This document shows, in pieces, positions 1-64,000 of a DNA stretch of 64,000 bases. How positions within the stretch are numbered: position 1 is the first letter of the stretch; each line of letters opens with the position of its first letter. Below the pieces are notes generated by a model. That model was not told the DNA's origin. It saw only the letters and a program-made list of their open reading frames with translations, and did no database searches. The position numbers were made by a program, and so were the translations under genes. The stretch is from Candidatus Latescibacterota bacterium. GTDB lineage: Bacteria > Latescibacterota > UBA2968 > UBA8231. The DNA lies in the NCBI GenBank assembly GCA_965203175.1, contig OZ241867.1, positions 3,072,001-3,136,000 of the forward strand, in the 5' to 3' direction.

Positions 1-47
1 TTTAAAGTCGCTGTTATGCTGTTATCGTGATAGAGAGGAAGTAGATT

Positions 48-869
48 ATGCCCAAACCTGTCGCTGACAAACCACTCAATAGCTACCTCTATCCCGAAGG
101 AGGCCCTGGACGCCAGCTCAAGGCTCGGTTGCGGGCCGGGGAGGTATTGGTGGGTGGCATGATTGCCGAGTACGTGCGGCCGTCGCTGGTCAAGTGCTTC
201 CAGCAGGCCGGCTGCGATTTTATCTACATCGAATTTGAGCACGGCTATTTCGATTTGACCGCGCTAGCCGATACCGTGCAGGCCGCGCGCGACAATGGCC
301 TACCGGTCATTGCCAAAACCCCGCAGCTAGAGCGGGCCGCAGTGGCCAAGCTGTTGGAGTGCGGCGTGGTGGGGCTACAACTGCCGCGCACAGAATCGAG
401 GGAGGACATCGAGACCTTGCGCAGCTATCTCAAGTTCCCGCCCTTGGGCACCCGCGCCGCAGCGCCGGGATACGGCAATAGCGACTATTGCAAAGTCGCA
501 GACCACCGGGCGTGGATGGCGGCACAGGATGAGGAAACATCCCTCGTGGTGCACATAGAGACGCGACGGGCCTACGAGCGGGCCGAGGAAATCGTCTCGA
601 CGCCGGGGGTGGACATGGTCTATGTCGGGCCGGGCGATTTTTCCGTGGAGATGGGGCAGCCGGACCATCCGGATGTGCGCGGCCCGATGGAAGAGATCCT
701 ACAACTGTGCAGGAAGCACGGGATCCCATTCGGCACTACGGCTTCGGGGCCAGAGGCGGCTCGGCGCTGGGTGGAACAGGGATCCTTGTTCTTTGAGGCC
801 GAAGACGAGCGCAACCTGATCTTGGAGGGAGCGACCAAGCTGGTGGAAGCGTACCGGACTTTCTGCTAG
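48..869 (+). CDS. HpcH/HpaI aldolase/citrate lyase family protein
   Basis: Motifs IEFEH, HIET, GPGDF and KFPPLGTRAAAPG match the HpcH/HpaI TIM barrel; SD GAGAGGA upstream of ATG. Confidence 0.9.
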   Translation: MPKPVADKPLNSYLYPEGGPGRQLKARLRAGEVLVGGMIAEYVRPSLVKCFQQAGCDFIYIEFEHGYFDLTALADTVQAARDNGLPVIAKTPQLERAAVAKLLECGVVGLQLPRTESREDIETLRSYLKFPPLGTRAAAPGYGNSDYCKVADHRAWMAAQDEETSLVVHIETRRAYERAEEIVSTPGVDMVYVGPGDFSVEMGQPDHPDVRGPMEEILQLCRKHGIPFGTTASGPEAARRWVEQGSLFFEAEDERNLILEGATKLVEAYRTFC

Positions 870-885
870 CACTGGCTCAGAATTC

Positions 886-2913
886 GTGACACCTGCAGAT
901 CCCCATAGCGAGTCGGGCGCTCGGGAGCGAGTGGCCGAGACCTTTATCAGACAGGCCAGCTTGAGAGAGACTCCTGCCGAGGAGAGCCAGCCCCTTTCCA
1001 TTCGGGCCTTTTTGTTGGGGGCCCTGTTGTGCCTTCTCATTGGTGTAGGCACCATTTACGCCAACGCCATTATCCAGGGCACCTTCATGGCTTGGTGCTT
1101 TAGCAATCCCGTTGCTCTCTTCCTGTTCTTCTACCTAGTGTTGGGCAATATCTTGGTGGGCACCTTGGCTCGCAATTTGGCGCTGAGGCGGGAAGAGTTG
1201 GTGCTGATCTACGCCATGATGATGGTGTCGGCGTCGATTCCCACCTTTGGCTTGGTCGAGCATCTGCTGCCCATGATCACGGGGGTCTTTTACTATGCTA
1301 CCCCCGAAAACAATTGGGGTGAACTGATCCAGCCCTATGTTCCCGCTTGGATCGCTCCCAGCGATGAGAATTTGATTCAAGGTTTCTACGAGGGCCTGCC
1401 CAAGGGGATGCCGGTGCCTTGGGAAGGCTGGTTGGAAACGCTGGGCTATTGGTCTGTTTTCCTCCTTGCTCTCTACTTAGTGTCGATTGGCCTGATGGTG
1501 CTTTTGCGTCGGCCGTGGATGGAAGGGGAACGCCTGCTCTATCCGATGATGCAGGTTCCCATTGAGATGATCAACGGACGCGAGGGGACATCCTTGGTGA
1601 GTGCAGTCTTCCGCCAGCCGCAGATGTGGATCGGTTTTGCTCTGCCCGTTATAGTGGGCTGCTGCAACGCCCTGCACAATTACTATCCGCAATGGCCGGG
1701 GCTGTACTTTCGCTCCAGTATGTACTTGTTCCGCGATACCATCAATCTGCCCTTTGAGTTTTCGTTTTCTCTGGTGGGTTTTTCCTATTTCATCAACCGG
1801 AACCTAGCCTTGGGAATCTGGTTTTTCTATTTGCTGGCCCTCGTCGAGCAGGGCTGTTTCAATATTCTCGGCGTCCACAGTACGGAAAAATTGGGTTGGT
1901 TTAGTAATCCTAGTTCCCCTTATCTGACCCACCAAGCTCTGGGGGCCATGCTGGTATTCGCTCTATATACTTTGTGGAAGGCGCGCTCCCATTTGCTGGC
2001 GGTAGCGCGCCGGGCTTGGAGTTGGGGCGGCGACGATGGCGACCAGAACGAGATTATGTCGTACCGGGCGGCCTTGTGGACGGTACTGGTAGGATTGGTC
2101 GTCATGGTAGTGTGGCTCGAGGCAACGGGCATCCCCTTGGTGGCGGTATTGCTCTTAGTCGCGGTGGCGATGCTTATCTTCATCGCATTGTCGCGCATTG
2201 TCGCCGAGGCTGGGGTGGCGCTGGTGCGAGCGCCGCTCATTGCGCCCGATTTTGTCATGGCCAGCATGGGCACCTCCTTCCTCGGGCCGAAGGGCTTGAC
2301 TGGCCTGGCCTACACCTATCCGTGGACTGCGGATATCGTCACTTTTCCCATGGCTGCCTGTGCCAATAGCCTGAAGATGATCCACGAGGTGGTGCGGGGG
2401 AGAAAGCGGGCCTTTTTCTGGGGCATGGTGCTGGCCTTGGTGGTTACGTTGGCAGGCGCGTTCTGGATTGTGCTGTACCTGTCCTATCGGCACGGCGGAA
2501 TCAATCTCAATAGCTGGTTCTGGCTCACCTCTTCCTCCGTTCCCCTCTCCTATATCTCGATGATGATGCGCAGTCCCTCGACGACGGAGCTAGGCGGCTG
2601 GCTGTTTACGGGCTTTGGCGCGGGGCTGATGTGGCTGCTGATCTGGGTGCATCAGCGGGTCATGTGGTGGCCCATTCATCCGCTGGGCTTGGCCATGACC
2701 GGGACGGTTTTCACCTCGGGGGTGATGTGGTTCAACGTCTTTTTGGCCTGGGCCATAAAGGGCTTAGTGCTCAAATACGGCGGCGGCCTTTTGTACCGTC
2801 AGACCCGGTACTTTTTTGTCGGCATGATCTTGGGTGCCTTTGTCGTGGCCGGCACTTGGCTGGTCATCGACTTTATTACCGGGAAGCAGGGCAATTTCGT
2901 GTTGATATGGTGA
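886..2913 (+). CDS. DUF6785/DUF6784-type polytopic membrane protein (putative transporter)
   Basis: 675 aa, many hydrophobic helices; motifs YYATPENNW, W.E.ERL.YP, RIVAEAG, WWPIHPLG, IK.LVLKYGG..LYR; paralogue at 58693-60588. Confidence 0.8.
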   Translation: MTPADPHSESGARERVAETFIRQASLRETPAEESQPLSIRAFLLGALLCLLIGVGTIYANAIIQGTFMAWCFSNPVALFLFFYLVLGNILVGTLARNLALRREELVLIYAMMMVSASIPTFGLVEHLLPMITGVFYYATPENNWGELIQPYVPAWIAPSDENLIQGFYEGLPKGMPVPWEGWLETLGYWSVFLLALYLVSIGLMVLLRRPWMEGERLLYPMMQVPIEMINGREGTSLVSAVFRQPQMWIGFALPVIVGCCNALHNYYPQWPGLYFRSSMYLFRDTINLPFEFSFSLVGFSYFINRNLALGIWFFYLLALVEQGCFNILGVHSTEKLGWFSNPSSPYLTHQALGAMLVFALYTLWKARSHLLAVARRAWSWGGDDGDQNEIMSYRAALWTVLVGLVVMVVWLEATGIPLVAVLLLVAVAMLIFIALSRIVAEAGVALVRAPLIAPDFVMASMGTSFLGPKGLTGLAYTYPWTADIVTFPMAACANSLKMIHEVVRGRKRAFFWGMVLALVVTLAGAFWIVLYLSYRHGGINLNSWFWLTSSSVPLSYISMMMRSPSTTELGGWLFTGFGAGLMWLLIWVHQRVMWWPIHPLGLAMTGTVFTSGVMWFNVFLAWAIKGLVLKYGGGLLYRQTRYFFVGMILGAFVVAGTWLVIDFITGKQGNFVLIW

Positions 2914-2915
2914 TT

Positions 2916-3003
2916 TCAATTAGGAATTGAGAATTAGGAATTACGAATTGAGCAATTGAGCAACGTACCAATTCCTAATTCTTAATTCCTAATTCCTAAT
3001 TGA
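2916..3003. repeat. Heptamer-built imperfect inverted repeat between convergent genes
   Basis: Left arm 2916-2949 (TC AATTAGG AATTGAG AATTAGG AATTACG AATT) vs right arm 2970-3003 (AATTCCT AATTCTT AATTCCT AATTCCT AATTGA); outer 13 bp perfectly complementary. Confidence 0.9.
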
Positions 3004-3004
3004 T

Positions 3005-4843
3005 TCAATACGCCACACTGATCGCGCCGGTGTGTTCTTCCCGCGCTTTGTCCGTGTCCACTCGCACCTGATACAGATACGTCCCGGGTGCCACGGCACT
3101 GCCGTCATCGCTGTGGCCGTCCCACAAGTGGACGTGACGACCGCTGCGCTGGTGGCCCTGGTAGAGCGACCGGACTAGACGGCCCGCGAGGTCGAATATA
3201 TCTACCGCCACTTGACCGGTCTCCACCAATTCCAACAGCGAGTATTCGACACCGACCGCGTCGTTGATCCCGTCCCCGTTGGGCGTGACCACGGGCGGCT
3301 GCGCCCGTACCTCGCTCACGAGGCGGCCGCGCAGGCGTATGCCAGCCCACACTTGGTTGCTGTCCAGTGCAAAGGTGGCGTCTCCGCCCTGTATCTGCTG
3401 GCCCACTTCGAGGGGGCGTTCGGAGTCGAACACTTGGCCCGCAAAAGTCGTGCCAAAGTGAAAGACTTGGGCGCGGAAGAAGACCTCGACTAACTTCTGA
3501 CTATCGGTGGCGTCCATGCGCGGCAGCGATAGCGCCAAGCGCTTGTGCGCGAGGTCTGCAGTCCAGTCCACCCCATCTCCATTGACGTGTACAGAATCGA
3601 TGCCGACAAATCGTCCAGAGGTCTGCAGCACTAATTGGTCGAAACCACTGTTGTCCGGCACGATGAGCGGTTTAAAGGCATAGGTAAACGGCGTCACTTG
3701 GCCTGGCTCGGCTTCCACTGGCCAGATCTCGGCAACCACTTGGTCGGTTATAGGCGGCTGCGAGGTGGTGAACTCGACAAAGTTGAGTCCGGCCCCTTGA
3801 AAGCCCTTGGGCAAGAGTAAGATCTGGAACTGCAGGTACTGCCGGGCGTTAGGCGCAATAATAGGCGTGCCAGTGCTGTCGGCAAAATCGTAAGTCCCGG
3901 ACCAGGGGTTCCAATGGTCTAGATCGGTAGTAATGCCGGCTTTATTGCCCTTCAGCTTGTCGTAAGCCGCGCGCGTGAGGGGCTGGCCAGCCTCGTCGCG
4001 AAAGGTCTGCTCGTCGCCGCGGCCCGTAAAGCGCCAGTAGCGATTGGGGTCAGCCGCGGTGCCATTGCGCGTGCGGATTTTGACGCGAGCGTCTCGTTCC
4101 TTGAAACCGGACCAGCGCAGGTCGCCCACGGTGGCGGGGCCGCCCAAGTCGAAGATCTGAGTTTGGTAGAAGCCCTCCAAGACGTAGCCTTCTCCGTATG
4201 CTTCGAATTCGGCGACTTCCCAATCGCGTTGGCGGAAAGCCATGGTCAGTACCAGCCGGTCGGCAGCCTGGGGCGGAAAGAGGAGATCGACAGTGCTAGA
4301 GCGATTGTTCGTTTCTGAGACGATGACCTCGTCGCGGTCGTCGTCGTAGGCTGTGAGGATGAATTGTTCGATGAAGCGCAGAGGAAATTGAGGCGAGGGA
4401 TAGAACCGCACGCGGTTGACCGAGAAACGCCCACCTAAGTCGAGAATGAGGACGACGCGCGCGCCGACGTGCTCCGAATCGGTATTCTTGAACACCGTCG
4501 TCGAATCGCCGTCGGCGATTCCGGCGGTCACTTCGTTCTCGGTTTCCAGAAAGCCGCCTACGCCAAAGCGGGCGCTCTTGGGACCGCCGCCCCGGTCTTT
4601 GGCGGTGAGTGCCATATTATCGTCTGCTGTGACCAGAATGGGCGTCGCTTGGCCACCCTCAAATAGCAAGCCCTCGGTCCGCCCGTCAAAACCCGCAAAG
4701 GCTTCCTCCCAGGCCAGATGGACGATGTCCACTCCCTTCATCTGTGTGGGTGGGGGACCGCCAATTCGGTACAGGGTCAAGCCCCAGTTGTCGCACGGCC
4801 ACAGGGCAATAGCGGCCCATATCGCTAAAATGGACGTTCTCAT
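3005..4843 (-). CDS. Secreted FlgD-Ig/CHU_C-like C-terminal domain protein (family member 1)
   Basis: Signal peptide; discoidin-like LDLGGRFSVNRVRFYP...EVAEFEAYG; C-terminal VTPNGDGIND...IFDLAGR...WDG...PGTYLY; ends SVAY. Confidence 0.8.
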   Translation of the reverse strand: MRTSILAIWAAIALWPCDNWGLTLYRIGGPPPTQMKGVDIVHLAWEEAFAGFDGRTEGLLFEGGQATPILVTADDNMALTAKDRGGGPKSARFGVGGFLETENEVTAGIADGDSTTVFKNTDSEHVGARVVLILDLGGRFSVNRVRFYPSPQFPLRFIEQFILTAYDDDRDEVIVSETNNRSSTVDLLFPPQAADRLVLTMAFRQRDWEVAEFEAYGEGYVLEGFYQTQIFDLGGPATVGDLRWSGFKERDARVKIRTRNGTAADPNRYWRFTGRGDEQTFRDEAGQPLTRAAYDKLKGNKAGITTDLDHWNPWSGTYDFADSTGTPIIAPNARQYLQFQILLLPKGFQGAGLNFVEFTTSQPPITDQVVAEIWPVEAEPGQVTPFTYAFKPLIVPDNSGFDQLVLQTSGRFVGIDSVHVNGDGVDWTADLAHKRLALSLPRMDATDSQKLVEVFFRAQVFHFGTTFAGQVFDSERPLEVGQQIQGGDATFALDSNQVWAGIRLRGRLVSEVRAQPPVVTPNGDGINDAVGVEYSLLELVETGQVAVDIFDLAGRLVRSLYQGHQRSGRHVHLWDGHSDDGSAVAPGTYLYQVRVDTDKAREEHTGAISVAY

Positions 4844-4989
4844 GTCGCTTCACCCCATTGGAGATGGCTCCATTATAAAGCGGCTCGGGTAGCGAGACAA
4901 CTGCGCGGTGTGTGGCTGTTGGAGCTAGTCGTTGCTTGACCTATCTTTTCGGCATAAGTCTAACTGCGCGATCTCATCAGGAGGAGCAC

Positions 4990-5916
4990 ATGGGAGTGTG
5001 GATCGAAAAAACACCGATGCCGACCAATCGGCACGATCTCCAAGCGATTGCTGTGGACGGTGAGATCTATGCCATTTCCGGGGCTGGAGACCATACGGTA
5101 CACGTAGTTGAAATCTACGACGTGGCCAGCGACACTTGGCGACCGGGACCGCCCATCCCCACGCAGCGAGGGTGGTTTGGCGCAGCGCGGGTCGGCGACG
5201 AGATTTACGCCTGCGGCGGCAAGCGAGTGCGCACGGAGGAGGAAAAGCAGCAAACCGGCGACGACTATCACTTTGAAATCCGCGACAGCGTCGAGGTTTT
5301 GAATCTGAAGGCGCAGACTTGGTCCGCAGCCGCGCCCTTGAGCAAACCACGGGCTGGTCTGGTGGCCGTTGTCTGCAAGGGGAAGATCTACGCGGTCGGC
5401 GGCAACAGCATGAACGCCGAGCCCGAGATCGGCCAGCCGTACCTGGACCGCGTCGAGGTCTTCGACCCGACTACGGCTCGCTGGACCTTGGGAGTGCCCC
5501 TACCCAAAGCAGTCCAAGGGCCTGGAGTCGCCGTGGTGGACGACAAGATCTACGTCGCGACCGGGATCGGCGGCGACGGACCCCGGCCCGACTTCAATGT
5601 CTTCGACCCTGATACCGACCGTTGGTCGCCGCTGCCACCCATTCCCACGCCGCGCTGCGATCCGGGCTGTTTGGCCGTGGGGCGCAAGATCTACGTCTTT
5701 GGCGGCTGGGGCGGATCAGCGCCCTATCACACAGAGGTCGAAGTGTACGATATCGACGCCGGCACTTGGTCGAGCGAGACCCCCATGCCAGTGAAAAAAG
5801 CCTGGATGGCCACTGCGAATGTAGGCGCGCGAATTTTCGTCATGGGTGGGGCTCACAAGTGGGAGGACCGAGAGGGGTACAACTGGATCGCGGATCTGCA
5901 CGAGTACGTGCCCTAG
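4990..5916 (+). CDS. Kelch-repeat beta-propeller protein
   Basis: Six Kelch repeats (IYA.GG...VEVYD....W....PMP); ATG 4990 follows SD GGAGGAG; no signal peptide. Confidence 0.9.
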   Translation: MGVWIEKTPMPTNRHDLQAIAVDGEIYAISGAGDHTVHVVEIYDVASDTWRPGPPIPTQRGWFGAARVGDEIYACGGKRVRTEEEKQQTGDDYHFEIRDSVEVLNLKAQTWSAAAPLSKPRAGLVAVVCKGKIYAVGGNSMNAEPEIGQPYLDRVEVFDPTTARWTLGVPLPKAVQGPGVAVVDDKIYVATGIGGDGPRPDFNVFDPDTDRWSPLPPIPTPRCDPGCLAVGRKIYVFGGWGGSAPYHTEVEVYDIDAGTWSSETPMPVKKAWMATANVGARIFVMGGAHKWEDREGYNWIADLHEYVP

Positions 5917-5926
5917 GCCGGCGCTC

Positions 5927-7597
5927 ATGTCCACAGGGGTCTCCCTGGTCCTAGCGGTCATTTTACTAGGTTGCCAAGCGCAATCTGGACGGGAACAGAG
6001 CGAGCTGTCAAAGGCCCCCTTTCACTTCGTCGATGCCAGCCGGGAAGCGGGGCTGGACTTTCTAAACGTCTCAGGTAGCCCCCAACAGAATTACGTCCTT
6101 GAGTCCATGTCCACCGGGGCGGCTTTTCTCGACTACGACAACGACGGTTTTCAGGATCTTTTCGTCGTCAACGGGACGCGGTTGGAATACCAGCCAGAGG
6201 AGGCGCGCAACCGGCTTTTCCACAATGAGCTAGGTGCCGGAGGTGCGCGGGTTTTCCGTCAAGCGGAAGCCGATCTAGGCATTGGGGGCTGGGGTATGGG
6301 ATGCGCCGCAGGGGATTACGACAACGACGGCGATGTCGATCTGTACGTCACGTATTGGGGTCCCAACCAACTCTGGCGCAACGATGGGGCGGGCCGCTTT
6401 GCCGAAGTTGCCACTGCTGCCGGAGTGGATGATGGCCGCTGGGGTTCTAGCGCCGCCTTTGGGGATGTCGATGGCGATGGGTGGCTCGATCTGTACGTGA
6501 CCAACTACCTCGAATTCGATTTGGATAATCCGCCGGCGGGCGGCTCTAAATGTCACTACAAGGGTCTATATGTGTACTGCGGACCCGAATACGCCGGTCG
6601 GCAGGCGGACCGGATTTACCGCAATCGGGGCGACGGGACGTTTCTGGACATGAGCGATTCCACCGGAGTCGGCGCTTTGCGCTACCCGGCGATGGGGGTC
6701 GTCTTCAACGACTTGGACCGCGACGGCGATCTCGATCTGTACGTGGCCAACGATACCGAACCCAACCTGCTCTGGCGCAACGACGGTGACTGGCGGTTGG
6801 TTCAGGTGGCCGTCCAGGCCGGGGCCGCGTACAGCGGCGACGGTTTGCCGCAAGCCAGCATGGGATTGCACGCTGGCGATTTTGATTGCGACGGCGATCT
6901 CGATCTCTTTGCAACGCACTTTTCAGAAGAGCTCAATACCCTGTACTGCAACGAGGGAACTTGGCGCTTCCGGGATTGTACTCGCGAGGTCGGCTTGAGC
7001 CAAATTGAGGGCCCCTACTTGGGATGGGGAACGGCCTTTGTCGATTTCGACCGGGATGGCTGGCTCGACTTATTTGTCGCCAACGGGCACGTCTATCCGC
7101 AGCTAGACCAAAGCTACGCCGATTTGCGTTACGCCCAGCGCAATTTGCTCTACCGCAACGAGGGCGGGCGGTTCAGGGAGGTGGGAGGGCAGAGCGGGGC
7201 CGTGTGGAAGTTGCAGAAGGTGAGCCGCGCCGCGGCAGTGGGCGATTACGACAACGACGGCGATGTCGATGTTTTCATTATGAACTTGAACGATACGCCG
7301 ACCCTGCTGCGCAACGACAGCGAGGCGGATCACCGCTGGTTGGGTCTACGGCTGGTAGGGGCCGAAGGGCGGATTGCCATTGGTGCTGAGGTACGGGTGC
7401 AGGCCGGCGGCAGCGAGCAAGTGCGAGAGGTCCATCGGGGGTACAGTTTCCAGGCCCAAAACGACCCGCGCTTGTTGTTCGGCCTAGGGCAGTCAGCAGC
7501 GGTGGAACAGGTGGAAATCCGCTGGCCTTCTGGGCGGCGGCAGGTTTTGTCGAGTCTGCCGACCGGGCGCTATGTGGAGGTGATGGAGCAGCCCTGA
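5927..7597 (+). CDS. CRTAC1-family FG-GAP + ASPIC/UnbV lipoprotein
   Basis: Lipobox ILLGC; repeated DYDNDGD.DL.V motifs; C-terminal AIGAEV...FGLG...EIRWPSG. Confidence 0.9.
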   Translation: MSTGVSLVLAVILLGCQAQSGREQSELSKAPFHFVDASREAGLDFLNVSGSPQQNYVLESMSTGAAFLDYDNDGFQDLFVVNGTRLEYQPEEARNRLFHNELGAGGARVFRQAEADLGIGGWGMGCAAGDYDNDGDVDLYVTYWGPNQLWRNDGAGRFAEVATAAGVDDGRWGSSAAFGDVDGDGWLDLYVTNYLEFDLDNPPAGGSKCHYKGLYVYCGPEYAGRQADRIYRNRGDGTFLDMSDSTGVGALRYPAMGVVFNDLDRDGDLDLYVANDTEPNLLWRNDGDWRLVQVAVQAGAAYSGDGLPQASMGLHAGDFDCDGDLDLFATHFSEELNTLYCNEGTWRFRDCTREVGLSQIEGPYLGWGTAFVDFDRDGWLDLFVANGHVYPQLDQSYADLRYAQRNLLYRNEGGRFREVGGQSGAVWKLQKVSRAAAVGDYDNDGDVDVFIMNLNDTPTLLRNDSEADHRWLGLRLVGAEGRIAIGAEVRVQAGGSEQVREVHRGYSFQAQNDPRLLFGLGQSAAVEQVEIRWPSGRRQVLSSLPTGRYVEVMEQP

Positions 7598-7606
7598 CTC
7601 CCAATC

Positions 7607-9310
7607 TCAACTCGAAGGCGCGGGCGGGTCGAGTTGAATTTGGGGAATTGCTTCTGCAAAGATGCGCACCTGATCGGCGTATTCCTCTCTGTAGCGGGCG
7701 ACCAATTCATTGAAACGCCGTTCTTGCTCTATGACGCGCAAGATCGCCGCTATGCGCTTGTGCACTGCTGCTAAGGGGGGAATTTTCCCGCCGTTGCGCT
7801 CTTTGAGGCGGAAAATGGAATACCCGCCGGTCACTGCTACCGGGCCGACTAAGACGCCGATTTCGGCTGCCATAGCATGATCCACCAGCGCGCCGTAGAT
7901 CGCCTTCTGATACGAGTGGAGGTGAATCTTTCCACGGCCTTCTGGACCGCCGTGGCGCTGGCTCAGGGAGGCCAGATCGGCTATGGTTTCGCCGCGGTCT
8001 AAACGCTGGCGCAGGGCCTTGGCTTGATTGTGGTCGTCAACTAATAGTTCGTCTAGCCATAATTCCACCGGGGTGCGAAATTGTTCCCGATGGTCTTGGT
8101 AGTACTGGGACACGGCCGCATCGGTTATGGTTATTTTGTCGCCGATCTCGCTTTGGCGCAGGGCGAGGATGAGCATTTCCTCGGTTTTGCGCTGCTTCCA
8201 GTAGCGCATGGCAGGGCTTTCGGCGTAGCCGGCCTCTTTGGCCGCGTGCCAGACCAGCGACTTGGGAATGGGCAATTTCCAGGCCGCGCGGATTATCTGC
8301 AAGCTGTCGCCTAGGGCTGGCACTTGGCGGCTGCGACGAAAAGATTCAATGTAATGGGTCGCGGTTATGCGGCCGCCGTCAAAAATGAACAGTGGCGCTG
8401 AGCCTTCTTTGGGGGCGAGTTTGGGATAGGGTTCGACTGCGGGGTCTTGGGCCATGAGGACGGCCAGGCCAGCGGAGTGCAGACGCAGATTTAAGGAAGT
8501 CGCCAATTCCTCGATCAGAGCCTGATGCTCGGCGACGAAGCGCTCTTTCCACACATTTTTGTACAGGTCTTGGCGATACCGGGCGAAATCGGCACGGCGT
8601 TCAGCGGTACAGAAAATTAGCTGGTAGTTTTTGCTCAGGGGCAGGATTTCGGACAGGGAACTTGGCTCTAGGCTGGCAAAGACTTGAACGGGAATGCCGT
8701 GATTGGCGGCACCGACGCGGTTGACATAGCCCAAATCGCCGCCGTGCTCGGCGGATTGCAGGTCGAGTGAATAGGCCCGGGCCAAGGCGGCGAAGTCGTC
8801 GGCAGTGGCTATCTGCTGGCGCAATTTCACTGCTTCGTCGCGGGTGTTGACCAAGAGGCGGAGCAAGCGCTTTTCGCGCTGGAAGTCGCCCGCGACAAAG
8901 AGGTCTTCGAGTTCCTCGTCAGAAATCTCGATCTGGGCACTTACTTTGACGCTTTGATAGGTGTTGATGACCTTTTCGCGAAATTTCCAGGCGAGTTTGT
9001 TCTTGAAGGTCAGCACCGTGTCCAAACCGTGGGTGCGGGCCGCGTGGGCCAGCAGTTTCTGGTCTATGAGCGATTGCAGATAGTCGCGGCGCGCGGCATC
9101 GCCGCTCTCTTTGGATTTTAGACCGGGGCCTAAAGAGGCAATGAGACGCTCTACTTCGACCACGAAAATAGAATCGCTGCCGACTTGGGCGACGGCGACC
9201 TCCGGCGCGGAGGGAGGTTGTACAGCGGCGGGGGATTGGTCCTGGGGCGTACAGGCAGACAGAGCCCAACTAAGCGCTGAATACGGTATTAAAACAATGG
9301 TGCGATACAT
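7607..9310 (-). CDS. PpiC-type peptidyl-prolyl isomerase/foldase lipoprotein (PrsA/SurA-like, two rotamase-like domains)
   Basis: Lipobox ALSAC; DFAALARAYSLD...GGDLGYV rotamase motif; second degenerate domain ...GPVAVTGGYSIF. Confidence 0.8.
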   Translation of the reverse strand: MYRTIVLIPYSALSWALSACTPQDQSPAAVQPPSAPEVAVAQVGSDSIFVVEVERLIASLGPGLKSKESGDAARRDYLQSLIDQKLLAHAARTHGLDTVLTFKNKLAWKFREKVINTYQSVKVSAQIEISDEELEDLFVAGDFQREKRLLRLLVNTRDEAVKLRQQIATADDFAALARAYSLDLQSAEHGGDLGYVNRVGAANHGIPVQVFASLEPSSLSEILPLSKNYQLIFCTAERRADFARYRQDLYKNVWKERFVAEHQALIEELATSLNLRLHSAGLAVLMAQDPAVEPYPKLAPKEGSAPLFIFDGGRITATHYIESFRRSRQVPALGDSLQIIRAAWKLPIPKSLVWHAAKEAGYAESPAMRYWKQRKTEEMLILALRQSEIGDKITITDAAVSQYYQDHREQFRTPVELWLDELLVDDHNQAKALRQRLDRGETIADLASLSQRHGGPEGRGKIHLHSYQKAIYGALVDHAMAAEIGVLVGPVAVTGGYSIFRLKERNGGKIPPLAAVHKRIAAILRVIEQERRFNELVARYREEYADQVRIFAEAIPQIQLDPPAPSS

Positions 9311-9489
9311 GACGGTTCCTTTGCAGACTTAAGTGGGAGACAGTCGAGCGATCTGAGCCGTGGTTGAGCAAATTATAACCAATCGAAGGCGGCAGCAAAC
9401 GAGCGTTTTAGTCGTGGTAAAGCGCTAGCCGGTGCATGTTTGGCTTGGCTTTTGGTTCCGCTTGCTCAAGTGCCCGCCTTTTATTTTGC

Positions 9490-9519
9490 TTGATTTTTAA
9501 TTTTCAAATTTCGTACCTT
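9490..9519 (+). promoter_or_regulatory. Candidate sigma70 promoter
   Basis: TTGATT-N18-TACCTT in the AT-rich divergent intergenic region upstream of 9664. Confidence 0.4.
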
Positions 9520-9663
9520 GCAGTTGGAGGAGTAAAGATTGGGAAATCTTAGTAGAATCGGCTTTTGTCCCACTCAATCGCGGAAAGGAGGAGAATGCAT
9601 TAGGCTCAGAGAAGTATTTCAGTTAGAACGCAAACTTCATCGTTTTACGAGAAAGGAACTCAC

Positions 9664-10554
9664 ATGACTCGTCGCATCACAACGGCTGCTGTGGCCCTTA
9701 CGTTGGGCCTAGCGGTCAACATTTCGGCGCACTCGCCCGAGGGTGCCATTTTTCCGGCCTTCCAGTGGCCAGCCGGCCTCGAGCCAGTACTGGACGGCGT
9801 TGGCAGTGAATACGATATCGTCCCCGATGCGTACTGGCAGACCACCGAGCAGTTTCCCGACACCCAAGGTGGACGGGAAATAGACGCGTCAAATTTCGAC
9901 GCCAAAGCCACGGTGACCTATAGCTTGGGGACCAACCGGCTCTATTTTTACAGCGAAGTATTCGACGATATCAACCGCCCAGGCGATACCTGGCAAATTC
10001 TCCTCGACGCTGATCACAGCGGTGGTGAGTGCTATCCGGGTGATGAGCGCTTGGACGGCTCTCAGTGCTATCAGACCGAAACCTACAACAATATCGGCGA
10101 CACGCTGTTGGGATCGGAAATTGTCCACTTCTTCTGGGGCGCAGCGACTTGGCTGCCCGAGGAGGGCTGGTACAATGCGGTGGCCACCTTTGAGGGCGAC
10201 CACTACGGTCCGGGGACGACCTGGCTAGAGATTCGTTTGGCTCCTACCGACGACATCAATCCCGCCGGTCCTGGAGAGTCGATCCTGCACGAGATGCAAG
10301 AGAACAATATAATCGGCATCCACTACAACTGGATGGATTACGATGTCGGCTGCCGCCAAGCACGCGAAGGCGAAGAGTGCGGCGGTTGGGACGCTTTCTA
10401 CAACCTGAGCCAGAGCGACATTGGTTTTAGGAACGCCGATGGCTGCAGCGACTTCTTCTTGTCGCCCGTTGATGAGAGCGTTGATTTCGGTGCTATGACC
10501 ACTTCGGTTGAAGCCACGACTTGGGGGCGGCTCAAGGCCGGTTTCGTCGATTAA
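9664..10554 (+). CDS. Secreted acidic protein, possible CBM9/DOMON-like fold, with C-terminal TSVEATTWGRLK tail
   Basis: SD AAAGGA; signal peptide; PVLDG..SEY start and IGIHYNWMDYD strand reminiscent of CBM9/DOMON-like domains; several Cys. Confidence 0.65.
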   Translation: MTRRITTAAVALTLGLAVNISAHSPEGAIFPAFQWPAGLEPVLDGVGSEYDIVPDAYWQTTEQFPDTQGGREIDASNFDAKATVTYSLGTNRLYFYSEVFDDINRPGDTWQILLDADHSGGECYPGDERLDGSQCYQTETYNNIGDTLLGSEIVHFFWGAATWLPEEGWYNAVATFEGDHYGPGTTWLEIRLAPTDDINPAGPGESILHEMQENNIIGIHYNWMDYDVGCRQAREGEECGGWDAFYNLSQSDIGFRNADGCSDFFLSPVDESVDFGAMTTSVEATTWGRLKAGFVD

Positions 10555-10582
10555 GCTATCCTCCATATCCGGTGTTGTTTTC

Positions 10583-10624
10583 GCTGCCTGGTGTACCGAG
10601 ACGGTGCGCCAGGCAGCACATTTT
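10583..10624 (+). terminator. Stem-loop, probable terminator/attenuator after 9664-10554
   Basis: GCTGCCTGGTGTACCG-AGA-CGGTGCGCCAGGCAGC (16-bp stem with 2 G-U pairs) followed by ACATTTT. Confidence 0.7.
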
Positions 10625-10636
10625 AACCCAATAAGT

Positions 10637-12499
10637 ATGGAAGCTGCGATGCTCCGCCTAGCGCTGCTGTCTTTGCTGATCCCGAACTTGTCTTGGGGGC
10701 TGACCATTTATCGAGTTGGTGGCTACGAGCTCCCCCAGCCCGAATTGGCGGACAATTCGGATGTGGAGTTTGTCCAGTTGAGTTGGGAGGACTTCGCCAC
10801 GGGAGCCGAGGGCGTGATGGTCGGCTTGGAGGTCGGCAATGAGGGACGGCTCGCCCCTGTATTCATTCCTTCGGATGAGAATATGGCGGTATCTTCCTTT
10901 GCCCGGGGCGGCGGTCCCGGCAGTTGGAAATACAATTTTCTCACCAAAGGCGAAGAAATCGATTTGATTGCCGACGGCGACTCAACCACTTTTCTCGACC
11001 CAGCGGTTCTAGTCGCGCGCTCGGAGTCGTCGCTGGTGTACCTCGACTTGGGCGGCCGCTTCCTAGTGAATCGAGTCGTCGTCTATCCCCGGCCAAACTA
11101 TCCCGACCGCTTGATCGAGGGCTATACCCTGTACTCATTGCCCAAGGGGACAATAAGGCCACAGGGTAAAAATGTAATCGCGCGGGGTATCGACAACCGA
11201 AATCCGCGGCTCGAAATCAACTTTGTCCCCCGCCTACTCGACCAGATACAACTCAATATCCACCAAAAAGAGGGTTGGGAAATCGCCGAGTTGGAAGTCT
11301 ATGGCGAGGGTTATGTATCCAGCGCGCTGTACGCTTCTGGAGCGTTCGACCTCGGCCAGCCGTCCAGTCTGGGTGAGATCCGCTGGGCGGGCTTCCAAGA
11401 TACCGGTGCCAAATTGATCCTCCGCACGCGCAGCGGCCACACGGTAGATCCCAACCGCTACTGGCGTTTTACCGGTCGTGGCGAGGAAAAAACCTTCCGC
11501 AATGCCCGAGGTGTGCCCTTGACCGCGGCGGACTACAACAAGCTGAAGGGCAACAAAGCCGAAATCACCACGGATCTGGACAATTGGAGTTCGTGGTCGG
11601 GGCCCTACGATTGGGCCGACAGTCTTGGCACGCCGATCATCTCGCCGGGTCCCCGACAATTCATCCAGATGCAATTGGACTTCGCGCCTAGTGGGCTGGA
11701 TGGTGCAGCCATCGATTTTATCGAATTCCGCGTCACGCAGCCGCCGGTGGCCGGCCGGGTACTCGGCGAGATCTGGCCGATTGAAGTAAAGCCAGGGGAA
11801 GAGACGGCCTTTGTCTATGCCATGCGGCCGGATTTTGTCGGGGGCGAAAGCGGCTTTGATCGTTTGGTGCTGGAGACTGCCGGCCAGTTCACCAGTGTCG
11901 ATTCCGTGCGCGTCAACGAGGAATTGCAGGATTGGCGACTCGCCGAGCCTTTGGCGGACCAGCGGCTGGTATTGGAAGTGGCGCGCATGGACCGGAGCAA
12001 GACTGGCCGCGTGGTGGAAATTTTCTTCAAGGGCCGGGTGTTCCGCTTTGGCACGGTCTTCGCTGCGCAAGTCTTCGATAGCCAACGCCCGCTAGAAGTG
12101 GGGCAGTTGGTGGAAGACGGAGATGCGACCTTCCGCCTAGACGGCAACCAGCGCTCGGTGGGAATTGAATTGGACCGCGAGATCGTCAGTGAGTTGGTGC
12201 TCAGTTCGCGGGTATTCACGCCCAATGGCGATCAGGTCAACGATCAGGTCCATATCGAGTACATCCTACTCGAATTGGCTGGGACCGGAGCGGTGGAAGT
12301 GGGCATATTCGATCTGGCGGGTCGCCGGGTGCGCCAGCTATACCGGGGTGCAGACACCAGCGGTCAATACGCCCGGACATGGGACGGCAGAGAAGATGGC
12401 GGGAGCGTGGTGGCACCGGGTCTCTATCTTTACCGAGTGCAGGTGGATACAGACGAGGGACAGACAGAACGCAGCGGACTAGTGGCCGTCGTGTATTGA
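10637..12499 (+). CDS. Secreted FlgD-Ig/CHU_C-like C-terminal domain protein (member 2; close paralogue of 3005-4843)
   Basis: Start at ATG 10637 or 10649; shares DPNRYWRFTGRG and KLKGNKA.ITTDLD.W with member 1; FTPNGDQVND; ends AVVY. Confidence 0.8.
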   Translation: MEAAMLRLALLSLLIPNLSWGLTIYRVGGYELPQPELADNSDVEFVQLSWEDFATGAEGVMVGLEVGNEGRLAPVFIPSDENMAVSSFARGGGPGSWKYNFLTKGEEIDLIADGDSTTFLDPAVLVARSESSLVYLDLGGRFLVNRVVVYPRPNYPDRLIEGYTLYSLPKGTIRPQGKNVIARGIDNRNPRLEINFVPRLLDQIQLNIHQKEGWEIAELEVYGEGYVSSALYASGAFDLGQPSSLGEIRWAGFQDTGAKLILRTRSGHTVDPNRYWRFTGRGEEKTFRNARGVPLTAADYNKLKGNKAEITTDLDNWSSWSGPYDWADSLGTPIISPGPRQFIQMQLDFAPSGLDGAAIDFIEFRVTQPPVAGRVLGEIWPIEVKPGEETAFVYAMRPDFVGGESGFDRLVLETAGQFTSVDSVRVNEELQDWRLAEPLADQRLVLEVARMDRSKTGRVVEIFFKGRVFRFGTVFAAQVFDSQRPLEVGQLVEDGDATFRLDGNQRSVGIELDREIVSELVLSSRVFTPNGDQVNDQVHIEYILLELAGTGAVEVGIFDLAGRRVRQLYRGADTSGQYARTWDGREDGGSVVAPGLYLYRVQVDTDEGQTERSGLVAVVY

Positions 12500-12524
12500 G
12501 CGGCATCCCACGGGAGGAAATAAT

Positions 12525-13394
12525 ATGGACAGCATTTATCTGCGATGGGCCGGATGTGGACACTTTGAGGCGCTGTTGGGCGATATCAACGTGTGTTTCG
12601 ACCCCTATCTCTTCGGCGAAGACCTAGAACGGGCCGAACCGATATTCGACTACATTTTTATCAGCCACGAGCACTTTGACCATTGTCATCCCAAGAGTCT
12701 GCGCAAACTCTGCCAGGGCGACCGCTGGAAAAAACTCTTCGTCCCCATTGGCTGTCTGACGCCCAACGAGCCTGTTGACGAAAAGTACGGCGATGCCGCT
12801 TTTGCGCGCGACCTGCCCATCACCAAGCACATCCCCGCAGACAAGGTCCAGGTGGTTTATCCCAAGTACCAGGATGTCGAGCGCTATGGCCGCCGCGAAT
12901 TTCCTGGGCCCTTTGAGTTCGATCTGGGGCCGATTCAGGTTGAAGTGTACGAAAGCGGCGAAAGCGCCCGCCCGGACCTGCCCACTTGCGCCTATCTAGT
13001 TACCCATGCTGCAAGAGACGTAGCCATTTTTCACACCGGGGATTTGCACGGGGCCTATCCGCCGCTGGAGAATCTGCGCGACCGCGTCGATTACCTGGTA
13101 CACATGAAGACGCCGATGGAGCCGCTCATCAATGCGGTGCAGCCCAAATTCGTCATTCCCACCCACTACCGCACCGACCGCCAGGCCGAGCCGATTCCGG
13201 CTGGTCATTGGCCGCCCAATCTGACCGACGTCAATGCTTTCCTAGAAGACCTCCGGGAGCAAATTGACGGCAAGGCCCAATTGCTGCCTTTTACCGCACC
13301 TATTCAATACGAAGTGGAGATGCCGGCCAAGAAGGTCAAGTGGAAGTGGGAATGGTACAATTCATGGGATGTTCCGGCTTGGAGAGAAGAGTAG
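12525..13394 (+). CDS. Metallo-beta-lactamase-fold hydrolase (UlaG-like)
   Basis: FDPY, ISHEHFDH (HxHxDH), FHTGD, IPTHY; SD GGGAGG. Confidence 0.85.
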   Translation: MDSIYLRWAGCGHFEALLGDINVCFDPYLFGEDLERAEPIFDYIFISHEHFDHCHPKSLRKLCQGDRWKKLFVPIGCLTPNEPVDEKYGDAAFARDLPITKHIPADKVQVVYPKYQDVERYGRREFPGPFEFDLGPIQVEVYESGESARPDLPTCAYLVTHAARDVAIFHTGDLHGAYPPLENLRDRVDYLVHMKTPMEPLINAVQPKFVIPTHYRTDRQAEPIPAGHWPPNLTDVNAFLEDLREQIDGKAQLLPFTAPIQYEVEMPAKKVKWKWEWYNSWDVPAWREE

Positions 13395-13460
13395 GGACAA
13401 CGCTTGTGATTGACCAATCCCCTATGGACAGTGCGGGTTCGTCCTCTAAGAAAGAAAAGC

Positions 13461-15581
13461 ATGAGTAGGAAAATGTACGGCCTGCTCGCCCTGGCGTTGC
13501 TGTCGTTGGCAGCCGATGCCCCAGCGCAGACGATCGCCTTGGGGGGAGAGGGGCGTGCGTGGTCGGGCGGTGGGGAAGAAATCGACCCGCAATTCCGCTT
13601 GTCCAATACCGAGTTGGCCATTGGCAATACGCCGGGCGGCGTCATTGACTTCGCATTTGCCGAGGGGTGGATTTTTCCGCAACAGATCGACACGGGGCGA
13701 AATCTGGCCCTGGGCGCGGCCGACAGAGGCGGCGGCATGAGTTCGCCCCTGCCCTCGATCAGCCAAGAGTCGCTGGCGGCCATCATCGACGAGGATGCAG
13801 AAACGGCCTTTCGCCGCAAAGCCAGTGCCGCCGGGGAAGTGGTCATCGCCCGCGGCATTATTATGGACTTGGATTTGGGCGCGCGCTTTGGTGTCAACCG
13901 GATCCGATTTTTTCCGCGCAACACGGTTCGCGCCAATGAGGAGTTCAAGTTCGAAAACGACTTTATGCGAGGCTATTCTCTAGAACTGAACGACGGCAGC
14001 GAAGAGACGTCCGTAGAAGGCCGCCCGCAGTACACTACCTTCGTCCGGGTCGAGGACAATACGGATGCAGTCGTCGATTTGTCTTTGCCCCTGCAATTCG
14101 TGCGCTATGTGCGGCTGGTATCGCTGTCCAATATCGGCTTTGAAGTGGACGAGTTGGAAGTATTCGGCGCAGGCTTCGTGCCCGAAGCCCAGTACCTGTC
14201 GGATATTTTCGACTTAGGCGATCTGGCCAACTGGGGCAATCTGCGCTGGAGCGAGCGGCGCGAGGGCATAGCCGGTTTGTCGGATATTCGCGTCTTCACC
14301 CGTTCCGGCCGCGACACCACGCCCTTTGTCTTCAATCGCTTTAACGCCGATTTGCAGGAAGTGCCCTGGAAGGCGTCGGCCGAAATCAACGGCGTCTTGC
14401 TCGATGACTTGCCCATTGACGGGGCTTTTGACCAGTTCAATTCCCAACCCGAATCCGTCCGCCAGGACCTCACCCTCTCCCAGGCCGATCACGCCAGTCT
14501 CCCCCTCCAACAAAAAGCGCCCATCAGGGACGACCTAATCAACTGGAGCAATTGGTCGCCCCCCTATCCGTTAGAGGGCACGACCCCGGCTGGTACGCCC
14601 ATTGTCTCGCCTGGTCCGCGGCAGTACTTCCAGTTCAGGATCGATTTTGTCAGCCGCGATTTTCTCGCCGCGGCCGGAGTCGGCACCCTGTCCTTTGATG
14701 TGGCCAGACCCGTGCCAGCCGAAAAAATTGTCGGCGAAATCTTCCCCCGCGACGTCGCCGCCGGAGAGGTGGTGGAGTTTACCTATGGGGCGCGGGTGGG
14801 AGTCCGGCCGCAGGATACGGGTTTCAATCGCTTTGAAATATCCTCGCCGAGCATCTTTGAAAAAATCGGCCGCATAGAGGTGCTCAACGCCCGGGACGAG
14901 CTCATCGCGGGGGAGGATTTTGACGTGGCCCTCGCGGAGGCGCAATTGCCGCTGCACAAGGGCGAATTCAGCATTGAAAGCGCCGAGGATGGCCGCTTTG
15001 TCGTGGGCTTTCCATCCGTCGGCGATGGCGATTTGCTCAAGATCACTTTTACGACCTCGGTCCTGCGCTTTGGGCAGGGATTTGCCGGTAGGGCTTGGCT
15101 GGTCGATCCCAGCGTGGCAGACGAAGGGCAATTGCCGCAGTTGGTCGTGCCGGGCAATGCGGCCCAACTGGGAGCCGCAGATGTGGACCCGCGGCCGGTG
15201 GGCAGCGAGGATTTGACCGCGGTGGATAACAATCTGGCGGTGCGCATTGCCATCAAGGGATCGCTGCTGGGCCAGCTCCAAGTGACCCCCGAGATTTTTA
15301 CCCCCAACGGCGACGGAATCAACGATGCAACTGCGGTTCATTTCGAGGTGCTGCGGCTGGGCGTAGGTGCTCCGCTGAGGGTGGAGATTCGCGATTTGAG
15401 CGGTCGTTTTATTGCCGCGGCCTTTGCTGACGACCGGGCTAGCGGTCGCTTTACAGCCACTTGGGATGGGCGGGATGGCAACGGCGCTGTGGTGGCACCT
15501 GGCATCTATTTGGTCCGCGTCTTGCTCGATACCAATGTCGGCTCCGAGGCAAAAACCGGCCTCGTTAGCGTGGTGTACTGA
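13461..15581 (+). CDS. Secreted FlgD-Ig/CHU_C-like C-terminal domain protein (member 3)
   Basis: Signal peptide (start 13461 or 13473); LDLGARFGVNRIRFFP, YLSDIFDLG, WSNWSPPY, SPGPRQY, FTPNGDGIND; ends SVVY. Confidence 0.8.
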   Translation: MSRKMYGLLALALLSLAADAPAQTIALGGEGRAWSGGGEEIDPQFRLSNTELAIGNTPGGVIDFAFAEGWIFPQQIDTGRNLALGAADRGGGMSSPLPSISQESLAAIIDEDAETAFRRKASAAGEVVIARGIIMDLDLGARFGVNRIRFFPRNTVRANEEFKFENDFMRGYSLELNDGSEETSVEGRPQYTTFVRVEDNTDAVVDLSLPLQFVRYVRLVSLSNIGFEVDELEVFGAGFVPEAQYLSDIFDLGDLANWGNLRWSERREGIAGLSDIRVFTRSGRDTTPFVFNRFNADLQEVPWKASAEINGVLLDDLPIDGAFDQFNSQPESVRQDLTLSQADHASLPLQQKAPIRDDLINWSNWSPPYPLEGTTPAGTPIVSPGPRQYFQFRIDFVSRDFLAAAGVGTLSFDVARPVPAEKIVGEIFPRDVAAGEVVEFTYGARVGVRPQDTGFNRFEISSPSIFEKIGRIEVLNARDELIAGEDFDVALAEAQLPLHKGEFSIESAEDGRFVVGFPSVGDGDLLKITFTTSVLRFGQGFAGRAWLVDPSVADEGQLPQLVVPGNAAQLGAADVDPRPVGSEDLTAVDNNLAVRIAIKGSLLGQLQVTPEIFTPNGDGINDATAVHFEVLRLGVGAPLRVEIRDLSGRFIAAAFADDRASGRFTATWDGRDGNGAVVAPGIYLVRVLLDTNVGSEAKTGLVSVVY

Positions 15582-15598
15582 ACGGGAGGGCGTTTTCT

Positions 15599-18328
15599 AT
15601 GTACGGCTTATACGGGTTGGTTTTCCTGCTCCTCAGCAGCTTGATGAGTCCAGATTGGCTCCAGGCGCAGGATTACGGATCTCGCCTCGGAGTACAGCGC
15701 GGTGGTCGGGTGTCGTATGAACCTCGGGGCCCGGGCGTGCTCTTTGACGCTCTCGATCCAACCCTCAAACGCTGGTACGTGCCCCAAGAACTCTACAACG
15801 AGTACCGCTGGCGGCCTTGGCAGTACAACAACTACGCCCGCGAGAATTACCAGCGCTACGTCAATACAGCCATAGAGGGCAATTACTTCTACGACCTATA
15901 CGGCAATTTTGTCACCCAAGGTTGGCTGATATACGACATGCGCCGGCAACAACCGGCCGAGTTCGGCAGCACCGTATTCAAGGACAGCCGCTATGGCTCG
16001 TGGTTCAACAACGTCTTGATCGCCTCCGACAGCAAGGGCCAGAATCACTATGCGGTGACCATTGGCAATAGCATCCGCACGACGCTGACGCCGCTGACTT
16101 TTTCCAAGCCGGCCTTCAACGGCATCCAGGCCGATTTTGCCTCGGACAAGTACCAGGCCACGGTGCTGATGTCGCGCATCAGTGCCCCCAATCAAGTGGG
16201 CGTTGCCGTCGGTGCCGTGCCCACGGGCGTGTCGAATACCACCGACTTTCTCGGCGGCCACTTCACTGCCCAAGTGGGCGATTTCGTTACTTTGGGGACC
16301 ACCTATATCAACGCCCACCAGTCCAATACGCTGTTGGAGAGCTTTTTAGGTGGTCGCGCCCAAGGCGATTTGACCGTCGATCAAAACAGCAGCGCCGTCA
16401 CCCGCATCGAAATCCTGCTCGAAGACGACTCGCCCGCCGACGGTCGGGGAGGGGCGGCGCTGTTTTCGCAAAATATCATCATCACTGCGATCCGGGACTT
16501 CAATACCGGCGAGCGCGCAACCGTCACGGGCAAGGAGATCAACTTCGCGCCTCTCGTCCAGGGCGGTTTCCAGCGGCAGGGGGGCTTTTTGGCTGCGGAC
16601 GGGGACGAGACCATTCGCCTCATCTACGATTTTTCCGACCGCTCCTATCTGGGGCCCGATCCCTCGACCATCGTCGAGGTTACTTTCGAGTTAGTGCTGG
16701 CCAACGACTACAAGGTGTCGATGGCTTCCAACCGCCAACTGAGCCGCGCCGGAGAATTCCACCCCCTGCTAATCGCCCGGGCCGACGGCAATGTGCGCGA
16801 CACTTCGAATCAGCGGCTCGTGCGCTTTGATTACGGTCTGCCCACAGCCAACCAAATTTTCGGTTTCCACCTCGCCACGACGAGCTTCTTGGGCTTTGAC
16901 ACCTATGCCGAGTACGCGGTCAACCACCAGTTCAGGAAGTACCCCAACCCCAATGTAGAAGGCGACCACGAATCGGCTTCGCGGCGCGCCGACGCTTGGA
17001 TGCTAAACGCGGCGAAAAACGCCTATCCGTGGTTTGTCTATGGCGAGGCCTTCAGCATGGGCAAAGACTACGCGACCAGCATTTTTCTCAGCGACCAGCG
17101 GGGCGTAATCGACTATGCGACCCAGAACCGATTCTTCGAATTCGTCGAGGACAACGACGACCAAGACCGCACCCCCGACTGGGGGCGCGTCTACCAAGCC
17201 GGTCCCGATATCGAGGTCTTTCCGGGCTGGGACGAGAACAACGATTTCATCAACGACTTCAACCAAAATGACAACCGCACGCGCGAGAATCAGTTGCCCG
17301 ATTACGAAGAACCTTTCCTGCGCTATCACAGCGACCGGCCCGAGTTCCTCTTTGGCATTGATCTCAACAACAACGGCTGGATCGACCGCTTTGAGAACGA
17401 CACCGAGCCAGACTTCCCTTACAAACGCGACCATCGGGGGTACAATGCCTATGGCGGTGTCCATCTGACGCCGGAGACTCGGCTGACTGCGGGGCGCACC
17501 CGGCAGTGGTTGATTTCGTCTGCGCGGCGCAGCGAGACCAGTTACGCTCTCTTCACCTTTGACAAGGATATCGCCGACTTGGGGCGCATCCGGGTTTTTG
17601 AACATCTGAAACGGGCGCGCGACAATATAGCCGACGACCGCATTGCGCCCCTGCCCTTTTTTCGCGGTCCGCAGCTACCCGTCCAAGATGTGCTGTCGGC
17701 CCGAGACACTTGGATCAACACCGTGTGGCTGGGCTTCAGCTACACGGGCACGGCCAACCTGACGGTGGAAAACAAGTTCAAGTACGAATTTTTCCACCAA
17801 TTGCTCGACGATGAGGTGTTGGCGGAGTTGGGTGCTCGGCGGGACTCGCGCTTTTTCGGGCTGATCAATAAAGCCGAGTATTCTCTCAATGTAGCAGGGG
17901 TGAAATTGATGCCACGGGTCAAAAGCGAGTACCTGATTGACTCACCCTTTCTGCGATCCGAAGACGAGCGCAAGCAGTGGACTCCGAGTTTGTTTTTCAT
18001 CACCCGCCTGCCGCTGATGCCGCGCACCCAGATCGAAGCGGGCTTGGAACAGAGCTACCGCTGGGAGTTGCTAAACGACGAAGGGGCCTTAGTTGAGACT
18101 GGGGCCGAAGGAGTGGGTACCGGGGATCAGCGCGAGACGATTTTGGCGATCCAGGCGACCAATATTAGCGATTATTTGGGCTATAAACTGATCACTCAGC
18201 TCGGTTTCCAATACGAGCGCCGGGCCGCGGAAATCGTCGAAAAGAAAACCACTGATTTTGGTTTGGGAAACAGGACCTCGACCGGTTTCACAACCTTTAT
18301 CACGGTGTACGCCGGTCTGGGTCTCTAG
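15599..18328 (+). CDS. Uncharacterised 909-aa exported protein, putative outer-membrane beta-barrel (paralogue A)
   Basis: SD GGGAGG; signal peptide; many amphipathic beta-strand-like segments; acidic D/N motifs; C-terminus FITVYAGLGL. Confidence 0.6.
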   Translation: MYGLYGLVFLLLSSLMSPDWLQAQDYGSRLGVQRGGRVSYEPRGPGVLFDALDPTLKRWYVPQELYNEYRWRPWQYNNYARENYQRYVNTAIEGNYFYDLYGNFVTQGWLIYDMRRQQPAEFGSTVFKDSRYGSWFNNVLIASDSKGQNHYAVTIGNSIRTTLTPLTFSKPAFNGIQADFASDKYQATVLMSRISAPNQVGVAVGAVPTGVSNTTDFLGGHFTAQVGDFVTLGTTYINAHQSNTLLESFLGGRAQGDLTVDQNSSAVTRIEILLEDDSPADGRGGAALFSQNIIITAIRDFNTGERATVTGKEINFAPLVQGGFQRQGGFLAADGDETIRLIYDFSDRSYLGPDPSTIVEVTFELVLANDYKVSMASNRQLSRAGEFHPLLIARADGNVRDTSNQRLVRFDYGLPTANQIFGFHLATTSFLGFDTYAEYAVNHQFRKYPNPNVEGDHESASRRADAWMLNAAKNAYPWFVYGEAFSMGKDYATSIFLSDQRGVIDYATQNRFFEFVEDNDDQDRTPDWGRVYQAGPDIEVFPGWDENNDFINDFNQNDNRTRENQLPDYEEPFLRYHSDRPEFLFGIDLNNNGWIDRFENDTEPDFPYKRDHRGYNAYGGVHLTPETRLTAGRTRQWLISSARRSETSYALFTFDKDIADLGRIRVFEHLKRARDNIADDRIAPLPFFRGPQLPVQDVLSARDTWINTVWLGFSYTGTANLTVENKFKYEFFHQLLDDEVLAELGARRDSRFFGLINKAEYSLNVAGVKLMPRVKSEYLIDSPFLRSEDERKQWTPSLFFITRLPLMPRTQIEAGLEQSYRWELLNDEGALVETGAEGVGTGDQRETILAIQATNISDYLGYKLITQLGFQYERRAAEIVEKKTTDFGLGNRTSTGFTTFITVYAGLGL

Positions 18329-18330
18329 TC

Positions 18331-21063
18331 GTGGCACGTGCGGTTATTATCACACTCACCCTGTTGGCGCTTGGCCCCGGCGATCTCCGATCCGAGGAAT
18401 ACGGCAATCGCTTGGGCCAGGGGTACGGCGTCGAACTGCAATATCTCACGCGCAGCCGCAGCACGCTCATCAACGCCATCGATCCAAGGGTGCAGAAGTG
18501 GTACATGCCCCAAGAATTGTACAGCGAATACCGCCTGAAGCAGTGGGAGTACACCAACTATGCGAGGAATTTCTATCGCAGCTATTTATCGGCGACGCTC
18601 GAAGGGGATTACTTCTACGATCTGTTTGGTCGTCGCGTGATGCACGGGTGGTTGGTCTATGAGGCGCGAAAAGAACAACCGAGGGCCTCAGAGGGCAACA
18701 GTTTGCTCAAGGGCCTGCCCTACGGCAGCAATTTCCAGAACCTGATCATCGCCTCTGACTCCAGGGGACAGCACCATTTCTCTTTGACTATAGGCGATGA
18801 GATCGCTACGACCCTCACGCCGATGACGTTCCGCAAGGCCGTCTTCAACGGCGTTCAGTTTCACTATCTGCGGGATCGCTACGCGGGTACGGTGCTGTTG
18901 TCGCGCATCAGCGCGCCGCTGGTTACTACCTCGTCGTTTGACGTGGGGCTGACCAATGCCACGGAATTGACCGCTGGGCGTCTCACTGCCGAGGTGGGCG
19001 AACACGTCACGGTCGGCGGTACGTACGTCAATAGCCACAATAGCCGCGCCACCTTGGAGCGCTTTGCTGGCAATATGTTCAAGGGATTTCTCACCACCGA
19101 CCAAGCGGGCAACGCCGTTACTTTTGTCGAGGTGCGCCTCGGCGACGATTCGCCCGAAGATGGCGAGAATGGGGCCGTACTCTTTGCCGAGAACATCATC
19201 CTAAAGGATGTAAACGGCCATCAGTGGAACGGCGCGCAGGTCGGTTATGTGCCGTCGCGCACAGGCGGTGAACTGCGCGACGGTTTTGCAGTGGCAGACG
19301 GCGGCGACCGCATTGTGCTGCGCTACAATCTCGAAGCCTTGGCCTCGGCACGGGTCGTGGAGGTAGAAGGCGAGCCTATGTGGCTCCCAACTACGGTTGA
19401 TTCCCTCGCCGAGGTGGGCTTTGAATTGGTCTTGGCCAACGATTATCGAGTTGAGATCGCTTCGAATCGCCAAACCAATATAGAGGCGCAGCCGGTCTTT
19501 CTCTTGGTCGAGAGCGCTCCGGGCAATGTCGGCGATACTTCCAACCGGCGCACCGTGCGCTTTGACTACGGTCTGCCCACGGCTAACCAGATCGCTGGCC
19601 TCACCTTGGAAGTGCGCCAAGTGTGGGGTTTTGACCTGTACGCCGAATTAAACGTCAACCACCGCTTTGCGCAGTACCCCAGCCCTTTGCTGGCGACCCA
19701 TCGAACGTCCTCTAGACAGGCCCAAGCGTGGATGGTCAATCTAGCGCAAATACGCGCGCCCTATTTTTTGCACGGCGAAATTTTCAGCATGGACCCGGAT
19801 TACACCACCAGCGTCTTTATGACCGAGACCAATGGGCGGGTCGATTACGTCGATCAAGAGTCCTTTTTGTACGACTATGTCGATGACAACGACGATTTGG
19901 ATCGCTTGCCGGACCAAAAGCGCCGGTGGCAGTCATCGTGGCTGGGAGAAACTATTTCTACTGGCGAGGGGGCAGCCGATCCGGCCGTGTTTCCCGGTTG
20001 GGACGAAAACGGCGATTTCATCTCCGATTTCAATCAGAACGATACGCCGACGCGCCGCAATGCACTGGCCGATTACGAGGAGCCCTTTTTGCGCTTCAAC
20101 GTCGATCGGCCCGAGTTCCTTTTTGGCGTTGACATGAATAACAACGGCTGGATCGACCGCTTTGAAGACGATGTTGATCCCGATTATCCCTACGACCGGA
20201 ATCTGCGGGGATACAATGTGTACGGCGGCGTCGATGTCGTGCCCAAAGTACGCCTGACCGTGGGCCAGACGCGGCAATGGCAGTTGTCAACTAAGCGGCG
20301 CAGTGAGGCTGCGTATGGTCTTTTCGTCTTGGAACGGGACTGGCCCGGCATTGGTCGCCTGCGCGTCTTTGAGCATTTGAAGAAAGTGCGCGACAATATA
20401 GCGGACGACCGCTTGGCGGCCTCGCAGGCCATTGGCGCTCAGCAGGCCGTGGTGGAAGATCCGCTAGCGGCCCAGAACACTTGGATCAACACCGTGTGGC
20501 TGGGGTTTGATTACACCGGCCTAGGCTCTCTGCAGGTAATCAACAAATTCAAGTACGAGCTCTTGCACCAGCGCGCCGAGCAGCAGGTGCTCACCGAGCG
20601 CGGTGCCCGCCGTCGAGGGCGCTTTTTGGGTGTGGTCAATAAGGCCGATTACGGCCGCGATATTGGCCGAATACACATCCGGCCGCGCCTTAAAAACGAG
20701 TTCTTCTGGGATGTTCCCTATCTCGAACGGGCAAGCGAGCGCCAGTGGTGGAAACAGATGCTGTCGTTCAGCGTGCGCTTCCCCATTCTCAAGGAGTCGT
20801 GGATTGAGACAGGCGTTGAACAGGTTTTTATCACTGACCTAGCGACGGACGCAAAGCAAATGGCTGCGGGCGAGCGCACGGGCGATGGCCAACAGACGAT
20901 CCTAGCGCTCCAGTTGACTAACTACGGTACGTACATGGGCTACCGCTCGATCATGCAGTGCGGCTTGCGCTTTGATCGGGACCAGTTTGAGCGCGTTGAC
21001 CGGAAGTCCGAAACCAAGACGGGCAGCCTCGTCTTTGTCTCGTTCTACGCCGGTCTGGAGTAG
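18331..21063 (+). CDS. Uncharacterised 910-aa exported protein, putative outer-membrane beta-barrel (paralogue B)
   Basis: Colinear with A (RFDYGLPTANQI, FPGWDEN.DFI.DFNQND, YEEPFLR, NNNGWIDRFE, TWINTVWLGF); ends FVSFYAGLE. Confidence 0.6.
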   Translation: MARAVIITLTLLALGPGDLRSEEYGNRLGQGYGVELQYLTRSRSTLINAIDPRVQKWYMPQELYSEYRLKQWEYTNYARNFYRSYLSATLEGDYFYDLFGRRVMHGWLVYEARKEQPRASEGNSLLKGLPYGSNFQNLIIASDSRGQHHFSLTIGDEIATTLTPMTFRKAVFNGVQFHYLRDRYAGTVLLSRISAPLVTTSSFDVGLTNATELTAGRLTAEVGEHVTVGGTYVNSHNSRATLERFAGNMFKGFLTTDQAGNAVTFVEVRLGDDSPEDGENGAVLFAENIILKDVNGHQWNGAQVGYVPSRTGGELRDGFAVADGGDRIVLRYNLEALASARVVEVEGEPMWLPTTVDSLAEVGFELVLANDYRVEIASNRQTNIEAQPVFLLVESAPGNVGDTSNRRTVRFDYGLPTANQIAGLTLEVRQVWGFDLYAELNVNHRFAQYPSPLLATHRTSSRQAQAWMVNLAQIRAPYFLHGEIFSMDPDYTTSVFMTETNGRVDYVDQESFLYDYVDDNDDLDRLPDQKRRWQSSWLGETISTGEGAADPAVFPGWDENGDFISDFNQNDTPTRRNALADYEEPFLRFNVDRPEFLFGVDMNNNGWIDRFEDDVDPDYPYDRNLRGYNVYGGVDVVPKVRLTVGQTRQWQLSTKRRSEAAYGLFVLERDWPGIGRLRVFEHLKKVRDNIADDRLAASQAIGAQQAVVEDPLAAQNTWINTVWLGFDYTGLGSLQVINKFKYELLHQRAEQQVLTERGARRRGRFLGVVNKADYGRDIGRIHIRPRLKNEFFWDVPYLERASERQWWKQMLSFSVRFPILKESWIETGVEQVFITDLATDAKQMAAGERTGDGQQTILALQLTNYGTYMGYRSIMQCGLRFDRDQFERVDRKSETKTGSLVFVSFYAGLE

Positions 21064-21073
21064 GAGGATTTCT

Positions 21074-23587
21074 ATGACGAGCAGACATTGGGCGATCTGG
21101 ATTTTAGTCATCGCGCTCGGTTGCCGGGCCGCAGTGGCTCAAGAGGGGTACGCGATTCAAGGCAACCGCATTGTCACCCAAGGTGCAGACCAGTGGCACC
21201 AATGGATTTTTCCCTTTGGCACGGTCGATATCGACTCCGAGGGCGCTAGACCGCACTTTGTGGCGTCGGAACTCAATGCCTGCCTCAATGCGCACCGCTT
21301 TCCCCTATGGGCCGACGAAGATGAAAAGGAAGGGGGGATCTTGTCGGCTGGATCGGGGCTGGCCGGAGCAGTGCGCATTCTCGATGGCAATGTAGATACC
21401 TACTGGGAGCCCGACCTAGACGATCCACAGGATCTGTGGTGGGTGGCGATTGACTTGGGGCGGATCGTATCGGCCAAGCACATTGTTTTGCGCTTTGCCC
21501 GGGAAGGTGAGGGCGATCCGTTTTACCAATTCCGCCTGATGGTGGCCGACGGCGAAGGCAAGGTTGGCGATAATCTCGATTATCACTTGGTCGGCAAGAC
21601 CGAGCGACCCAATGTGGACCAACGCGAATTTTCGTTTGATCTACAGCCCTTTCAAAGTGCCGATCCCCATTTTACCGGCGATGCCTTTCGCTTTGTGCAG
21701 GTGGTGATGACGGACAGCCGCTTGGGCAAGGCCGAGGAAGTGGACAGCTTGGCCTACCAGAATTTGCCAGCGAAGCTGCAGGGCGCAGTGGAGTACTTTG
21801 GTCGCAGTCGCAGCGGGAGCGAGTGGCTGCTCGACAGGGAGGCCTATGAACTGCTCGATCAGTCCGAGCGGGGTTCAATCCGCTATTACCGCCGCGAACA
21901 ACCGCGCCTCGCCGAGGTCGAAGTCTGGACCTTGGGCGAGAATATATCGCTGGGGGCGATCCAGCGGGGCGGCACAGTGGAAGGGCACGGCTTTAATCCC
22001 ACTCGCAGCCTCGATGGGGACTACACAACTTGGTACGGTCTGCAGCAGAGTTATACCCGCGAGGCGGCCGAGCCCGAGCGGCAAGTTCTCTTCGACCTAG
22101 GGGCTTTGTACTGGCTGGATTTATTCCACTTTCTGCCGCCAGCGGCCCGCAGCGCCGGCGGCACGCTGGGCAATTATCGGATGAAATTGTCGGACGGTTC
22201 GCTCGCTCCTGACGGAAGTCTGCAGTGGGTACAGGTCGAAGAGCGGCGAGTCTTCCGCCAGCCTCGGTTCCAAGAGGTGCGCTTTGAGTTGCAAAAGGTC
22301 CGCTACATCGCCTTTGACTACCTAGTGGGCAGAGGGGGCAACAGAGCCGGATGGTCCGAACTCCAGGCTTACGGCGAGGGCTATCAGCCGGAAGTGGTGT
22401 TAGAATCGCCGTTGATCGACTTGAGCAGTAGCATGAATTTGACCACGCTCCACTGGGAGGCCGACGTCCCGCCCGGTACGCGCATTGAGGTGGCCACCCG
22501 CACCGGCGATCAGACCAAAGTCAACACCACGTATTATCGGAGCGACGGCGCTGAGGTGGACAAAAAAGCATACCATAAATTGATTGCCGCGCTCAAGGGG
22601 GATTCGCTCAATGTGTTGGTCGTCGATGAGGAAACTTGGAGCCCTTGGAGCAAACCGCACCTGCTGTCGGGCCAAGTCATCACTTCGCCGTCGCCACGTC
22701 GCTTCCTCAAGACCCAGGTGCGGTTGAGCAGCGACGACCCGCAAAATGCCGTGCTATTGCGGCGCTTGGAGGTGTCGTTTTCCCAACCGTGGGTGGGCAG
22801 AGCCTTGGGCGAGGTATTCCCGGTACAAGTGGAACATCCGGGAGAGGACACGCGGCTGACCTTTTTCGTGCGGCCTGTGCGGCGGGCGGGCGATCCGGGC
22901 ATTGACGAGGTGTTGTTGGTCAGTTCAGGGGAGACGCCGCTGGCGCTACGGGAGGTACGCCTTGGCTCGGCAACAGAAGTAGCTGCCGGAGGTGGCGAAG
23001 CGCTGGGCCTAGATGTGGTGGAAGTGCTCGAGACCGCGACCGATTCGCTGTGGGTACGCCTGCCCAACGCAGTCGGCCGCAACGAGGTCCTCGCGGTTGA
23101 TGTATTGACCGCGCTATTTGGCCACGGCGTTTCCTTTGCCGGACGGGTGGGCAACCGCGATGATTCGGGAACTTGGCAATTGGTCGAAGCCGATCAGGAG
23201 GCCGTGGCCGAAGTGGAAAGCGGTGTCCTTCGGGTGTTGGTGCCCTCGGGTCAGGTGGGTTTGGCGGACCTGACGCTGGATACAAAGGTCTTGACGCCCA
23301 ATGGGGATGGGATCAACGACGCAGCGCGGATTGGCTTTGAAGTGCTGCGCTTGGATGGAGCCCAGGTGGTGATCGTCTCGGTGCACGATCTGGCCGGTCG
23401 CCGCCTTTGGACACTGGAGCAGGTGCGCGAGCGGGCGAGCGGGCAATACGAGGTGGTTTGGGAGGGAATGGATGATGCGGGCGAGCGGGTGCCGCCGGGG
23501 ACGTATATTTTGCGGGTGGAGGTGGATGCGGATGCGCGCAGCAATGTGCGGACTAAGATAATACGGCTAGCTCACGTGGTGTATTGA
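21074..23587 (+). CDS. Secreted FlgD-Ig/CHU_C-like C-terminal domain protein with two discoidin-like domains (member 4)
   Basis: SD AGGAGG before ATG 21074; ILDGNVDTYW...IDLGR and SLDGDYTTW...FDLGA; LTPNGDGIND; ends HVVY. Confidence 0.8.
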   Translation: MTSRHWAIWILVIALGCRAAVAQEGYAIQGNRIVTQGADQWHQWIFPFGTVDIDSEGARPHFVASELNACLNAHRFPLWADEDEKEGGILSAGSGLAGAVRILDGNVDTYWEPDLDDPQDLWWVAIDLGRIVSAKHIVLRFAREGEGDPFYQFRLMVADGEGKVGDNLDYHLVGKTERPNVDQREFSFDLQPFQSADPHFTGDAFRFVQVVMTDSRLGKAEEVDSLAYQNLPAKLQGAVEYFGRSRSGSEWLLDREAYELLDQSERGSIRYYRREQPRLAEVEVWTLGENISLGAIQRGGTVEGHGFNPTRSLDGDYTTWYGLQQSYTREAAEPERQVLFDLGALYWLDLFHFLPPAARSAGGTLGNYRMKLSDGSLAPDGSLQWVQVEERRVFRQPRFQEVRFELQKVRYIAFDYLVGRGGNRAGWSELQAYGEGYQPEVVLESPLIDLSSSMNLTTLHWEADVPPGTRIEVATRTGDQTKVNTTYYRSDGAEVDKKAYHKLIAALKGDSLNVLVVDEETWSPWSKPHLLSGQVITSPSPRRFLKTQVRLSSDDPQNAVLLRRLEVSFSQPWVGRALGEVFPVQVEHPGEDTRLTFFVRPVRRAGDPGIDEVLLVSSGETPLALREVRLGSATEVAAGGGEALGLDVVEVLETATDSLWVRLPNAVGRNEVLAVDVLTALFGHGVSFAGRVGNRDDSGTWQLVEADQEAVAEVESGVLRVLVPSGQVGLADLTLDTKVLTPNGDGINDAARIGFEVLRLDGAQVVIVSVHDLAGRRLWTLEQVRERASGQYEVVWEGMDDAGERVPPGTYILRVEVDADARSNVRTKIIRLAHVVY

Positions 23588-23596
23588 GGCGCAGGG

Positions 23597-25411
23597 GTGG
23601 GCTGCCAAGTCCAACGATTGACGGCTATCTTGGCGCTTGGCTGGTCTATGGGCTGCCAAAGCGAGTCGCCTGCGGTGCGTTTTACCGACGCCACCGACCA
23701 AGCGGGCCTTTCTTTTATACACGAAAACGGTGCCGCCGGGCAGTACTTTCTCATCGAGACTATGGGCGCGGGCGGGGCGCTGGCCGACTTTGACGAGGAC
23801 GGCGACTTAGATATCTATCTGGTCAACGGCTTCGACCTAAGAGGCTTGGACGCCCCGCCGATCAACTTGGTGCATCGAGAAGATGGCCTCTATTGGGTGG
23901 CCCCATCGGCATCCAGCGCCGCAGACCGCTCTGCGGACCCAGCCGATTACGCGGTCGCGCTGGCCCCCGTAGCTGGGGTGGAACCAAGGGGCAATGCGCT
24001 CTACCGCAACGAAGGGACTGGTACTTTTGTCGAAGTGCCCAATGCTGGTGGGGCTGCGGACCTAGGTTATGGCATGGGCGTAGCCGTGGCCGATGCCGAC
24101 AACGACGGCGACCAGGACCTGTACGTGACCAACTACGGGCCCAATGCTCTCTATCACAACCGAGGGGACGCCGTCTTTACCCGCAGCCGTGGCGTCGAGG
24201 CCCCCCAATGGAGTACCAGCGCTGCCTTTTTCGACCACGACAACGATGGCGCGCTCGATCTGTACGTGGTCAATTATCTCGACTTTACCTTAGCTACCAA
24301 CAAAATCTGCGGCGGTTTCATCCGCACTGACGACGCGGGCTTGCGCGCCATTGGCGAAGATACGCGCTCGTACTGCGCGCCCAGCGAGTACGGGGGCGTG
24401 CCCGATGTGCTCTACCACAACGAGAGGGAAGGCACTTTTACCGATGTATCCATCGCCGCCGGTATCGCCAATCCCAATGGCAAGGGCTTGGGTGTAGTGG
24501 CTTGGGACTGGAACGAGGACGGCTACCAAGATTTGTACGTGGCCAACGACGGGGTGGCGAACTTCCTTTACCAAAATACCGGCGATGGCACCTTCCGCGA
24601 TATAGCCCTACAAGCCGGGGTGGCCTACAATGTGCGCGGCCAAGCCGAGGCTGGCATGGGAGTGGACATCGGCGATTGCGACCGCGATGGCGATTGGGAT
24701 CTGTTCGTCACCAATTTCTCCCGCGAAACCAATACGCTCTACCGCAATGAAGGAACCTACTTCAAAGATGTGACTGCGACGTCGGGCTTGGGCCGGCCGA
24801 GTTGGCTCTATTTGGGCTTTGGCACTGCGTTTTTCGATTACGACCACGACGGCGACCAAGATCTGTACGTGGCCAACGGCCATGTCTTGGACCGCGTCCA
24901 TATACTGCAACCTGGGGTGCGCTACGCCCAAGAGCATCAGCTATTTCGCAACGACAGTTCCTGCCGCTTCGTCGATGTGGCAGACAGTGCGGGGAGTTGG
25001 TTCGCGCAAGAGCAAATAAGTCGAGGGTTGGCCCAAGGCGACTGGGACGGCGACGGCGATTTGGACCTGCTGGTGACCAATTGCGGAGGACCAGCCAAGC
25101 TAGCGCGCAATCACGACGGCAACGGGCGCAATTGGATCTCAATCAAGTTGGTGGCTACAGCGGCCAATCGGGATGCGGTGGGAGCCGAGGTGCGGCTGGT
25201 GACCGGTTCGTTGGAACAGCGCCGCCTGGTGAGAAGCGGGAGCAGCTATTTATCGGCTGGCGACCGGCGACTCCACTTCGGCTTGGGAGGCCACGAGCGC
25301 ATTGACCTGCTGGAAGTACAATGGCCGGATGGGACCATCGAGGGATTTCGGGATTTACCCGCCGACCAAAATTTGCTAATTGAGCAAGGACGGGGTGTGC
25401 AGGATGAATAG
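23597..25411 (+). CDS. CRTAC1-family FG-GAP + ASPIC/UnbV lipoprotein
   Basis: Lipobox-like SMGC; D.D.DGD.DL repeats; NRDAVGAEV...HFGLG...WPDG. Confidence 0.9.
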   Translation: MGCQVQRLTAILALGWSMGCQSESPAVRFTDATDQAGLSFIHENGAAGQYFLIETMGAGGALADFDEDGDLDIYLVNGFDLRGLDAPPINLVHREDGLYWVAPSASSAADRSADPADYAVALAPVAGVEPRGNALYRNEGTGTFVEVPNAGGAADLGYGMGVAVADADNDGDQDLYVTNYGPNALYHNRGDAVFTRSRGVEAPQWSTSAAFFDHDNDGALDLYVVNYLDFTLATNKICGGFIRTDDAGLRAIGEDTRSYCAPSEYGGVPDVLYHNEREGTFTDVSIAAGIANPNGKGLGVVAWDWNEDGYQDLYVANDGVANFLYQNTGDGTFRDIALQAGVAYNVRGQAEAGMGVDIGDCDRDGDWDLFVTNFSRETNTLYRNEGTYFKDVTATSGLGRPSWLYLGFGTAFFDYDHDGDQDLYVANGHVLDRVHILQPGVRYAQEHQLFRNDSSCRFVDVADSAGSWFAQEQISRGLAQGDWDGDGDLDLLVTNCGGPAKLARNHDGNGRNWISIKLVATAANRDAVGAEVRLVTGSLEQRRLVRSGSSYLSAGDRRLHFGLGGHERIDLLEVQWPDGTIEGFRDLPADQNLLIEQGRGVQDE

Positions 25412-27413
25412 CCCGCCCTCGGCAGCCCCAGTGAGTTGGCGCGAGTTGGGGATGGCAGGTGGTCTCTTCCTCTTGGCTTTGGTCGTGCGTCTGGTCTATC
25501 TGGAGCACTGCCAAGACAATCCCTTTTTCTCGGCCCCGGTAGTGGACGCCCACTCCTATGTGGCGCAGGCGCGGCAGATCGCCGAGGTGTCTTGGGTGGG
25601 AGACAAGCCCTTTTGGCAGCCGCCTCTATACCCCTATTTTCTCGCCCTGATCTACGCCGTTTCCGGAGACTTGTTCTGGACGCCCCGATTTATCCAGTTC
25701 CTCTTGGGGGCGGCCTCTTGTGCTTTGGTGTTTGGCATCGGTCGGCAGGTATTTTGCTCTCGGGTCGGTCTCCTCGCTGGGGCTATGGCCTGTCTATACG
25801 GACCCTCCATCTATTTTGAGGGAGAGTTACTACCTACCGCGCTGGCCGTTTTTCTCAATCTCTTGTTGCTCTTGGTCCTGCTCCAACCCGGCCGGGGATG
25901 GGGACAGGCTCTAGTCTCGGGCCTCGTCCAAGGCTTGGCCATAGTCGCTGTGCCCAATGCGGCCCTGTTGGCTCCTTGCGCCTGTTTGTGGTACTGGAAG
26001 AGCGCCGAGCGAGCCGTGCGGAGCAAGCTGGTCTGGTGCCTGCTGTTTGCGGCTACAGCCAGTGCCGTGGGCGGCGTGGTGACGGCGAGAAATTGGGTGG
26101 TCAGTGGCGAGTTCATCCCCTTGTCTTGGAACGGCGGAGTAAATTTCTACTTGGGCAACCATCCCGATTACGACCGCCTGGTGGGGATTCGCCCAGGGCC
26201 GGAATGGGAGGGCTTAATGGAGCAGCCGATAGCAGCGGGCTATGTAGGGTACGCTGAGCGCTCGGCCTATTTCTACCGACAAGCCGGCGACTGGATCGCC
26301 AGTGCGCCGGGGGATTTTGTGCGGTTGTTGGGGTACAAGGCGTTTTTGTTGGCGCGGGGCGAGGAGATCAAGCGCAACCAAGACGTGTACTTCGCCCGCA
26401 CCTATTCTTGGCTGATGAGCGTCTTGCTGTGGAAAATCCACCACTTTGCCTTTCCTTTTGGGCTACTGGGGCCCTTGGCTGCTGTGGGTATGGTCTTGGC
26501 TTGGCGGCACCGACTCCAGGTGAGTTTGCTGCTGCTCTGCACCGGCGCGTACAGCGCCTCGCTCTTGCTCTTTTTTATTACCGGCCGCTATCGCCTGCCC
26601 TTGGTGCCGCTACTGCTGCTCTTTGCCGGATACGCCCTGCTCTGGCTGGTGCAACAGGGGCAGGCCCGACAGTGGCGTCCCTTGGGGATCGGTGTGGCTT
26701 TGGTCGTCTTGCTGGGGATCGCCGCCAACGCTGGCCTGCGGCCAGCCGATCCCTTGGCCGACGCGGAAATACACTTTGATTTGGGACGCGGCCAAGCCCA
26801 ACGGGGACAGTATGCGGCTGCGATGCGCTCCTTTGGGACCGCCGTGCAACTCGATCCAAATTACCTGCGCGCCCGCCACAATCTGGGCGTGGCGCTGGCG
26901 GCGATGAAGCGCTACGACGAGGCCGAGGCAGTTTATCGGCAGGCCTTGGCGCAAGCACCAGAAGATCGGGGGCTGCACTTCAATTTGGCGGCTCTGTACC
27001 GGGCTACGGGACGATACGAGCAAGCGGTGGAGCACTACCGCCGAGTTCTGGCAAAAGAGGCTGACGCAGCGGTTTTTCTATCTCTGGGACAGGTCTATAA
27101 GAGAATGGAGGCAACGGAGCAAGCCCGGGAAGCCTTTACCGCGGCGCTAAGTGAAGACAAAGTGCGGGCGCAGGCGGCCAATGAACTGGGCCTGATCGAG
27201 GTCCGGCAAGGGGCGTTGGAGCGGGCGATTGATTATTTCGCTATGGCCCTAAAAGCCGCGCCCGGCAATCACTTGATCGCCTTTAATCTAGGGGCGGCCT
27301 ACCACGACTTGGGCCAATTCGACAAGGCGGCCCAGTTCTATCGCCTGACCTTGGGCTTGGCTCCCGACTACGCCAAAGCCCAGCGCGCATTGACGCGATT
27401 GCAGCGGCGATAG
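25404..27413 (+). CDS. GT-C (PMT/ArnT-like) membrane glycosyltransferase fused to C-terminal TPR repeats
   Basis: VDAHSY...FWQPPLYPYFLA, YFEGELL, NFYLGN and RYRLP motifs in a polytopic N-half; TPR repeats (RHNLGVAL, HFNLAALY, FNLGAAY). Confidence 0.8.
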   Translation: MNSPPSAAPVSWRELGMAGGLFLLALVVRLVYLEHCQDNPFFSAPVVDAHSYVAQARQIAEVSWVGDKPFWQPPLYPYFLALIYAVSGDLFWTPRFIQFLLGAASCALVFGIGRQVFCSRVGLLAGAMACLYGPSIYFEGELLPTALAVFLNLLLLLVLLQPGRGWGQALVSGLVQGLAIVAVPNAALLAPCACLWYWKSAERAVRSKLVWCLLFAATASAVGGVVTARNWVVSGEFIPLSWNGGVNFYLGNHPDYDRLVGIRPGPEWEGLMEQPIAAGYVGYAERSAYFYRQAGDWIASAPGDFVRLLGYKAFLLARGEEIKRNQDVYFARTYSWLMSVLLWKIHHFAFPFGLLGPLAAVGMVLAWRHRLQVSLLLLCTGAYSASLLLFFITGRYRLPLVPLLLLFAGYALLWLVQQGQARQWRPLGIGVALVVLLGIAANAGLRPADPLADAEIHFDLGRGQAQRGQYAAAMRSFGTAVQLDPNYLRARHNLGVALAAMKRYDEAEAVYRQALAQAPEDRGLHFNLAALYRATGRYEQAVEHYRRVLAKEADAAVFLSLGQVYKRMEATEQAREAFTAALSEDKVRAQAANELGLIEVRQGALERAIDYFAMALKAAPGNHLIAFNLGAAYHDLGQFDKAAQFYRLTLGLAPDYAKAQRALTRLQRR

Positions 27414-27434
27414 CCCTGAGGGATCGTTTGGAAC

Positions 27435-27531
27435 TCATGGGAGATCATCATACGGGCTAAGACGACCGAACCGACACAAGATACATCAACGCATTATGCA
27501 AGGACTGCGGTAATTTGACGACGCGGAATGG
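27435..27531 (+). pseudogene. Decayed fragment of the DUF5615 PIN toxin gene
   Basis: Aligns by eye to 35316-35412, with indels and a CAA>TAA stop. Confidence 0.85.
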
Positions 27532-27540
27532 GATGCGAGA

Positions 27541-29691
27541 CTAGTAAGCGACGGCAAAGACGCCTCGTTGGGTATATTGCTCCTCGGAATCGAGCGTCAA
27601 TTCGTAGATATAGGTGCCGGGCTGAACCAACGCGTCCTGTCCGGCACGGCCATTCCACTCTTGGCTGAAAACCCCGCTGCGCGCCTTGAGCACCGGCAAA
27701 TGCGCCACCAGCCGACCCGCTAAATCGTAGATACGCACCTGTACCGGCCGGTCGGCGGTGACCTCGCGCAGCTTGTAGGCGATGGTCAACGTCTCGTTGA
27801 TCCCATCGCCATTGGGGGTGAACACCGCAGGCACAGCCACATCCACCAGCAGATCACCTCCCACCGGCGTGTTGACCGCCAGCAAGTCGCCAGCAAAGCG
27901 GAACGTGGCATTGCCCGGGTCAATCCGCTGCCGAATCTGATCCGGGTCCGTGCTGCTGAACACCCAGCCGCTGAACTCGGTGCCAAAGCGCAGCACGGGC
28001 ACGTCAAAGGCGACTTCGATCTGTTTGAAGTTGTCGGCGCTGCCCGTCAGGGGAGGGAAGGACACGATCAGGCGATCGTCGAGCAGGTGGGGGACGAACT
28101 GGTCTAGATCGACCGGCTGGCCATCCAGCCGCACGGCGCGCACCGCGTGGACCCGGACATGGGTGAGGATTTCCAAGCGGTCAAAGCCGGCGTTGTCGTC
28201 GTTGAGGGTGGGCAAGACCACATAGGTAAAAGGGGTTGGTTCAAAGGAGTTGACCTCGATAGGCCAGATTTCGCCGACGAGCGCTTGCGCCGACAGGGTT
28301 TCGCTCAACTGCAGGGTGAGTTGATCTAGGCGCGGTGCCACGTGGAAGTCGGCGAACAGCTTGATGGCGAGTTGGATGTATCGGCTGGGACCGGGTGACA
28401 AAAGTAGCATGCCGTCCTGCCAGGCGCTGGCCGGCTGGTTGGGGTCGCGCAGGCCGGCGGCAAAGTCATAGGGCGATGACCAGAAGCTCCAGTTATCGGC
28501 ATCGTAGGTGGGCAGCAGTTGAGCGGCGATATCGATGTTGTCGTATTGGGCGCGAGTGATGGGTATGAGGTCGTCGTTGATATTGGGTGCGAAGTAGAGC
28601 AGCGGATCGGGGGTGTGGCCGGTGCGGGTGCGAATCTCGATGCGAGTGCCTGCGGGCATGTCTCCTTGCCAGCGTATTTTGCCCCAGGTGACGGGTTGGC
28701 CGAAGTCGAGGATGGGCGTCAGATAGGTTGTCTCGTGGACGTAACCATCGCCGTAGATTTCGAATTCGGCGATTTCGTAGTCGCGCAGGGGGAAGGCGCG
28801 CAGGGTGAGCCAGCGAACCGAGCGGATGGGAAAGCGCAGGTCGACGACGGGGTCGAGATTTTCGCGAGTGGTTTTCAGTACCGTCAGTCTGGGGTCGCCA
28901 TTGCGCACCCAGGTCAAGTCACCCAGGACCGTGCGTCGCTTGCTGGTGGCTACAGTGTTGATATTGCGACCTCCGCCGCGGCCGTAGTCGTTGGCATTGC
29001 ATGAGTCGTTGGCAAAGACAATCGAATTATCGCCAATGCGGATCTCATACCAAGCGAGGAAATTTTCGATGAAGCTGTCTTCGCCAAAGGTTTCGACGGC
29101 CGGGGTGGGAGTGCGCATGGTCTCGATTAATGGGCGGTCTTGCCGTCGGCTCAGGCGGGGGTAGAAGCGGATGCGGTTGATGGGCACACCAGCGCCAAAA
29201 TCGAATATAACGGAATTAGTCCAGGTAGATCCTACGCCCGGCGGAGCCCCCTCCTTTTGGACAAAGGCGCGAAAGGCGGCCGTGGTCGGATCGCCATCCA
29301 GCATCAGCTTGATCGAGGGTTGCATGTTGCCCCAGGACCAGCAACTATTGTTATTGAGGACTCTGGAGCCGGGGATATAGGGCAAGGGGATGGTGGCCCT
29401 GCCGGCGTCCACATCGGCCTGGGCGATATTGACGCTGGGGTCAATAAGCTGGGGCTGGATCGAGGTGCCAGAAAAGTCAATCAGCGTATCGGCCCCCGCG
29501 CCAAAGGGCGAAACCCCCACCGATACTTGGCGCTCAACTTGGCCATCGGCAGCAAAGGCTTGGTAGGCGCTTTCCCCGGCTACCTGCCAGGGGTTGCCAT
29601 CGGGGCCCCCTAGGCGGTATTCCGTCCCTCCCAACACAGGCACAGCACCCAGCAAGACGCCGCAAAAACAGAGCAACATTATGCCTGCCAT
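27541..29691 (-). CDS. Secreted FlgD-Ig/CHU_C-like C-terminal domain protein (member 5)
   Basis: SD GAGGGAG; signal peptide; FDFGAGVPINRIRFYP; FTPNGDGINE; ends AVAY. Confidence 0.8.
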   Translation of the reverse strand: MAGIMLLCFCGVLLGAVPVLGGTEYRLGGPDGNPWQVAGESAYQAFAADGQVERQVSVGVSPFGAGADTLIDFSGTSIQPQLIDPSVNIAQADVDAGRATIPLPYIPGSRVLNNNSCWSWGNMQPSIKLMLDGDPTTAAFRAFVQKEGAPPGVGSTWTNSVIFDFGAGVPINRIRFYPRLSRRQDRPLIETMRTPTPAVETFGEDSFIENFLAWYEIRIGDNSIVFANDSCNANDYGRGGGRNINTVATSKRRTVLGDLTWVRNGDPRLTVLKTTRENLDPVVDLRFPIRSVRWLTLRAFPLRDYEIAEFEIYGDGYVHETTYLTPILDFGQPVTWGKIRWQGDMPAGTRIEIRTRTGHTPDPLLYFAPNINDDLIPITRAQYDNIDIAAQLLPTYDADNWSFWSSPYDFAAGLRDPNQPASAWQDGMLLLSPGPSRYIQLAIKLFADFHVAPRLDQLTLQLSETLSAQALVGEIWPIEVNSFEPTPFTYVVLPTLNDDNAGFDRLEILTHVRVHAVRAVRLDGQPVDLDQFVPHLLDDRLIVSFPPLTGSADNFKQIEVAFDVPVLRFGTEFSGWVFSSTDPDQIRQRIDPGNATFRFAGDLLAVNTPVGGDLLVDVAVPAVFTPNGDGINETLTIAYKLREVTADRPVQVRIYDLAGRLVAHLPVLKARSGVFSQEWNGRAGQDALVQPGTYIYELTLDSEEQYTQRGVFAVAY

Positions 29692-29804
29692 GACTCCCTC
29701 CTTGCTGCTTCACCAATACAAAGTGTGCAGTTCAAAGGTTGTGAAGATTAAGTATACAACCAAGCTGAGCATTTAGAAACAAAATTTCTTCCTCGTTTTC
29801 GATT

Positions 29805-31964
29805 TCAATAGGCGACGGCAAAGACGCCCTGTTGGGTGTATTGCTCCTCGGAATCGAGCGTCAATTCGTAGATATAGGTGCCGGGTTGAACCAACGCGTC
29901 CTGCTCATTGCGACCGTTCCACTCCTGGACAAAGACACCACTGCGGGCTTTGACCACCGGCAGGTGCGCCAGCAGCCGACCCGCTAAATCGTAGATACGC
30001 ACCTGCACGGCCCGCTCTACTGTGACCTCGCGCAGCTTGTAGGCGATGGTCAAGGTCTCGTTGATCCCATCGCCGTTGGGGGTAACTACTTGGGGCACTT
30101 GCACATCCACCAGCAGATCACCTCCCACCGGCGTGTTGACCGCCAGCAAGTCGCCAGCAAAGCGGAACGTGGCATTGCCCGGGTCAATCCGCTGCCGAAT
30201 CTGATCCGGGTCCGTGCTGCTGAACACCCAGCCGCTGAACTCAGTGCCAAAGCGCAGCACCGGCACGTCGAAGGCGACTTCGATCTGTTTGAAGTTGTCG
30301 GCGCTGCCCGTCAGGGGAGGGAAGGACACGATCAGGCGATCGTCGAGCAGGTGGGGGACGAACTGGTCTAGATCGACCGGCTGGCCATCCAGCCGCACGG
30401 CGCGCACCGCGTGCGCCCGGACATGGGTGAGGATTTCCAAGCGGTCAAAGCCGGCGTTGTCGTCGTTGAGGGTGGGCAAGACCACATAGGTGAAGGGCGT
30501 GGGTTCAAAGGAGTTGACCTCGATAGGCCAGATTTCGCCGACGAGGGCCTGTGCCGACAGAGTTTCGCTCAACTGTAGGGTGAGTTGATCTAGGCGCGGC
30601 GCCACATTGAGGTCGGCGAAGAGTTTGATGGCGAGTTGGATGTATTGGCTGGGTCCGGGCGACAGCAGCGGGCTCCCGTCCTGCCAGGCGCTGGCCGGCT
30701 GGTCGGGGTCGCGCAAGCCAGCGGCAAAGTCATAGGGCGGCGACCAGAAGCTCCAGTTATCGGCATCGTAGGTGGGGACTAGCCGGGCGGCGATATCGAT
30801 GTTGGCGTGTTCGGCGCGGGTGATGGGTATGAGTTCGTCGTTGACATTGGGTGCGAAGTAGAGCAGCGGATCGGGGGTGTGGCCGGTGCGGGTGCGAATC
30901 TCGATGCGGGTGCCTGCGGGCATGTCGCCTTCCCAGCGTATTTTGCCCCAAGTGACGGGTTGTCCGAAGTCGAGGATGGGGGTTAGGTAGGTTGTCTCGT
31001 GGACGTAGCCGCCCCCATAGATTTCGAATTCGGCGATTTCGTAGTCGCGCAGGGGGAAGGCGCGCAGGGTGAGCCAGCGAACCGGGCGAGTGGAAAAGCG
31101 CAGGTCGACGATGGGGTTGAGATTTTCGCGGGTGGACTCCAGCACTGTCAGCAGGGGATCGCCGCTCCGCACCCACCGCAAGTTGCCCAGCACCGTGCGG
31201 CGCTTGCTGGTGGCCACAGCGCCTATGTCGCGCTTGGAGCTGTCGAAGAGGAAGGTGCTAGTACCGCTGCATGGATCTGGGGCAAAGACGACGGAGTTAT
31301 CGCCGGTGCGGATCTCATACCAAGCGAGAAAATTGTCGAGGAAGCTGTCTTGGCCGAAGCTCTCGACATCTGGAGTCGGTTCCCGCAGGGATTCGATCAG
31401 TTGGCGGTCTTCGCGCTGGCTCAGGCGGGGATAGAAGCGGATGCGATTGATGGGGATTGCGCCGCCAAGATCAAAGACCACGGCTCCCCTCCAGGTAGAG
31501 CCATCTCCAGGCCGGCCCCCGGCCCGTTGCACAAAGGTTCGAAAAGTGGCCGTAGAGGGATCGCCGTCCAGCATTAGTTTGATCGTATTGGCATGTAATT
31601 GCGCCTGACCGCAACTATTAGTAAGGACTCTCGAACCGGGCATATAGGGCAGGGGGATCTCGGTCTTGCTGGCGTGGACATCGGCCCGGGCGATATTGAC
31701 GGAGGGATCAATCAAACGGGGCTGAATGGCTGTGCCGGAGAAATCGACCAGCGTATCGGCCCCCGCGCCAAAGGGCGATATCCTCACTGGCACTTGTCTC
31801 TCTGGCTGGCCGTCGGCATCTTGGATCTGAAAGAAGCTCTCTTTGGTCAAGACCGTCTGCCAATCGTTTCCGCTAATCCCGCCCAGACGGTATTCGGTTG
31901 CACCAAATACGTGCGCAGCACTGAGCGGCATAGTAAAAACGAGAAATAACACAAGCCCTGCCAT
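29805..31964 (-). CDS. Secreted FlgD-Ig/CHU_C-like C-terminal domain protein (member 6; tandem duplicate of member 5)
   Basis: SD AAGGAG before ATG 31964; C-terminal half nearly identical to 27541-29691 at offset 2264 nt; ends AVAY. Confidence 0.8.
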   Translation of the reverse strand: MAGLVLFLVFTMPLSAAHVFGATEYRLGGISGNDWQTVLTKESFFQIQDADGQPERQVPVRISPFGAGADTLVDFSGTAIQPRLIDPSVNIARADVHASKTEIPLPYMPGSRVLTNSCGQAQLHANTIKLMLDGDPSTATFRTFVQRAGGRPGDGSTWRGAVVFDLGGAIPINRIRFYPRLSQREDRQLIESLREPTPDVESFGQDSFLDNFLAWYEIRTGDNSVVFAPDPCSGTSTFLFDSSKRDIGAVATSKRRTVLGNLRWVRSGDPLLTVLESTRENLNPIVDLRFSTRPVRWLTLRAFPLRDYEIAEFEIYGGGYVHETTYLTPILDFGQPVTWGKIRWEGDMPAGTRIEIRTRTGHTPDPLLYFAPNVNDELIPITRAEHANIDIAARLVPTYDADNWSFWSPPYDFAAGLRDPDQPASAWQDGSPLLSPGPSQYIQLAIKLFADLNVAPRLDQLTLQLSETLSAQALVGEIWPIEVNSFEPTPFTYVVLPTLNDDNAGFDRLEILTHVRAHAVRAVRLDGQPVDLDQFVPHLLDDRLIVSFPPLTGSADNFKQIEVAFDVPVLRFGTEFSGWVFSSTDPDQIRQRIDPGNATFRFAGDLLAVNTPVGGDLLVDVQVPQVVTPNGDGINETLTIAYKLREVTVERAVQVRIYDLAGRLLAHLPVVKARSGVFVQEWNGRNEQDALVQPGTYIYELTLDSEEQYTQQGVFAVAY

Positions 31965-31981
31965 AGCGCGCTCCTTAGTAT

Positions 31982-34699
31982 TTAGTCGACTCGCTCTAAT
32001 ATGCGGCCGATGCGGGTTGTGTCCGCGATTTGTTCCCACTCCACCACGGCTTCGTCGTAGCGCTCTAACTGGAAATACGCTTGGCCCAAGGCACCGCGAA
32101 TCTCGGCGGCGTCTGGTGCGTAGGCCGCTGCTTTATGCAAATAGTCGAGGGCACCCTGGGGGTCATTGCGGCGCAAGCAGAGGAGGCCAAGGCCGTACAG
32201 ACCAAGCGCACTTTGCGGTGCTCGGTCTACCATCTCTTGGTAGTGCATCGCAGCCCAATCTAGCCTTCCTTGCGCCATGTACGCCAAACCCAGATCTAAA
32301 AGGGCCTTTTCGTTTTGCGGCTCGCGGTCAATCTGGGCCTGCAGGGATTCGACGCGTTGTTCGAGCCGGCGATACCGTTCAAACCGTTTGTTCGCTTCCT
32401 CAGCCGCTTTTTCATTGCCTTGCCTTGTGTAAAGTTGTGCCAATGCCAACAGCGGCCCGGGTTCCCAGGGTGCCCACCTTGTGGCGTTGCTAAAAGCATT
32501 TGCAGCTTCGGTCAAATGATTGCTTTGCTCATAGGCCCGACCTAGCCAGAAGTACGCCTCCCAATCCTGTATCCGCAAGCTGGCGACCCGCTCAAAGGCC
32601 CGGGCAGCTAAAACGGGCCGATCCAAGTCCAGATAGACTTTGCCGAGCACGAGAAAACTTTCCGCGGATGATGAATCGCGGCGAGCCGCCTCTTCCACAT
32701 ATAGAAGCGCCTCATCGGCTACACCCATGCCGGCATAGAACAATGTGCCCATGCCTAGGTTGGCCAGCTTATGGGTCGGATCCAAGGCCAAGGCCCGATA
32801 GAAGGCGGCGTGGGCTTCACCGTATTGTCCGGCTTGGTAGTATTGGTTGCCGAGGGCTGCAAAATCCGCGGCGCTCCAGTTCGCCGTCTGTGACAAAGCG
32901 ATAAGAGATTCGCTCTGGGGTGGGGGAATAGCTGGTCCTTGCTCAAAGTCATCGCGCCCCTCGTGTACTTTGAGGTAGCGCCGCACCGGCGGTGCAGCAA
33001 TTGTTTGACGGGAGCCTGATGGCCAGTGTATTTCAATTCGCTCTACGGTTTTGTTCGAACCTAGGCCTATCAACGTGCGAGGATCGTGTTGGCCTTGAAA
33101 ACCATAACCGCGAAATACTTCTCTCATTTGCACCTGATCGGCGGTAAAAATCCAGATTCTAGCGCCGATGCCATCCCGGTTGCTGACGTGACCCACCAGT
33201 TCAATACCCAGCCAGTCATTGAAGTTTCCCCCCTCGTTGCGCAGCAGGGTTGGTGCTGCGTTGTGATTTACCACGGCCAGATCGAGATCTCCATCGTTGT
33301 CGTAGTCGCCTTGGGCCGCCGCGCGACTGGCCGCTTCGAGCTGCCAGGCCGCTCCGGCCCGGCGGCCCACTTCTATAAAGTGCCCATGTTGATTTTGATA
33401 GAGAAGGTTGCGCTGTCGGTAGGTCAATCCCGAAGCATGGACTCCCAACTGTGGATAGACGTGGCCGTTAATTACATATAGATCCAGCCAGCCATCGTTG
33501 TCGTAATCCCAAAAAGCGGTCGCCCAACCCAGATAGGGTCGGTCACTGGCACTCAAGCCGGTGGCGTGCGAAACATCCACAAGGCGCATAGAGTCAGTCG
33601 TCGGAGATTGGTTCTGGTACAGGGTATTGTAGTCTTCGGAGAAATTAGTCACAAACAAATCTAGGTCGCCATCGTTGTCGTAATCGCCGCTGTGGACCCC
33701 CATGCCGGCCTGGGGTCGCCCGCTCTCGCTATAGGCTGCCCCGGTCGATTGACCGATTTCGCTGAAGTACCAGTTGCCGTCGTTGCGCAAAATCATATTG
33801 GGCTCACTGTCGTTGGCAACGTAAATGTCTAGGTCGCCGTCGTTATCGAGGTCGCCAAACGCAACTCCTAAACCAGCATAGCTCCACTGGTCTAGGCCGC
33901 TGCTTGCACTCATATCGGCAAAGGTGCCGTCGCCGTTGTTGCGGTAGAGCACATCGGCTTGGGCTGGAACTCCCTGTGGTCCGCACGGTACGGCCAGCCC
34001 TTTGTATTGGCAGGGTTGGCCGTCTTGGGGGGGATGGTGCAAATCTATGTGGAGGTAGTTGGCCACGTAGAGGTCTAGCCAGCCGTCGCTATCCAAATCG
34101 GCAAAAGCCGCACTGGTGCCCCAACCGGGATGATCCACTCCGGCCTGGGCGGCGGTTTCGTCAAAGGTGCTGTTGCCGTTATTGCGGTACAACAGATTGG
34201 GACCCCAATAGGTCACCAATAGGTCGGTATCGCCATCGTTGTCGGTATCGCCAGTAGCGCACCCCATGCCCCAACCCTTGGATAGCAGGCCGCTTTGATG
34301 GGTCACTTCGCGGAAGTGCCTCTGGGCGTTGGGGCCGGGTTCGTTGTGGAAGAGGCGGTTAGTTGCTTGTGGAGGATCCGCGTCTAGCAAGGTGCCGTTG
34401 ACGAAGAAGAGGTCCAGCCACCCATCGTCATCGTAGTCGAGGAAAGCCACGCCAGTGCCCGTAGTTTCCACCAAGAGTTGCGGGTTGTCCTGCCCGGAGA
34501 GATTGGCGAAATCTAGGCCGACTTGGGCTGCCACATCGGTGAATAACACAGGATGACTCTCCTCAGCCATACTCGTTGAGGACAGGTGAGCGGGGGATTG
34601 GACCGAGGCCGACCGAGGCTGTTCCGAAGGGGCCTGTGGGGTGCATCCAACCGCCGGGATTGCGATGAACAGAGCGCGGCCAAGCAGTGTCCTAGACAC
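31982..34699 (-). CDS. CRTAC1-family FG-GAP + ASPIC/UnbV lipoprotein with C-terminal TPR array
   Basis: Lipobox-like AVGC; DYDNDG repeats; NRDGIGARI...HWPSG; then ~300 aa of TPR repeats. Confidence 0.88.
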   Translation of the reverse strand: MSRTLLGRALFIAIPAVGCTPQAPSEQPRSASVQSPAHLSSTSMAEESHPVLFTDVAAQVGLDFANLSGQDNPQLLVETTGTGVAFLDYDDDGWLDLFFVNGTLLDADPPQATNRLFHNEPGPNAQRHFREVTHQSGLLSKGWGMGCATGDTDNDGDTDLLVTYWGPNLLYRNNGNSTFDETAAQAGVDHPGWGTSAAFADLDSDGWLDLYVANYLHIDLHHPPQDGQPCQYKGLAVPCGPQGVPAQADVLYRNNGDGTFADMSASSGLDQWSYAGLGVAFGDLDNDGDLDIYVANDSEPNMILRNDGNWYFSEIGQSTGAAYSESGRPQAGMGVHSGDYDNDGDLDLFVTNFSEDYNTLYQNQSPTTDSMRLVDVSHATGLSASDRPYLGWATAFWDYDNDGWLDLYVINGHVYPQLGVHASGLTYRQRNLLYQNQHGHFIEVGRRAGAAWQLEAASRAAAQGDYDNDGDLDLAVVNHNAAPTLLRNEGGNFNDWLGIELVGHVSNRDGIGARIWIFTADQVQMREVFRGYGFQGQHDPRTLIGLGSNKTVERIEIHWPSGSRQTIAAPPVRRYLKVHEGRDDFEQGPAIPPPQSESLIALSQTANWSAADFAALGNQYYQAGQYGEAHAAFYRALALDPTHKLANLGMGTLFYAGMGVADEALLYVEEAARRDSSSAESFLVLGKVYLDLDRPVLAARAFERVASLRIQDWEAYFWLGRAYEQSNHLTEAANAFSNATRWAPWEPGPLLALAQLYTRQGNEKAAEEANKRFERYRRLEQRVESLQAQIDREPQNEKALLDLGLAYMAQGRLDWAAMHYQEMVDRAPQSALGLYGLGLLCLRRNDPQGALDYLHKAAAYAPDAAEIRGALGQAYFQLERYDEAVVEWEQIADTTRIGRILERVD

Positions 34700-34761
34700 A
34701 TTGCCACCTATGGATTCAAATTGTCGAAACTGACTGCCCTAAAGGATCGCTAACGAATTAA

Positions 34762-34861
34762 CCAATGAACTGGGCTTGATCGAGGTCCGGAAAGGGCGTT
34801 GGAATGGGCGATTGATTATCTTACCATAGTTCTAAAAACCGCGCCCGGCAATCACTTAATC
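34762..34861 (+). pseudogene. Decayed fragment of the GT-C/TPR gene 3' region
   Basis: Aligns to 27178-27278 with about 13 substitutions and 1 deletion (counted by eye). Confidence 0.85.
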
Positions 34862-34885
34862 CCTAGAAAGTCAGGAGGTGTAAGT

Positions 34886-35122
34886 ATGGACAACCGAATT
34901 ACCGTTGATCCTAAAATATGTCACGGCCAAGCATGTATTAAGGGGACGCGCATTCCCGTGCATCAAATCCTCCGGATGCTTGCCAACGGGGATACTATTG
35001 AAGCGCTCCTGCGAGAATATCCTTCTGTGCAATTGGAAGATGTTCTCGCTTGCTTCGACTATGCGGCGTCACTGGCTGAAGAACAGGTGACACCTCTTGA
35101 ACTTCTCTCGGGCGACGCATGA
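34886..35122 (+). CDS. DUF433 family antitoxin
   Basis: SD AGGAGGT; RITVDPKICHGQACIKGTRIPV...L.EYP.V..EDV.AC..YA; ATGA overlap with next gene. Confidence 0.92.
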   Translation: MDNRITVDPKICHGQACIKGTRIPVHQILRMLANGDTIEALLREYPSVQLEDVLACFDYAASLAEEQVTPLELLSGDA

Positions 35123-35475
35123 AGATATTTGTCGATGAGCATATCCCCCTTATGACTGTCCAAGCCCTGCGCATGATGGGGCATGACGTCCGTGATATTC
35201 GCGGCACCCCAGATGAAGGGATGCAAGACGACGCGTTGTGGGAAATGGCGCAGCGGGAAGGACAGTTGTTGATTACGACTGACAAGGGGTTCATGCACTA
35301 CCGGACGATGGCACATCATGGAGTGATTATCATACGGCTACGACGACCGAATCGACGCAGGATACATCAACGCATTATGCAAGCACTGGGGCAATTTGAC
35401 GACGCCGAATGGCCTGGTTTACTAGTGGTCATGCGGGATATTGCACAGAGTACTTGGCGTGTACCGGCGAGCTGA
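35119..35475 (+). CDS. DUF5615 family PIN-like toxin
   Basis: MKIFVDEHIP...GHDV...D..LW..A..E..LLITTDKGF...HHGVIIIR. Confidence 0.9.
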   Translation: MKIFVDEHIPLMTVQALRMMGHDVRDIRGTPDEGMQDDALWEMAQREGQLLITTDKGFMHYRTMAHHGVIIIRLRRPNRRRIHQRIMQALGQFDDAEWPGLLVVMRDIAQSTWRVPAS

Positions 35476-35573
35476 TAACGGCGAACAAGGGTTTACAGGC
35501 GGACGCTTCTCCTGTAGGTCCAGACCGCTCTAGTCAATATAATACAAACGCATTTGCCTGTTACCTAATAGAG

Positions 35574-36929
35574 ATGGAACGCGACCTCGACAATCTGATT
35601 GAAAATCCCCGCGAGGATCTGAACTGTGAGTTGAAGGAATGGCTCGACCTTCAACGGAATGTCGTTCGGGCTAGCATCGCGCGTCACTTGGCGGCTTTGG
35701 CCAATCATGGAGGCGGCTATCTGATTTTCGGATTCAGCGACGATCTGGGACACGCACCGAATAGACCTGATTCTCTCGATAGCTATAGTCATGATGTGTT
35801 TGCAGGGATCGTGAAGCACTATTTGACGCCGACGTTTCAGTGCGGCGTCGAACTCGTTCCTCATAGGAACGGCCAAAAATTCCCGGTCGTTCGGGTGCCG
35901 GGCCACGGACGAGTACCGATCTGCGCGAAGGCGGGCGGGCCGCAGGACGACAAGGGACGGGAACAAGGTATCAAGAAGGGGAGCTATTACATTCGGAAAC
36001 CTGGACCAGAGAGCGCACCGGTCGAAGGCGCTGAAGACTGGGAGCCCCTGATCAGGCGATGCGTGATAAACGACCGGGACAGATTGCTCGGCGACATTAC
36101 TGCCTTGATACAGGCATCAGAAAAGCCGGTACCTGCCGCACAACAGAGACTGGCGGACTGGCATAGGAACGGAGAGAAACGCTTCCTACAGCTATTGTCA
36201 CAGGCCCAAGGAGTTGGTTGGCCGGTAGAGTTCAAAGATCACCGCTATCAGTTGAGTTACCTGATCTCTGCGGACGAGGACGAAAACCTTCCCACAGACT
36301 CACTATGCCAAATTCTGGAAGAGGTAAACAATGAGGTCAGGGACACGGTGTGGACTGGTTGGAGCATGTTCTATCCGTTGAGCGGGACAGAATTTGCACC
36401 GGCAATCCATGCCGAAAATCTCGACGGCACGGGCGATGATGTGCTTGAAGCCAATTTGATTTCGCAACCTGCGTTACCGGAGTTCTGGCGAATCGCGCTC
36501 GATGGAAGGGCGACCCTCGTTCGAGCATACAGAGAAGATCGCGGGAATAAGGTCAGTGCCTTGAACCAGAGGGCGGGAACATGGCTTTCCCCTGAAACGG
36601 TTGTGCGGGAGACAGCGGAGATCGTTACCCATGCGAGGTTGTTGGCGAGACGATTGGAAACCGCGACACGAGTCAGCTTCCGGTTTACTTGGCTCGGCCT
36701 CGAAGGACGAGAACTCCAGAATTTCGATCATAGAATCTATCTGTCTCCTGGATACATCGCACGGGCGAATGTACGCATAACTGAGGGAGAATGGGCCGTG
36801 CCAAAATTGGCAGCCGATTGGCCGAACGTCGTCGCGGAACTAGCCTGCCCGGTGCTTCACCTCTTTGGATTTGAGAGTTGCAGCCCGGAATCTGTAAAGG
36901 GTATGGCACCAAAATTCGTAAAACTGTGA
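35574..36929 (+). CDS. Schlafen/AlbA_2 domain protein with uncharacterised C-terminal domain
   Basis: EDLNCELKEW...HLAALANHGGGYLIFGFSD...YYIRKPG; start inferred at ATG 35574. Confidence 0.8.
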   Translation: MERDLDNLIENPREDLNCELKEWLDLQRNVVRASIARHLAALANHGGGYLIFGFSDDLGHAPNRPDSLDSYSHDVFAGIVKHYLTPTFQCGVELVPHRNGQKFPVVRVPGHGRVPICAKAGGPQDDKGREQGIKKGSYYIRKPGPESAPVEGAEDWEPLIRRCVINDRDRLLGDITALIQASEKPVPAAQQRLADWHRNGEKRFLQLLSQAQGVGWPVEFKDHRYQLSYLISADEDENLPTDSLCQILEEVNNEVRDTVWTGWSMFYPLSGTEFAPAIHAENLDGTGDDVLEANLISQPALPEFWRIALDGRATLVRAYREDRGNKVSALNQRAGTWLSPETVVRETAEIVTHARLLARRLETATRVSFRFTWLGLEGRELQNFDHRIYLSPGYIARANVRITEGEWAVPKLAADWPNVVAELACPVLHLFGFESCSPESVKGMAPKFVKL

Positions 36930-37176
36930 CGAGTTGAGTAAATGGCAGCTTGGTACGAGGTCGGCCTGTGCATCTTCGTCGAAGCCCGTGCCAAGTGGAG
37001 AGCAGAATCCCACCCCATGATCGATTAGGCAAGCTCAGTGCATACACCGTCGCAGAACTGGAAGTCGTACGAAGAAATTTCTCGATACCAGAACCATAAA
37101 TCATCTAATCCACATAAACCGCAAACAGTCAGAAAGCGAGCTGCCTCAACGTCAGTAATGAGAGGACAAAACTCGA

Positions 37177-37713
37177 ATGAAAAAACAATTCTTAGCCCTA
37201 TTTTTAGCAAGTTCCTGCTTTGCGGGTGAGTGTGATTGGGATTATGTGCCAAAAATACAGGACAAGAATAGCGTCCAAAAAATGGCAGTCTCAAAAACAG
37301 ACAGTCTTCTGGCAAGAAAGCTCTGTAACAACTTATTAATACACACAATACCTGATACGCATGACGTTTACAAGCATTATAAGTTTTCGGGTGATTATGA
37401 TCTTCTTTTCTACAAGAGTTTTTTCAATAATGGAGTTGTCTCTTCACACCTTGCTTATGTTCCGCATAAAGGAAAGAAAATAAAAACATTGATTGAAGGT
37501 GCTGGGAATTGGAAGATTAGGAGAGGAAGACTTACCGTTTATAACCAGTTCGGAGCAGACTTAACTAACAATCGCTCTTTCTGGCCTAAAGATATATCTA
37601 CGCTTATTTTTATAGACGATAAGAGCGCCATTCTCGGACTTAAAAAAGGTGGGGAAAAGTATAAAGTTGTGAAAAATAGTTACTTTGACAAAAATGAAGT
37701 AAAAGAAAGATAA
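37177..37713 (+). CDS. AT-rich hypothetical exported protein
   Basis: SD GAGGA; signal-peptide-like MKKQFLALFLASSCFA; visibly much lower GC than flanks. Confidence 0.65.
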   Translation: MKKQFLALFLASSCFAGECDWDYVPKIQDKNSVQKMAVSKTDSLLARKLCNNLLIHTIPDTHDVYKHYKFSGDYDLLFYKSFFNNGVVSSHLAYVPHKGKKIKTLIEGAGNWKIRRGRLTVYNQFGADLTNNRSFWPKDISTLIFIDDKSAILGLKKGGEKYKVVKNSYFDKNEVKER

Positions 37714-37815
37714 AAATGTTCAAAAACTACTCGGACGAACTTATATCCAGTAACCGACAAGGTACGCCCGTACGATTTTGAGATTTGCTGACTTCCTTAC
37801 CCTTTACAAGAAGAT

Positions 37816-37856
37816 GTTATTGAGCGCGGCAGCATGACCTACTACATTTATGCGGC
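37816..37856 (+). repeat. 41-bp direct repeat, copy 1 (duplicate of aquaporin promoter)
   Basis: 36/41 identical to 38759-38799. Confidence 0.9.
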
Positions 37857-38014
37857 CCGCCCAATCGCTGCTCGCTGTTCCGCAGCGACAACCGCTCGGT
37901 TTGAAGACGCCGTGCCGCGATGATCGATTCTTGCAATCCGCGTATGATAGTGCCGACTTGGGCAGCAGCAGACAGTCCCGCAACGCTGGCTTTGGTCAGT
38001 ATCCTGCGAGCGAA

Positions 38015-38431
38015 CTAACGCTTAGGAAGCCACTCAATGGCGACGAGGGATTCGACCCGGCTAAATTCCTCGTCGCCGGTCACGAGGGGGACGCCCTTGG
38101 TCTGGGCCAGAGCAGCGGCGAAGGCATCGGCGTAGGAGAGCGGGAAACGGGCCTTGATATGGGCGGCAGACAAAGTATGGGCGCGGTCGGCTATGACCAT
38201 GTCCACCGGCAATTGCTCTACAGCCGCTAGGACATTGCGGCTGTGAGCCAAGCCCCGTTCGCGCTCGGTGATGTAGAGGACTTCCCCCAAGTTGACGATG
38301 GACATCCACAGGCGGCTTGGGCCTGTTTCTGCCTGGCTGAGCAGGGATTTAACCTGAAGGGCACCCACTTCATTCTCCAGATAGGCTAAGAGCGCGTAAC
38401 TGTCGAGCACGCGGTCTCCAGGGTCATTCAA
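38015..38431 (-). CDS. vapC: VapC-family PIN toxin
   Basis: VLDSYALLAYL..E...SIVNLGEV...LSYADAF.AALA...LVTGD.EF. Confidence 0.92.
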   Translation of the reverse strand: MNDPGDRVLDSYALLAYLENEVGALQVKSLLSQAETGPSRLWMSIVNLGEVLYITERERGLAHSRNVLAAVEQLPVDMVIADRAHTLSAAHIKARFPLSYADAFAAALAQTKGVPLVTGDEEFSRVESLVAIEWLPKR

Positions 38432-38657
38432 TACGACGGTCCTCGGCGCGCTGGGTGAGGAGGGCTTCCACTAGGGATGTTGGACCCGCGAGCATTCCTT
38501 GGGCTTCTTCGATGGGATCGCCGAGGGCGGGCACGAGGGCTAAGCCGCCGCCGTAATCGACAATACGCACTTGGTCGCCGGGCTGCAGGCGGTATTTCTT
38601 GCGCAGCGGTGCCGGAATGACAACCCAGCCTTTGGCCGATATGCGGGCCGATGCCAT
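38424..38657 (-). CDS. AbrB/MazE/SpoVT-family antitoxin
   Basis: ARISAKGWVVIPAPLRKKYRLQPGD.V; SD GGAG; overlaps vapC start. Confidence 0.9.
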   Translation of the reverse strand: MASARISAKGWVVIPAPLRKKYRLQPGDQVRIVDYGGGLALVPALGDPIEEAQGMLAGPTSLVEALLTQRAEDRRIE

Positions 38658-38703
38658 ATTGCTCCGTTCTGTTGGGTTCAATCAGTCAATATCGAGACAT
38701 AAA

Positions 38704-38750
38704 TGTTATACATTTGGAAAAAAAGTATAACAAATATTGGGTACAGTCAA
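38704..38750 (-). promoter_or_regulatory. TA operon promoter with inverted-repeat operator
   Basis: Minus strand TTGACT-N15-TATACT with extended -10 TG; perfect IR TGTTATAC-N13-GTATAACA at 38704-38732 overlapping the -10. Confidence 0.65.
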
Positions 38751-38758
38751 TGAGCGCA

Positions 38759-38799
38759 GTTGTTGAGCGCGGCAGCATGGCCCGCTACATTTATGCAGC
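38759..38799 (+). promoter_or_regulatory. 41-bp direct repeat, copy 2; candidate sigma70 promoter of aquaporin
   Basis: TTGAGC-N17-TACATT about 36 nt upstream of ATG 38828. Confidence 0.65.
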
Positions 38800-38827
38800 T
38801 TTTGCTAGCGGACCAAATTGGAAAACT

Positions 38828-39541
38828 ATGAACCTATTGAGAAAATGCGCCGCTGAATTCATCGGCGCGTTTGCCATTGTCTTTGCCGGCTGCGGTGCCG
38901 TGGCCATCGACCAGATTTCCGGCGGGGCGGTTAGCCATGTGGGTGTTGCCGCCACTTTTGGGTTGGTCATCATGGTGATGATCTACGCTACCGGCCATAT
39001 TTCCGGGGCGCATTTCAACCCGGCGGTGACCCTTGCATTCGCGCTGACGCGACATTTCCCCAAAAGGGAGATTGCGCCCTATATCTTGGCTCAGTGCGCC
39101 GGAGCCGTGGTGGCCAGCTACATTCACGTGGCGAGTTTGTCGTCAGTACTGGCCGTCACGCAACCTGGACAGGTGCTGAACTTGGGGGTTACCCTGCCGG
39201 TGGACGGCCTGTTCACCACGGCCCTAGTGTGGGAATTCATGCTGACCTTTTTGCTGATGCTGGTCATTATGAGCATGGCGACCGATTTTCGCGCTGTGGG
39301 ACCGGCGGCCGGTCTGGCTATCGGTGGCACCGTGGGGCTGGAGGCCATGTTCGCCGGGCCGCTGTGCGGGGCCTCGATGAATCCAGCCCGCAGCTTGGGC
39401 CCGGCCCTGGTAGCCGGCGAATGGACGACTTTTGCTGGATACATCGTCGGCCCGGTGCTAGGAGCTGCGGCTGGCGCGCTGTTCTACGAATTCATTCGCT
39501 GCCAAGCGCCTTCCGACCAAGAAGTGAAGGGCTGTTGCTGA
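38828..39541 (+). CDS. MIP-family aquaporin/aquaglyceroporin
   Basis: SGAHFNPAVT and GASMNPARSLGP (two NPA boxes); ends KGCC. Confidence 0.95.
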   Translation: MNLLRKCAAEFIGAFAIVFAGCGAVAIDQISGGAVSHVGVAATFGLVIMVMIYATGHISGAHFNPAVTLAFALTRHFPKREIAPYILAQCAGAVVASYIHVASLSSVLAVTQPGQVLNLGVTLPVDGLFTTALVWEFMLTFLLMLVIMSMATDFRAVGPAAGLAIGGTVGLEAMFAGPLCGASMNPARSLGPALVAGEWTTFAGYIVGPVLGAAAGALFYEFIRCQAPSDQEVKGCC

Positions 39542-39572
39542 AGCCGATTGCGGTACTGGAACCACACAACAT

Positions 39573-39612
39573 AAAAAGCCCTGCACCCCTCGACGGAGTG
39601 CAGGGCTTTCTT
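39573..39612. terminator. Bidirectional intrinsic terminator
   Basis: AAAGCCCTGCAC ... GTGCAGGGCTTT 12-bp stem with A/T tails between convergent genes. Confidence 0.85.
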
Positions 39613-39629
39613 GCCTCGGGTCGCTAGCG

Positions 39630-42413
39630 CTATAGATCGAAACTCAAGCGCCCGTAGTAGAATCCACCATTGGTGCCAAACTGCGTCACTCGTCGGCTAT
39701 ACACAAAACCACGCGAGCCAATATTGGCGTCTTTTTCATGTTCGTCGGGGGAGGTATTCAACAGATTGTTGGCTCCTACCGACAGACGCAGACCCGGCAG
39801 CATCTGATACGACACATCTACGTCCAGTAAGGTCTTAGCCGAGAAGGTCTCGTCGTTGGCTTCATTGTTGGGCTTGTACTCGACCGGCCCGTAGTTGGTG
39901 GCCCGGACTAGGGCGCTAAATGCGTCTTGGGAATAGCGCGCCGATAGGCTGACCTTGGTGCGCGGCAGGGCGTCTTCGAGGCGGTTGCGCGCTTCCCGAT
40001 CGAATAGCAGGCCTTCGATGGCCGTGCGCTCTTCGGCGGTGGCCTGCCGCTGATTGGCCTTCTCAAAGGCCGCGATAAGCCCCTCGGGAATCATGATCTC
40101 GTCCACCGAGGTCTGGGTGAAATTGGCCGCTGCCGATAGGCCTAGGGCACCGGCTCCCACGGGAGCGCTATACGAGGCGACTAAGTCTACGCCACTGGTT
40201 GAGGTGTTTACGGCATTGGTAAAAAACTGGGCCGCTGTCGCCCGGAAGGGGGCCAAAATGGCGGCGTAGCCCTCGTTGCCATCGGAGAAGCGCCCGGTCA
40301 ACACGATCCGGTCTTCGATGGCGATCTGGTAGTAATCGGCTGTAAGGGAAAAATTGTCCATCAGTTGGGCGGTGATGCCCGCGCTGGCATTGATGGAGGT
40401 CTCTGGTTCCAACGCCCCAATGCCGAAGGCTTTGGCAACGGGGCTGCTGTTGTTGGCGGTAAGCACCTCGCGAGGCACCAACTCGCCGGAGACCTCATCG
40501 GCGACGAACTGCGTGCTGACGCTGTTGAACCACACCTGATGCAGGGACGGGGCGCGGAAGCCGTTGCTGGCAGTTGCACGCAGGGCCAGCGCGTCGCTCA
40601 GGGCCAAGCGCAAGGCCAGTTTACCAGTGGACGTACTGCCGAAGTCGCTGTACTGCTCAAAGCGCCCTCCCACATCGACCGTTAGCATGGCCGACGCTTG
40701 TGTTTCCAAGCCAGCGTAGGTGCTGATGCTGTTGCGGAAGCGGTTGAGCGCGCTGGCCGGGGAAAATCCCCGAAATACCTGTGCGCCGGAGGCTTTGCCT
40801 TCTTCAAAATTGGTTCCGTCCACCGGACCACGACCGTAGGAGTAGGACTCGAACTGGCCGGCTTCAATCTGGTAGTTTTCGACGCGGAACTCGCCGCCGA
40901 GCACTAGGGAAGTGCGCTCGAACATGTCTGTGTCGAGGGGCCGCACCAAGTCCAAGTTTCCCGAGGTCTGGTTGAAACCAAGCCGCCCAGCGTTGACGGA
41001 GGTCGGGCTGTCGGCACCCATGGAAGCGTTGTTGGTGTTTTCGATATTCCACTTGAAGCCGTTGCCGCCTTGGGTCACACTGAAGTCCACGTCCCACTTC
41101 CCCTTAGCTCCACGCACGCCCGCGCTAAACGAGCGGTCTTCGATATCTGGATTGATCTGGGGCAGGAAGCCGTTGGGATATAGTTCAAAGACCACCCGAT
41201 TCGGCTGGCTTCCCGGCAGGCGATAGAAGCCCGTCGCCTCGCCCCGGCGGTACGACAGCCCGCCAAAGCTGTAGAATTCGGCATCGCCAGCTAGGGGATA
41301 CGCAGCGTTGTAGAAGGCCCCACCCACCGTGGCTTTGCTCTGGCCGATGTTCATGTTGAAAGCATCGTCCGGCAAGTTGTTGTCTTTGATCCACTGGATG
41401 TTGGCATCGTCCTCATCCGCGGTGTACTGGCCGCCGCGGCGCGTGCGATCGCGCTTTAAAAATTCACCGGTGACGTTGATGTAGCCGCCGTCGCCCAGCC
41501 CGAAGCCGTAGTTCACATCGGTCTTGACTTGCTCGCCATCGCCTTCACCCGTAGTGCCTACTAGGTTGTTGAGCTGGATTCCTTCGGTGTTGTCTTTGAG
41601 GACGATGTTGATCACTCCGGCTATGGCATCCGAGCCGTACTGGGCTGCGGCGCCGTCGCGCAGAATCTCAATGCGTTCGACCGCGGCTTTGGGAATGGAA
41701 TTGAGATCGACGCCCACCGTGCCGCGACCGAAGGTGCCGTTGACGTGTACTAAGGCACTGGAGTGGCGGCGCTTGCCGTTGATTAGGACCAGCACTTGGT
41801 CAGGCCCCAAGCCGCGCAGGCTGGCTGGGTTGATGTGATCGGTGCCGTCGGAAATCGTCTGATGCGAGGCGTTGAAGGAGGGAGCCAATTGGCGCAGCGT
41901 CTGGTTGATTTCGGTTTGGCCGGATTGGCGAATCTCGAGTTCGGAGATGACATCGACCGGGGCCGGCGTCTCAATAGCGGTGCGCACCGTCCGCGAGCCG
42001 ACGACGACGAATTCTTCGCCCAAGGCGACGGGGCTGGCGTTCAAGGAAAAATCAACAGTCGCCGTCTCTCCGACAGTGACTTCGACGCTTTGCTTGGCGG
42101 CTTGGTAGCCGATGAAGGTCGCTTGTAGCGTATAGGAGCCGGGCGGGACCGCTAGGAAAAAGGTGCCGTCGTCGCCGGTCATCGTGCCCCGCACCGTGCC
42201 TACTAGGTTTAAATTGGCGTTGGGTAGCGGCGTGGCGTCTTCGCCATCGGTCACCGTGCCACGGATAATGCCCTGTTCTTGTCGCGCCGCTATGTCGAGT
42301 GCCTTGAGGACGTCGGTCACGGCGTCTTGGATGGTGCCCTGTTGGGCCCAGGCAGGTAGTGTCGCCAGCAGTACTGCGGCCAACGACGTCCGGAAAAAGG
42401 ATTGCAAATTCAT
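39630..42413 (-). CDS. TonB-dependent receptor with N-terminal carboxypeptidase-regulatory-like domain
   Basis: SD GGGAGG; plug motifs SLRGLGPDQVLVLINGKR and IERIEILRDGAAAQYGSDAIAGVINIVLK; barrel end GFYYGRLSFDL. Confidence 0.95.
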   Translation of the reverse strand: MNLQSFFRTSLAAVLLATLPAWAQQGTIQDAVTDVLKALDIAARQEQGIIRGTVTDGEDATPLPNANLNLVGTVRGTMTGDDGTFFLAVPPGSYTLQATFIGYQAAKQSVEVTVGETATVDFSLNASPVALGEEFVVVGSRTVRTAIETPAPVDVISELEIRQSGQTEINQTLRQLAPSFNASHQTISDGTDHINPASLRGLGPDQVLVLINGKRRHSSALVHVNGTFGRGTVGVDLNSIPKAAVERIEILRDGAAAQYGSDAIAGVINIVLKDNTEGIQLNNLVGTTGEGDGEQVKTDVNYGFGLGDGGYINVTGEFLKRDRTRRGGQYTADEDDANIQWIKDNNLPDDAFNMNIGQSKATVGGAFYNAAYPLAGDAEFYSFGGLSYRRGEATGFYRLPGSQPNRVVFELYPNGFLPQINPDIEDRSFSAGVRGAKGKWDVDFSVTQGGNGFKWNIENTNNASMGADSPTSVNAGRLGFNQTSGNLDLVRPLDTDMFERTSLVLGGEFRVENYQIEAGQFESYSYGRGPVDGTNFEEGKASGAQVFRGFSPASALNRFRNSISTYAGLETQASAMLTVDVGGRFEQYSDFGSTSTGKLALRLALSDALALRATASNGFRAPSLHQVWFNSVSTQFVADEVSGELVPREVLTANNSSPVAKAFGIGALEPETSINASAGITAQLMDNFSLTADYYQIAIEDRIVLTGRFSDGNEGYAAILAPFRATAAQFFTNAVNTSTSGVDLVASYSAPVGAGALGLSAAANFTQTSVDEIMIPEGLIAAFEKANQRQATAEERTAIEGLLFDREARNRLEDALPRTKVSLSARYSQDAFSALVRATNYGPVEYKPNNEANDETFSAKTLLDVDVSYQMLPGLRLSVGANNLLNTSPDEHEKDANIGSRGFVYSRRVTQFGTNGGFYYGRLSFDL

Positions 42414-42616
42414 GGGTCCTCCCGTTAAAAATGAATGGATTTTGCGCCTCCAACGGCGCAAGAAGATCAAACTATAGACCATAGGGAAATACGTGATTTT
42501 AGCAAGGGCATTTGGTAACAAAATAAAGGCTATGACGTTTCGGTTTCAGCACTATCTTATATGCCAACGATTGCATCCTTGAAATTCGCATTCCGACGCT
42601 ACGAGGAGAACGAATA

Positions 42617-43432
42617 ATGCGCGTTTTGATCATGTCCGACATGGAGGGCGTAAGCGGCATTGTGGTATGGGATCAGGTCAGCGGTGGTGCCGCGATGTTT
42701 GAAGAGGGCCGGCAGCTCTACACGGAAGAAATCAACGCGGCCGTGCGCGGGGCCAAAGCCGCTGGCGCGACGGAAATTGTCGTCGTCGATTGCCACGGTG
42801 CGGGCAAAGGCTGGAGTTTTAATTCGCTCATTCCCGACAAAATTGATCCCGATTGCGAATGGGTCGCCCATCACGAGTGGGGTCGCTACGACGAACTGTG
42901 GGAGCAAGGATGCGACGCCTGCCTGCTCATCGGCATGCACGCCCGCGACGGCACCCCCGACGGAGTGCTGTGCCACACCATCTCCAGCGTCCAGTATAGA
43001 AACCTCTGGTTCAACGACGATCTCGTCGGGGAAACCGGCGTCAACGCCGCGCTCAACGGGCACTACGGGGTGCCGATTGCCCTCGTCACCGGAGATGAGG
43101 CCGTCTGCCGAGAAGCCAGAGCACTCATCGGTGAATCGCTGCCAACCGTGGCCGTTAAAAAGGGCCTGAGCCGGTTTAGCGCGCGCCAGTTACCGCCCGT
43201 CCGCGCCCGGCAGTTGATCGAGGACGGGGCTAAAGACGCGCTCGTTGATCTGACCCGGGCCAAGCCGTACGTTCCCGAGAAGCCAACGACCATCCGAATC
43301 GAACTTGCAAGCGTCGATCAACGCGCCGAGTTCAAAGGACGACCTGGAGTTGAGATAGCGGGGCCGCTCTCCGTTGAAAGCCGCGCAGGAGACTGGATGA
43401 CTGCGTGGAATCAATTCTGGCCCCATGCTTAA
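42617..43432 (+). CDS. dppA: M55 family D-aminopeptidase (DppA-like)
   Basis: SDMEGVSG, VDCHG, GMHA, HTISS, VGETG. Confidence 0.9.
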   Translation: MRVLIMSDMEGVSGIVVWDQVSGGAAMFEEGRQLYTEEINAAVRGAKAAGATEIVVVDCHGAGKGWSFNSLIPDKIDPDCEWVAHHEWGRYDELWEQGCDACLLIGMHARDGTPDGVLCHTISSVQYRNLWFNDDLVGETGVNAALNGHYGVPIALVTGDEAVCREARALIGESLPTVAVKKGLSRFSARQLPPVRARQLIEDGAKDALVDLTRAKPYVPEKPTTIRIELASVDQRAEFKGRPGVEIAGPLSVESRAGDWMTAWNQFWPHA

Positions 43433-43505
43433 GCGAAGACACACTGTGCGATTGATGGCGCGACCTGTTCGGGATTGGAACGAAGTTTAAACGAGGAGTT
43501 GTGCA

Positions 43506-44513
43506 ATGTCGAGTGAAGCGAGGAAGATCTACGACGAGGCGATTGTCATAGACGGTCTGAACGTCAGCAACTGGGAGAGCGATGCGGTGTTCGAGCGTTT
43601 GCGAGCCGGCAATATCACGGCTATCACCGCCACGGTGGCAACGTGGGAAAATTTCGTGCAGACCATGGCGCACTTGGCGGCGTGGATGCGGCGTTTTCGC
43701 GAGCGCCAAGACATCGTGCAGGTGAAGGAGACGGCCGACATTTATGCCGCTAAGAAACTCGGTAAGACCGGGATCATCCTCAGTTTTCAAAATGCCTCGC
43801 CCATCGAGAACGAGCTAGATCGCCTGGGGTTGTTCCTCGCCCTCGGGGTGCGGGTGATTCAACTGACCTATCACGAGACCAATCTGCTGGGCAGTGGCTG
43901 CTGGGAGCGAAACGATGGTGGCCTGAGCAACTTCGGCGTCGATGCGGTGCGCGAGATGAACCGGCTTGGCATTGTCATCGACTTGTCGCACGTCGGTCCG
44001 AAGACGACGATGGACGCCATTGAGATGTCCGAGCAGCCGGTTGCGATTACCCATGCCAATGCCCGCAGTTTTTGCGACCACCCGCGCAACAAGGAAGAAG
44101 AGGCGCTCAAGCTCCTCGCTGAAAAGGGGGGCGTCGTGGGCGCCACGTCGTTTGCCAACTTTCTTCCCAAGGGATTCGATTCGACGGTCGAGGATTTCGT
44201 CGATGCCATCGACGACATGGTGGAGCGGATCGGCCTCGATCACGTGGCCATCGGCACTGATTCCACTCACGATCAGCCGCTCGAATTCTGGCATTACATC
44301 GTATCGCAGCAGGGCACGAAATTTCCCTCGACCTTTGCCGATGGGTCGGTGCCGTACACGGAGCTAAGTTTTCAACCAAAGGGGATCGACAGCCCGGCGG
44401 AGTTTCCCAATCTGGCGGAGGCGCTCGCCAATCGCGGGTACAGGGCCGAGGAGATCACCAAGCTGTTGGGTGGGAACTGGATGAGCCTCTTCGAGCGGGT
44501 GTGGAACGTCTGA
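43506..44513 (+). CDS. M19 family membrane/renal dipeptidase-like protein
   Basis: IQLTY, GLSNFG..AVREMNRLG.VIDLSH, THAN, HPRNK, HVAIGTD, KLLGGNW. Confidence 0.9.
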   Translation: MSSEARKIYDEAIVIDGLNVSNWESDAVFERLRAGNITAITATVATWENFVQTMAHLAAWMRRFRERQDIVQVKETADIYAAKKLGKTGIILSFQNASPIENELDRLGLFLALGVRVIQLTYHETNLLGSGCWERNDGGLSNFGVDAVREMNRLGIVIDLSHVGPKTTMDAIEMSEQPVAITHANARSFCDHPRNKEEEALKLLAEKGGVVGATSFANFLPKGFDSTVEDFVDAIDDMVERIGLDHVAIGTDSTHDQPLEFWHYIVSQQGTKFPSTFADGSVPYTELSFQPKGIDSPAEFPNLAEALANRGYRAEEITKLLGGNWMSLFERVWNV

Positions 44514-44618
44514 AAGAAGAGGGCACAAGAAGACTACATAGGCGATGAACAACCTGCAAGTAATCCATCCGAATGAGCCGAACAAGGGCGGTCTGACCGC
44601 GCCACTCAAGGAAGGACA

Positions 44619-46718
44619 GTGACTGATTCGATCAACGGGCATTTGCTGGCCATCGACATAGGCGGCACCTTCACCGATCTGGTGCTGCTCGATCCGTCTG
44701 CTGACTCCCTGATGGCCAGCAAGGTCCTCACCACGTATCCCGATCCCTCCGCCGGCGTGCTCGCAGGGGTGCAAGACCTGTTCGAGGAGTGGCAGGTGGA
44801 GGCCAGCTCTGTGGGGCGGACCGTGCACGGCACCACGCTGATTACCAATGCCCTCATCGAGCGCAAGGGGAGCCGCACGGGCTTGATTACCACGGCCGGC
44901 TTTCGCGACGCGCTGGAAATCGGACGCGAGGGCCGCTACGATATATACGACCTGTTCCTCGAGCGGCCCGCGCCCTTGGTCGAGCGGCGGCGGCGGCGGG
45001 AAGTGCCGGAGCGGGTGGATGCGAACGGGGCGGTGTTGACGCCCCTAGACGAAGAGGCCGTGCGGCAGGCCTGCGCCTTTTTCCGGGCCGAAGGGATCGA
45101 GGCTGTGGCCATCGTCTTTTTGCACGGGTACCTGAATTCCGCGCACGAGCAGCGCGCCCGGGCCTTGGTGCGCCAGCAGTTGCCCGATGTGGCGGTGGCT
45201 GTATCCCACCAGGTGGCGCCGGAATTCCGCGAGTACGAACGCACCTCGACCACGGTGGCCAACGCCTATGTCCAGCCCCTAGCCGCGCGCTACCTGAAGG
45301 GCTTGGAAGAGGGATTGGGTGCCAGTGGCGTGCGGGCACCGCTGCACATCATGCTGTCCAACGGCGGTTCGTGCTCGGTGGACACGGCCGCTGAATTTCC
45401 CGTACGGCTGGTGGAATCGGGCCCCTGCGGCGGTGCTCTGGCAGCGGCGTACTGGGGCAAAATCGCCGGGCGGCGAGAAGTCTTGGCCTTTGACATGGGC
45501 GGTACTACGGCCAAGGCCATCCTCACTGCGGGCGGCGATTTTGCCTTGGCCTCGGAGTCGGAAGTGGCGCGGATATACCGCTTCAAGAAGGGGAGCGGCC
45601 TGCCCCTGCTGGTGCCGGTGATGGACATGATTGAAATAGGGGCCGGCGGCGGCAGCATTGCCCGGCTGAGCGATATGGGCCTGCCCGTGGTGGGCCCGGA
45701 AAGCGCCGGGGCCGATCCGGGGCCGGCCTGCTATGGGCGGGGCGGGACCCTGCCTACCGTGACGGATGCGGATCTGATCCTCGGCCTGCTCAACGCGGAC
45801 TATTTCCTGGGTGGGAGCATGGTTCTGGACCCGGAAGCCGCGCAGCGGGCCGTGGCGAGTTTGGGAGCGGCCCTGGATATGAGCACCGAGCGCGCGGCCT
45901 GGGGCATCCACCAGTTGGTGGACGAGAATATGGCCAATGCCGTCCGCGTACACGCGGCCGAGCGCGGCCTCGACATCCGCTCGCACACGCTGGTGGCAAC
46001 CGGGGGTGCCGGGCCGGTGCATGCCTGCGGCCTGGCGCAGCGGCTGGGTCTCGACGCGGTCATCGTGCCCCCAGCGGCTGGGGTGGGATCGGCCTTTGGC
46101 TTGATACTGGCGCCGATTTTGTTCGACTTTGTGCGCACGTACGTGGTGCGTCTCGAAGACCTCGACATCGATGCGCTGGGCAATTTGCTGCGCGCCCTCG
46201 AAGCGGAGGGCCGCGGCATTGTCGAGGCCGCAGGGGTGGACGCAGCCGATGTCGAGGTGCGGCGCAGCGCTGATATGCGCTATGTAGGTCAGGGATTTGA
46301 GATTCGGGTGGAATTGCCGGATGTCCCCTTTGACGAGCGGATGGCATCCCGCATTGAGGAGGCTTTCGAAGCCGAGTACCAGCGCCTGTACGGCCGTCTG
46401 TGCGTTGGCGTGCCCATCGAGTCAGTGCACTGGCGGGTCGCGGTCTCCGGCCCGCGGCCCCGACCGGGACGCGTCGAGATTCGACGGGACCGGTCCGCTG
46501 GCAAGGCCAGGGCTTTGAAGGGCCGCCGAGGGGTCGTTTTTGCCGCGGGTGAAGGTGCCCTAGATGTGCCGGTGTACGATCGGTACCTCCTAGAGGAGGG
46601 TTTCAGTATAGAGGGGCCGGCCATCATTGAAGAGGCCGAATCCACGACCGTGGTGCGGCCGGACTGGCACTGCCGCGTCGGCGAGCATGGAGATCTGTTG
46701 CTGACGCGGCCAGGCTAG
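44619..46718 (+). CDS. Hydantoinase/5-oxoprolinase subunit A
   Basis: IDIGGTFTD, HGTT, EYERTSTT, ESGP, FDMGGTT, IGAGGGS, GPESAGADPGPACY, DMRYVGQ. Confidence 0.93.
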   Translation: MTDSINGHLLAIDIGGTFTDLVLLDPSADSLMASKVLTTYPDPSAGVLAGVQDLFEEWQVEASSVGRTVHGTTLITNALIERKGSRTGLITTAGFRDALEIGREGRYDIYDLFLERPAPLVERRRRREVPERVDANGAVLTPLDEEAVRQACAFFRAEGIEAVAIVFLHGYLNSAHEQRARALVRQQLPDVAVAVSHQVAPEFREYERTSTTVANAYVQPLAARYLKGLEEGLGASGVRAPLHIMLSNGGSCSVDTAAEFPVRLVESGPCGGALAAAYWGKIAGRREVLAFDMGGTTAKAILTAGGDFALASESEVARIYRFKKGSGLPLLVPVMDMIEIGAGGGSIARLSDMGLPVVGPESAGADPGPACYGRGGTLPTVTDADLILGLLNADYFLGGSMVLDPEAAQRAVASLGAALDMSTERAAWGIHQLVDENMANAVRVHAAERGLDIRSHTLVATGGAGPVHACGLAQRLGLDAVIVPPAAGVGSAFGLILAPILFDFVRTYVVRLEDLDIDALGNLLRALEAEGRGIVEAAGVDAADVEVRRSADMRYVGQGFEIRVELPDVPFDERMASRIEEAFEAEYQRLYGRLCVGVPIESVHWRVAVSGPRPRPGRVEIRRDRSAGKARALKGRRGVVFAAGEGALDVPVYDRYLLEEGFSIEGPAIIEEAESTTVVRPDWHCRVGEHGDLLLTRPG

Positions 46719-46749
46719 GTCGCATGTACCGTCGATTTAGGTCAACGCC

Positions 46750-48453
46750 ATGAATGACGCCCAGATTGATCCCATTGCGCTGGAAGTACTGTGGAACCGG
46801 CTCATTTCCATTGTCGATGAACAGGCCGCAGTGCTGATGCACGCCTCCTTTACCACGGTGGTGCGCGAGGCCGGCGATCTGTCGGCCGGAGTCTTCGACG
46901 CCGAGGGCAATATGCTGGCCCAAGCCGTGACCGGCACCCCCGGCCACATCAATACCATGGCCAATTGCGTCCGCGACTTTGTCCGCGCCCATCCACTCGC
47001 TTCCCTCGAGCCCGGCGACAGCCTGCTGACCAACGACCCCTGGCTGTGCTCGGGGCATCTGCACGATATTACGGTGGTGACGCCGGTGTTTTATCGGGGT
47101 CGCGGCATCGGTTGGTTCGCCAATACCTGCCACGCTATGGACATTGGCGGGCGCACCTTGGGGGCGGACGCCCGCGAAGTATTCGAAGAGGGCCTCCACA
47201 TCCCCATGATGAAGCTATTCCGCGGCGGACAGATCAACCGAGATTTGATCGCCATTGTCAAAGCCAACGTGCGCGAGCCGGACCAGGTGGTGGGGGATCT
47301 GTACGCCCAGCAGGCGGGCAATGACGTGGGGGCTGCCAAGCTGGTCGAGATGATGGAGGAGTGCGACCTCGACGATCTCGAGGAGCTGTCGGCGCTCATT
47401 CTCACTCGCACGGAAGAAGCCCTGCGCAGCGCCATTGCCAAAATTCCCGATGGGGTGTATCGCGACGAGGTGAGCATCGACGGTTTTGACGCGCCCTTGA
47501 CCATCCGCGCCAGCGTCGCCGTGCGGGGCAGCGATCTGCTGGTCGACTACGCCGGCACTTCGCCCCAGGTCGACCGGGGCATCAACGTGGTGTTCAACTA
47601 CACCCATGCGTACACCACGTATCCGTTGATCTGCGCCATTGGTCCGACCGTGCCCAACAACGAGGGCAGTTTTCGCCCGGTCGCGGTGAAGGCTCCCGAA
47701 GGCTCCATCCTCAACTGCACTTTTCCGGCCGCGGTGGGCGCGCGCCATCTGGTGGGCCACTTTCTCTCGCAGGTCATATTCGGGGCGCTGGCCCAAGCCC
47801 TGCCCGAGCGCGTCATCGCCGATGGTTCGGCCGGGTTGTGGAATAGTCAGTTTGAGGGCCGAGATCGGGATGGCCGGGTATTCGCCTATATCTTCTTTTC
47901 CGCCGGCGGCATGGGCGCTCGGCCCGGCGCTGACGGGCTTTCCGCTACGGCCTTCCCCAGCGGCATCCGCGGCGTGCCAGCCGAGGCCATCGAGGCCGTA
48001 TCGCCGATCCTCATGCACCGGCGGGTCCTGCGCCCCGACTCGGGCGGGGCTGGGAAATTCCGGGGTGGGCTGGGGCAGGAGATGGTCCTGGAGGTGCGCG
48101 GCGAGGGGCCGGCTTTGCACTCGTGCATGTACGACCGGACCATTCACCCGGCGAGGGGCTTCCACGGCGGCTTGGAAGGGGCCACAGGCGAGTTGTTTTT
48201 GCAGGAGGGGGAGCCGCTGCATCCCAAATCCAAGTACTTGCTGCGGCCCGGTGAATCGGTCACCCTGAGGCTGCCGGGTGGAGGTGGGTACGGGCCGGCT
48301 TGGCAGCGCGAGCCGCACAGGGTGCTGGAGGATGTGCGCCAGGAACTGGTTTCGGTCGAGGCGGCTAGGGCCCTGTACGGCGTGGTTATCGATACCGAGG
48401 CTTGGACTGTGGACGAAGCGGGTACCGCGGCTCTGCGCAGGGCCAAAGCCTAG
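46750..48453 (+). CDS. Hydantoinase B/5-oxoprolinase subunit B
   Basis: DPIALEVLWNRL, NDPW...HLHD, HAMDIGG, FEEGL, DSGGAGKFRGG, PGGGGYG. Confidence 0.93.
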   Translation: MNDAQIDPIALEVLWNRLISIVDEQAAVLMHASFTTVVREAGDLSAGVFDAEGNMLAQAVTGTPGHINTMANCVRDFVRAHPLASLEPGDSLLTNDPWLCSGHLHDITVVTPVFYRGRGIGWFANTCHAMDIGGRTLGADAREVFEEGLHIPMMKLFRGGQINRDLIAIVKANVREPDQVVGDLYAQQAGNDVGAAKLVEMMEECDLDDLEELSALILTRTEEALRSAIAKIPDGVYRDEVSIDGFDAPLTIRASVAVRGSDLLVDYAGTSPQVDRGINVVFNYTHAYTTYPLICAIGPTVPNNEGSFRPVAVKAPEGSILNCTFPAAVGARHLVGHFLSQVIFGALAQALPERVIADGSAGLWNSQFEGRDRDGRVFAYIFFSAGGMGARPGADGLSATAFPSGIRGVPAEAIEAVSPILMHRRVLRPDSGGAGKFRGGLGQEMVLEVRGEGPALHSCMYDRTIHPARGFHGGLEGATGELFLQEGEPLHPKSKYLLRPGESVTLRLPGGGGYGPAWQREPHRVLEDVRQELVSVEAARALYGVVIDTEAWTVDEAGTAALRRAKA

Positions 48454-48593
48454 CTCTTGGGTATTTCAAGGTGCCTAAGGTGCCTCACAGGCCCGCTGAA
48501 TAATTACCGTATTTGACCGCGTATCGCCATCGTGAGGACACCTCGGTGCGGCGCGACCCCCTCGTGGGCATAGGAGCGACCGCTGATCCACGG

Positions 48594-49520
48594 TCAGGAC
48601 GCGAACTCGTGTAGGTCCGCGATCCAGTTGTACCCCTCTCGGTCCTCCCACTTGTGGGCCCCTCCCATGACGAATGGTCGCTCACCCACCACACAGGCCG
48701 ACAGCCAGGCTTTGCCCACCGGCATGGGTGCGTCTTCGAACCAGCGGTCGGCCCGGATGTCGTAGATTTCGGTGGCCGCTGAGTAGTGCGGATCTTTGCC
48801 GCCGAAGGTGTAGAGCAGATCGCCCAGTACGCAGGAGCCGGACGATTCGCGTCCGGTAGGCACCGGTGCCAGCCCTTCCCAGCGGCCCACTGCTGGATCG
48901 AGCACATAGGTCTCGCTGCGGCAGGGCCGCTGTGGATCTTCGTCGCTGATGCCGCCGGTCAGGTAGATGCGGTCGTCGTGAGTCACTACGGTGGGGCCCT
49001 GCGTGGGGCGGGGTAGGGCTGGTCCCGGGACCCAAGTGTCGGTGGCGACATCGTACACTTCGACGCGGTCGAGGATGCGCTGGTCTTCGCGGAGCATGGT
49101 GTTGCCGCCGATAGCCCATATCTGGTCCTGGCAGGCGGTGACGGCTAGGCCAGCGCGGGGTCCGCCGGGCATGGGTGCCAGGGCCGACCAGGTCTGCTCG
49201 TCCAAGTCGAGCATTTCCAAGTTGTCGCGGGAAGTGAAATGGTAGTCGTGGCCGTAGGCTTTTTTCTCTTCAGGCGTGCGGATGGTTTTGCCGCCGGCCA
49301 CGTAGATCCTGCGGCCGATGCGGGCGGCGCCCAGCCATCCCCGTTTGGTGGGAATGGGCGGTCCTTGGGTCCAGGTGTCGCTGGCCACATCGTAGATTTC
49401 GACCGCATCGACCGTGAGATCGCCGGCGCCGGAAATGGCGTAGATGGTGCCGTCGACAGCAATGGACTGCAGATCGTGGCGGGGGGTGGGCATAGAGGCG
49501 CGTTGAATCCAAGTTCCCAT
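48594..49520 (-). CDS. Kelch-repeat protein (paralogue of 4990-5916)
   Basis: MPTPRHDLQ...IYAISGAGD; identical C-terminal GGAHKWEDREGYNWIADLHE; SD GGAG. Confidence 0.9.
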   Translation of the reverse strand: MGTWIQRASMPTPRHDLQSIAVDGTIYAISGAGDLTVDAVEIYDVASDTWTQGPPIPTKRGWLGAARIGRRIYVAGGKTIRTPEEKKAYGHDYHFTSRDNLEMLDLDEQTWSALAPMPGGPRAGLAVTACQDQIWAIGGNTMLREDQRILDRVEVYDVATDTWVPGPALPRPTQGPTVVTHDDRIYLTGGISDEDPQRPCRSETYVLDPAVGRWEGLAPVPTGRESSGSCVLGDLLYTFGGKDPHYSAATEIYDIRADRWFEDAPMPVGKAWLSACVVGERPFVMGGAHKWEDREGYNWIADLHEFAS

Positions 49521-49608
49521 GGTCAACTCCTAATGTTGGTTTGGTTCAGTGCGATGGTGCGGCCAATTCTGCCGGGAAACTGCTCTCCCGTCTGGCGTCC
49601 TCGGCCTC

Positions 49609-50595
49609 CTACCGAGCCAGCGGCAGCGCGATTTTTGCGTTGTTTTGCTGCTGCGATTGCAGGCAGGCAATCATCATCTCCACAACGGTCAGACCATCTC
49701 GGCCGGTACACGAAAGCTCGCTTTCGCCGTCGAGTGCGTGCACGAGTTCGTGCACACCCGCTGCGATTCCATCGACTTCCCACGGGCGCGGTTCAACCAA
49801 CTCTCGCTCTCCGCCTCGCTCGATGTACGCATCGCCTTCCCGCTCGATGAAAATATTCCCCGCGGTTCCCGATATGGTGAAGTCGAGTCGGTTGGGGGCT
49901 TTCTTTTCTCCGAGATAGATCCCGCGCACCCCATTGGCAAAGTGGATGTAGGCGTTGGCGCTCGGCTCGGTGGCGGGGTCGTGGCCGCCGTCGCCGCGAT
50001 ACTCGCTGTAGTCTTCGTACCCGTCCTCTAGCTCGGCGACGAGCCACTCTGGGTTACTGCCAGCATACCACATGATGGCGTCGAGCAGGTGGGTGCCGTT
50101 GCGGAACAACATCGAGCGCGTGCCGTAGTGCTCGCACAAGACCGATCGCACGTCGCCAATCTCGCCCGCGGTCACTAGTTCGTGGCAGCGATGCCAGACG
50201 GGCATCCAATGGCGCGTGTGGTCGACGGACAGCAGGGTGTTATGGCGTTCTGCGGCGGTCACCATGCGGTCGGCGTCCTCCACGCTGGTAGCTAGCGGTT
50301 TTTCGCAGAAAATCCCCTTGGCACCGGCTTCGGCCGCGGCCACTACTAGGTCGGCGTGCCGGTTGTCGCCGGTGGCCACTGTGACAATGTCGAGCTGTGC
50401 CTTTTCCAGCATCTCTCGGTAATCGTCGTACATCTTCAGCTCGGGACTAGTCGCCTTGAACTGCGCGGCGAATTCGTCGCGTTGCTCTGGCACGAGGTCG
50501 CAACCGGCCACGACCTCGGCATTTTCTATACTTTCGGCCCCTTGGGCGTGCCGATTGCCAATGCCCCTGCAGCCGATGACTCCTACTCTGTACAT
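49609..50595 (-). CDS. Gfo/Idh/MocA family oxidoreductase
   Basis: VGVIGCRGIG, CEKP, NGTHLLD; SD AAGGAGG. Confidence 0.92.
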   Translation of the reverse strand: MYRVGVIGCRGIGNRHAQGAESIENAEVVAGCDLVPEQRDEFAAQFKATSPELKMYDDYREMLEKAQLDIVTVATGDNRHADLVVAAAEAGAKGIFCEKPLATSVEDADRMVTAAERHNTLLSVDHTRHWMPVWHRCHELVTAGEIGDVRSVLCEHYGTRSMLFRNGTHLLDAIMWYAGSNPEWLVAELEDGYEDYSEYRGDGGHDPATEPSANAYIHFANGVRGIYLGEKKAPNRLDFTISGTAGNIFIEREGDAYIERGGERELVEPRPWEVDGIAAGVHELVHALDGESELSCTGRDGLTVVEMMIACLQSQQQNNAKIALPLAR

Positions 50596-50678
50596 GATGC
50601 CTCCTTGGATTAATTAGGAAATAGTATAGGGGAATTTCGCGGGTAGGAAAATTTTTGCTTGATATCTTGTTTGGAGGA

Positions 50679-50906
50679 TTGTGTAAGGTATCGCCGCCGA
50701 TGGTTTCGGGGCAGGTGCGGCTGGCGGACGGGTCGCCGGTGGCGGGCGCGCAGGTGGTGCTGCTTGACGTAGCCGATCTGGGTCGAGGGCCGATGGGTCA
50801 AGCCACCACGGACGAGGAGGGGCAGTTTGCTCTGCCGCTGGCCGCAAGTGGGGCCTTCGGGTTGCCGCAGGGTTTTGCGCTGGGGCCGAACTATCCCAAT
50901 CCATTT
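50679..50906 (+). pseudogene. Truncated N-terminal remnant of a secreted protein with a T9SS-type-A/FlgD-like LG.NYPNPF motif
   Basis: SD GGAGGA + TTG; VSGQVRLADGSPVAGAQV...ATTDEEGQF...LPQGFALGPNYPNPF, then abrupt switch to unrelated AT-richer sequence and a stop. Confidence 0.7.
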
Positions 50907-51173
50907 GGCAGTGTTCTCAATAACAACAAATCACTGGCATATCTCGCTAAGAGGGGGAGGTGAGTATATATACATACGCCCACTTCACTGACATCATAGA
51001 AACAGATTGCCGTGCCGTCGAGCGAAGAGGAGTGTTACTGGAATAAACAGCGTCGTTGACCCAAGGTAACAGCACAGCGCGTATTGCACCTATAGAACGG
51101 GCGGCGGCCCGGCATGGCCTACCTTTTGCTTGGAGAGGGCGAATGCGTACCTTTACCCAAGGAGAAATTTCTC

Positions 51174-51698
51174 ATGGCCGAACAGCCATCCCATCCGGTC
51201 CCGCCTACGGAATCCACGCTCGCCCTCAGCTTCCTGCGCGAGGATATCCAAGATGTGCGCCATGACGTGCGTCAGACCAACGAGCGCATGGACGCCCTGC
51301 GCACCGAACTGAGCGGGCGCATTGATGCCCTGCGCACTGAGACGAACGGTCGGATTGACGCCCTGCACACCGAGACGAACGAGCGTTTCGATCAGATGAA
51401 CAGTCGTTTTGATCAGATGAACGATCAGATGAACAGTCGTTTTGATCAGATGAACGATCAGACGAACGGTCGGATTGACGTCCTGCACACCGAGACGAAC
51501 GGTCGTTTCGATCAGATGAACGGTCGTTTCGATCAGATGAACGATCAGACGAACGAGCGTTTCGATCAGACGAACGGGCGCATTGACGAGTTAGGCAAAC
51601 AACTCGATTCGCGACACGCGCGGATGATGACCATGCTCATCGCCTGCACCGGCATCCTCGTCACCGCCCTAGGGACGGCCGTGGCAGTGCTCAAGTAA
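51174..51698 (+). CDS. Coiled-coil repeat protein with C-terminal transmembrane anchor (CCDC90/DUF1640-like)
   Basis: SD AAGGAG; 11- and 7-residue repeats RIDALRTETNG / RFDQMNS; hydrophobic C-terminus. Confidence 0.8.
   Translation: MAEQPSHPVPPTESTLALSFLREDIQDVRHDVRQTNERMDALRTELSGRIDALRTETNGRIDALHTETNERFDQMNSRFDQMNDQMNSRFDQMNDQTNGRIDVLHTETNGRFDQMNGRFDQMNDQTNERFDQTNGRIDELGKQLDSRHARMMTMLIACTGILVTALGTAVAVLK
51285..51590 (+). repeat. Intragenic tandem repeats of 33 and 21 nt
   Basis: Recurrent CGTTT(C/T)GATCAGATGAAC and CGGATTGACG(C/T)CCTGCACACCGAGACGAAC. Confidence 0.9.
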
Positions 51699-51745
51699 AG
51701 CCTCCGCTGAGGCGTGTTGCTGCGCTTGATTCTAAATCCTTAATT

Positions 51746-52450
51746 CTAAGATCGCACCGCGTAGAGCCTGTTTACTGCCGCTAGAGAAACCAGCTTTGAA
51801 TAGTGATACACCTGCTCGTCGCCTACGCGGGTCGGTGCTTCGAGGACGAAGTCGGCAAAGTGCGGCGCATTGAAGACCACAAAGGCCAGGGATAGGGCAT
51901 CGACGTGGCGGGCGTGGCGCTGGCTCAGGTCTGGGAAGGCCACCGGGCCGGTGTCCACTTGGTAGATATCGTTGGCGCGGTTGGTGTTCATGGTCTTGAC
52001 CGGGTATTCCATGATCGCCTGCAACCCGGTTTCCTCGTTCCGCACTTCGGTCTGTGCTACGATTGGCACTGAGTCGTAGGTCGCCTCGCGCACTGCCGCG
52101 TCGCTGGTCAGTTCCTCCACGTCGCTCCCGACAATCAGATGGTACTGTTGCCCGTCCCAACACTCCTCTGAGCGGCGGATCTCTCGATAGGTGTCGCGTA
52201 GGTTGGCGTGACGCCGATAGATGACTGACCACTCCGGGCCAAAGACGGGCAGAAAGTCGTAGTTGTCCTCGTGCAGGAGATTGTCTTTGGCAAAGGTGTG
52301 CTCGCTCTTGCACGACCCCACCTGCACGTAATCCTCGCTCTGGCCGGAGGCTGCGTCGATGATGCGCGTCCGCGACTCGACCCAAAATCGCACTTCGTTT
52401 TCCGGCTCGTTGCCGATTAAAAACGAGCGTCCGTAATCTAGTGGTGTCAC
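51746..52450 (-). CDS. Hypothetical protein (234 aa)
   Basis: SD AAAGGAG + GTG; typical coding bias; no family recognised. Confidence 0.7.
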   Translation of the reverse strand: MTPLDYGRSFLIGNEPENEVRFWVESRTRIIDAASGQSEDYVQVGSCKSEHTFAKDNLLHEDNYDFLPVFGPEWSVIYRRHANLRDTYREIRRSEECWDGQQYHLIVGSDVEELTSDAAVREATYDSVPIVAQTEVRNEETGLQAIMEYPVKTMNTNRANDIYQVDTGPVAFPDLSQRHARHVDALSLAFVVFNAPHFADFVLEAPTRVGDEQVYHYSKLVSLAAVNRLYAVRS

Positions 52451-52560
52451 AATAGTGTCTCCTTTGGAAGTTGGCTGAAAACGCCCGATGGCAAAAGTAT
52501 CCGCAGATAACGCAGATGAACGCAGAGGCGGGATGAAGGGATGGCCTCTACGGAGGAAGG

Positions 52561-52589
52561 TTGGGACGCGTGGAAAATAAAGCTACATT
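52561..52589 (+). promoter_or_regulatory. Candidate sigma70 promoter
   Basis: TTGGGA-N17-TACATT upstream of ATG 52621; same -10 as the aquaporin candidate. Confidence 0.4.
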
Positions 52590-52620
52590 AGAGCGACTTC
52601 AAGCAAGAGAAACGACTCCC

Positions 52621-53406
52621 ATGACCTTAAAAATCACCGACGATGTATTCTTAGATCAGGCCGGTCGTCCGCGCCGGATCCGCGGCGTCACTGTCAACAG
52701 CGCCTCGCCCCTGCTCGTCTCGCTGGCGGCGCAGGTTGGTTTTGAAGCGGTGTGGATCGAAAGCGAACACGGCCCGGTCGGCTTTGAGCGGGCTGAGACC
52801 TTGTGTTTGGCTGCGGAGGCCGGCGGCATTTTCCCGCTCATTCGCCTGCCCGATGGCGAGCGCCACCACGTGCTGCGGGCGCTCGAAATCGGGGCGCGGA
52901 TCATTCTCGTCCCCATGGTGGACGATGCGGCCTACGCGCGCCGCATCGTCGAGGTGGGCAAGTACCCGCCGTTGGGCCGGCGCGGCTTCAACGTGCGCAC
53001 GCGCGGCATGGGTTTTGGCATGGAAGACTTGCACGACGTCCTAGCCCGCGCCAATGCGCGTACCCACCTTTTTGTCCAGATCGAGACCGTGGAGGCCGTG
53101 GCGAATGTCGATGAAATACTCGCCGTGGAGGGCCTCTCTGGGATCTTCATGGGGCCAGGGGACCTAGCGGTCGATATGGGCTGCACCGGCCAAATGGGCG
53201 ATCCCCGTCTGCGCGAGGCCGTGCTCTCGTGCATAGACAAAGCAAGGGCCGCCGGCAAGCTGAGCGGCATCTTCACCTTGCCGGGGCCACTGCTTACCGC
53301 GGCGATGGACGCGGGCTGCGACTTGGTAATCTGCGGCGGGGACGTGATGAATCTGGGCGCGGCTTGGAGCGAATTGCTGTGCCAGATCCCGGCCGAGCGC
53401 GGGTGA
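52621..53406 (+). CDS. HpcH/HpaI aldolase family protein
   Basis: WIESEHG, LIRLP, YPPLGRRG, VQIET, GPGDL. Confidence 0.92.
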   Translation: MTLKITDDVFLDQAGRPRRIRGVTVNSASPLLVSLAAQVGFEAVWIESEHGPVGFERAETLCLAAEAGGIFPLIRLPDGERHHVLRALEIGARIILVPMVDDAAYARRIVEVGKYPPLGRRGFNVRTRGMGFGMEDLHDVLARANARTHLFVQIETVEAVANVDEILAVEGLSGIFMGPGDLAVDMGCTGQMGDPRLREAVLSCIDKARAAGKLSGIFTLPGPLLTAAMDAGCDLVICGGDVMNLGAAWSELLCQIPAERG

Positions 53407-53414
53407 AGGCGCGG

Positions 53415-54146
53415 TCAATCGGAGCGCACCGGCACGCCCTCCAACAATCCGCTCTGGTGCATGTCGACCCACTCGTCCATAAAGGTTTTGTTCCACTGCG
53501 CGGTCAGCGGGTGATCCATCATGTCGCGGTACACCGTCCACATGGTGACGAGTTCGTCGGCCCCGTCGCGGAAGGCGGCATGAGCGGTCTCTACCGAGCG
53601 GATGAGGGCGGCCATAATGAAGGGACGCTGCCCCCAGCCGCTGAACATCTGCGCGCATTCACGGATCAGCTTGGTCGGGTCGCCGCCCACTTCCTTGACC
53701 GGCTCGCAAAAAGGCAGGATGTGGTTAGCCCCGGCTTGGGCGACGGCTACAGCTTGCGTCAGCGAGAACACCGTGGTGCAGAAGGTCTCGACGCCTTGAT
53801 CCTTGAGGATGCTAAATGCCTTGAGTCCGTTGACGTTGCAGGGGATCTTGAGGATGATCTGTTCCGACATGTTGGTAAAAACTTGTCCGACTTCTAACAG
53901 CTCTTCAACGGAATGGCCGTCGATTTCCATTACCACGGGCTTGTCGGTGAGCTTGAGGTATTGCTCTATCAGGCTGATGACCGAGCCGTATTGTTTGGCG
54001 TACTGGTTGAGCACCACCGTATTGGTGACGATTCCGGCGATTCCGAGGGGCATCCACTCCTTTAGCTCATCGGGCGAGCCAGCCAGCCAGATGGTTGGGC
54101 CGCGGCCTTGGGCGCGGGCGGTGGGAACGGGTCCATTTGCTGCCAT
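53415..54146 (-). CDS. Transaldolase/fructose-6-phosphate aldolase family protein
   Basis: Schiff-base ILKIP motif, TTVFSLTQAV.VAQAGA, HPLT. Confidence 0.85.
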   Translation of the reverse strand: MAANGPVPTARAQGRGPTIWLAGSPDELKEWMPLGIAGIVTNTVVLNQYAKQYGSVISLIEQYLKLTDKPVVMEIDGHSVEELLEVGQVFTNMSEQIILKIPCNVNGLKAFSILKDQGVETFCTTVFSLTQAVAVAQAGANHILPFCEPVKEVGGDPTKLIRECAQMFSGWGQRPFIMAALIRSVETAHAAFRDGADELVTMWTVYRDMMDHPLTAQWNKTFMDEWVDMHQSGLLEGVPVRSD

Positions 54147-54242
54147 AATAGGTCTCCTGTGGTTTTACAATGGGCATTGACAGATGGGCGAATATAGAAA
54201 AATCGCGAGGCAAAAGCGAGTAGGTAAACGAGAGGATAACCT

Positions 54243-55421
54243 GTGAAATTCGACTACTTTTACGGCGGGCACGTCGCCATGGACGATTTGGGATTTGCCG
54301 GTCGGCCGGTGGACGAGCGGATCGAGGCGGACGAGCACCTCGCCTCGGTCTTTGCCGAAGCCCGCGCCATGGCGCAGTTGATGGACGCGGCCGGCTACGA
54401 CACCCTGTGGTTGGCCGAGCACCACTTCCAGCGCGAAGGCTACGGCGGTATCCCCAATATCCCGATGCTGGCCGTCTATCTGGCCCAGCACACGCAACGG
54501 CTTCACTTGGGCAGTATGTTCAACACTGTGCCGACGTGGCATCCGCTGCGGCTGGCTGAGGACTTTGCCCTCGCAGATATCCTCACCGAGGGCCGCTTCC
54601 GCTTTGGTATTGGCCGTGGCTACATCGGTCGCGAGTTGGCCACGTTGGGCGCGCCGCTCGAAGGTGATCCGGCCAACCGCGCCCTCTTTGAGGAGCAAGT
54701 CGAGATCCTCTTCAAGGCGTGGAACGAGCCGTCGTTTGCCCATTGCGGCCCGCACTACGAGCTGCCGGCTAAGGTCGCACATCGCCGAGATACGCTCGAA
54801 GAAATTACCCTAGTGCCGCGGCCGCGCAACCGGCCGGTCGAGTGCTGGCAGCCCATCTTCAGCGCCAATCCGCGCGGCATTGCGTTTATGATTAAGCACG
54901 GGATCAAGGGCGTGGTGCCCGGTGGTGGGAGGGCCGTGGAAATCGCCGAGCGCTGGCGCGACGAGTTGGCCCGTGCGGGCCGCGACGCCGAGATGTCCGT
55001 CGCCAGCATTGGCGACGCATTGGGCACAGGATTGGCCTTGGTGCTACAAGTCCACTTGGCCGACACCCAAGAGCAGGCGATCCGCGAGGCTGGGGTTTGG
55101 TTTGAGGAACAGCTCAAGGTACTGGCCCCCTTGGGCCGGATGCCGACGCTGACTGAGGCGCAAATCGCGGCTACGTACGACGGGGCGGCAGCAGTGCAGG
55201 CCGGCCTGCCGACGGTACGCGATTTGGTGCGCGAGGGCGCTTGGCTCTGCGGGCCGCCCGAATACGTGGCCGCCCGGCTCGCCGAAATCCAAGTGCAATT
55301 GCCCGGCTTGGAGCGCGTGACGATTGGCGCTGGGGCGCTGGGCATCCCACCGGAGGCGATCCGGCAAACCATTGAGTGGTTTGGCCGCGACGTGTTGCCA
55401 CAATTTGAGGAGGCATCGTGA
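54243..55421 (+). CDS. LLM-class flavin-dependent oxidoreductase
   Basis: WLAEHHF, WHPLRLAEDFALADILTEGR..FGIGRG. Confidence 0.92.
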   Translation: MKFDYFYGGHVAMDDLGFAGRPVDERIEADEHLASVFAEARAMAQLMDAAGYDTLWLAEHHFQREGYGGIPNIPMLAVYLAQHTQRLHLGSMFNTVPTWHPLRLAEDFALADILTEGRFRFGIGRGYIGRELATLGAPLEGDPANRALFEEQVEILFKAWNEPSFAHCGPHYELPAKVAHRRDTLEEITLVPRPRNRPVECWQPIFSANPRGIAFMIKHGIKGVVPGGGRAVEIAERWRDELARAGRDAEMSVASIGDALGTGLALVLQVHLADTQEQAIREAGVWFEEQLKVLAPLGRMPTLTEAQIAATYDGAAAVQAGLPTVRDLVREGAWLCGPPEYVAARLAEIQVQLPGLERVTIGAGALGIPPEAIRQTIEWFGRDVLPQFEEAS

Positions 55422-56587
55422 AAACCAATCAGACCAAGGCCGCCCTGCTCGGGGGAGTGACCGTAGAGATAGTCGAAATCAACCGGATCTTCGACCCGGT
55501 CGTAGTCGAGCTCGCGGCCCAAGCGGGCTTTGGCTGCGTCTGGATCGACATGGAGCATTCCCATCTCGGTCTAGACAAGCTGTCGCAGCTGATTTTGGCG
55601 GCGCGGGCCACAGGAGTCGATACAGTGGTCCGCATTCCCAAAGGGCCGTACAACCAAGTAATTAAGCCGCTGGAGTTGGGGGCCGGGGGATTGGTTTGGC
55701 CCCACTGCAAGAGCGCGGACGAAGCGCGGGCCTTCGTGCAGATGGCCAAGTTTCGGCCGCTGGGCTTGCGCGGCTTGGGTTGTGGCCGGGATTCGGACTA
55801 CGGTACGCTGGACTCCACTGAGTACATGGGCAAGGCCGATGCCGAGACTATACTGGGCGTGATGATCGAAGACGCCGAGGGCGTGGAAGAAGTGGAAGCG
55901 ATTGCCGCAATCGAAGGGATCGACTTGCTCTTTGTGGGACCGAGCGACTTAGCGCACAGCTACGGCGTCGAGCGCGAAGGAGTCCCCCACATAGACCACG
56001 AGCGCGTGCTGGCGGCCTTTGATCGCGTGGGGGCAGCTTGCGCGGCCAACGGCAAGGCCATGGGTACGGCCGTCGGCCCGGGCGAGTCCATGCGCCGCGT
56101 GGTCGCCAAAGGCACGCGCTGGCTCAATTGCTGCCACGACATGTCAGCCCTCACCAGCGGCTTGCGCAGCGCGCGGCAAGCGACCATTGGGGCGAAGCAA
56201 CGCACGATCACCCAGCAGTTGTTGGAATTGTATCACAGGGGAGAGTTGGATCTGGGCGACGTATCCGGCACAGCCAAGCGGCACGACTTTAGCCGGAGCA
56301 TGGTCAATCACTTGGCAAGCTTTGCTCAGCACAAGGCAAAGTGCGTCGAAGCCTTGCCCGAGATGGCTCCGTTAGTCGAGCGCATAGAGCAAGCCCTCGT
56401 GGATGGACGGCGGGGCTTGGCGTTGACCGATGCCTATTACGTCTGCTTGGCGGTGCAAAATCTGCCCAAAGAGCGTTGGCTAGAAGCGCTGCAAGCGACG
56501 TTTGACCGTTGGGAGCACGCCGACCAAGGTTCTTTTAAGGCGTTCTTTGACGAGGTTAAAGAACGTCTGCAGGCCGAGCAGGGCTAG
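55418..56587 (+). CDS. HpcH/HpaI aldolase with ~130-aa C-terminal extension
   Basis: WIDMEH, VRIP, FRPLGLRG, MIED, GPSDL; GTGA overlap with upstream gene. Confidence 0.85.
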   Translation: MKTNQTKAALLGGVTVEIVEINRIFDPVVVELAAQAGFGCVWIDMEHSHLGLDKLSQLILAARATGVDTVVRIPKGPYNQVIKPLELGAGGLVWPHCKSADEARAFVQMAKFRPLGLRGLGCGRDSDYGTLDSTEYMGKADAETILGVMIEDAEGVEEVEAIAAIEGIDLLFVGPSDLAHSYGVEREGVPHIDHERVLAAFDRVGAACAANGKAMGTAVGPGESMRRVVAKGTRWLNCCHDMSALTSGLRSARQATIGAKQRTITQQLLELYHRGELDLGDVSGTAKRHDFSRSMVNHLASFAQHKAKCVEALPEMAPLVERIEQALVDGRRGLALTDAYYVCLAVQNLPKERWLEALQATFDRWEHADQGSFKAFFDEVKERLQAEQG

Positions 56588-56600
56588 CACCGGCCCTAAG

Positions 56601-57371
56601 TCAGATCGCGACTCCGCCGCAGACGGAAATGCACTGGCCGGTCACGTAATCCGAGAGGTCGGTCGCCAAGAATTCTACTACCTTGGCGCAGTCTTCTGGC
56701 TTGCCAAACCGACCGAGCGGAATGTGGTCGGCTGCGCCCTCTCCCGCGCCCATGCCCTCGGCGATTTTGCGCGAACTGAGGATGTAGCCGGGTGCAATGC
56801 AGTTGACGTTAACTCCATAAGGCCCTAACTCCTTGGCCAAGACCTTGGTGTAGTGAGCGACTCCGGCCTTGGCGATGCTGTACGGCGGACCCCCTTCAGT
56901 TCCCCGCAACCCAGCTAACGAAGAGATGTTGATGATTTTGCCGCTGCGCTGGCGCTGCATAGGCTCTTTCGCCGCCAAGCAGCAGTGGACTGCGCTCATC
57001 AGGTTGATTTCCATGATGAAGCGGAAGTACTCTTCTTCCGAGGGTTCGCCCGGTGGGCGCAAGCCGCCGCCGGCGTTGTTGACCAGAATGTCGAGGCGGC
57101 CCCATTCGCTCGCGATGCGGTTGACGACCTCGGCGGCAGCGGCCTTTTGCGACACATCGGCCTCTATGCCGAGGGAGCGGCAGCCGAGGTTGCGGATTTC
57201 GTCGACGACTGTGTCCGCGTTTAGCTTTTCGTCGTATTGCTTGGCCGAAGCTAGGTTGACGTCGTTGACCACCACATCGGCTCCGAGTTGAGCTAGGCGC
57301 AAGGCGTACGACCGCCCTAGGCCGCGGCCAGCTCCGGTCACCAGCGCGACCTTGTCGGTGAGCTTTTTCAT
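56601..57371 (-). CDS. SDR family oxidoreductase
   Basis: TGAGRGLG, NNAG, YSIAK (YxxxK), IAPG. Confidence 0.95.
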   Translation of the reverse strand: MKKLTDKVALVTGAGRGLGRSYALRLAQLGADVVVNDVNLASAKQYDEKLNADTVVDEIRNLGCRSLGIEADVSQKAAAAEVVNRIASEWGRLDILVNNAGGGLRPPGEPSEEEYFRFIMEINLMSAVHCCLAAKEPMQRQRSGKIINISSLAGLRGTEGGPPYSIAKAGVAHYTKVLAKELGPYGVNVNCIAPGYILSSRKIAEGMGAGEGAADHIPLGRFGKPEDCAKVVEFLATDLSDYVTGQCISVCGGVAI

Positions 57372-57383
57372 CTTGACCCCCTG

Positions 57384-58616
57384 TTAGTCGATGCCCAGTG
57401 CCGCGTCGATTTCGGCTTGGTACTCATAGACGGCTCCGCTTTCTACCTCGCTGAGCTGCACCGTCCGACCCAACCGGCTCGACTCGAAAATCGCGTACAC
57501 CGCGGCCACGTCTTTTAGCCCCTCCATCCCGTCCACCTCGATTTCCCGCCCGTTGAGAATGGCCTCGGCCAGTTCAAAGTACTCTAGTGCCAACAGTTTC
57601 CAGTCGATGTCTTGGTCGGCGACCCGCTCGGGAAAAAAGTGCTCGGCTAGTGGCTCTAAGGCGAACGCTTCTGCATCAGCCACGAGCGCGGCGTGGTCGA
57701 GCGTTGTGCCGTCGGCTCGTTGTAGGCACGCCCTAGCGCCGCGCGTACCAAATCCCTGCATCACGCCCTCAGACCCGAAGATGACCTCGCCGCCGCAAGA
57801 GCCGTATCCCCCTAGGCCCACCACCCAGTTGACCGCGATGCCGCTCTCCATCCGAAACATTGCCATAGAGGTGTCTTCGGCCGTGGCGTGGACTTGCTGC
57901 TCCATCTCGGTGAAGCGGGTTCGGTAAAACTCATAGGGCGAGTTGATGTCCTGGGCCTTGTGGCGCACGGGCGAGGCTAACTCGACGTCCCCGTAGGCTT
58001 CCTTGATGTCCCCGAGTTGGTAGCGAATCATGTCGGTGAAATGGACGCCTAGATCCAGAAGCAGTCCGCCTCGATCCTTCATGTGCCGCCAAGGCGTGAT
58101 GAACACTTCGCGATGCGGGGCCAGCGAGTGGAAGATCGCCATGTAGGGGCGGCCAATGGCCCCTTGCTCCAGCAGGTGATGCACCAGCCGCGCCGAGGGA
58201 TCGCGGCGAAAATTTTCCGCCACCGACAGGATGCGCTGGTTGCGCTCGGCGGCTTCGATCATCTGCTGGCAGCCCTTGACGGTAATGGCCATGGGTTTTT
58301 CCACCATTACGTGCAACCCCAGATCGAGTGCTTGGCAGACCACGGCGTGATGCACCGACGGGTCCACCACGACATCCACGGCCATTAGGTCGGGGACTTC
58401 GCGGTGCATGGTTTCGAGATCGGTGAACACCGCGGGTCGCTGGCCCACGAGCTTTTCGGCTTCTGTGGCCGCCAGCTCGGCGTTGTCGCGCCGGATGTCG
58501 CATACGGCGACTAGCTCTACATTGTCAAACGGGGTTTTGGCGAGGGCTCCCAAGCCGTATAGGTGCCGCGTTCCCATGCCCCCGCAGCCGACTAATGCCA
58601 GTCTTATTTTGTCCAA
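57384..58616 (-). CDS. Gfo/Idh/MocA family oxidoreductase
   Basis: TTG start after SD AAGGAGG; LVGCGGMG, VEKP, DLGVHFTD. Confidence 0.92.
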   Translation of the reverse strand: MDKIRLALVGCGGMGTRHLYGLGALAKTPFDNVELVAVCDIRRDNAELAATEAEKLVGQRPAVFTDLETMHREVPDLMAVDVVVDPSVHHAVVCQALDLGLHVMVEKPMAITVKGCQQMIEAAERNQRILSVAENFRRDPSARLVHHLLEQGAIGRPYMAIFHSLAPHREVFITPWRHMKDRGGLLLDLGVHFTDMIRYQLGDIKEAYGDVELASPVRHKAQDINSPYEFYRTRFTEMEQQVHATAEDTSMAMFRMESGIAVNWVVGLGGYGSCGGEVIFGSEGVMQGFGTRGARACLQRADGTTLDHAALVADAEAFALEPLAEHFFPERVADQDIDWKLLALEYFELAEAILNGREIEVDGMEGLKDVAAVYAIFESSRLGRTVQLSEVESGAVYEYQAEIDAALGID

Positions 58617-58692
58617 AGCCGCCTCCTTTTTTAAGTGGACGAACAAATAAATGTTGCGGCCAGCGACGAGCAACCCGATTGTTCACCACTCC

Positions 58693-60588
58693 TCAGAGGA
58701 ACAGACCGTTGCCGACCATGCCCGTGAAAGAGTCGATGATCCAGAAGATCCCGAAGATCGCAAAGTGCCCGAGGATCATCCCCAAGAAGAACGGCCGCAC
58801 TTGGCGGTAGAGGTGGACGCCGCCGTAGTGCAAGATCGGCCCCTTGATGAGCCAGGCCAAAAAGGCGTTGAAAGCCATCCAGTGAAAGGTCGAGCTGATG
58901 GGGAAGCCAATCGGATGCAGGGGCCACCAGACCCAGTAGCGGCGCGCCAGCATCAACAGGCCCATCACTCCGCCGCCAATGCCGGTGTGGAACCACCCCA
59001 GCCAGTTGGGCGGCGAGGGGCTGCTCATCCGCGCTGCCGTGTAATCGTACACGTAGTTGGGTAGCCAGATAAAATTGGGCGGCCGCAAGTTGATCGCCCC
59101 ATACGTGTAGGCGAGGTGCATCAGCATCCACAGCGCGCCGCCAAGGCCCGCCAACAGAGCCAGCAGCATGCCCCAGAACAGGTAGCGCCGCCGGCCCTCG
59201 ATTTGCCCGCTCAGTTTCAGGCTGTTGGCCACGTGGGGCATGGAGAAATTGAGCAGATCGTTGGCAAAGATCCGCGTGAAGGCTAGCCCGACTAGGCCGA
59301 CTCCAAAGAAAGAGGTGCCAATGGCCGAGACGGCTGCGTCTGGAGCCACCAGCGGGGCGTAAATGACTGCCACACCGCCCTCGGCCACCACTCGTGTGAT
59401 AGCCACGTACACCACGAACATGAAAAACAAGAGGGTAGCAATGCCCACCAGCGGGATGCCGAGGGCCGACAGCCAGCCGGCTAGGACGCCCACGCTGCCG
59501 ATGAGGCCCAAGACCGCGCTCCGATACGAGAGGATCTCGTCGCTGTCGTCAACGTCCGGGGCGCCGCGCAGGGCCTTGCGGAAGACATTGCCGATGTGCT
59601 CGCGCCCGACCCACAATCCGCCCAACACGAGGACGATCATCGCGCCCATGCCTTGGTGGACCAAGCTGGGCAGGCCGTAGCTCCACACGCTGACGGCTGG
59701 TTCCTGTTCGATGCCCCAGCCGATGGCGCGGTAGATGGTCCCTTGGAGGTTGTTGAGCAAGGTGAACAGCCACAGGCCAAAGGTCACCTCGCGCTGGATC
59801 AAAAAGAAGAAGCCCAAGGTGGCGAAGCTCAGGCGGGAGCTGAAGAGCGGAAAGGGGATGCTCAGGTCAATCGTCGGCAGGAACGGGAAATAGGCGTGCA
59901 GGCCGATGACCGTCCCAGTGAGCACGGGCACGGAAAAGCCGATCCACATGACTCCGTTGCGGAAGAAGGGCTTGATGAGCGAGCCGCGCTCGTCGTCCTG
60001 CACCATGGCGAGGGGGAGCTGCATCACGGGATAGACGAGCCGCTCGTTTTCGACCCAGTGCCGGCGCACGATGACCATCAGGCACAAGGTGGCCACTTGC
60101 AGCGCGATGACCAGCGGCAACCAGCTCAACAGTGGCGTGAGCCACACCTGCCAGGGAATCGCGCCCGTCTGCCCTTCGTTGCCCTCAAAGAAAGCGCGGA
60201 TGGCCTCTAGGTCGTGGGGCACCAGCCAAGTGGGGATATAGGGCAGGATTAGTTCGCCCCAGTTGTTTTCAGGGCTGGCGTAGTAAAACGGACTCGACAC
60301 CAGCGGCACCCAGTAGCTGAGCAGCCTGGGGACCGCGTTGGCCAAGCTGGTCATAATGAAAATGACGACCAGTTCGCCTCGCTGGAGGATCCAAGACCGG
60401 CGGATGGAGCCGAGGCCGGCGTTGACGACCAAAAGGAGCAGGAAGAGGATGAGGTGGGCGATCTGGCTGGTGTAGTACGCCGCGGCATTCGAGCCTTGCA
60501 CGTAGAGGCTGAGGAAGGGAACCGCCGCGCCGACGCCAAAGGCCAGCAGCAAGCCGATGACGAGGGAGCGGAGGGTCACTTGGCCCAC
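58693..60588 (-). CDS. DUF6785/DUF6784-type polytopic membrane protein (paralogue of 886-2913)
   Basis: YYASPENNW, WVENERLVYP, RVVAEGG, WWPLHPIG; start GTG 60588 or 60579 (GTGA overlap with upstream stop). Confidence 0.8.
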   Translation of the reverse strand: MGQVTLRSLVIGLLLAFGVGAAVPFLSLYVQGSNAAAYYTSQIAHLILFLLLLVVNAGLGSIRRSWILQRGELVVIFIMTSLANAVPRLLSYWVPLVSSPFYYASPENNWGELILPYIPTWLVPHDLEAIRAFFEGNEGQTGAIPWQVWLTPLLSWLPLVIALQVATLCLMVIVRRHWVENERLVYPVMQLPLAMVQDDERGSLIKPFFRNGVMWIGFSVPVLTGTVIGLHAYFPFLPTIDLSIPFPLFSSRLSFATLGFFFLIQREVTFGLWLFTLLNNLQGTIYRAIGWGIEQEPAVSVWSYGLPSLVHQGMGAMIVLVLGGLWVGREHIGNVFRKALRGAPDVDDSDEILSYRSAVLGLIGSVGVLAGWLSALGIPLVGIATLLFFMFVVYVAITRVVAEGGVAVIYAPLVAPDAAVSAIGTSFFGVGLVGLAFTRIFANDLLNFSMPHVANSLKLSGQIEGRRRYLFWGMLLALLAGLGGALWMLMHLAYTYGAINLRPPNFIWLPNYVYDYTAARMSSPSPPNWLGWFHTGIGGGVMGLLMLARRYWVWWPLHPIGFPISSTFHWMAFNAFLAWLIKGPILHYGGVHLYRQVRPFFLGMILGHFAIFGIFWIIDSFTGMVGNGLFL

Positions 60589-61763
60589 AATGTCAATCGA
60601 AGCTCATCGCCGAACAGCTCGTACTTTGGGCGTCGGCCCGAGTGCGCTTCGCCATCCTCTAGAATCTTCCGCACACCTTCGCCACGCGATTCGAGGAATA
60701 CCTGCCCGGTGCGCTTACTGCGAATCCTCGACAGGAAGCTGACCAAGAGTTGATTGCGGGTGAACGTACGGTAGGCCATATCTTCGATCGTGATGGTGTT
60801 GGGCAACTTGCCGGGGCTGTACAACTCCAGCCGGTCGGCGAATAGGAACAGGCGGATTTTCGACCCGGCAATGGCGTAGTCGCGGTGGGCGACCGCGTTG
60901 ACGATGGCCTCGTCAACGACATCGATGTCGTACTGGGGGGAGTCTCCTGTTTGCATGAAACGGGCGACGAAGGCGATTCCGGCGTCGATCTGATCGGACA
61001 CCGGGCCGGCGAGCCGCTCTGCGTGGATCAGATCGTCCGAGGACAGACGGGTTCCGCGATAGCACGCGGCTTCAATGGCCCCGGACGCCAAGAACTCGGT
61101 CGGCTCGGTCGCGAAGATCAGCAAGCCGGCGACGGTCGGCCGGTCCATCCCGTCCTCGTCTTGGAATATCACCCGGGTGTTGCGCAGTAGGTCGAGCCAA
61201 GGGATGGTCGGCGAGCGTCCAAAAAATGCTTCGAGTCGATTGCGGTTGAGGTCTTCTACTGTTGCGGCGAGTACGGATTGCTCGTCAAACACATACTCGC
61301 GGCCCCGCTGTTGGAAAAGCCGAGCGAGTTCTGGGGGGGTGAGATCCTGTTTTGTGGACCCAATCCGAGTGTAGTAACGCCCGCTCGATGTGCGGTGTAC
61401 ATACAGTCCACGCGGTACCTCTGCCAGCAGAACGTGCTCCTCGTCTCCTGCTACACTTGGCAGCAGTGCTTTGCGGATGACGAGCCGGATCGGTGGATCG
61501 CAGTTGTGGGTTGCGACGTTGAGCAGCCAGTGCTCGACCATATCCACTTGGTCCGGCGGAATTCCGCGCACGGCACCCGAATCGTCAACGCCAAGGAACA
61601 CAGCGCCACCCTCGGCGTTCGCAAACGCAACGAGTTCGCCGGCCAGTTCTTGGGTATTGGGGGTTAGCACGCCTCGATCCCCGAAGCGCACTTCTTTGAA
61701 CTCGGAGCGGCCGTCTTCGCCAGCGCGGAGTTGGTTCAGAATCTGATTCCTAGTATCGAACAT
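60576..61763 (-). CDS. AlbA_2 (Schlafen-like) + HATPase_c_4 domain protein
   Basis: GEDGRSEFKE, VAFANAEGG.VFLGVDD, EAIVNAVAHRDY, SPGKLP, RNQLL, GEGV. Confidence 0.88.
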   Translation of the reverse strand: MFDTRNQILNQLRAGEDGRSEFKEVRFGDRGVLTPNTQELAGELVAFANAEGGAVFLGVDDSGAVRGIPPDQVDMVEHWLLNVATHNCDPPIRLVIRKALLPSVAGDEEHVLLAEVPRGLYVHRTSSGRYYTRIGSTKQDLTPPELARLFQQRGREYVFDEQSVLAATVEDLNRNRLEAFFGRSPTIPWLDLLRNTRVIFQDEDGMDRPTVAGLLIFATEPTEFLASGAIEAACYRGTRLSSDDLIHAERLAGPVSDQIDAGIAFVARFMQTGDSPQYDIDVVDEAIVNAVAHRDYAIAGSKIRLFLFADRLELYSPGKLPNTITIEDMAYRTFTRNQLLVSFLSRIRSKRTGQVFLESRGEGVRKILEDGEAHSGRRPKYELFGDELRLTLWAK

Positions 61764-61767
61764 CAAC

Positions 61768-61842
61768 CTACGCTCCTAGTCGGATGCTGATCAGGGTGCC
61801 GGGCAGCTTCTTCATCCCCCAAGTGGAGTAGCCGATTTTCAT
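61768..61842 (-). pseudogene. 24-aa mini-ORF resembling the N-terminus of a sugar-phosphate isomerase/epimerase
   Basis: SD GAGGAG; MKIGYSTWGMKKLPGTLISIRLGA*. Confidence 0.5.
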
Positions 61843-61906
61843 GCCTGCTCCTCGCGGGTGGCGCGGACCTCGTTACCTACTAATGCCAATCTGATTTTTT
61901 TTCATA
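61836..61906. repeat. ~70-bp direct repeat, copy 1
   Basis: About 90% identical to 62684-62753 by eye. Confidence 0.92.
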
Positions 61907-61909
61907 CGA

Positions 61910-62683
61910 TCACCGGAGTCCGGTCGGGCTTGTTCCGGTACTGTAGCGAAGGTGCCGTGCCACCGCCTCCACTGGTGCCGTCCAGATGGAATCCTGCCGC
62001 TCTCCGAGGTAATCAACCAGACTTTGGTGCACCTCGGGATCGATGTACAAGCCGTGCGTGCCTTCACCGACTCCGTGGATCATGTAGATGATCCAGCCGC
62101 CTGAGGCTACGGCGTCGTCGATTTCCAGTCGCAGGTGGTCGAAACTGCGGCCGTCGCCACTGAAATGCCCCAAGGCGTTCAAGTTGAGCGTTCCTGAATT
62201 GACGACTTGGTTGTTGAAGGGGCCGCGGCCAGCGACGAACAGTTCCTTGATCAGCGATTCGAGGCTGTGCAGGGTATCTCCCTCGCCGAGCTCGGTGTTG
62301 CAGCAGGTGTTGCCGAAGGAACGCTCCTCCCTGCCGTCGAGCGAAGACAGGATGGCGTTCGCGGCGCGCATTTCATCGGTCCACCTGCGGGGCGTGTACC
62401 GGCACAGGTCGTACTCGTCGGCCAGCCAGTCGTGGCCTTGGCTCTTGCGGCACGGGTGGAAGATGCTGTGATTGCCGAGCTCGTGGCCCTTGGCGGCCAC
62501 ATCGCGCCAAGCACCGGGGTTGTTCATCAGGCTGGTTATATTCGTATAGAACGTCGCTCTCAATCCATGGGCTTCCCAATCGGGTGCGACATCCTCGTAG
62601 TGACAGGGTAGCGCGTCGTCGTAGCTGATAGAGACCGCTCCCTGAATGCCTTCTGGCCAGGAAAATGCTGATTGATCAATCAT
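61910..62683 (-). CDS. Polysaccharide deacetylase (NodB/CE4-like) family protein
   Basis: AVSISYDD, GLRATFY, GHELGNHS.FHPC, YMIHGV, WTAPV. Confidence 0.88.
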   Translation of the reverse strand: MIDQSAFSWPEGIQGAVSISYDDALPCHYEDVAPDWEAHGLRATFYTNITSLMNNPGAWRDVAAKGHELGNHSIFHPCRKSQGHDWLADEYDLCRYTPRRWTDEMRAANAILSSLDGREERSFGNTCCNTELGEGDTLHSLESLIKELFVAGRGPFNNQVVNSGTLNLNALGHFSGDGRSFDHLRLEIDDAVASGGWIIYMIHGVGEGTHGLYIDPEVHQSLVDYLGERQDSIWTAPVEAVARHLRYSTGTSPTGLR

Positions 62684-62753
62684 TTTTCATGCGTGCTCCT
62701 CGCGGGCGGCGCGGACCTCGTCACCTACTAATGTCAATCTGATCTTTTCCATA
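62684..62753. repeat. ~70-bp direct repeat, copy 2
   Basis: Matches 61836-61906; contains the SD of the deacetylase gene. Confidence 0.92.
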
Positions 62754-62909
62754 GCTGTTGCTTCTCTTAGCGTGGAATCATTTCGTCATACGCTAGGAAT
62801 TTCGGCATCAGAAGGCAAAAACCGGTCTTGTCGCTCGCGTATGCGTTGTCCGAGTTTCTTGGTGCCCAAGAAGATAGGCGAGTCGAGCACGGCAAAGTCG
62901 GCATACAGA

Positions 62910-64000
62910 TCATGTGCTCCCTTCCCCACCATCCAAATCTGGCGGCTTCTCCATCCGGCGGTTTAGGGCATGGATAGGAATCCCCAAGAATTCGGCGGCC
63001 TTGGCTTCCGAAATCGCGCCTTCCGCCAGAGCGCGTACGCATAGGCGATAGAAACGTCTAGGCTCCTCACTTTCCATTGCATGAGGCTCTTTGTACGGTA
63101 GGCTGCGCCAGCCAAAACGGGAAAAGTCGTCGAAAAGCCGCCGGGACAGAGTCTGGTTAAAAATGCCGAGATCTCTGCAGCGATACGTAAGGGCCTGTAC
63201 GCTTACGCCGAATATTTGCTTGAGTTCAAAGAGTTCGCTCCAGCCCATAGACGTGCGGTGTTTGCCGATTTCGGCCCGGAGTGTTTCCGCGGGCATGAGG
63301 AATGCTCCGGTAAATCGGTGAGCGGCCTTCTCCTTGTTGACCTTCGGGGCGACTTCCAACACCATGTGTCCGAGCTCATGTACCATCGTGAAGCGCTGCT
63401 GTTCTCCCCAATCTTTTCGATCCACGACGATCACGGGTACGGTATTGTTGCCCCCGTGTCCACGGCGTACACGCGCTACCAACCCGTCAATATTAGTGAG
63501 ATCTATTGAGAGAATCTTGATCCCGCGCCCCTCCAGAAACTCGACCAAGTGCGGGATGGGATCAAGACCTAGCCCCCAATGGGTACGGAGACCACGTGCC
63601 GCGTGCTCAGCCTCCAAGGGATCGCCGACCACAGAATAGGGAGCTTGACGGGGCATGTCCCACGCTACACTCGGCAGACCAAGGAGTTCCTCGATCGTCA
63701 GATAGCGTTCCAACAAGTGGAGAATCTTGGCCTTGACTCGGGCTTCCTCTTTCTTGCTCGTGAGTTTCTTTGTGTTAAACTCGACCTCCTTGAAAACCAT
63801 GTCTTGGCCTCCGACCAGATAGTCTACGGACATGCCGAGAGCATCAGCGAGCACCATGAGAACTCCCGAGTCTGGCGTCGACTCATTGCGCTCATACTTG
63901 CTGATAGCCTGCGCCGTTACCCGATTTCCAATTCTGGTTGCTAAACTACGAAGAGATAGACCAGAGGCAGCACGAGCAACCTTAAGTCGTTTGCCTATCA
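62910..64000 (-). CDS. XRE-HTH + ImmA/IrrE zinc metallopeptidase (start codon cut by window edge)
   Basis: Frame is open to the window end: IGKRLKVARAASGLSLRSLA...AQAISKYERNESTP; RFTMVHELGH (HExxH); EKAAHRFTGAFLMP. Confidence 0.9.
   Translation of the reverse strand, partial: IGKRLKVARAASGLSLRSLATRIGNRVTAQAISKYERNESTPDSGVLMVLADALGMSVDYLVGGQDMVFKEVEFNTKKLTSKKEEARVKAKILHLLERYLTIEELLGLPSVAWDMPRQAPYSVVGDPLEAEHAARGLRTHWGLGLDPIPHLVEFLEGRGIKILSIDLTNIDGLVARVRRGHGGNNTVPVIVVDRKDWGEQQRFTMVHELGHMVLEVAPKVNKEKAAHRFTGAFLMPAETLRAEIGKHRTSMGWSELFELKQIFGVSVQALTYRCRDLGIFNQTLSRRLFDDFSRFGWRSLPYKEPHAMESEEPRRFYRLCVRALAEGAISEAKAAEFLGIPIHALNRRMEKPPDLDGGEGST

Follow-up and report, generated by a model that had tools for sequence, protein, structure and literature searches.

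What two exported proteins of about 910 amino acids do among a set of paralogous secreted proteins, and whether they and their neighbors form one envelope system, is the question raised by this locus of the Latescibacterota, a widespread and poorly understood phylum of which, to our knowledge, no member has been cultured. In the window analyzed here, a stretch of 64,000 nucleotides, an outer-membrane cassette typical of Latescibacterota is found once; it has been multiplied to about 40 loci in this genome and probably represents a novel means of capturing and importing food. All the genes listed in a preliminary description of the window were recovered by open reading frames and domain searches:

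48-869: HpcH aldolase, 16 nt upstream of the DUF6785 gene
886-2913, + strand: T, DUF6785/DUF6784 polytopic membrane protein (415.5 and 89.5 bits)
3005-4843, - strand: C1, cargo paralogue (CHU_C 40.6 bits, FlgD_ig 39.4 bits), 48% identical to C2
5846-7597, + strand: A, accessory FG-GAP/ASPIC-UnbV lipoprotein (domain match, lipobox-like N-terminus)
7607-9310, - strand: P, parvulin (PpiC-type) lipoprotein, SurA/PrsA-like, with two rotamase domains and the lipobox LSAC
9664-10554, + strand: H, secreted protein of 296 amino acids, predicted to be CBM9-like, with the conserved C-terminal tail TAVExxSWGxIKxxF
10649-12499 (frame opens at 10508), + strand: C2, T9SS-type cargo with a putative CBM32-like head, an Ig-like body and a CTD (CHU_C 43 bits)
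12525-13394, + strand: metallo-beta-lactamase-fold hydrolase (MBL) inside the cassette (Lactamase_B_3 38.9 bits)
13458-15581 (frame opens at 13410), + strand: C3, T9SS-type cargo directly upstream of B1 (FlgD_ig 32.1 bits)
15599-18328, + strand: B1, predicted outer-membrane beta-barrel of 909 amino acids from an undescribed family (signal peptide, AF2 model)
18331-21063, + strand: B2, B1 paralogue of 910 amino acids, the "B2-type" member of the pair (signal peptide; 47% identical to B1)
21074-23587 (frame opens at 20972), + strand: C4, T9SS-type cargo directly downstream of B2 (FlgD_ig 34.6 bits)
23597-25411, + strand: A, accessory FG-GAP/ASPIC-UnbV lipoprotein (domain match, lipobox-like N-terminus)
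25380-27413, + strand: G, accessory GT-C (PMT_2) glycosyltransferase with C-terminal TPRs (PMT_2 37.5 bits)
27541-29691, - strand: C5, cargo paralogue (CHU_C 44.9 bits), 81% identical to C6
29805-32039, - strand: C6, cargo paralogue (CHU_C 46.8 bits)
31982-34699, - strand: A, accessory FG-GAP/ASPIC-UnbV lipoprotein fused to TPRs (domain match, lipobox-like N-terminus)

The close spacing on one strand, initially placed between 10637 and 27413, holds for the + strand genes from 10649 to 27413, which overlap or are separated by 2-63 nt. The three ASPIC proteins (A) share 38-53% mutual identity.

B1 and B2 are, as first described, exported paralogues that escape annotation. Both carry an N-terminal signal sequence, neither matches any Pfam family even at E ≤ 10 (Plug and TonB-dependent-receptor domains included) or any NCBIfam model, among them the PorP/SprF model TIGR03519, and a profile of the family retrieved 0 chains from PDB sequences at E ≤ 1. 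The AF2 model of B1 (pLDDT 72, pTM 0.72) contains about 28-30 long strands between residues 139 and 905. With this model, Foldseek returned 63 PDB matches at E ≤ 1e-3, with LptD, MtrB, SlpA and ushers on top (best matches 5iv9_A, 7.6e-8; 6r2q_B, 1.2e-7; 8ae1_A, 4.1e-6), and all 50 entries listed by VIA were membrane barrels (Z 9.2-13.5), for example SprA (Z 12.2, 390 aligned), SlpA (Z 12.0, 343 aligned) and LptD (Z 10.8, 345 aligned), the TM-scores of the fold matches being only 0.13-0.30. The family is thus predicted to belong to the outer-membrane beta-barrel class, in line with the term "barrels" used for it at the outset. B also has a conserved region at its N-terminus, residues 24-136, and, at about 496-611, an insert that is acidic and resembles an EF-hand; confidence was low for this insert and for the 110 conserved N-terminal residues, and for this reason the model falls short of an open channel. 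The copies in the window end in YAGLGL and YAGLE, and distant relatives have the canonical aromatic C-terminus (..VTGY, ..VVGF, ..SLGW). The genome of 6.58 Mb harbors 62 B paralogues spread over 40 loci, and the whole family comprises 1,061 clusters at 50% identity. B1-type and B2-type genes form a conserved heterotypic tandem pair: each of the 10 B1-type genes in the tree adjoins one of 10 B2-type genes.

The six C proteins end in V[AV]Y, and their kinship, initially described as a shared C-terminal domain, in fact spans the whole length (26-48% identity, and 81% between C5 and C6). The genome contains 168 C paralogues; in an alignment of 58 rows (A2), the row for C6 (29880-32039, - strand) lacks 25 C-terminal codons and the other 57 are whole. 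Each of the six carries CHU_C and/or FlgD_ig above the Pfam cut-off and thereby passes at least one curated CTD model, with CHU_C above 27 bits in four of them (40.6, 43.0, 44.9 and 46.8) and FlgD_ig above 27 bits likewise in four. The type B CTD model TIGR04131 lists four of the six with a best score of 30.9 bits (NCBIfam cut-off of 35 not reached), and the type A model TIGR04183 gives at best 18.7 bits (cut-off of 23 not reached). In addition, the C tails align with the PorU model at its positions 1024-1092. A secretion apparatus of this type is encoded in the genome, with SprA (SprA_N 82 bits, cut-off 27; open frame of 2,133 aa), PorU (632.5 bits, cut-off 420) and, adjoining PorU, a PorV-like gene (147.5 bits, under its cut-off of 250), consistent with the early description of the tailed proteins as a cargo family. 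The GldL/GldM models TIGR03513, TIGR03517 and PF12081 found no match; control genomes were also silent or, for PF12081, below the cut-off. No PorP/SprF gene was identified in the genome, the lone TIGR03519 match (21.3 bits) lying on the PorV-like gene.

The AF2 model of C2 (pLDDT 91.3) is all-beta and multi-domain, and no enzyme fold was found with it by Foldseek. The profile of the family matches CBM32/F5-8 type C and sialidase galactose-binding chains (3e-5 to 1e-3) as well as the FlgD Ig domain (6e-10). C4 scores above the cut-offs of F5_F8_type_C (29.8-30 bits, cut-off 28.2) and F5_F8_type_C_2 (32.1-32.4 bits, cut-off 27.8), and a CBM32-like head may be present in the five other C proteins of the window, judging from the family profile. 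C is therefore predicted to be a non-catalytic surface protein composed of a CBM32-like head, Ig-like domains and a T9SS-type CTD. A C gene occupies the position immediately before B in 41 of the 168 cases, and some subfamilies are confined there; for C3, 33 of the 35 best full-coverage matches in other genomes directly precede a B gene. A complex prediction of B1 (24-909) with the CTD of C3 (608-707), run without controls, scored 0.00 and speaks neither for nor against a contact.

Two smaller families complete the set. H in the window has no Pfam match even at E ≤ 10; its nearest ESM Atlas clusters (scores 0.93-0.97) carry CBM9_1 on 13-100% of their members, and a paralogue in one of the "full" loci described below reaches 39.3 bits with CBM9_1 (PF06452, cut-off 23.4), another reaching 17.5 bits. 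H is accordingly predicted to be CBM9-like, and 22 of its 27 genes in this genome lie within six genes of a B gene. P scores above the cut-off with Rotamase_2 (60.2 bits) and Rotamase (44 bits) and below it with SurA_N_3 (20.7 bits, cut-off 27.2), without reaching any NCBIfam equivalog; 30 of its 36 paralogues are located within five genes of B.

The core cassette consists of one or two B, two to four C, H and P. Genes were counted with a crude caller that takes the longest ORFs (4,794 in all) and with BLAST coverage filters. C lies within one gene of B for 47 of the 62 B genes (4.3 expected) and within two genes for 58 (8.2 expected), and all 51 adjacent B-C pairs of the genome are on the same strand, with gaps mostly of -4 to +25 nt. 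C is present at all 40 B loci, in two or more copies at 38; 33 of the loci have H or J, a sister family of H, 32 have P, and C, H/J and P occur together at 30 (random-placement means of 10.2 loci for C, 4.0 for H, 2.3 for J and 5.1 for P). The gene order recurs in other Latescibacterota genomes: at 74 non-orthologous loci, C adjoins B in 61, H is found in 39 and P in 37, and 90 of 90 adjacent B-C pairs are on the same strand; six of the 74 have no ORF that passes as B, owing to the crude caller and the coverage filters. Barrel, cargo and foldase are thus located together well beyond this window. They also share their distribution: the presence of B and of the C body, searched with a profile that omits the CTD, agrees in 12 of 14 Latescibacterota families, with both found in 63/63 genomes of family f1, in 0/30 of f2 and 0/19 of f3, and in the same single genome of the five of f8.

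Weak evidence comes from contigs 95-99% alike to the window in RNA libraries (four runs from three studies), where single contigs of 4.1 kb span H-C2-MBL-C3 and others cover parts of P, C3, B1, B2 and C4, DNA carry-over being possible. Their depth differs between genes, and bins near 25.5-27.5 kb have no cover, which is no sign of silence; contigs cannot rank expression. Runs labeled as sponge metagenomes contain about half of the sampled words.

At two loci of this genome and at loci of families f10 and f7 the arrangement is more complete: C, in some cases a small outer-membrane protein, B, B, a TPR protein of 1,090 aa and, further on, ExbB-ExbD-ExbD follow each other on one strand. In an f14 locus the sequence stretch ends inside the TPR gene. 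The B genes of these full loci belong to a clade of the B tree common to distant families, and the full locus is an older form of the cassette locus. In the distant families a separate barrel-like protein of about 310 aa, with a weak FadL/Toluene_X match (1e-4), lies between C and B. No TonB-like gene was recognized at the ExbBD loci, own or distant.

The reading that we favor, to which we give slightly less than an even chance, is that the cassette is a surface capture-and-uptake module that follows a SusC/SusD-like logic with unrelated parts. From the families, predicted folds, linkage and distribution described above we infer a docking step, a direction of transport, a class of substrate and an energy source. 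C and H would be exported by Sec and would fold in the periplasm, where P may be a chaperone dedicated to C, to the insertion of the huge barrel, or to both. The SprA translocon would then carry C across the outer membrane, and C would dock at the surface on the barrel of the neighboring gene; the likeliest direct partner of B is the C subfamily encoded immediately upstream. The CBM-like heads might catch glycans or glycoconjugates, which would enter the periplasm through B, possibly energized in trans by the ExbB-ExbD-ExbD/TPR sets of the ancestral full loci, and any permease at hand (DUF6785, ABC) could perform the inner-membrane step. Several observations count against uptake. No Plug or TonB-dependent-receptor domain is recognized in B1 or B2, and the B1 model stops short of an open channel; the regular members of the cassette include no glycoside hydrolase, lyase or peptidase; the CTDs of C stay below the NCBIfam cut-offs of both type A and type B; the ExbBD link was seen at only 2 of 40 loci in this genome and, among nine distant loci examined, at 3; and the only candidate for a dedicated inner-membrane step, DUF6785, is decoupled from B. 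Sulfatases were rejected as a cassette marker (7 of 40 loci, random mean 6.3). Two large families occur throughout the genome, with 8 of 47 sulfatases and 4 of 57 enolase-type dehydratases lying near B.

The main rival of uptake is surface display or anchoring alone, in which B would hold cognate C proteins as adhesins, for example toward host or particle glycans, in a PorP/SprF-like manner and without import; we regard it as unlikely but serious. Type B CTD/PorP pairs are recognized genetically by a cargo gene that lies beside the gene of its dedicated barrel (PMC9143113 and PMC12618676). The C tails favor the type B models (CHU_C, TIGR04131) over type A, the genome lacks a recognizable PorP/SprF gene of its own apart from the match on the PorV-like gene, catabolic enzymes are absent as regular cassette members, and the position-specific C subfamilies suggest a one-to-one partnership with B. 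However, the PorP family model, with 292 positions, is about a third as long as B (909 aa) and finds no match in its sequence. The protein of about 310 aa between C and B in distant families could itself be a PorP-like shuttle, which would leave B with another job, and a lumen of 28-30 strands, tandem heterotypic barrels and a linkage to ExbBD and TPR proteins exceed the needs of an anchor.

The preliminary description had gone further and treated the entire 34 kb as a single obligatory machine, including DUF6785, ASPIC, GT-C/TPR and kelch proteins, for PUL-like import or surface display, feeding the aldolases and oxidoreductases nearby. The part of it built on barrel, cargo and foldase stands; its scope does not, and we consider a single machine of this extent improbable. 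T, A, G and TPR-only proteins do occur near B more often than by chance, at 25, 23, 13 and 19 of the 40 loci (random means 6.5, 6.3, 2.2 and 4.2), with 12 of 15 G paralogues within six genes of B and 31 of 53 DUF6785 paralogues within ten (12.1 expected), and the aldolase lies directly upstream of T. Nevertheless, T, A and G are missing from 15, 17 and 27 loci, respectively, so that the ASPIC and GT-C/TPR proteins, although associated with B, occur at fewer loci than the core parts. The MBL hydrolase is single-copy in the genome and kept only in the orthologous loci L015-L018, and kelch has three copies, two of them within the window; neither recurs with B across loci. DUF6785 is present in all 30 genomes of f2, where B is found in none, and in all 19 of f3, where neither B nor C is found, being multi-copy in both families, and was found in none of the 13 genomes of f10, all of which have B. 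Since it can be separated from B phyletically, DUF6785 is not an integral part, and these profiles largely refute the single machine as far as DUF6785 is concerned: B, C, H and P go together, and DUF6785 is loosely linked to them. The copy in the window sits in the aldolase operon, and a second one (58693-60588) is surrounded by oxidoreductases and has neither B nor C in its vicinity; the feeding of these enzymes by the cassette finds no support. The nearest non-DUF Atlas clusters of DUF6785 are annotated "peptide transporter"/OPT (0.77-0.79, a lead only), and its matches in PDB are at chance level.

Instead of taking material in, B might be an export or assembly pore, of the usher, TpsB or PgaA/BcsC kind, for C or for a surface glycan made by the GT-C/TPR enzyme and driven by an ExbBD-like motor, a possibility that we rate as very improbable. 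The fold matches do include ushers (PapC/FimD), TpsB proteins (FhaC, CdiB) and the polysaccharide exporters PgaA, BcsC and PelB, TPR proteins and the GT-C enzyme are enriched near B, and ExbBD-type motors also power non-import processes. These matches are nonetheless generic to membrane barrels, with the low TM-scores given above and Z values tied across unrelated families; C already has a T9SS-type CTD in a genome that harbors SprA, PorU and a PorV-like gene, and GT-C is found at only 13 of 40 loci. Finally, it is scarcely credible that these genes form no functional unit and stand together by tandem duplication alone, as could be imagined for large families whose block duplications would keep neighbors together within one genome, a reading already contradicted by conservation across lineages: other genera and families show the same adjacency and strand rule, at about 50% identity and also at greater distances, with HMM E-values of 1e-43 to 1e-112, B and C share a phyletic profile, and the position-specific C subfamilies are conserved.

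Returning to capture and uptake, a more specific form of it is tentative and rather doubtful in its full extent: Latescibacterota might possess a nutrient-acquisition architecture of their own, unrelated to TonB-dependent receptors and SusCD, in which giant barrels of 28-30 strands, often in heterotypic pairs, would be lidded by T9SS-delivered CBM proteins and a CBM9-like partner, assembled by a dedicated parvulin lipoprotein and coupled by TPR proteins to ExbB-ExbD-ExbD without a recognizable TonB box or plug. The full locus would be the complete machine, and the roughly 40 satellites would be substrate-specific front ends sharing its motor. The 62 B and 168 C genes amount to about 5% of the 4,794 crude ORFs, and for this reason the cassette, whatever its function, must be central to the contact of these cells with their environment; Plug-domain receptors above the cut-off number 31 against 62 B. 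The B family, the position-specific C subfamilies and the SWGxIK tail have no family model at present, and all three could be given one.

No published description of the cassette, and no already characterized system matching it, was found in the main texts of the literature on Latescibacter T9SS, polysaccharide utilization, outer membrane, DUF6785, DUF4159 and DUF5683; the passages found in PMC4454575 mention only non-specific porins and Plug-domain receptors. In structure, the closest matches of the B model are LptD, MtrB, Deinococcus SlpA and SprA, with no sequence relationship to any of them. These barrels have 26, 26, 30 and 36 strands, respectively, and several very large barrels of this group hold a partner protein in their lumen.

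In genetic organization, the nearest system is that of the Bacteroidota T9SS, in which type B CTD cargo is encoded beside a PorP/SprF-like barrel (PMC9143113 and PMC12618676). Both systems place cargo with a CHU_C-like CTD beside a dedicated outer-membrane barrel, have many such pairs per genome and tie cargo subfamilies to gene position. In contrast, B has about 910 aa and some 28-30 predicted strands, compared with a PorP model of 292 positions that it does not match, often forms heterotypic tandem pairs and is accompanied by two to four cargo genes per barrel, and its cassette, found in Latescibacterota and not in Bacteroidota, adds a CBM9-like protein and a parvulin lipoprotein. If display is the function, the rule that joins type B CTD cargo to a dedicated barrel reaches beyond Bacteroidota, with a different barrel.

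With SusC/SusD, the cassette shares dozens of paralogous loci in which an outer-membrane barrel is encoded together with glycan-binding proteins of the cell surface, as predicted here for C, and possibly a reliance on few ExbBD motors encoded elsewhere. It differs in that B lacks a Plug/TonB-dependent-receptor domain and would be a transporter by inference, that its putative lids are T9SS-type cargo and not SusD-like lipoproteins (no SusD-like domain in the locus, and a single SusD_RagB match elsewhere in the genome), and that CAZymes and hybrid two-component or ECF regulators are not regular members. If uptake is the function, T9SS cargo can act as transporter lids, and the cassette represents a third design for selective outer-membrane transport beside TonB-dependent receptors and SusCD.

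ORF listing and Pfam/NCBIfam scans of the window, which comes from a single-contig 6.58-Mb genome (positions 3,072,001-3,136,000), recovered every gene item named in the preliminary description.

Genes of the window discussed here
48-869: HpcH aldolase
886-2913: DUF6785/DUF6784 protein (T)
7607-9310, minus strand: P, lipoprotein with two parvulin domains and a lipobox
9664-10554, plus strand: H, secreted protein of 296 aa, no family matched
15599-18328, plus strand: B1, 909 aa, no family matched
18331-21063, plus strand: B2, 910 aa, no family matched
Six proteins, C1-C6: C-termini matching CHU_C and/or FlgD_ig, last residues V[AV]Y
Others: a kelch protein, three FG-GAP/ASPIC-UnbV proteins (A), an MBL-fold hydrolase and a PMT_2+TPR protein (GT-C, G)

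By BLASTP, C1-C6 are paralogous end to end (26-48% identity, 81% for C5/C6) and B1 and B2 share 47% identity. The plus-strand genes from H through GT-C overlap or are separated by 2-63 nt. Oriented gene orders that recur in the genome are H-C-C-C-B(-B)-P, P-C-B-G-C-C-B-H, p-H-C-B-C-C-T, C-B-H-C-P-C and J-U-C-C-C-B (J: a relative of H, 322 aa; U: a lipoprotein of ~250 aa), and the window shows a variant of them, p-H-C-(MBL)-C-B-B-C-A-G. A tblastn search of the genome with the window proteins returned dozens of full-length paralogues, and a census of 4,794 crudely called ORFs makes the window locus one of about forty.

Family sizes in the genome and presence at the 40 B loci (random mean in brackets)
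B: 62 genes in 40 loci
C: 168 genes; 40/40 loci (10.2), at least two C at 38/40
H: 27 genes; H or its sister family J at 33/40 (4.0 for H, 2.3 for J)
P: 36 genes; 32/40 (5.1)
C, H/J and P jointly: 30/40
DUF6785: 53 genes; 25/40 (6.5)
ASPIC: 58 genes; 23/40 (6.3)
TPR-only proteins: 19/40 (4.2)
GT-C/TPR: 15 genes; 13/40 (2.2)
Sulfatases: 7/40 (6.3), not enriched

Of the 62 B genes in this genome, 47 have a C gene no more than one gene away (4.3 expected) and 58 no more than two; all 51 adjacent B-C pairs are co-stranded, with gaps mostly of -4 to +25 nt, and for several C subfamilies the position directly upstream of B, which C3 occupies in the window, is exclusive or nearly so (9/9, 8/9, 6/6 and 4/4). 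P lies within five genes of a B in 30/36 cases, H within six in 22/27 and GT-C within six in 12/15. The genome also harbors very large catabolic families (57 enolase-superfamily MR_MLE proteins, 47 sulfatases, 38 members of an SDR cluster, and two sets of 37 and 31 PhyH-type dioxygenases); FGE-sulfatase-domain proteins are partly enriched around B (8/13).

The association of barrel and cargo extends to other genomes. A B profile gave 611 confirmed places in a species-representative genome collection; the best 80 were examined, and removal of six orthologues of the window locus left 74. C directly adjoins B in 61 of these 74 foreign loci and lies within two genes in 64, although six have no ORF passing the B filter and many end at contig ends, and all 90 adjacent pairs are co-stranded. 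H is found in 39/74, P in 37/74 and DUF6785 in 22/74, and among the top 35 full-coverage matches of C3 elsewhere, 33 have a B gene directly downstream. Named B1 homologs and the 80 best loci belong almost exclusively to MAGs with the label Candidatus Latescibacterota; for a minority the submitters chose the label Gemmatimonadota.

Phyletic profiles over a common set of 151 genomes from the phylum (f1, f2, f3, f10: families; the genomes are related and hence non-independent, and the counts carry no statistic)
B: total 95/151; f1 63/63; f2 0/30; f3 0/19; f10 13/13 (divergent)
C body without CTD: total 84/151; f1 63/63; f2 0/30; f3 0/19; f10 3/13 (weak)
DUF6785: total 137/151; f1 63/63; f2 30/30; f3 19/19; f10 0/13

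Because the profiles of B and C are concordant for 12 of 14 families (the one positive genome among five in f8 is the same for both) while DUF6785 follows another distribution in f2, f3 and f10, B and C co-occur across the phylum and DUF6785 is decoupled from both. The preliminary description had joined all three in one envelope system; its barrel and tailed family stay together, and the DUF6785 transporter drops out (30/30 in f2, 0/13 in f10). In the window, the first DUF6785 gene lies 16 nt downstream of the aldolase, and a second DUF6785/DUF6784 copy (58693-60588, minus strand) has no B or C close by, its neighbors being GFO/IDH/MocA oxidoreductases, an SDR and HpcH aldolases, which supports an independent inner-membrane transporter family. 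The closest non-DUF Atlas clusters, 'peptide transporter'/OPT (0.77-0.79), offer a lead to its kinship.

A low-GC stretch at 35409-38230 (0.483 at 36-38 kb vs ~0.59 elsewhere) encodes family-less ORFs and a protein of 506 aa that matches SLFN/AlbA_2 weakly; a second AlbA_2 protein, with HATPase_c_4 (60576-61766), has an M78/IrrE-like peptidase (62910-63857) in its vicinity. Both 35409-38230 and 60576-63857 may be mobile or defence-related islands. The stretch 38651-48453, with an MIP channel, M55 D-aminopeptidase, M19 dipeptidase, hydantoinase/oxoprolinase A and B and, on the minus strand, a CarboxypepD_reg-type TonB-dependent receptor (39630-42521), resembles a cluster for the use of peptides or cyclic amides that has a receptor of conventional type.

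Among 1.84 billion representatives (E<=1e-3), the B family forms 1,061 clusters when grouped at 50% identity; it is covered by no model in Pfam or NCBIfam. Its AlphaFold2 model, built from a 61-row alignment (pLDDT 72, pTM 0.72), has ~28-30 long antiparallel strands over residues 139-905, counted from the DSSP string; confidence is low at residues 16-136 and 539-572, both strongly conserved. Foldseek returned 63 PDB matches at E<=1e-3, including LptD, MtrB, SlpA, PapC/FimD, SprA and TonB-dependent receptors, with TM-scores of only 0.13-0.30, and in a Foldseek-independent structure search all 50 entries listed were membrane barrels (Z 9.2-13.5). B is thus predicted to be a large outer-membrane barrel outside known families. 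The alignment also contains invariant acidic blocks (DNDDQD, DENNDF.SDFNQND, D.NNN.WIDRFE.D) that look like putative calcium-binding loops.

A midpoint-rooted FastTree phylogeny of the 62 B proteins of this genome and 16 distant ones consists of two clades. One holds the B genes of what we call 'full' loci, two further clusters of this genome and every distant-family B, with first, second and third tandem positions grouping across lineages; the other holds all remaining copies, among them B1 and B2. In the latter, ten B1-type genes each adjoin one of ten B2-type genes (the window pair at 15599-21063 and nine other loci), which makes the pair a conserved heterotypic unit. This rule, together with the orthologous tandem positions, hints at hetero-oligomeric barrels.

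The 'full' loci of this genome, L122 (2,791,416-2,809,816) and L123 (6,154,009-6,173,755), place B and C on a single strand together with a TPR protein of ~1,085 aa, MotA/ExbB, two ExbD and lipoprotein U, L122 additionally having P and L123 DUF5683 and DUF4159. The TPR-ExbB-ExbD-ExbD set recurs in distant families of the phylum. Among nine B loci fetched from f10, f14 and f7, two (L113, L114) have, 3' of two or three tandem B genes, a ~1,090-aa TPR protein with YfiO-like repeats, DUF5683, MotA/ExbB, two ExbD and DUF4159; L121 has the TPR protein and ExbB, and the fetched stretch of L115 ends within the TPR gene. The 'full' locus may be ancestral and the window type a derived, multiplied satellite, a direction that we infer from a midpoint root. 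In 4/9 distant loci a CTD-bearing C gene containing an F5/8-type-C domain lies upstream of B, and in three of these four a protein of ~310-350 aa with a barrel-like C-terminus and an aromatic last residue stands between cargo and first B.

Small barrel-like proteins of distant loci
L114: 2389-3339
L115: 7241-8164
L121: 10298-11353

One of them matches FadL/Toluene_X weakly (1e-4, below cut-off), and they may be PorV/PorP-like shuttles.

The preliminary description had named SprA and PorV for a search of the genome. SprA is present over cut-off (82 bits, open frame of 2,133 aa), and PorU (632.5 bits) adjoins a PorV-like barrel that stays under its model's cut-off (147.5 bits); PorP/SprF gave no match in the model search of this genome, nor did GldL/GldM, for which controls were equally silent. 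The C-terminal part of the PorU model found 231 candidate CTDs, and 50 of 51 scored candidates were tail-only matches. Since these components and CTD matches are present, the tailed C proteins are predicted T9SS-type cargo, despite failing the curated NCBIfam cut-offs for type A (best 18.7 vs 23) and type B CTDs (best 30.9 vs 35). In the C family profile, the tail matches FlgD Ig domains (6e-10) and the C-terminus of PorU, and residues ~86-220 match sialidase galactose-binding domains and CBM32/F5-8 type C modules (3e-5 to 1e-3). The model of C2 (pLDDT 91.3) is all-beta and multi-domain; its Foldseek matches include galactose oxidase, whose N-terminal domain is CBM32-like, Fn3/Ig arrays and PorU, and no enzyme fold.

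H appears CBM9-like, judging from its Atlas neighbors (0.93-0.97) and a paralogue passing the CBM9_1 model (39.3 bits). H and J share a conserved C-terminal tail, TAVExxSWGxIKxxF (10480-10554 in the H of the window), which a regular expression found on 83 of the 4,794 ORFs: 22/27 H, 15/17 J and 46 other proteins, mostly of 150-380 aa, several tail bearers forming tandem arrays (e.g. genome positions 1,361,532-1,376,241). The tail is a candidate for an undescribed sorting or docking signal.

Contigs that match the window at 95-99% come from three studies, in four runs deposited as metatranscriptomes. Two of 4.1 kb span H, C2, the MBL gene and the start of C3, and shorter ones lie on P, C3, B1, B2, C4 and ASPIC; they belong to a close relative and neither prove transcription nor rank the genes.

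We tentatively read the cassette as a surface capture-and-uptake module, at somewhat less than an even chance. T9SS-delivered C and H would bind glycans at the cell surface and dock on B, which would admit the captured material; P would aid assembly, and a few ExbBD/TPR loci would energise many barrels. This reading is favored because of the PUL-like multiplication, the CBM-like parts, the lumen size and the motor linkage, and because B genes outnumber Plug receptors (62 vs 31 over cut-off) while SusD-like genes number one. Against it count the lack of regular cassette enzymes, of a recognised plug or TonB box in B and of an inner-membrane component tied to the cassette, and the restriction of the motor to few loci. 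The main rival, that B anchors cargo in a PorP/SprF-like manner without transport, seems rather unlikely; it agrees with the rule for type B CTD cargo given in PMC9143113 and PMC12618676, and with a genome devoid of PorP matches, but in distant loci the role of PorP-like shuttle could fall to the small barrel encoded between C and B.

The literature found, including passages of the 2015 Latescibacteria genome paper, holds no description of such a system. The cassette is multiplied as PULs are. Type B CTD cargo goes with a dedicated PorP/SprF-like barrel; here too cargo goes with a dedicated barrel, but the barrel family is undescribed, and it is this family, behind a known arrangement of cargo and dedicated barrel, that constitutes the new element.
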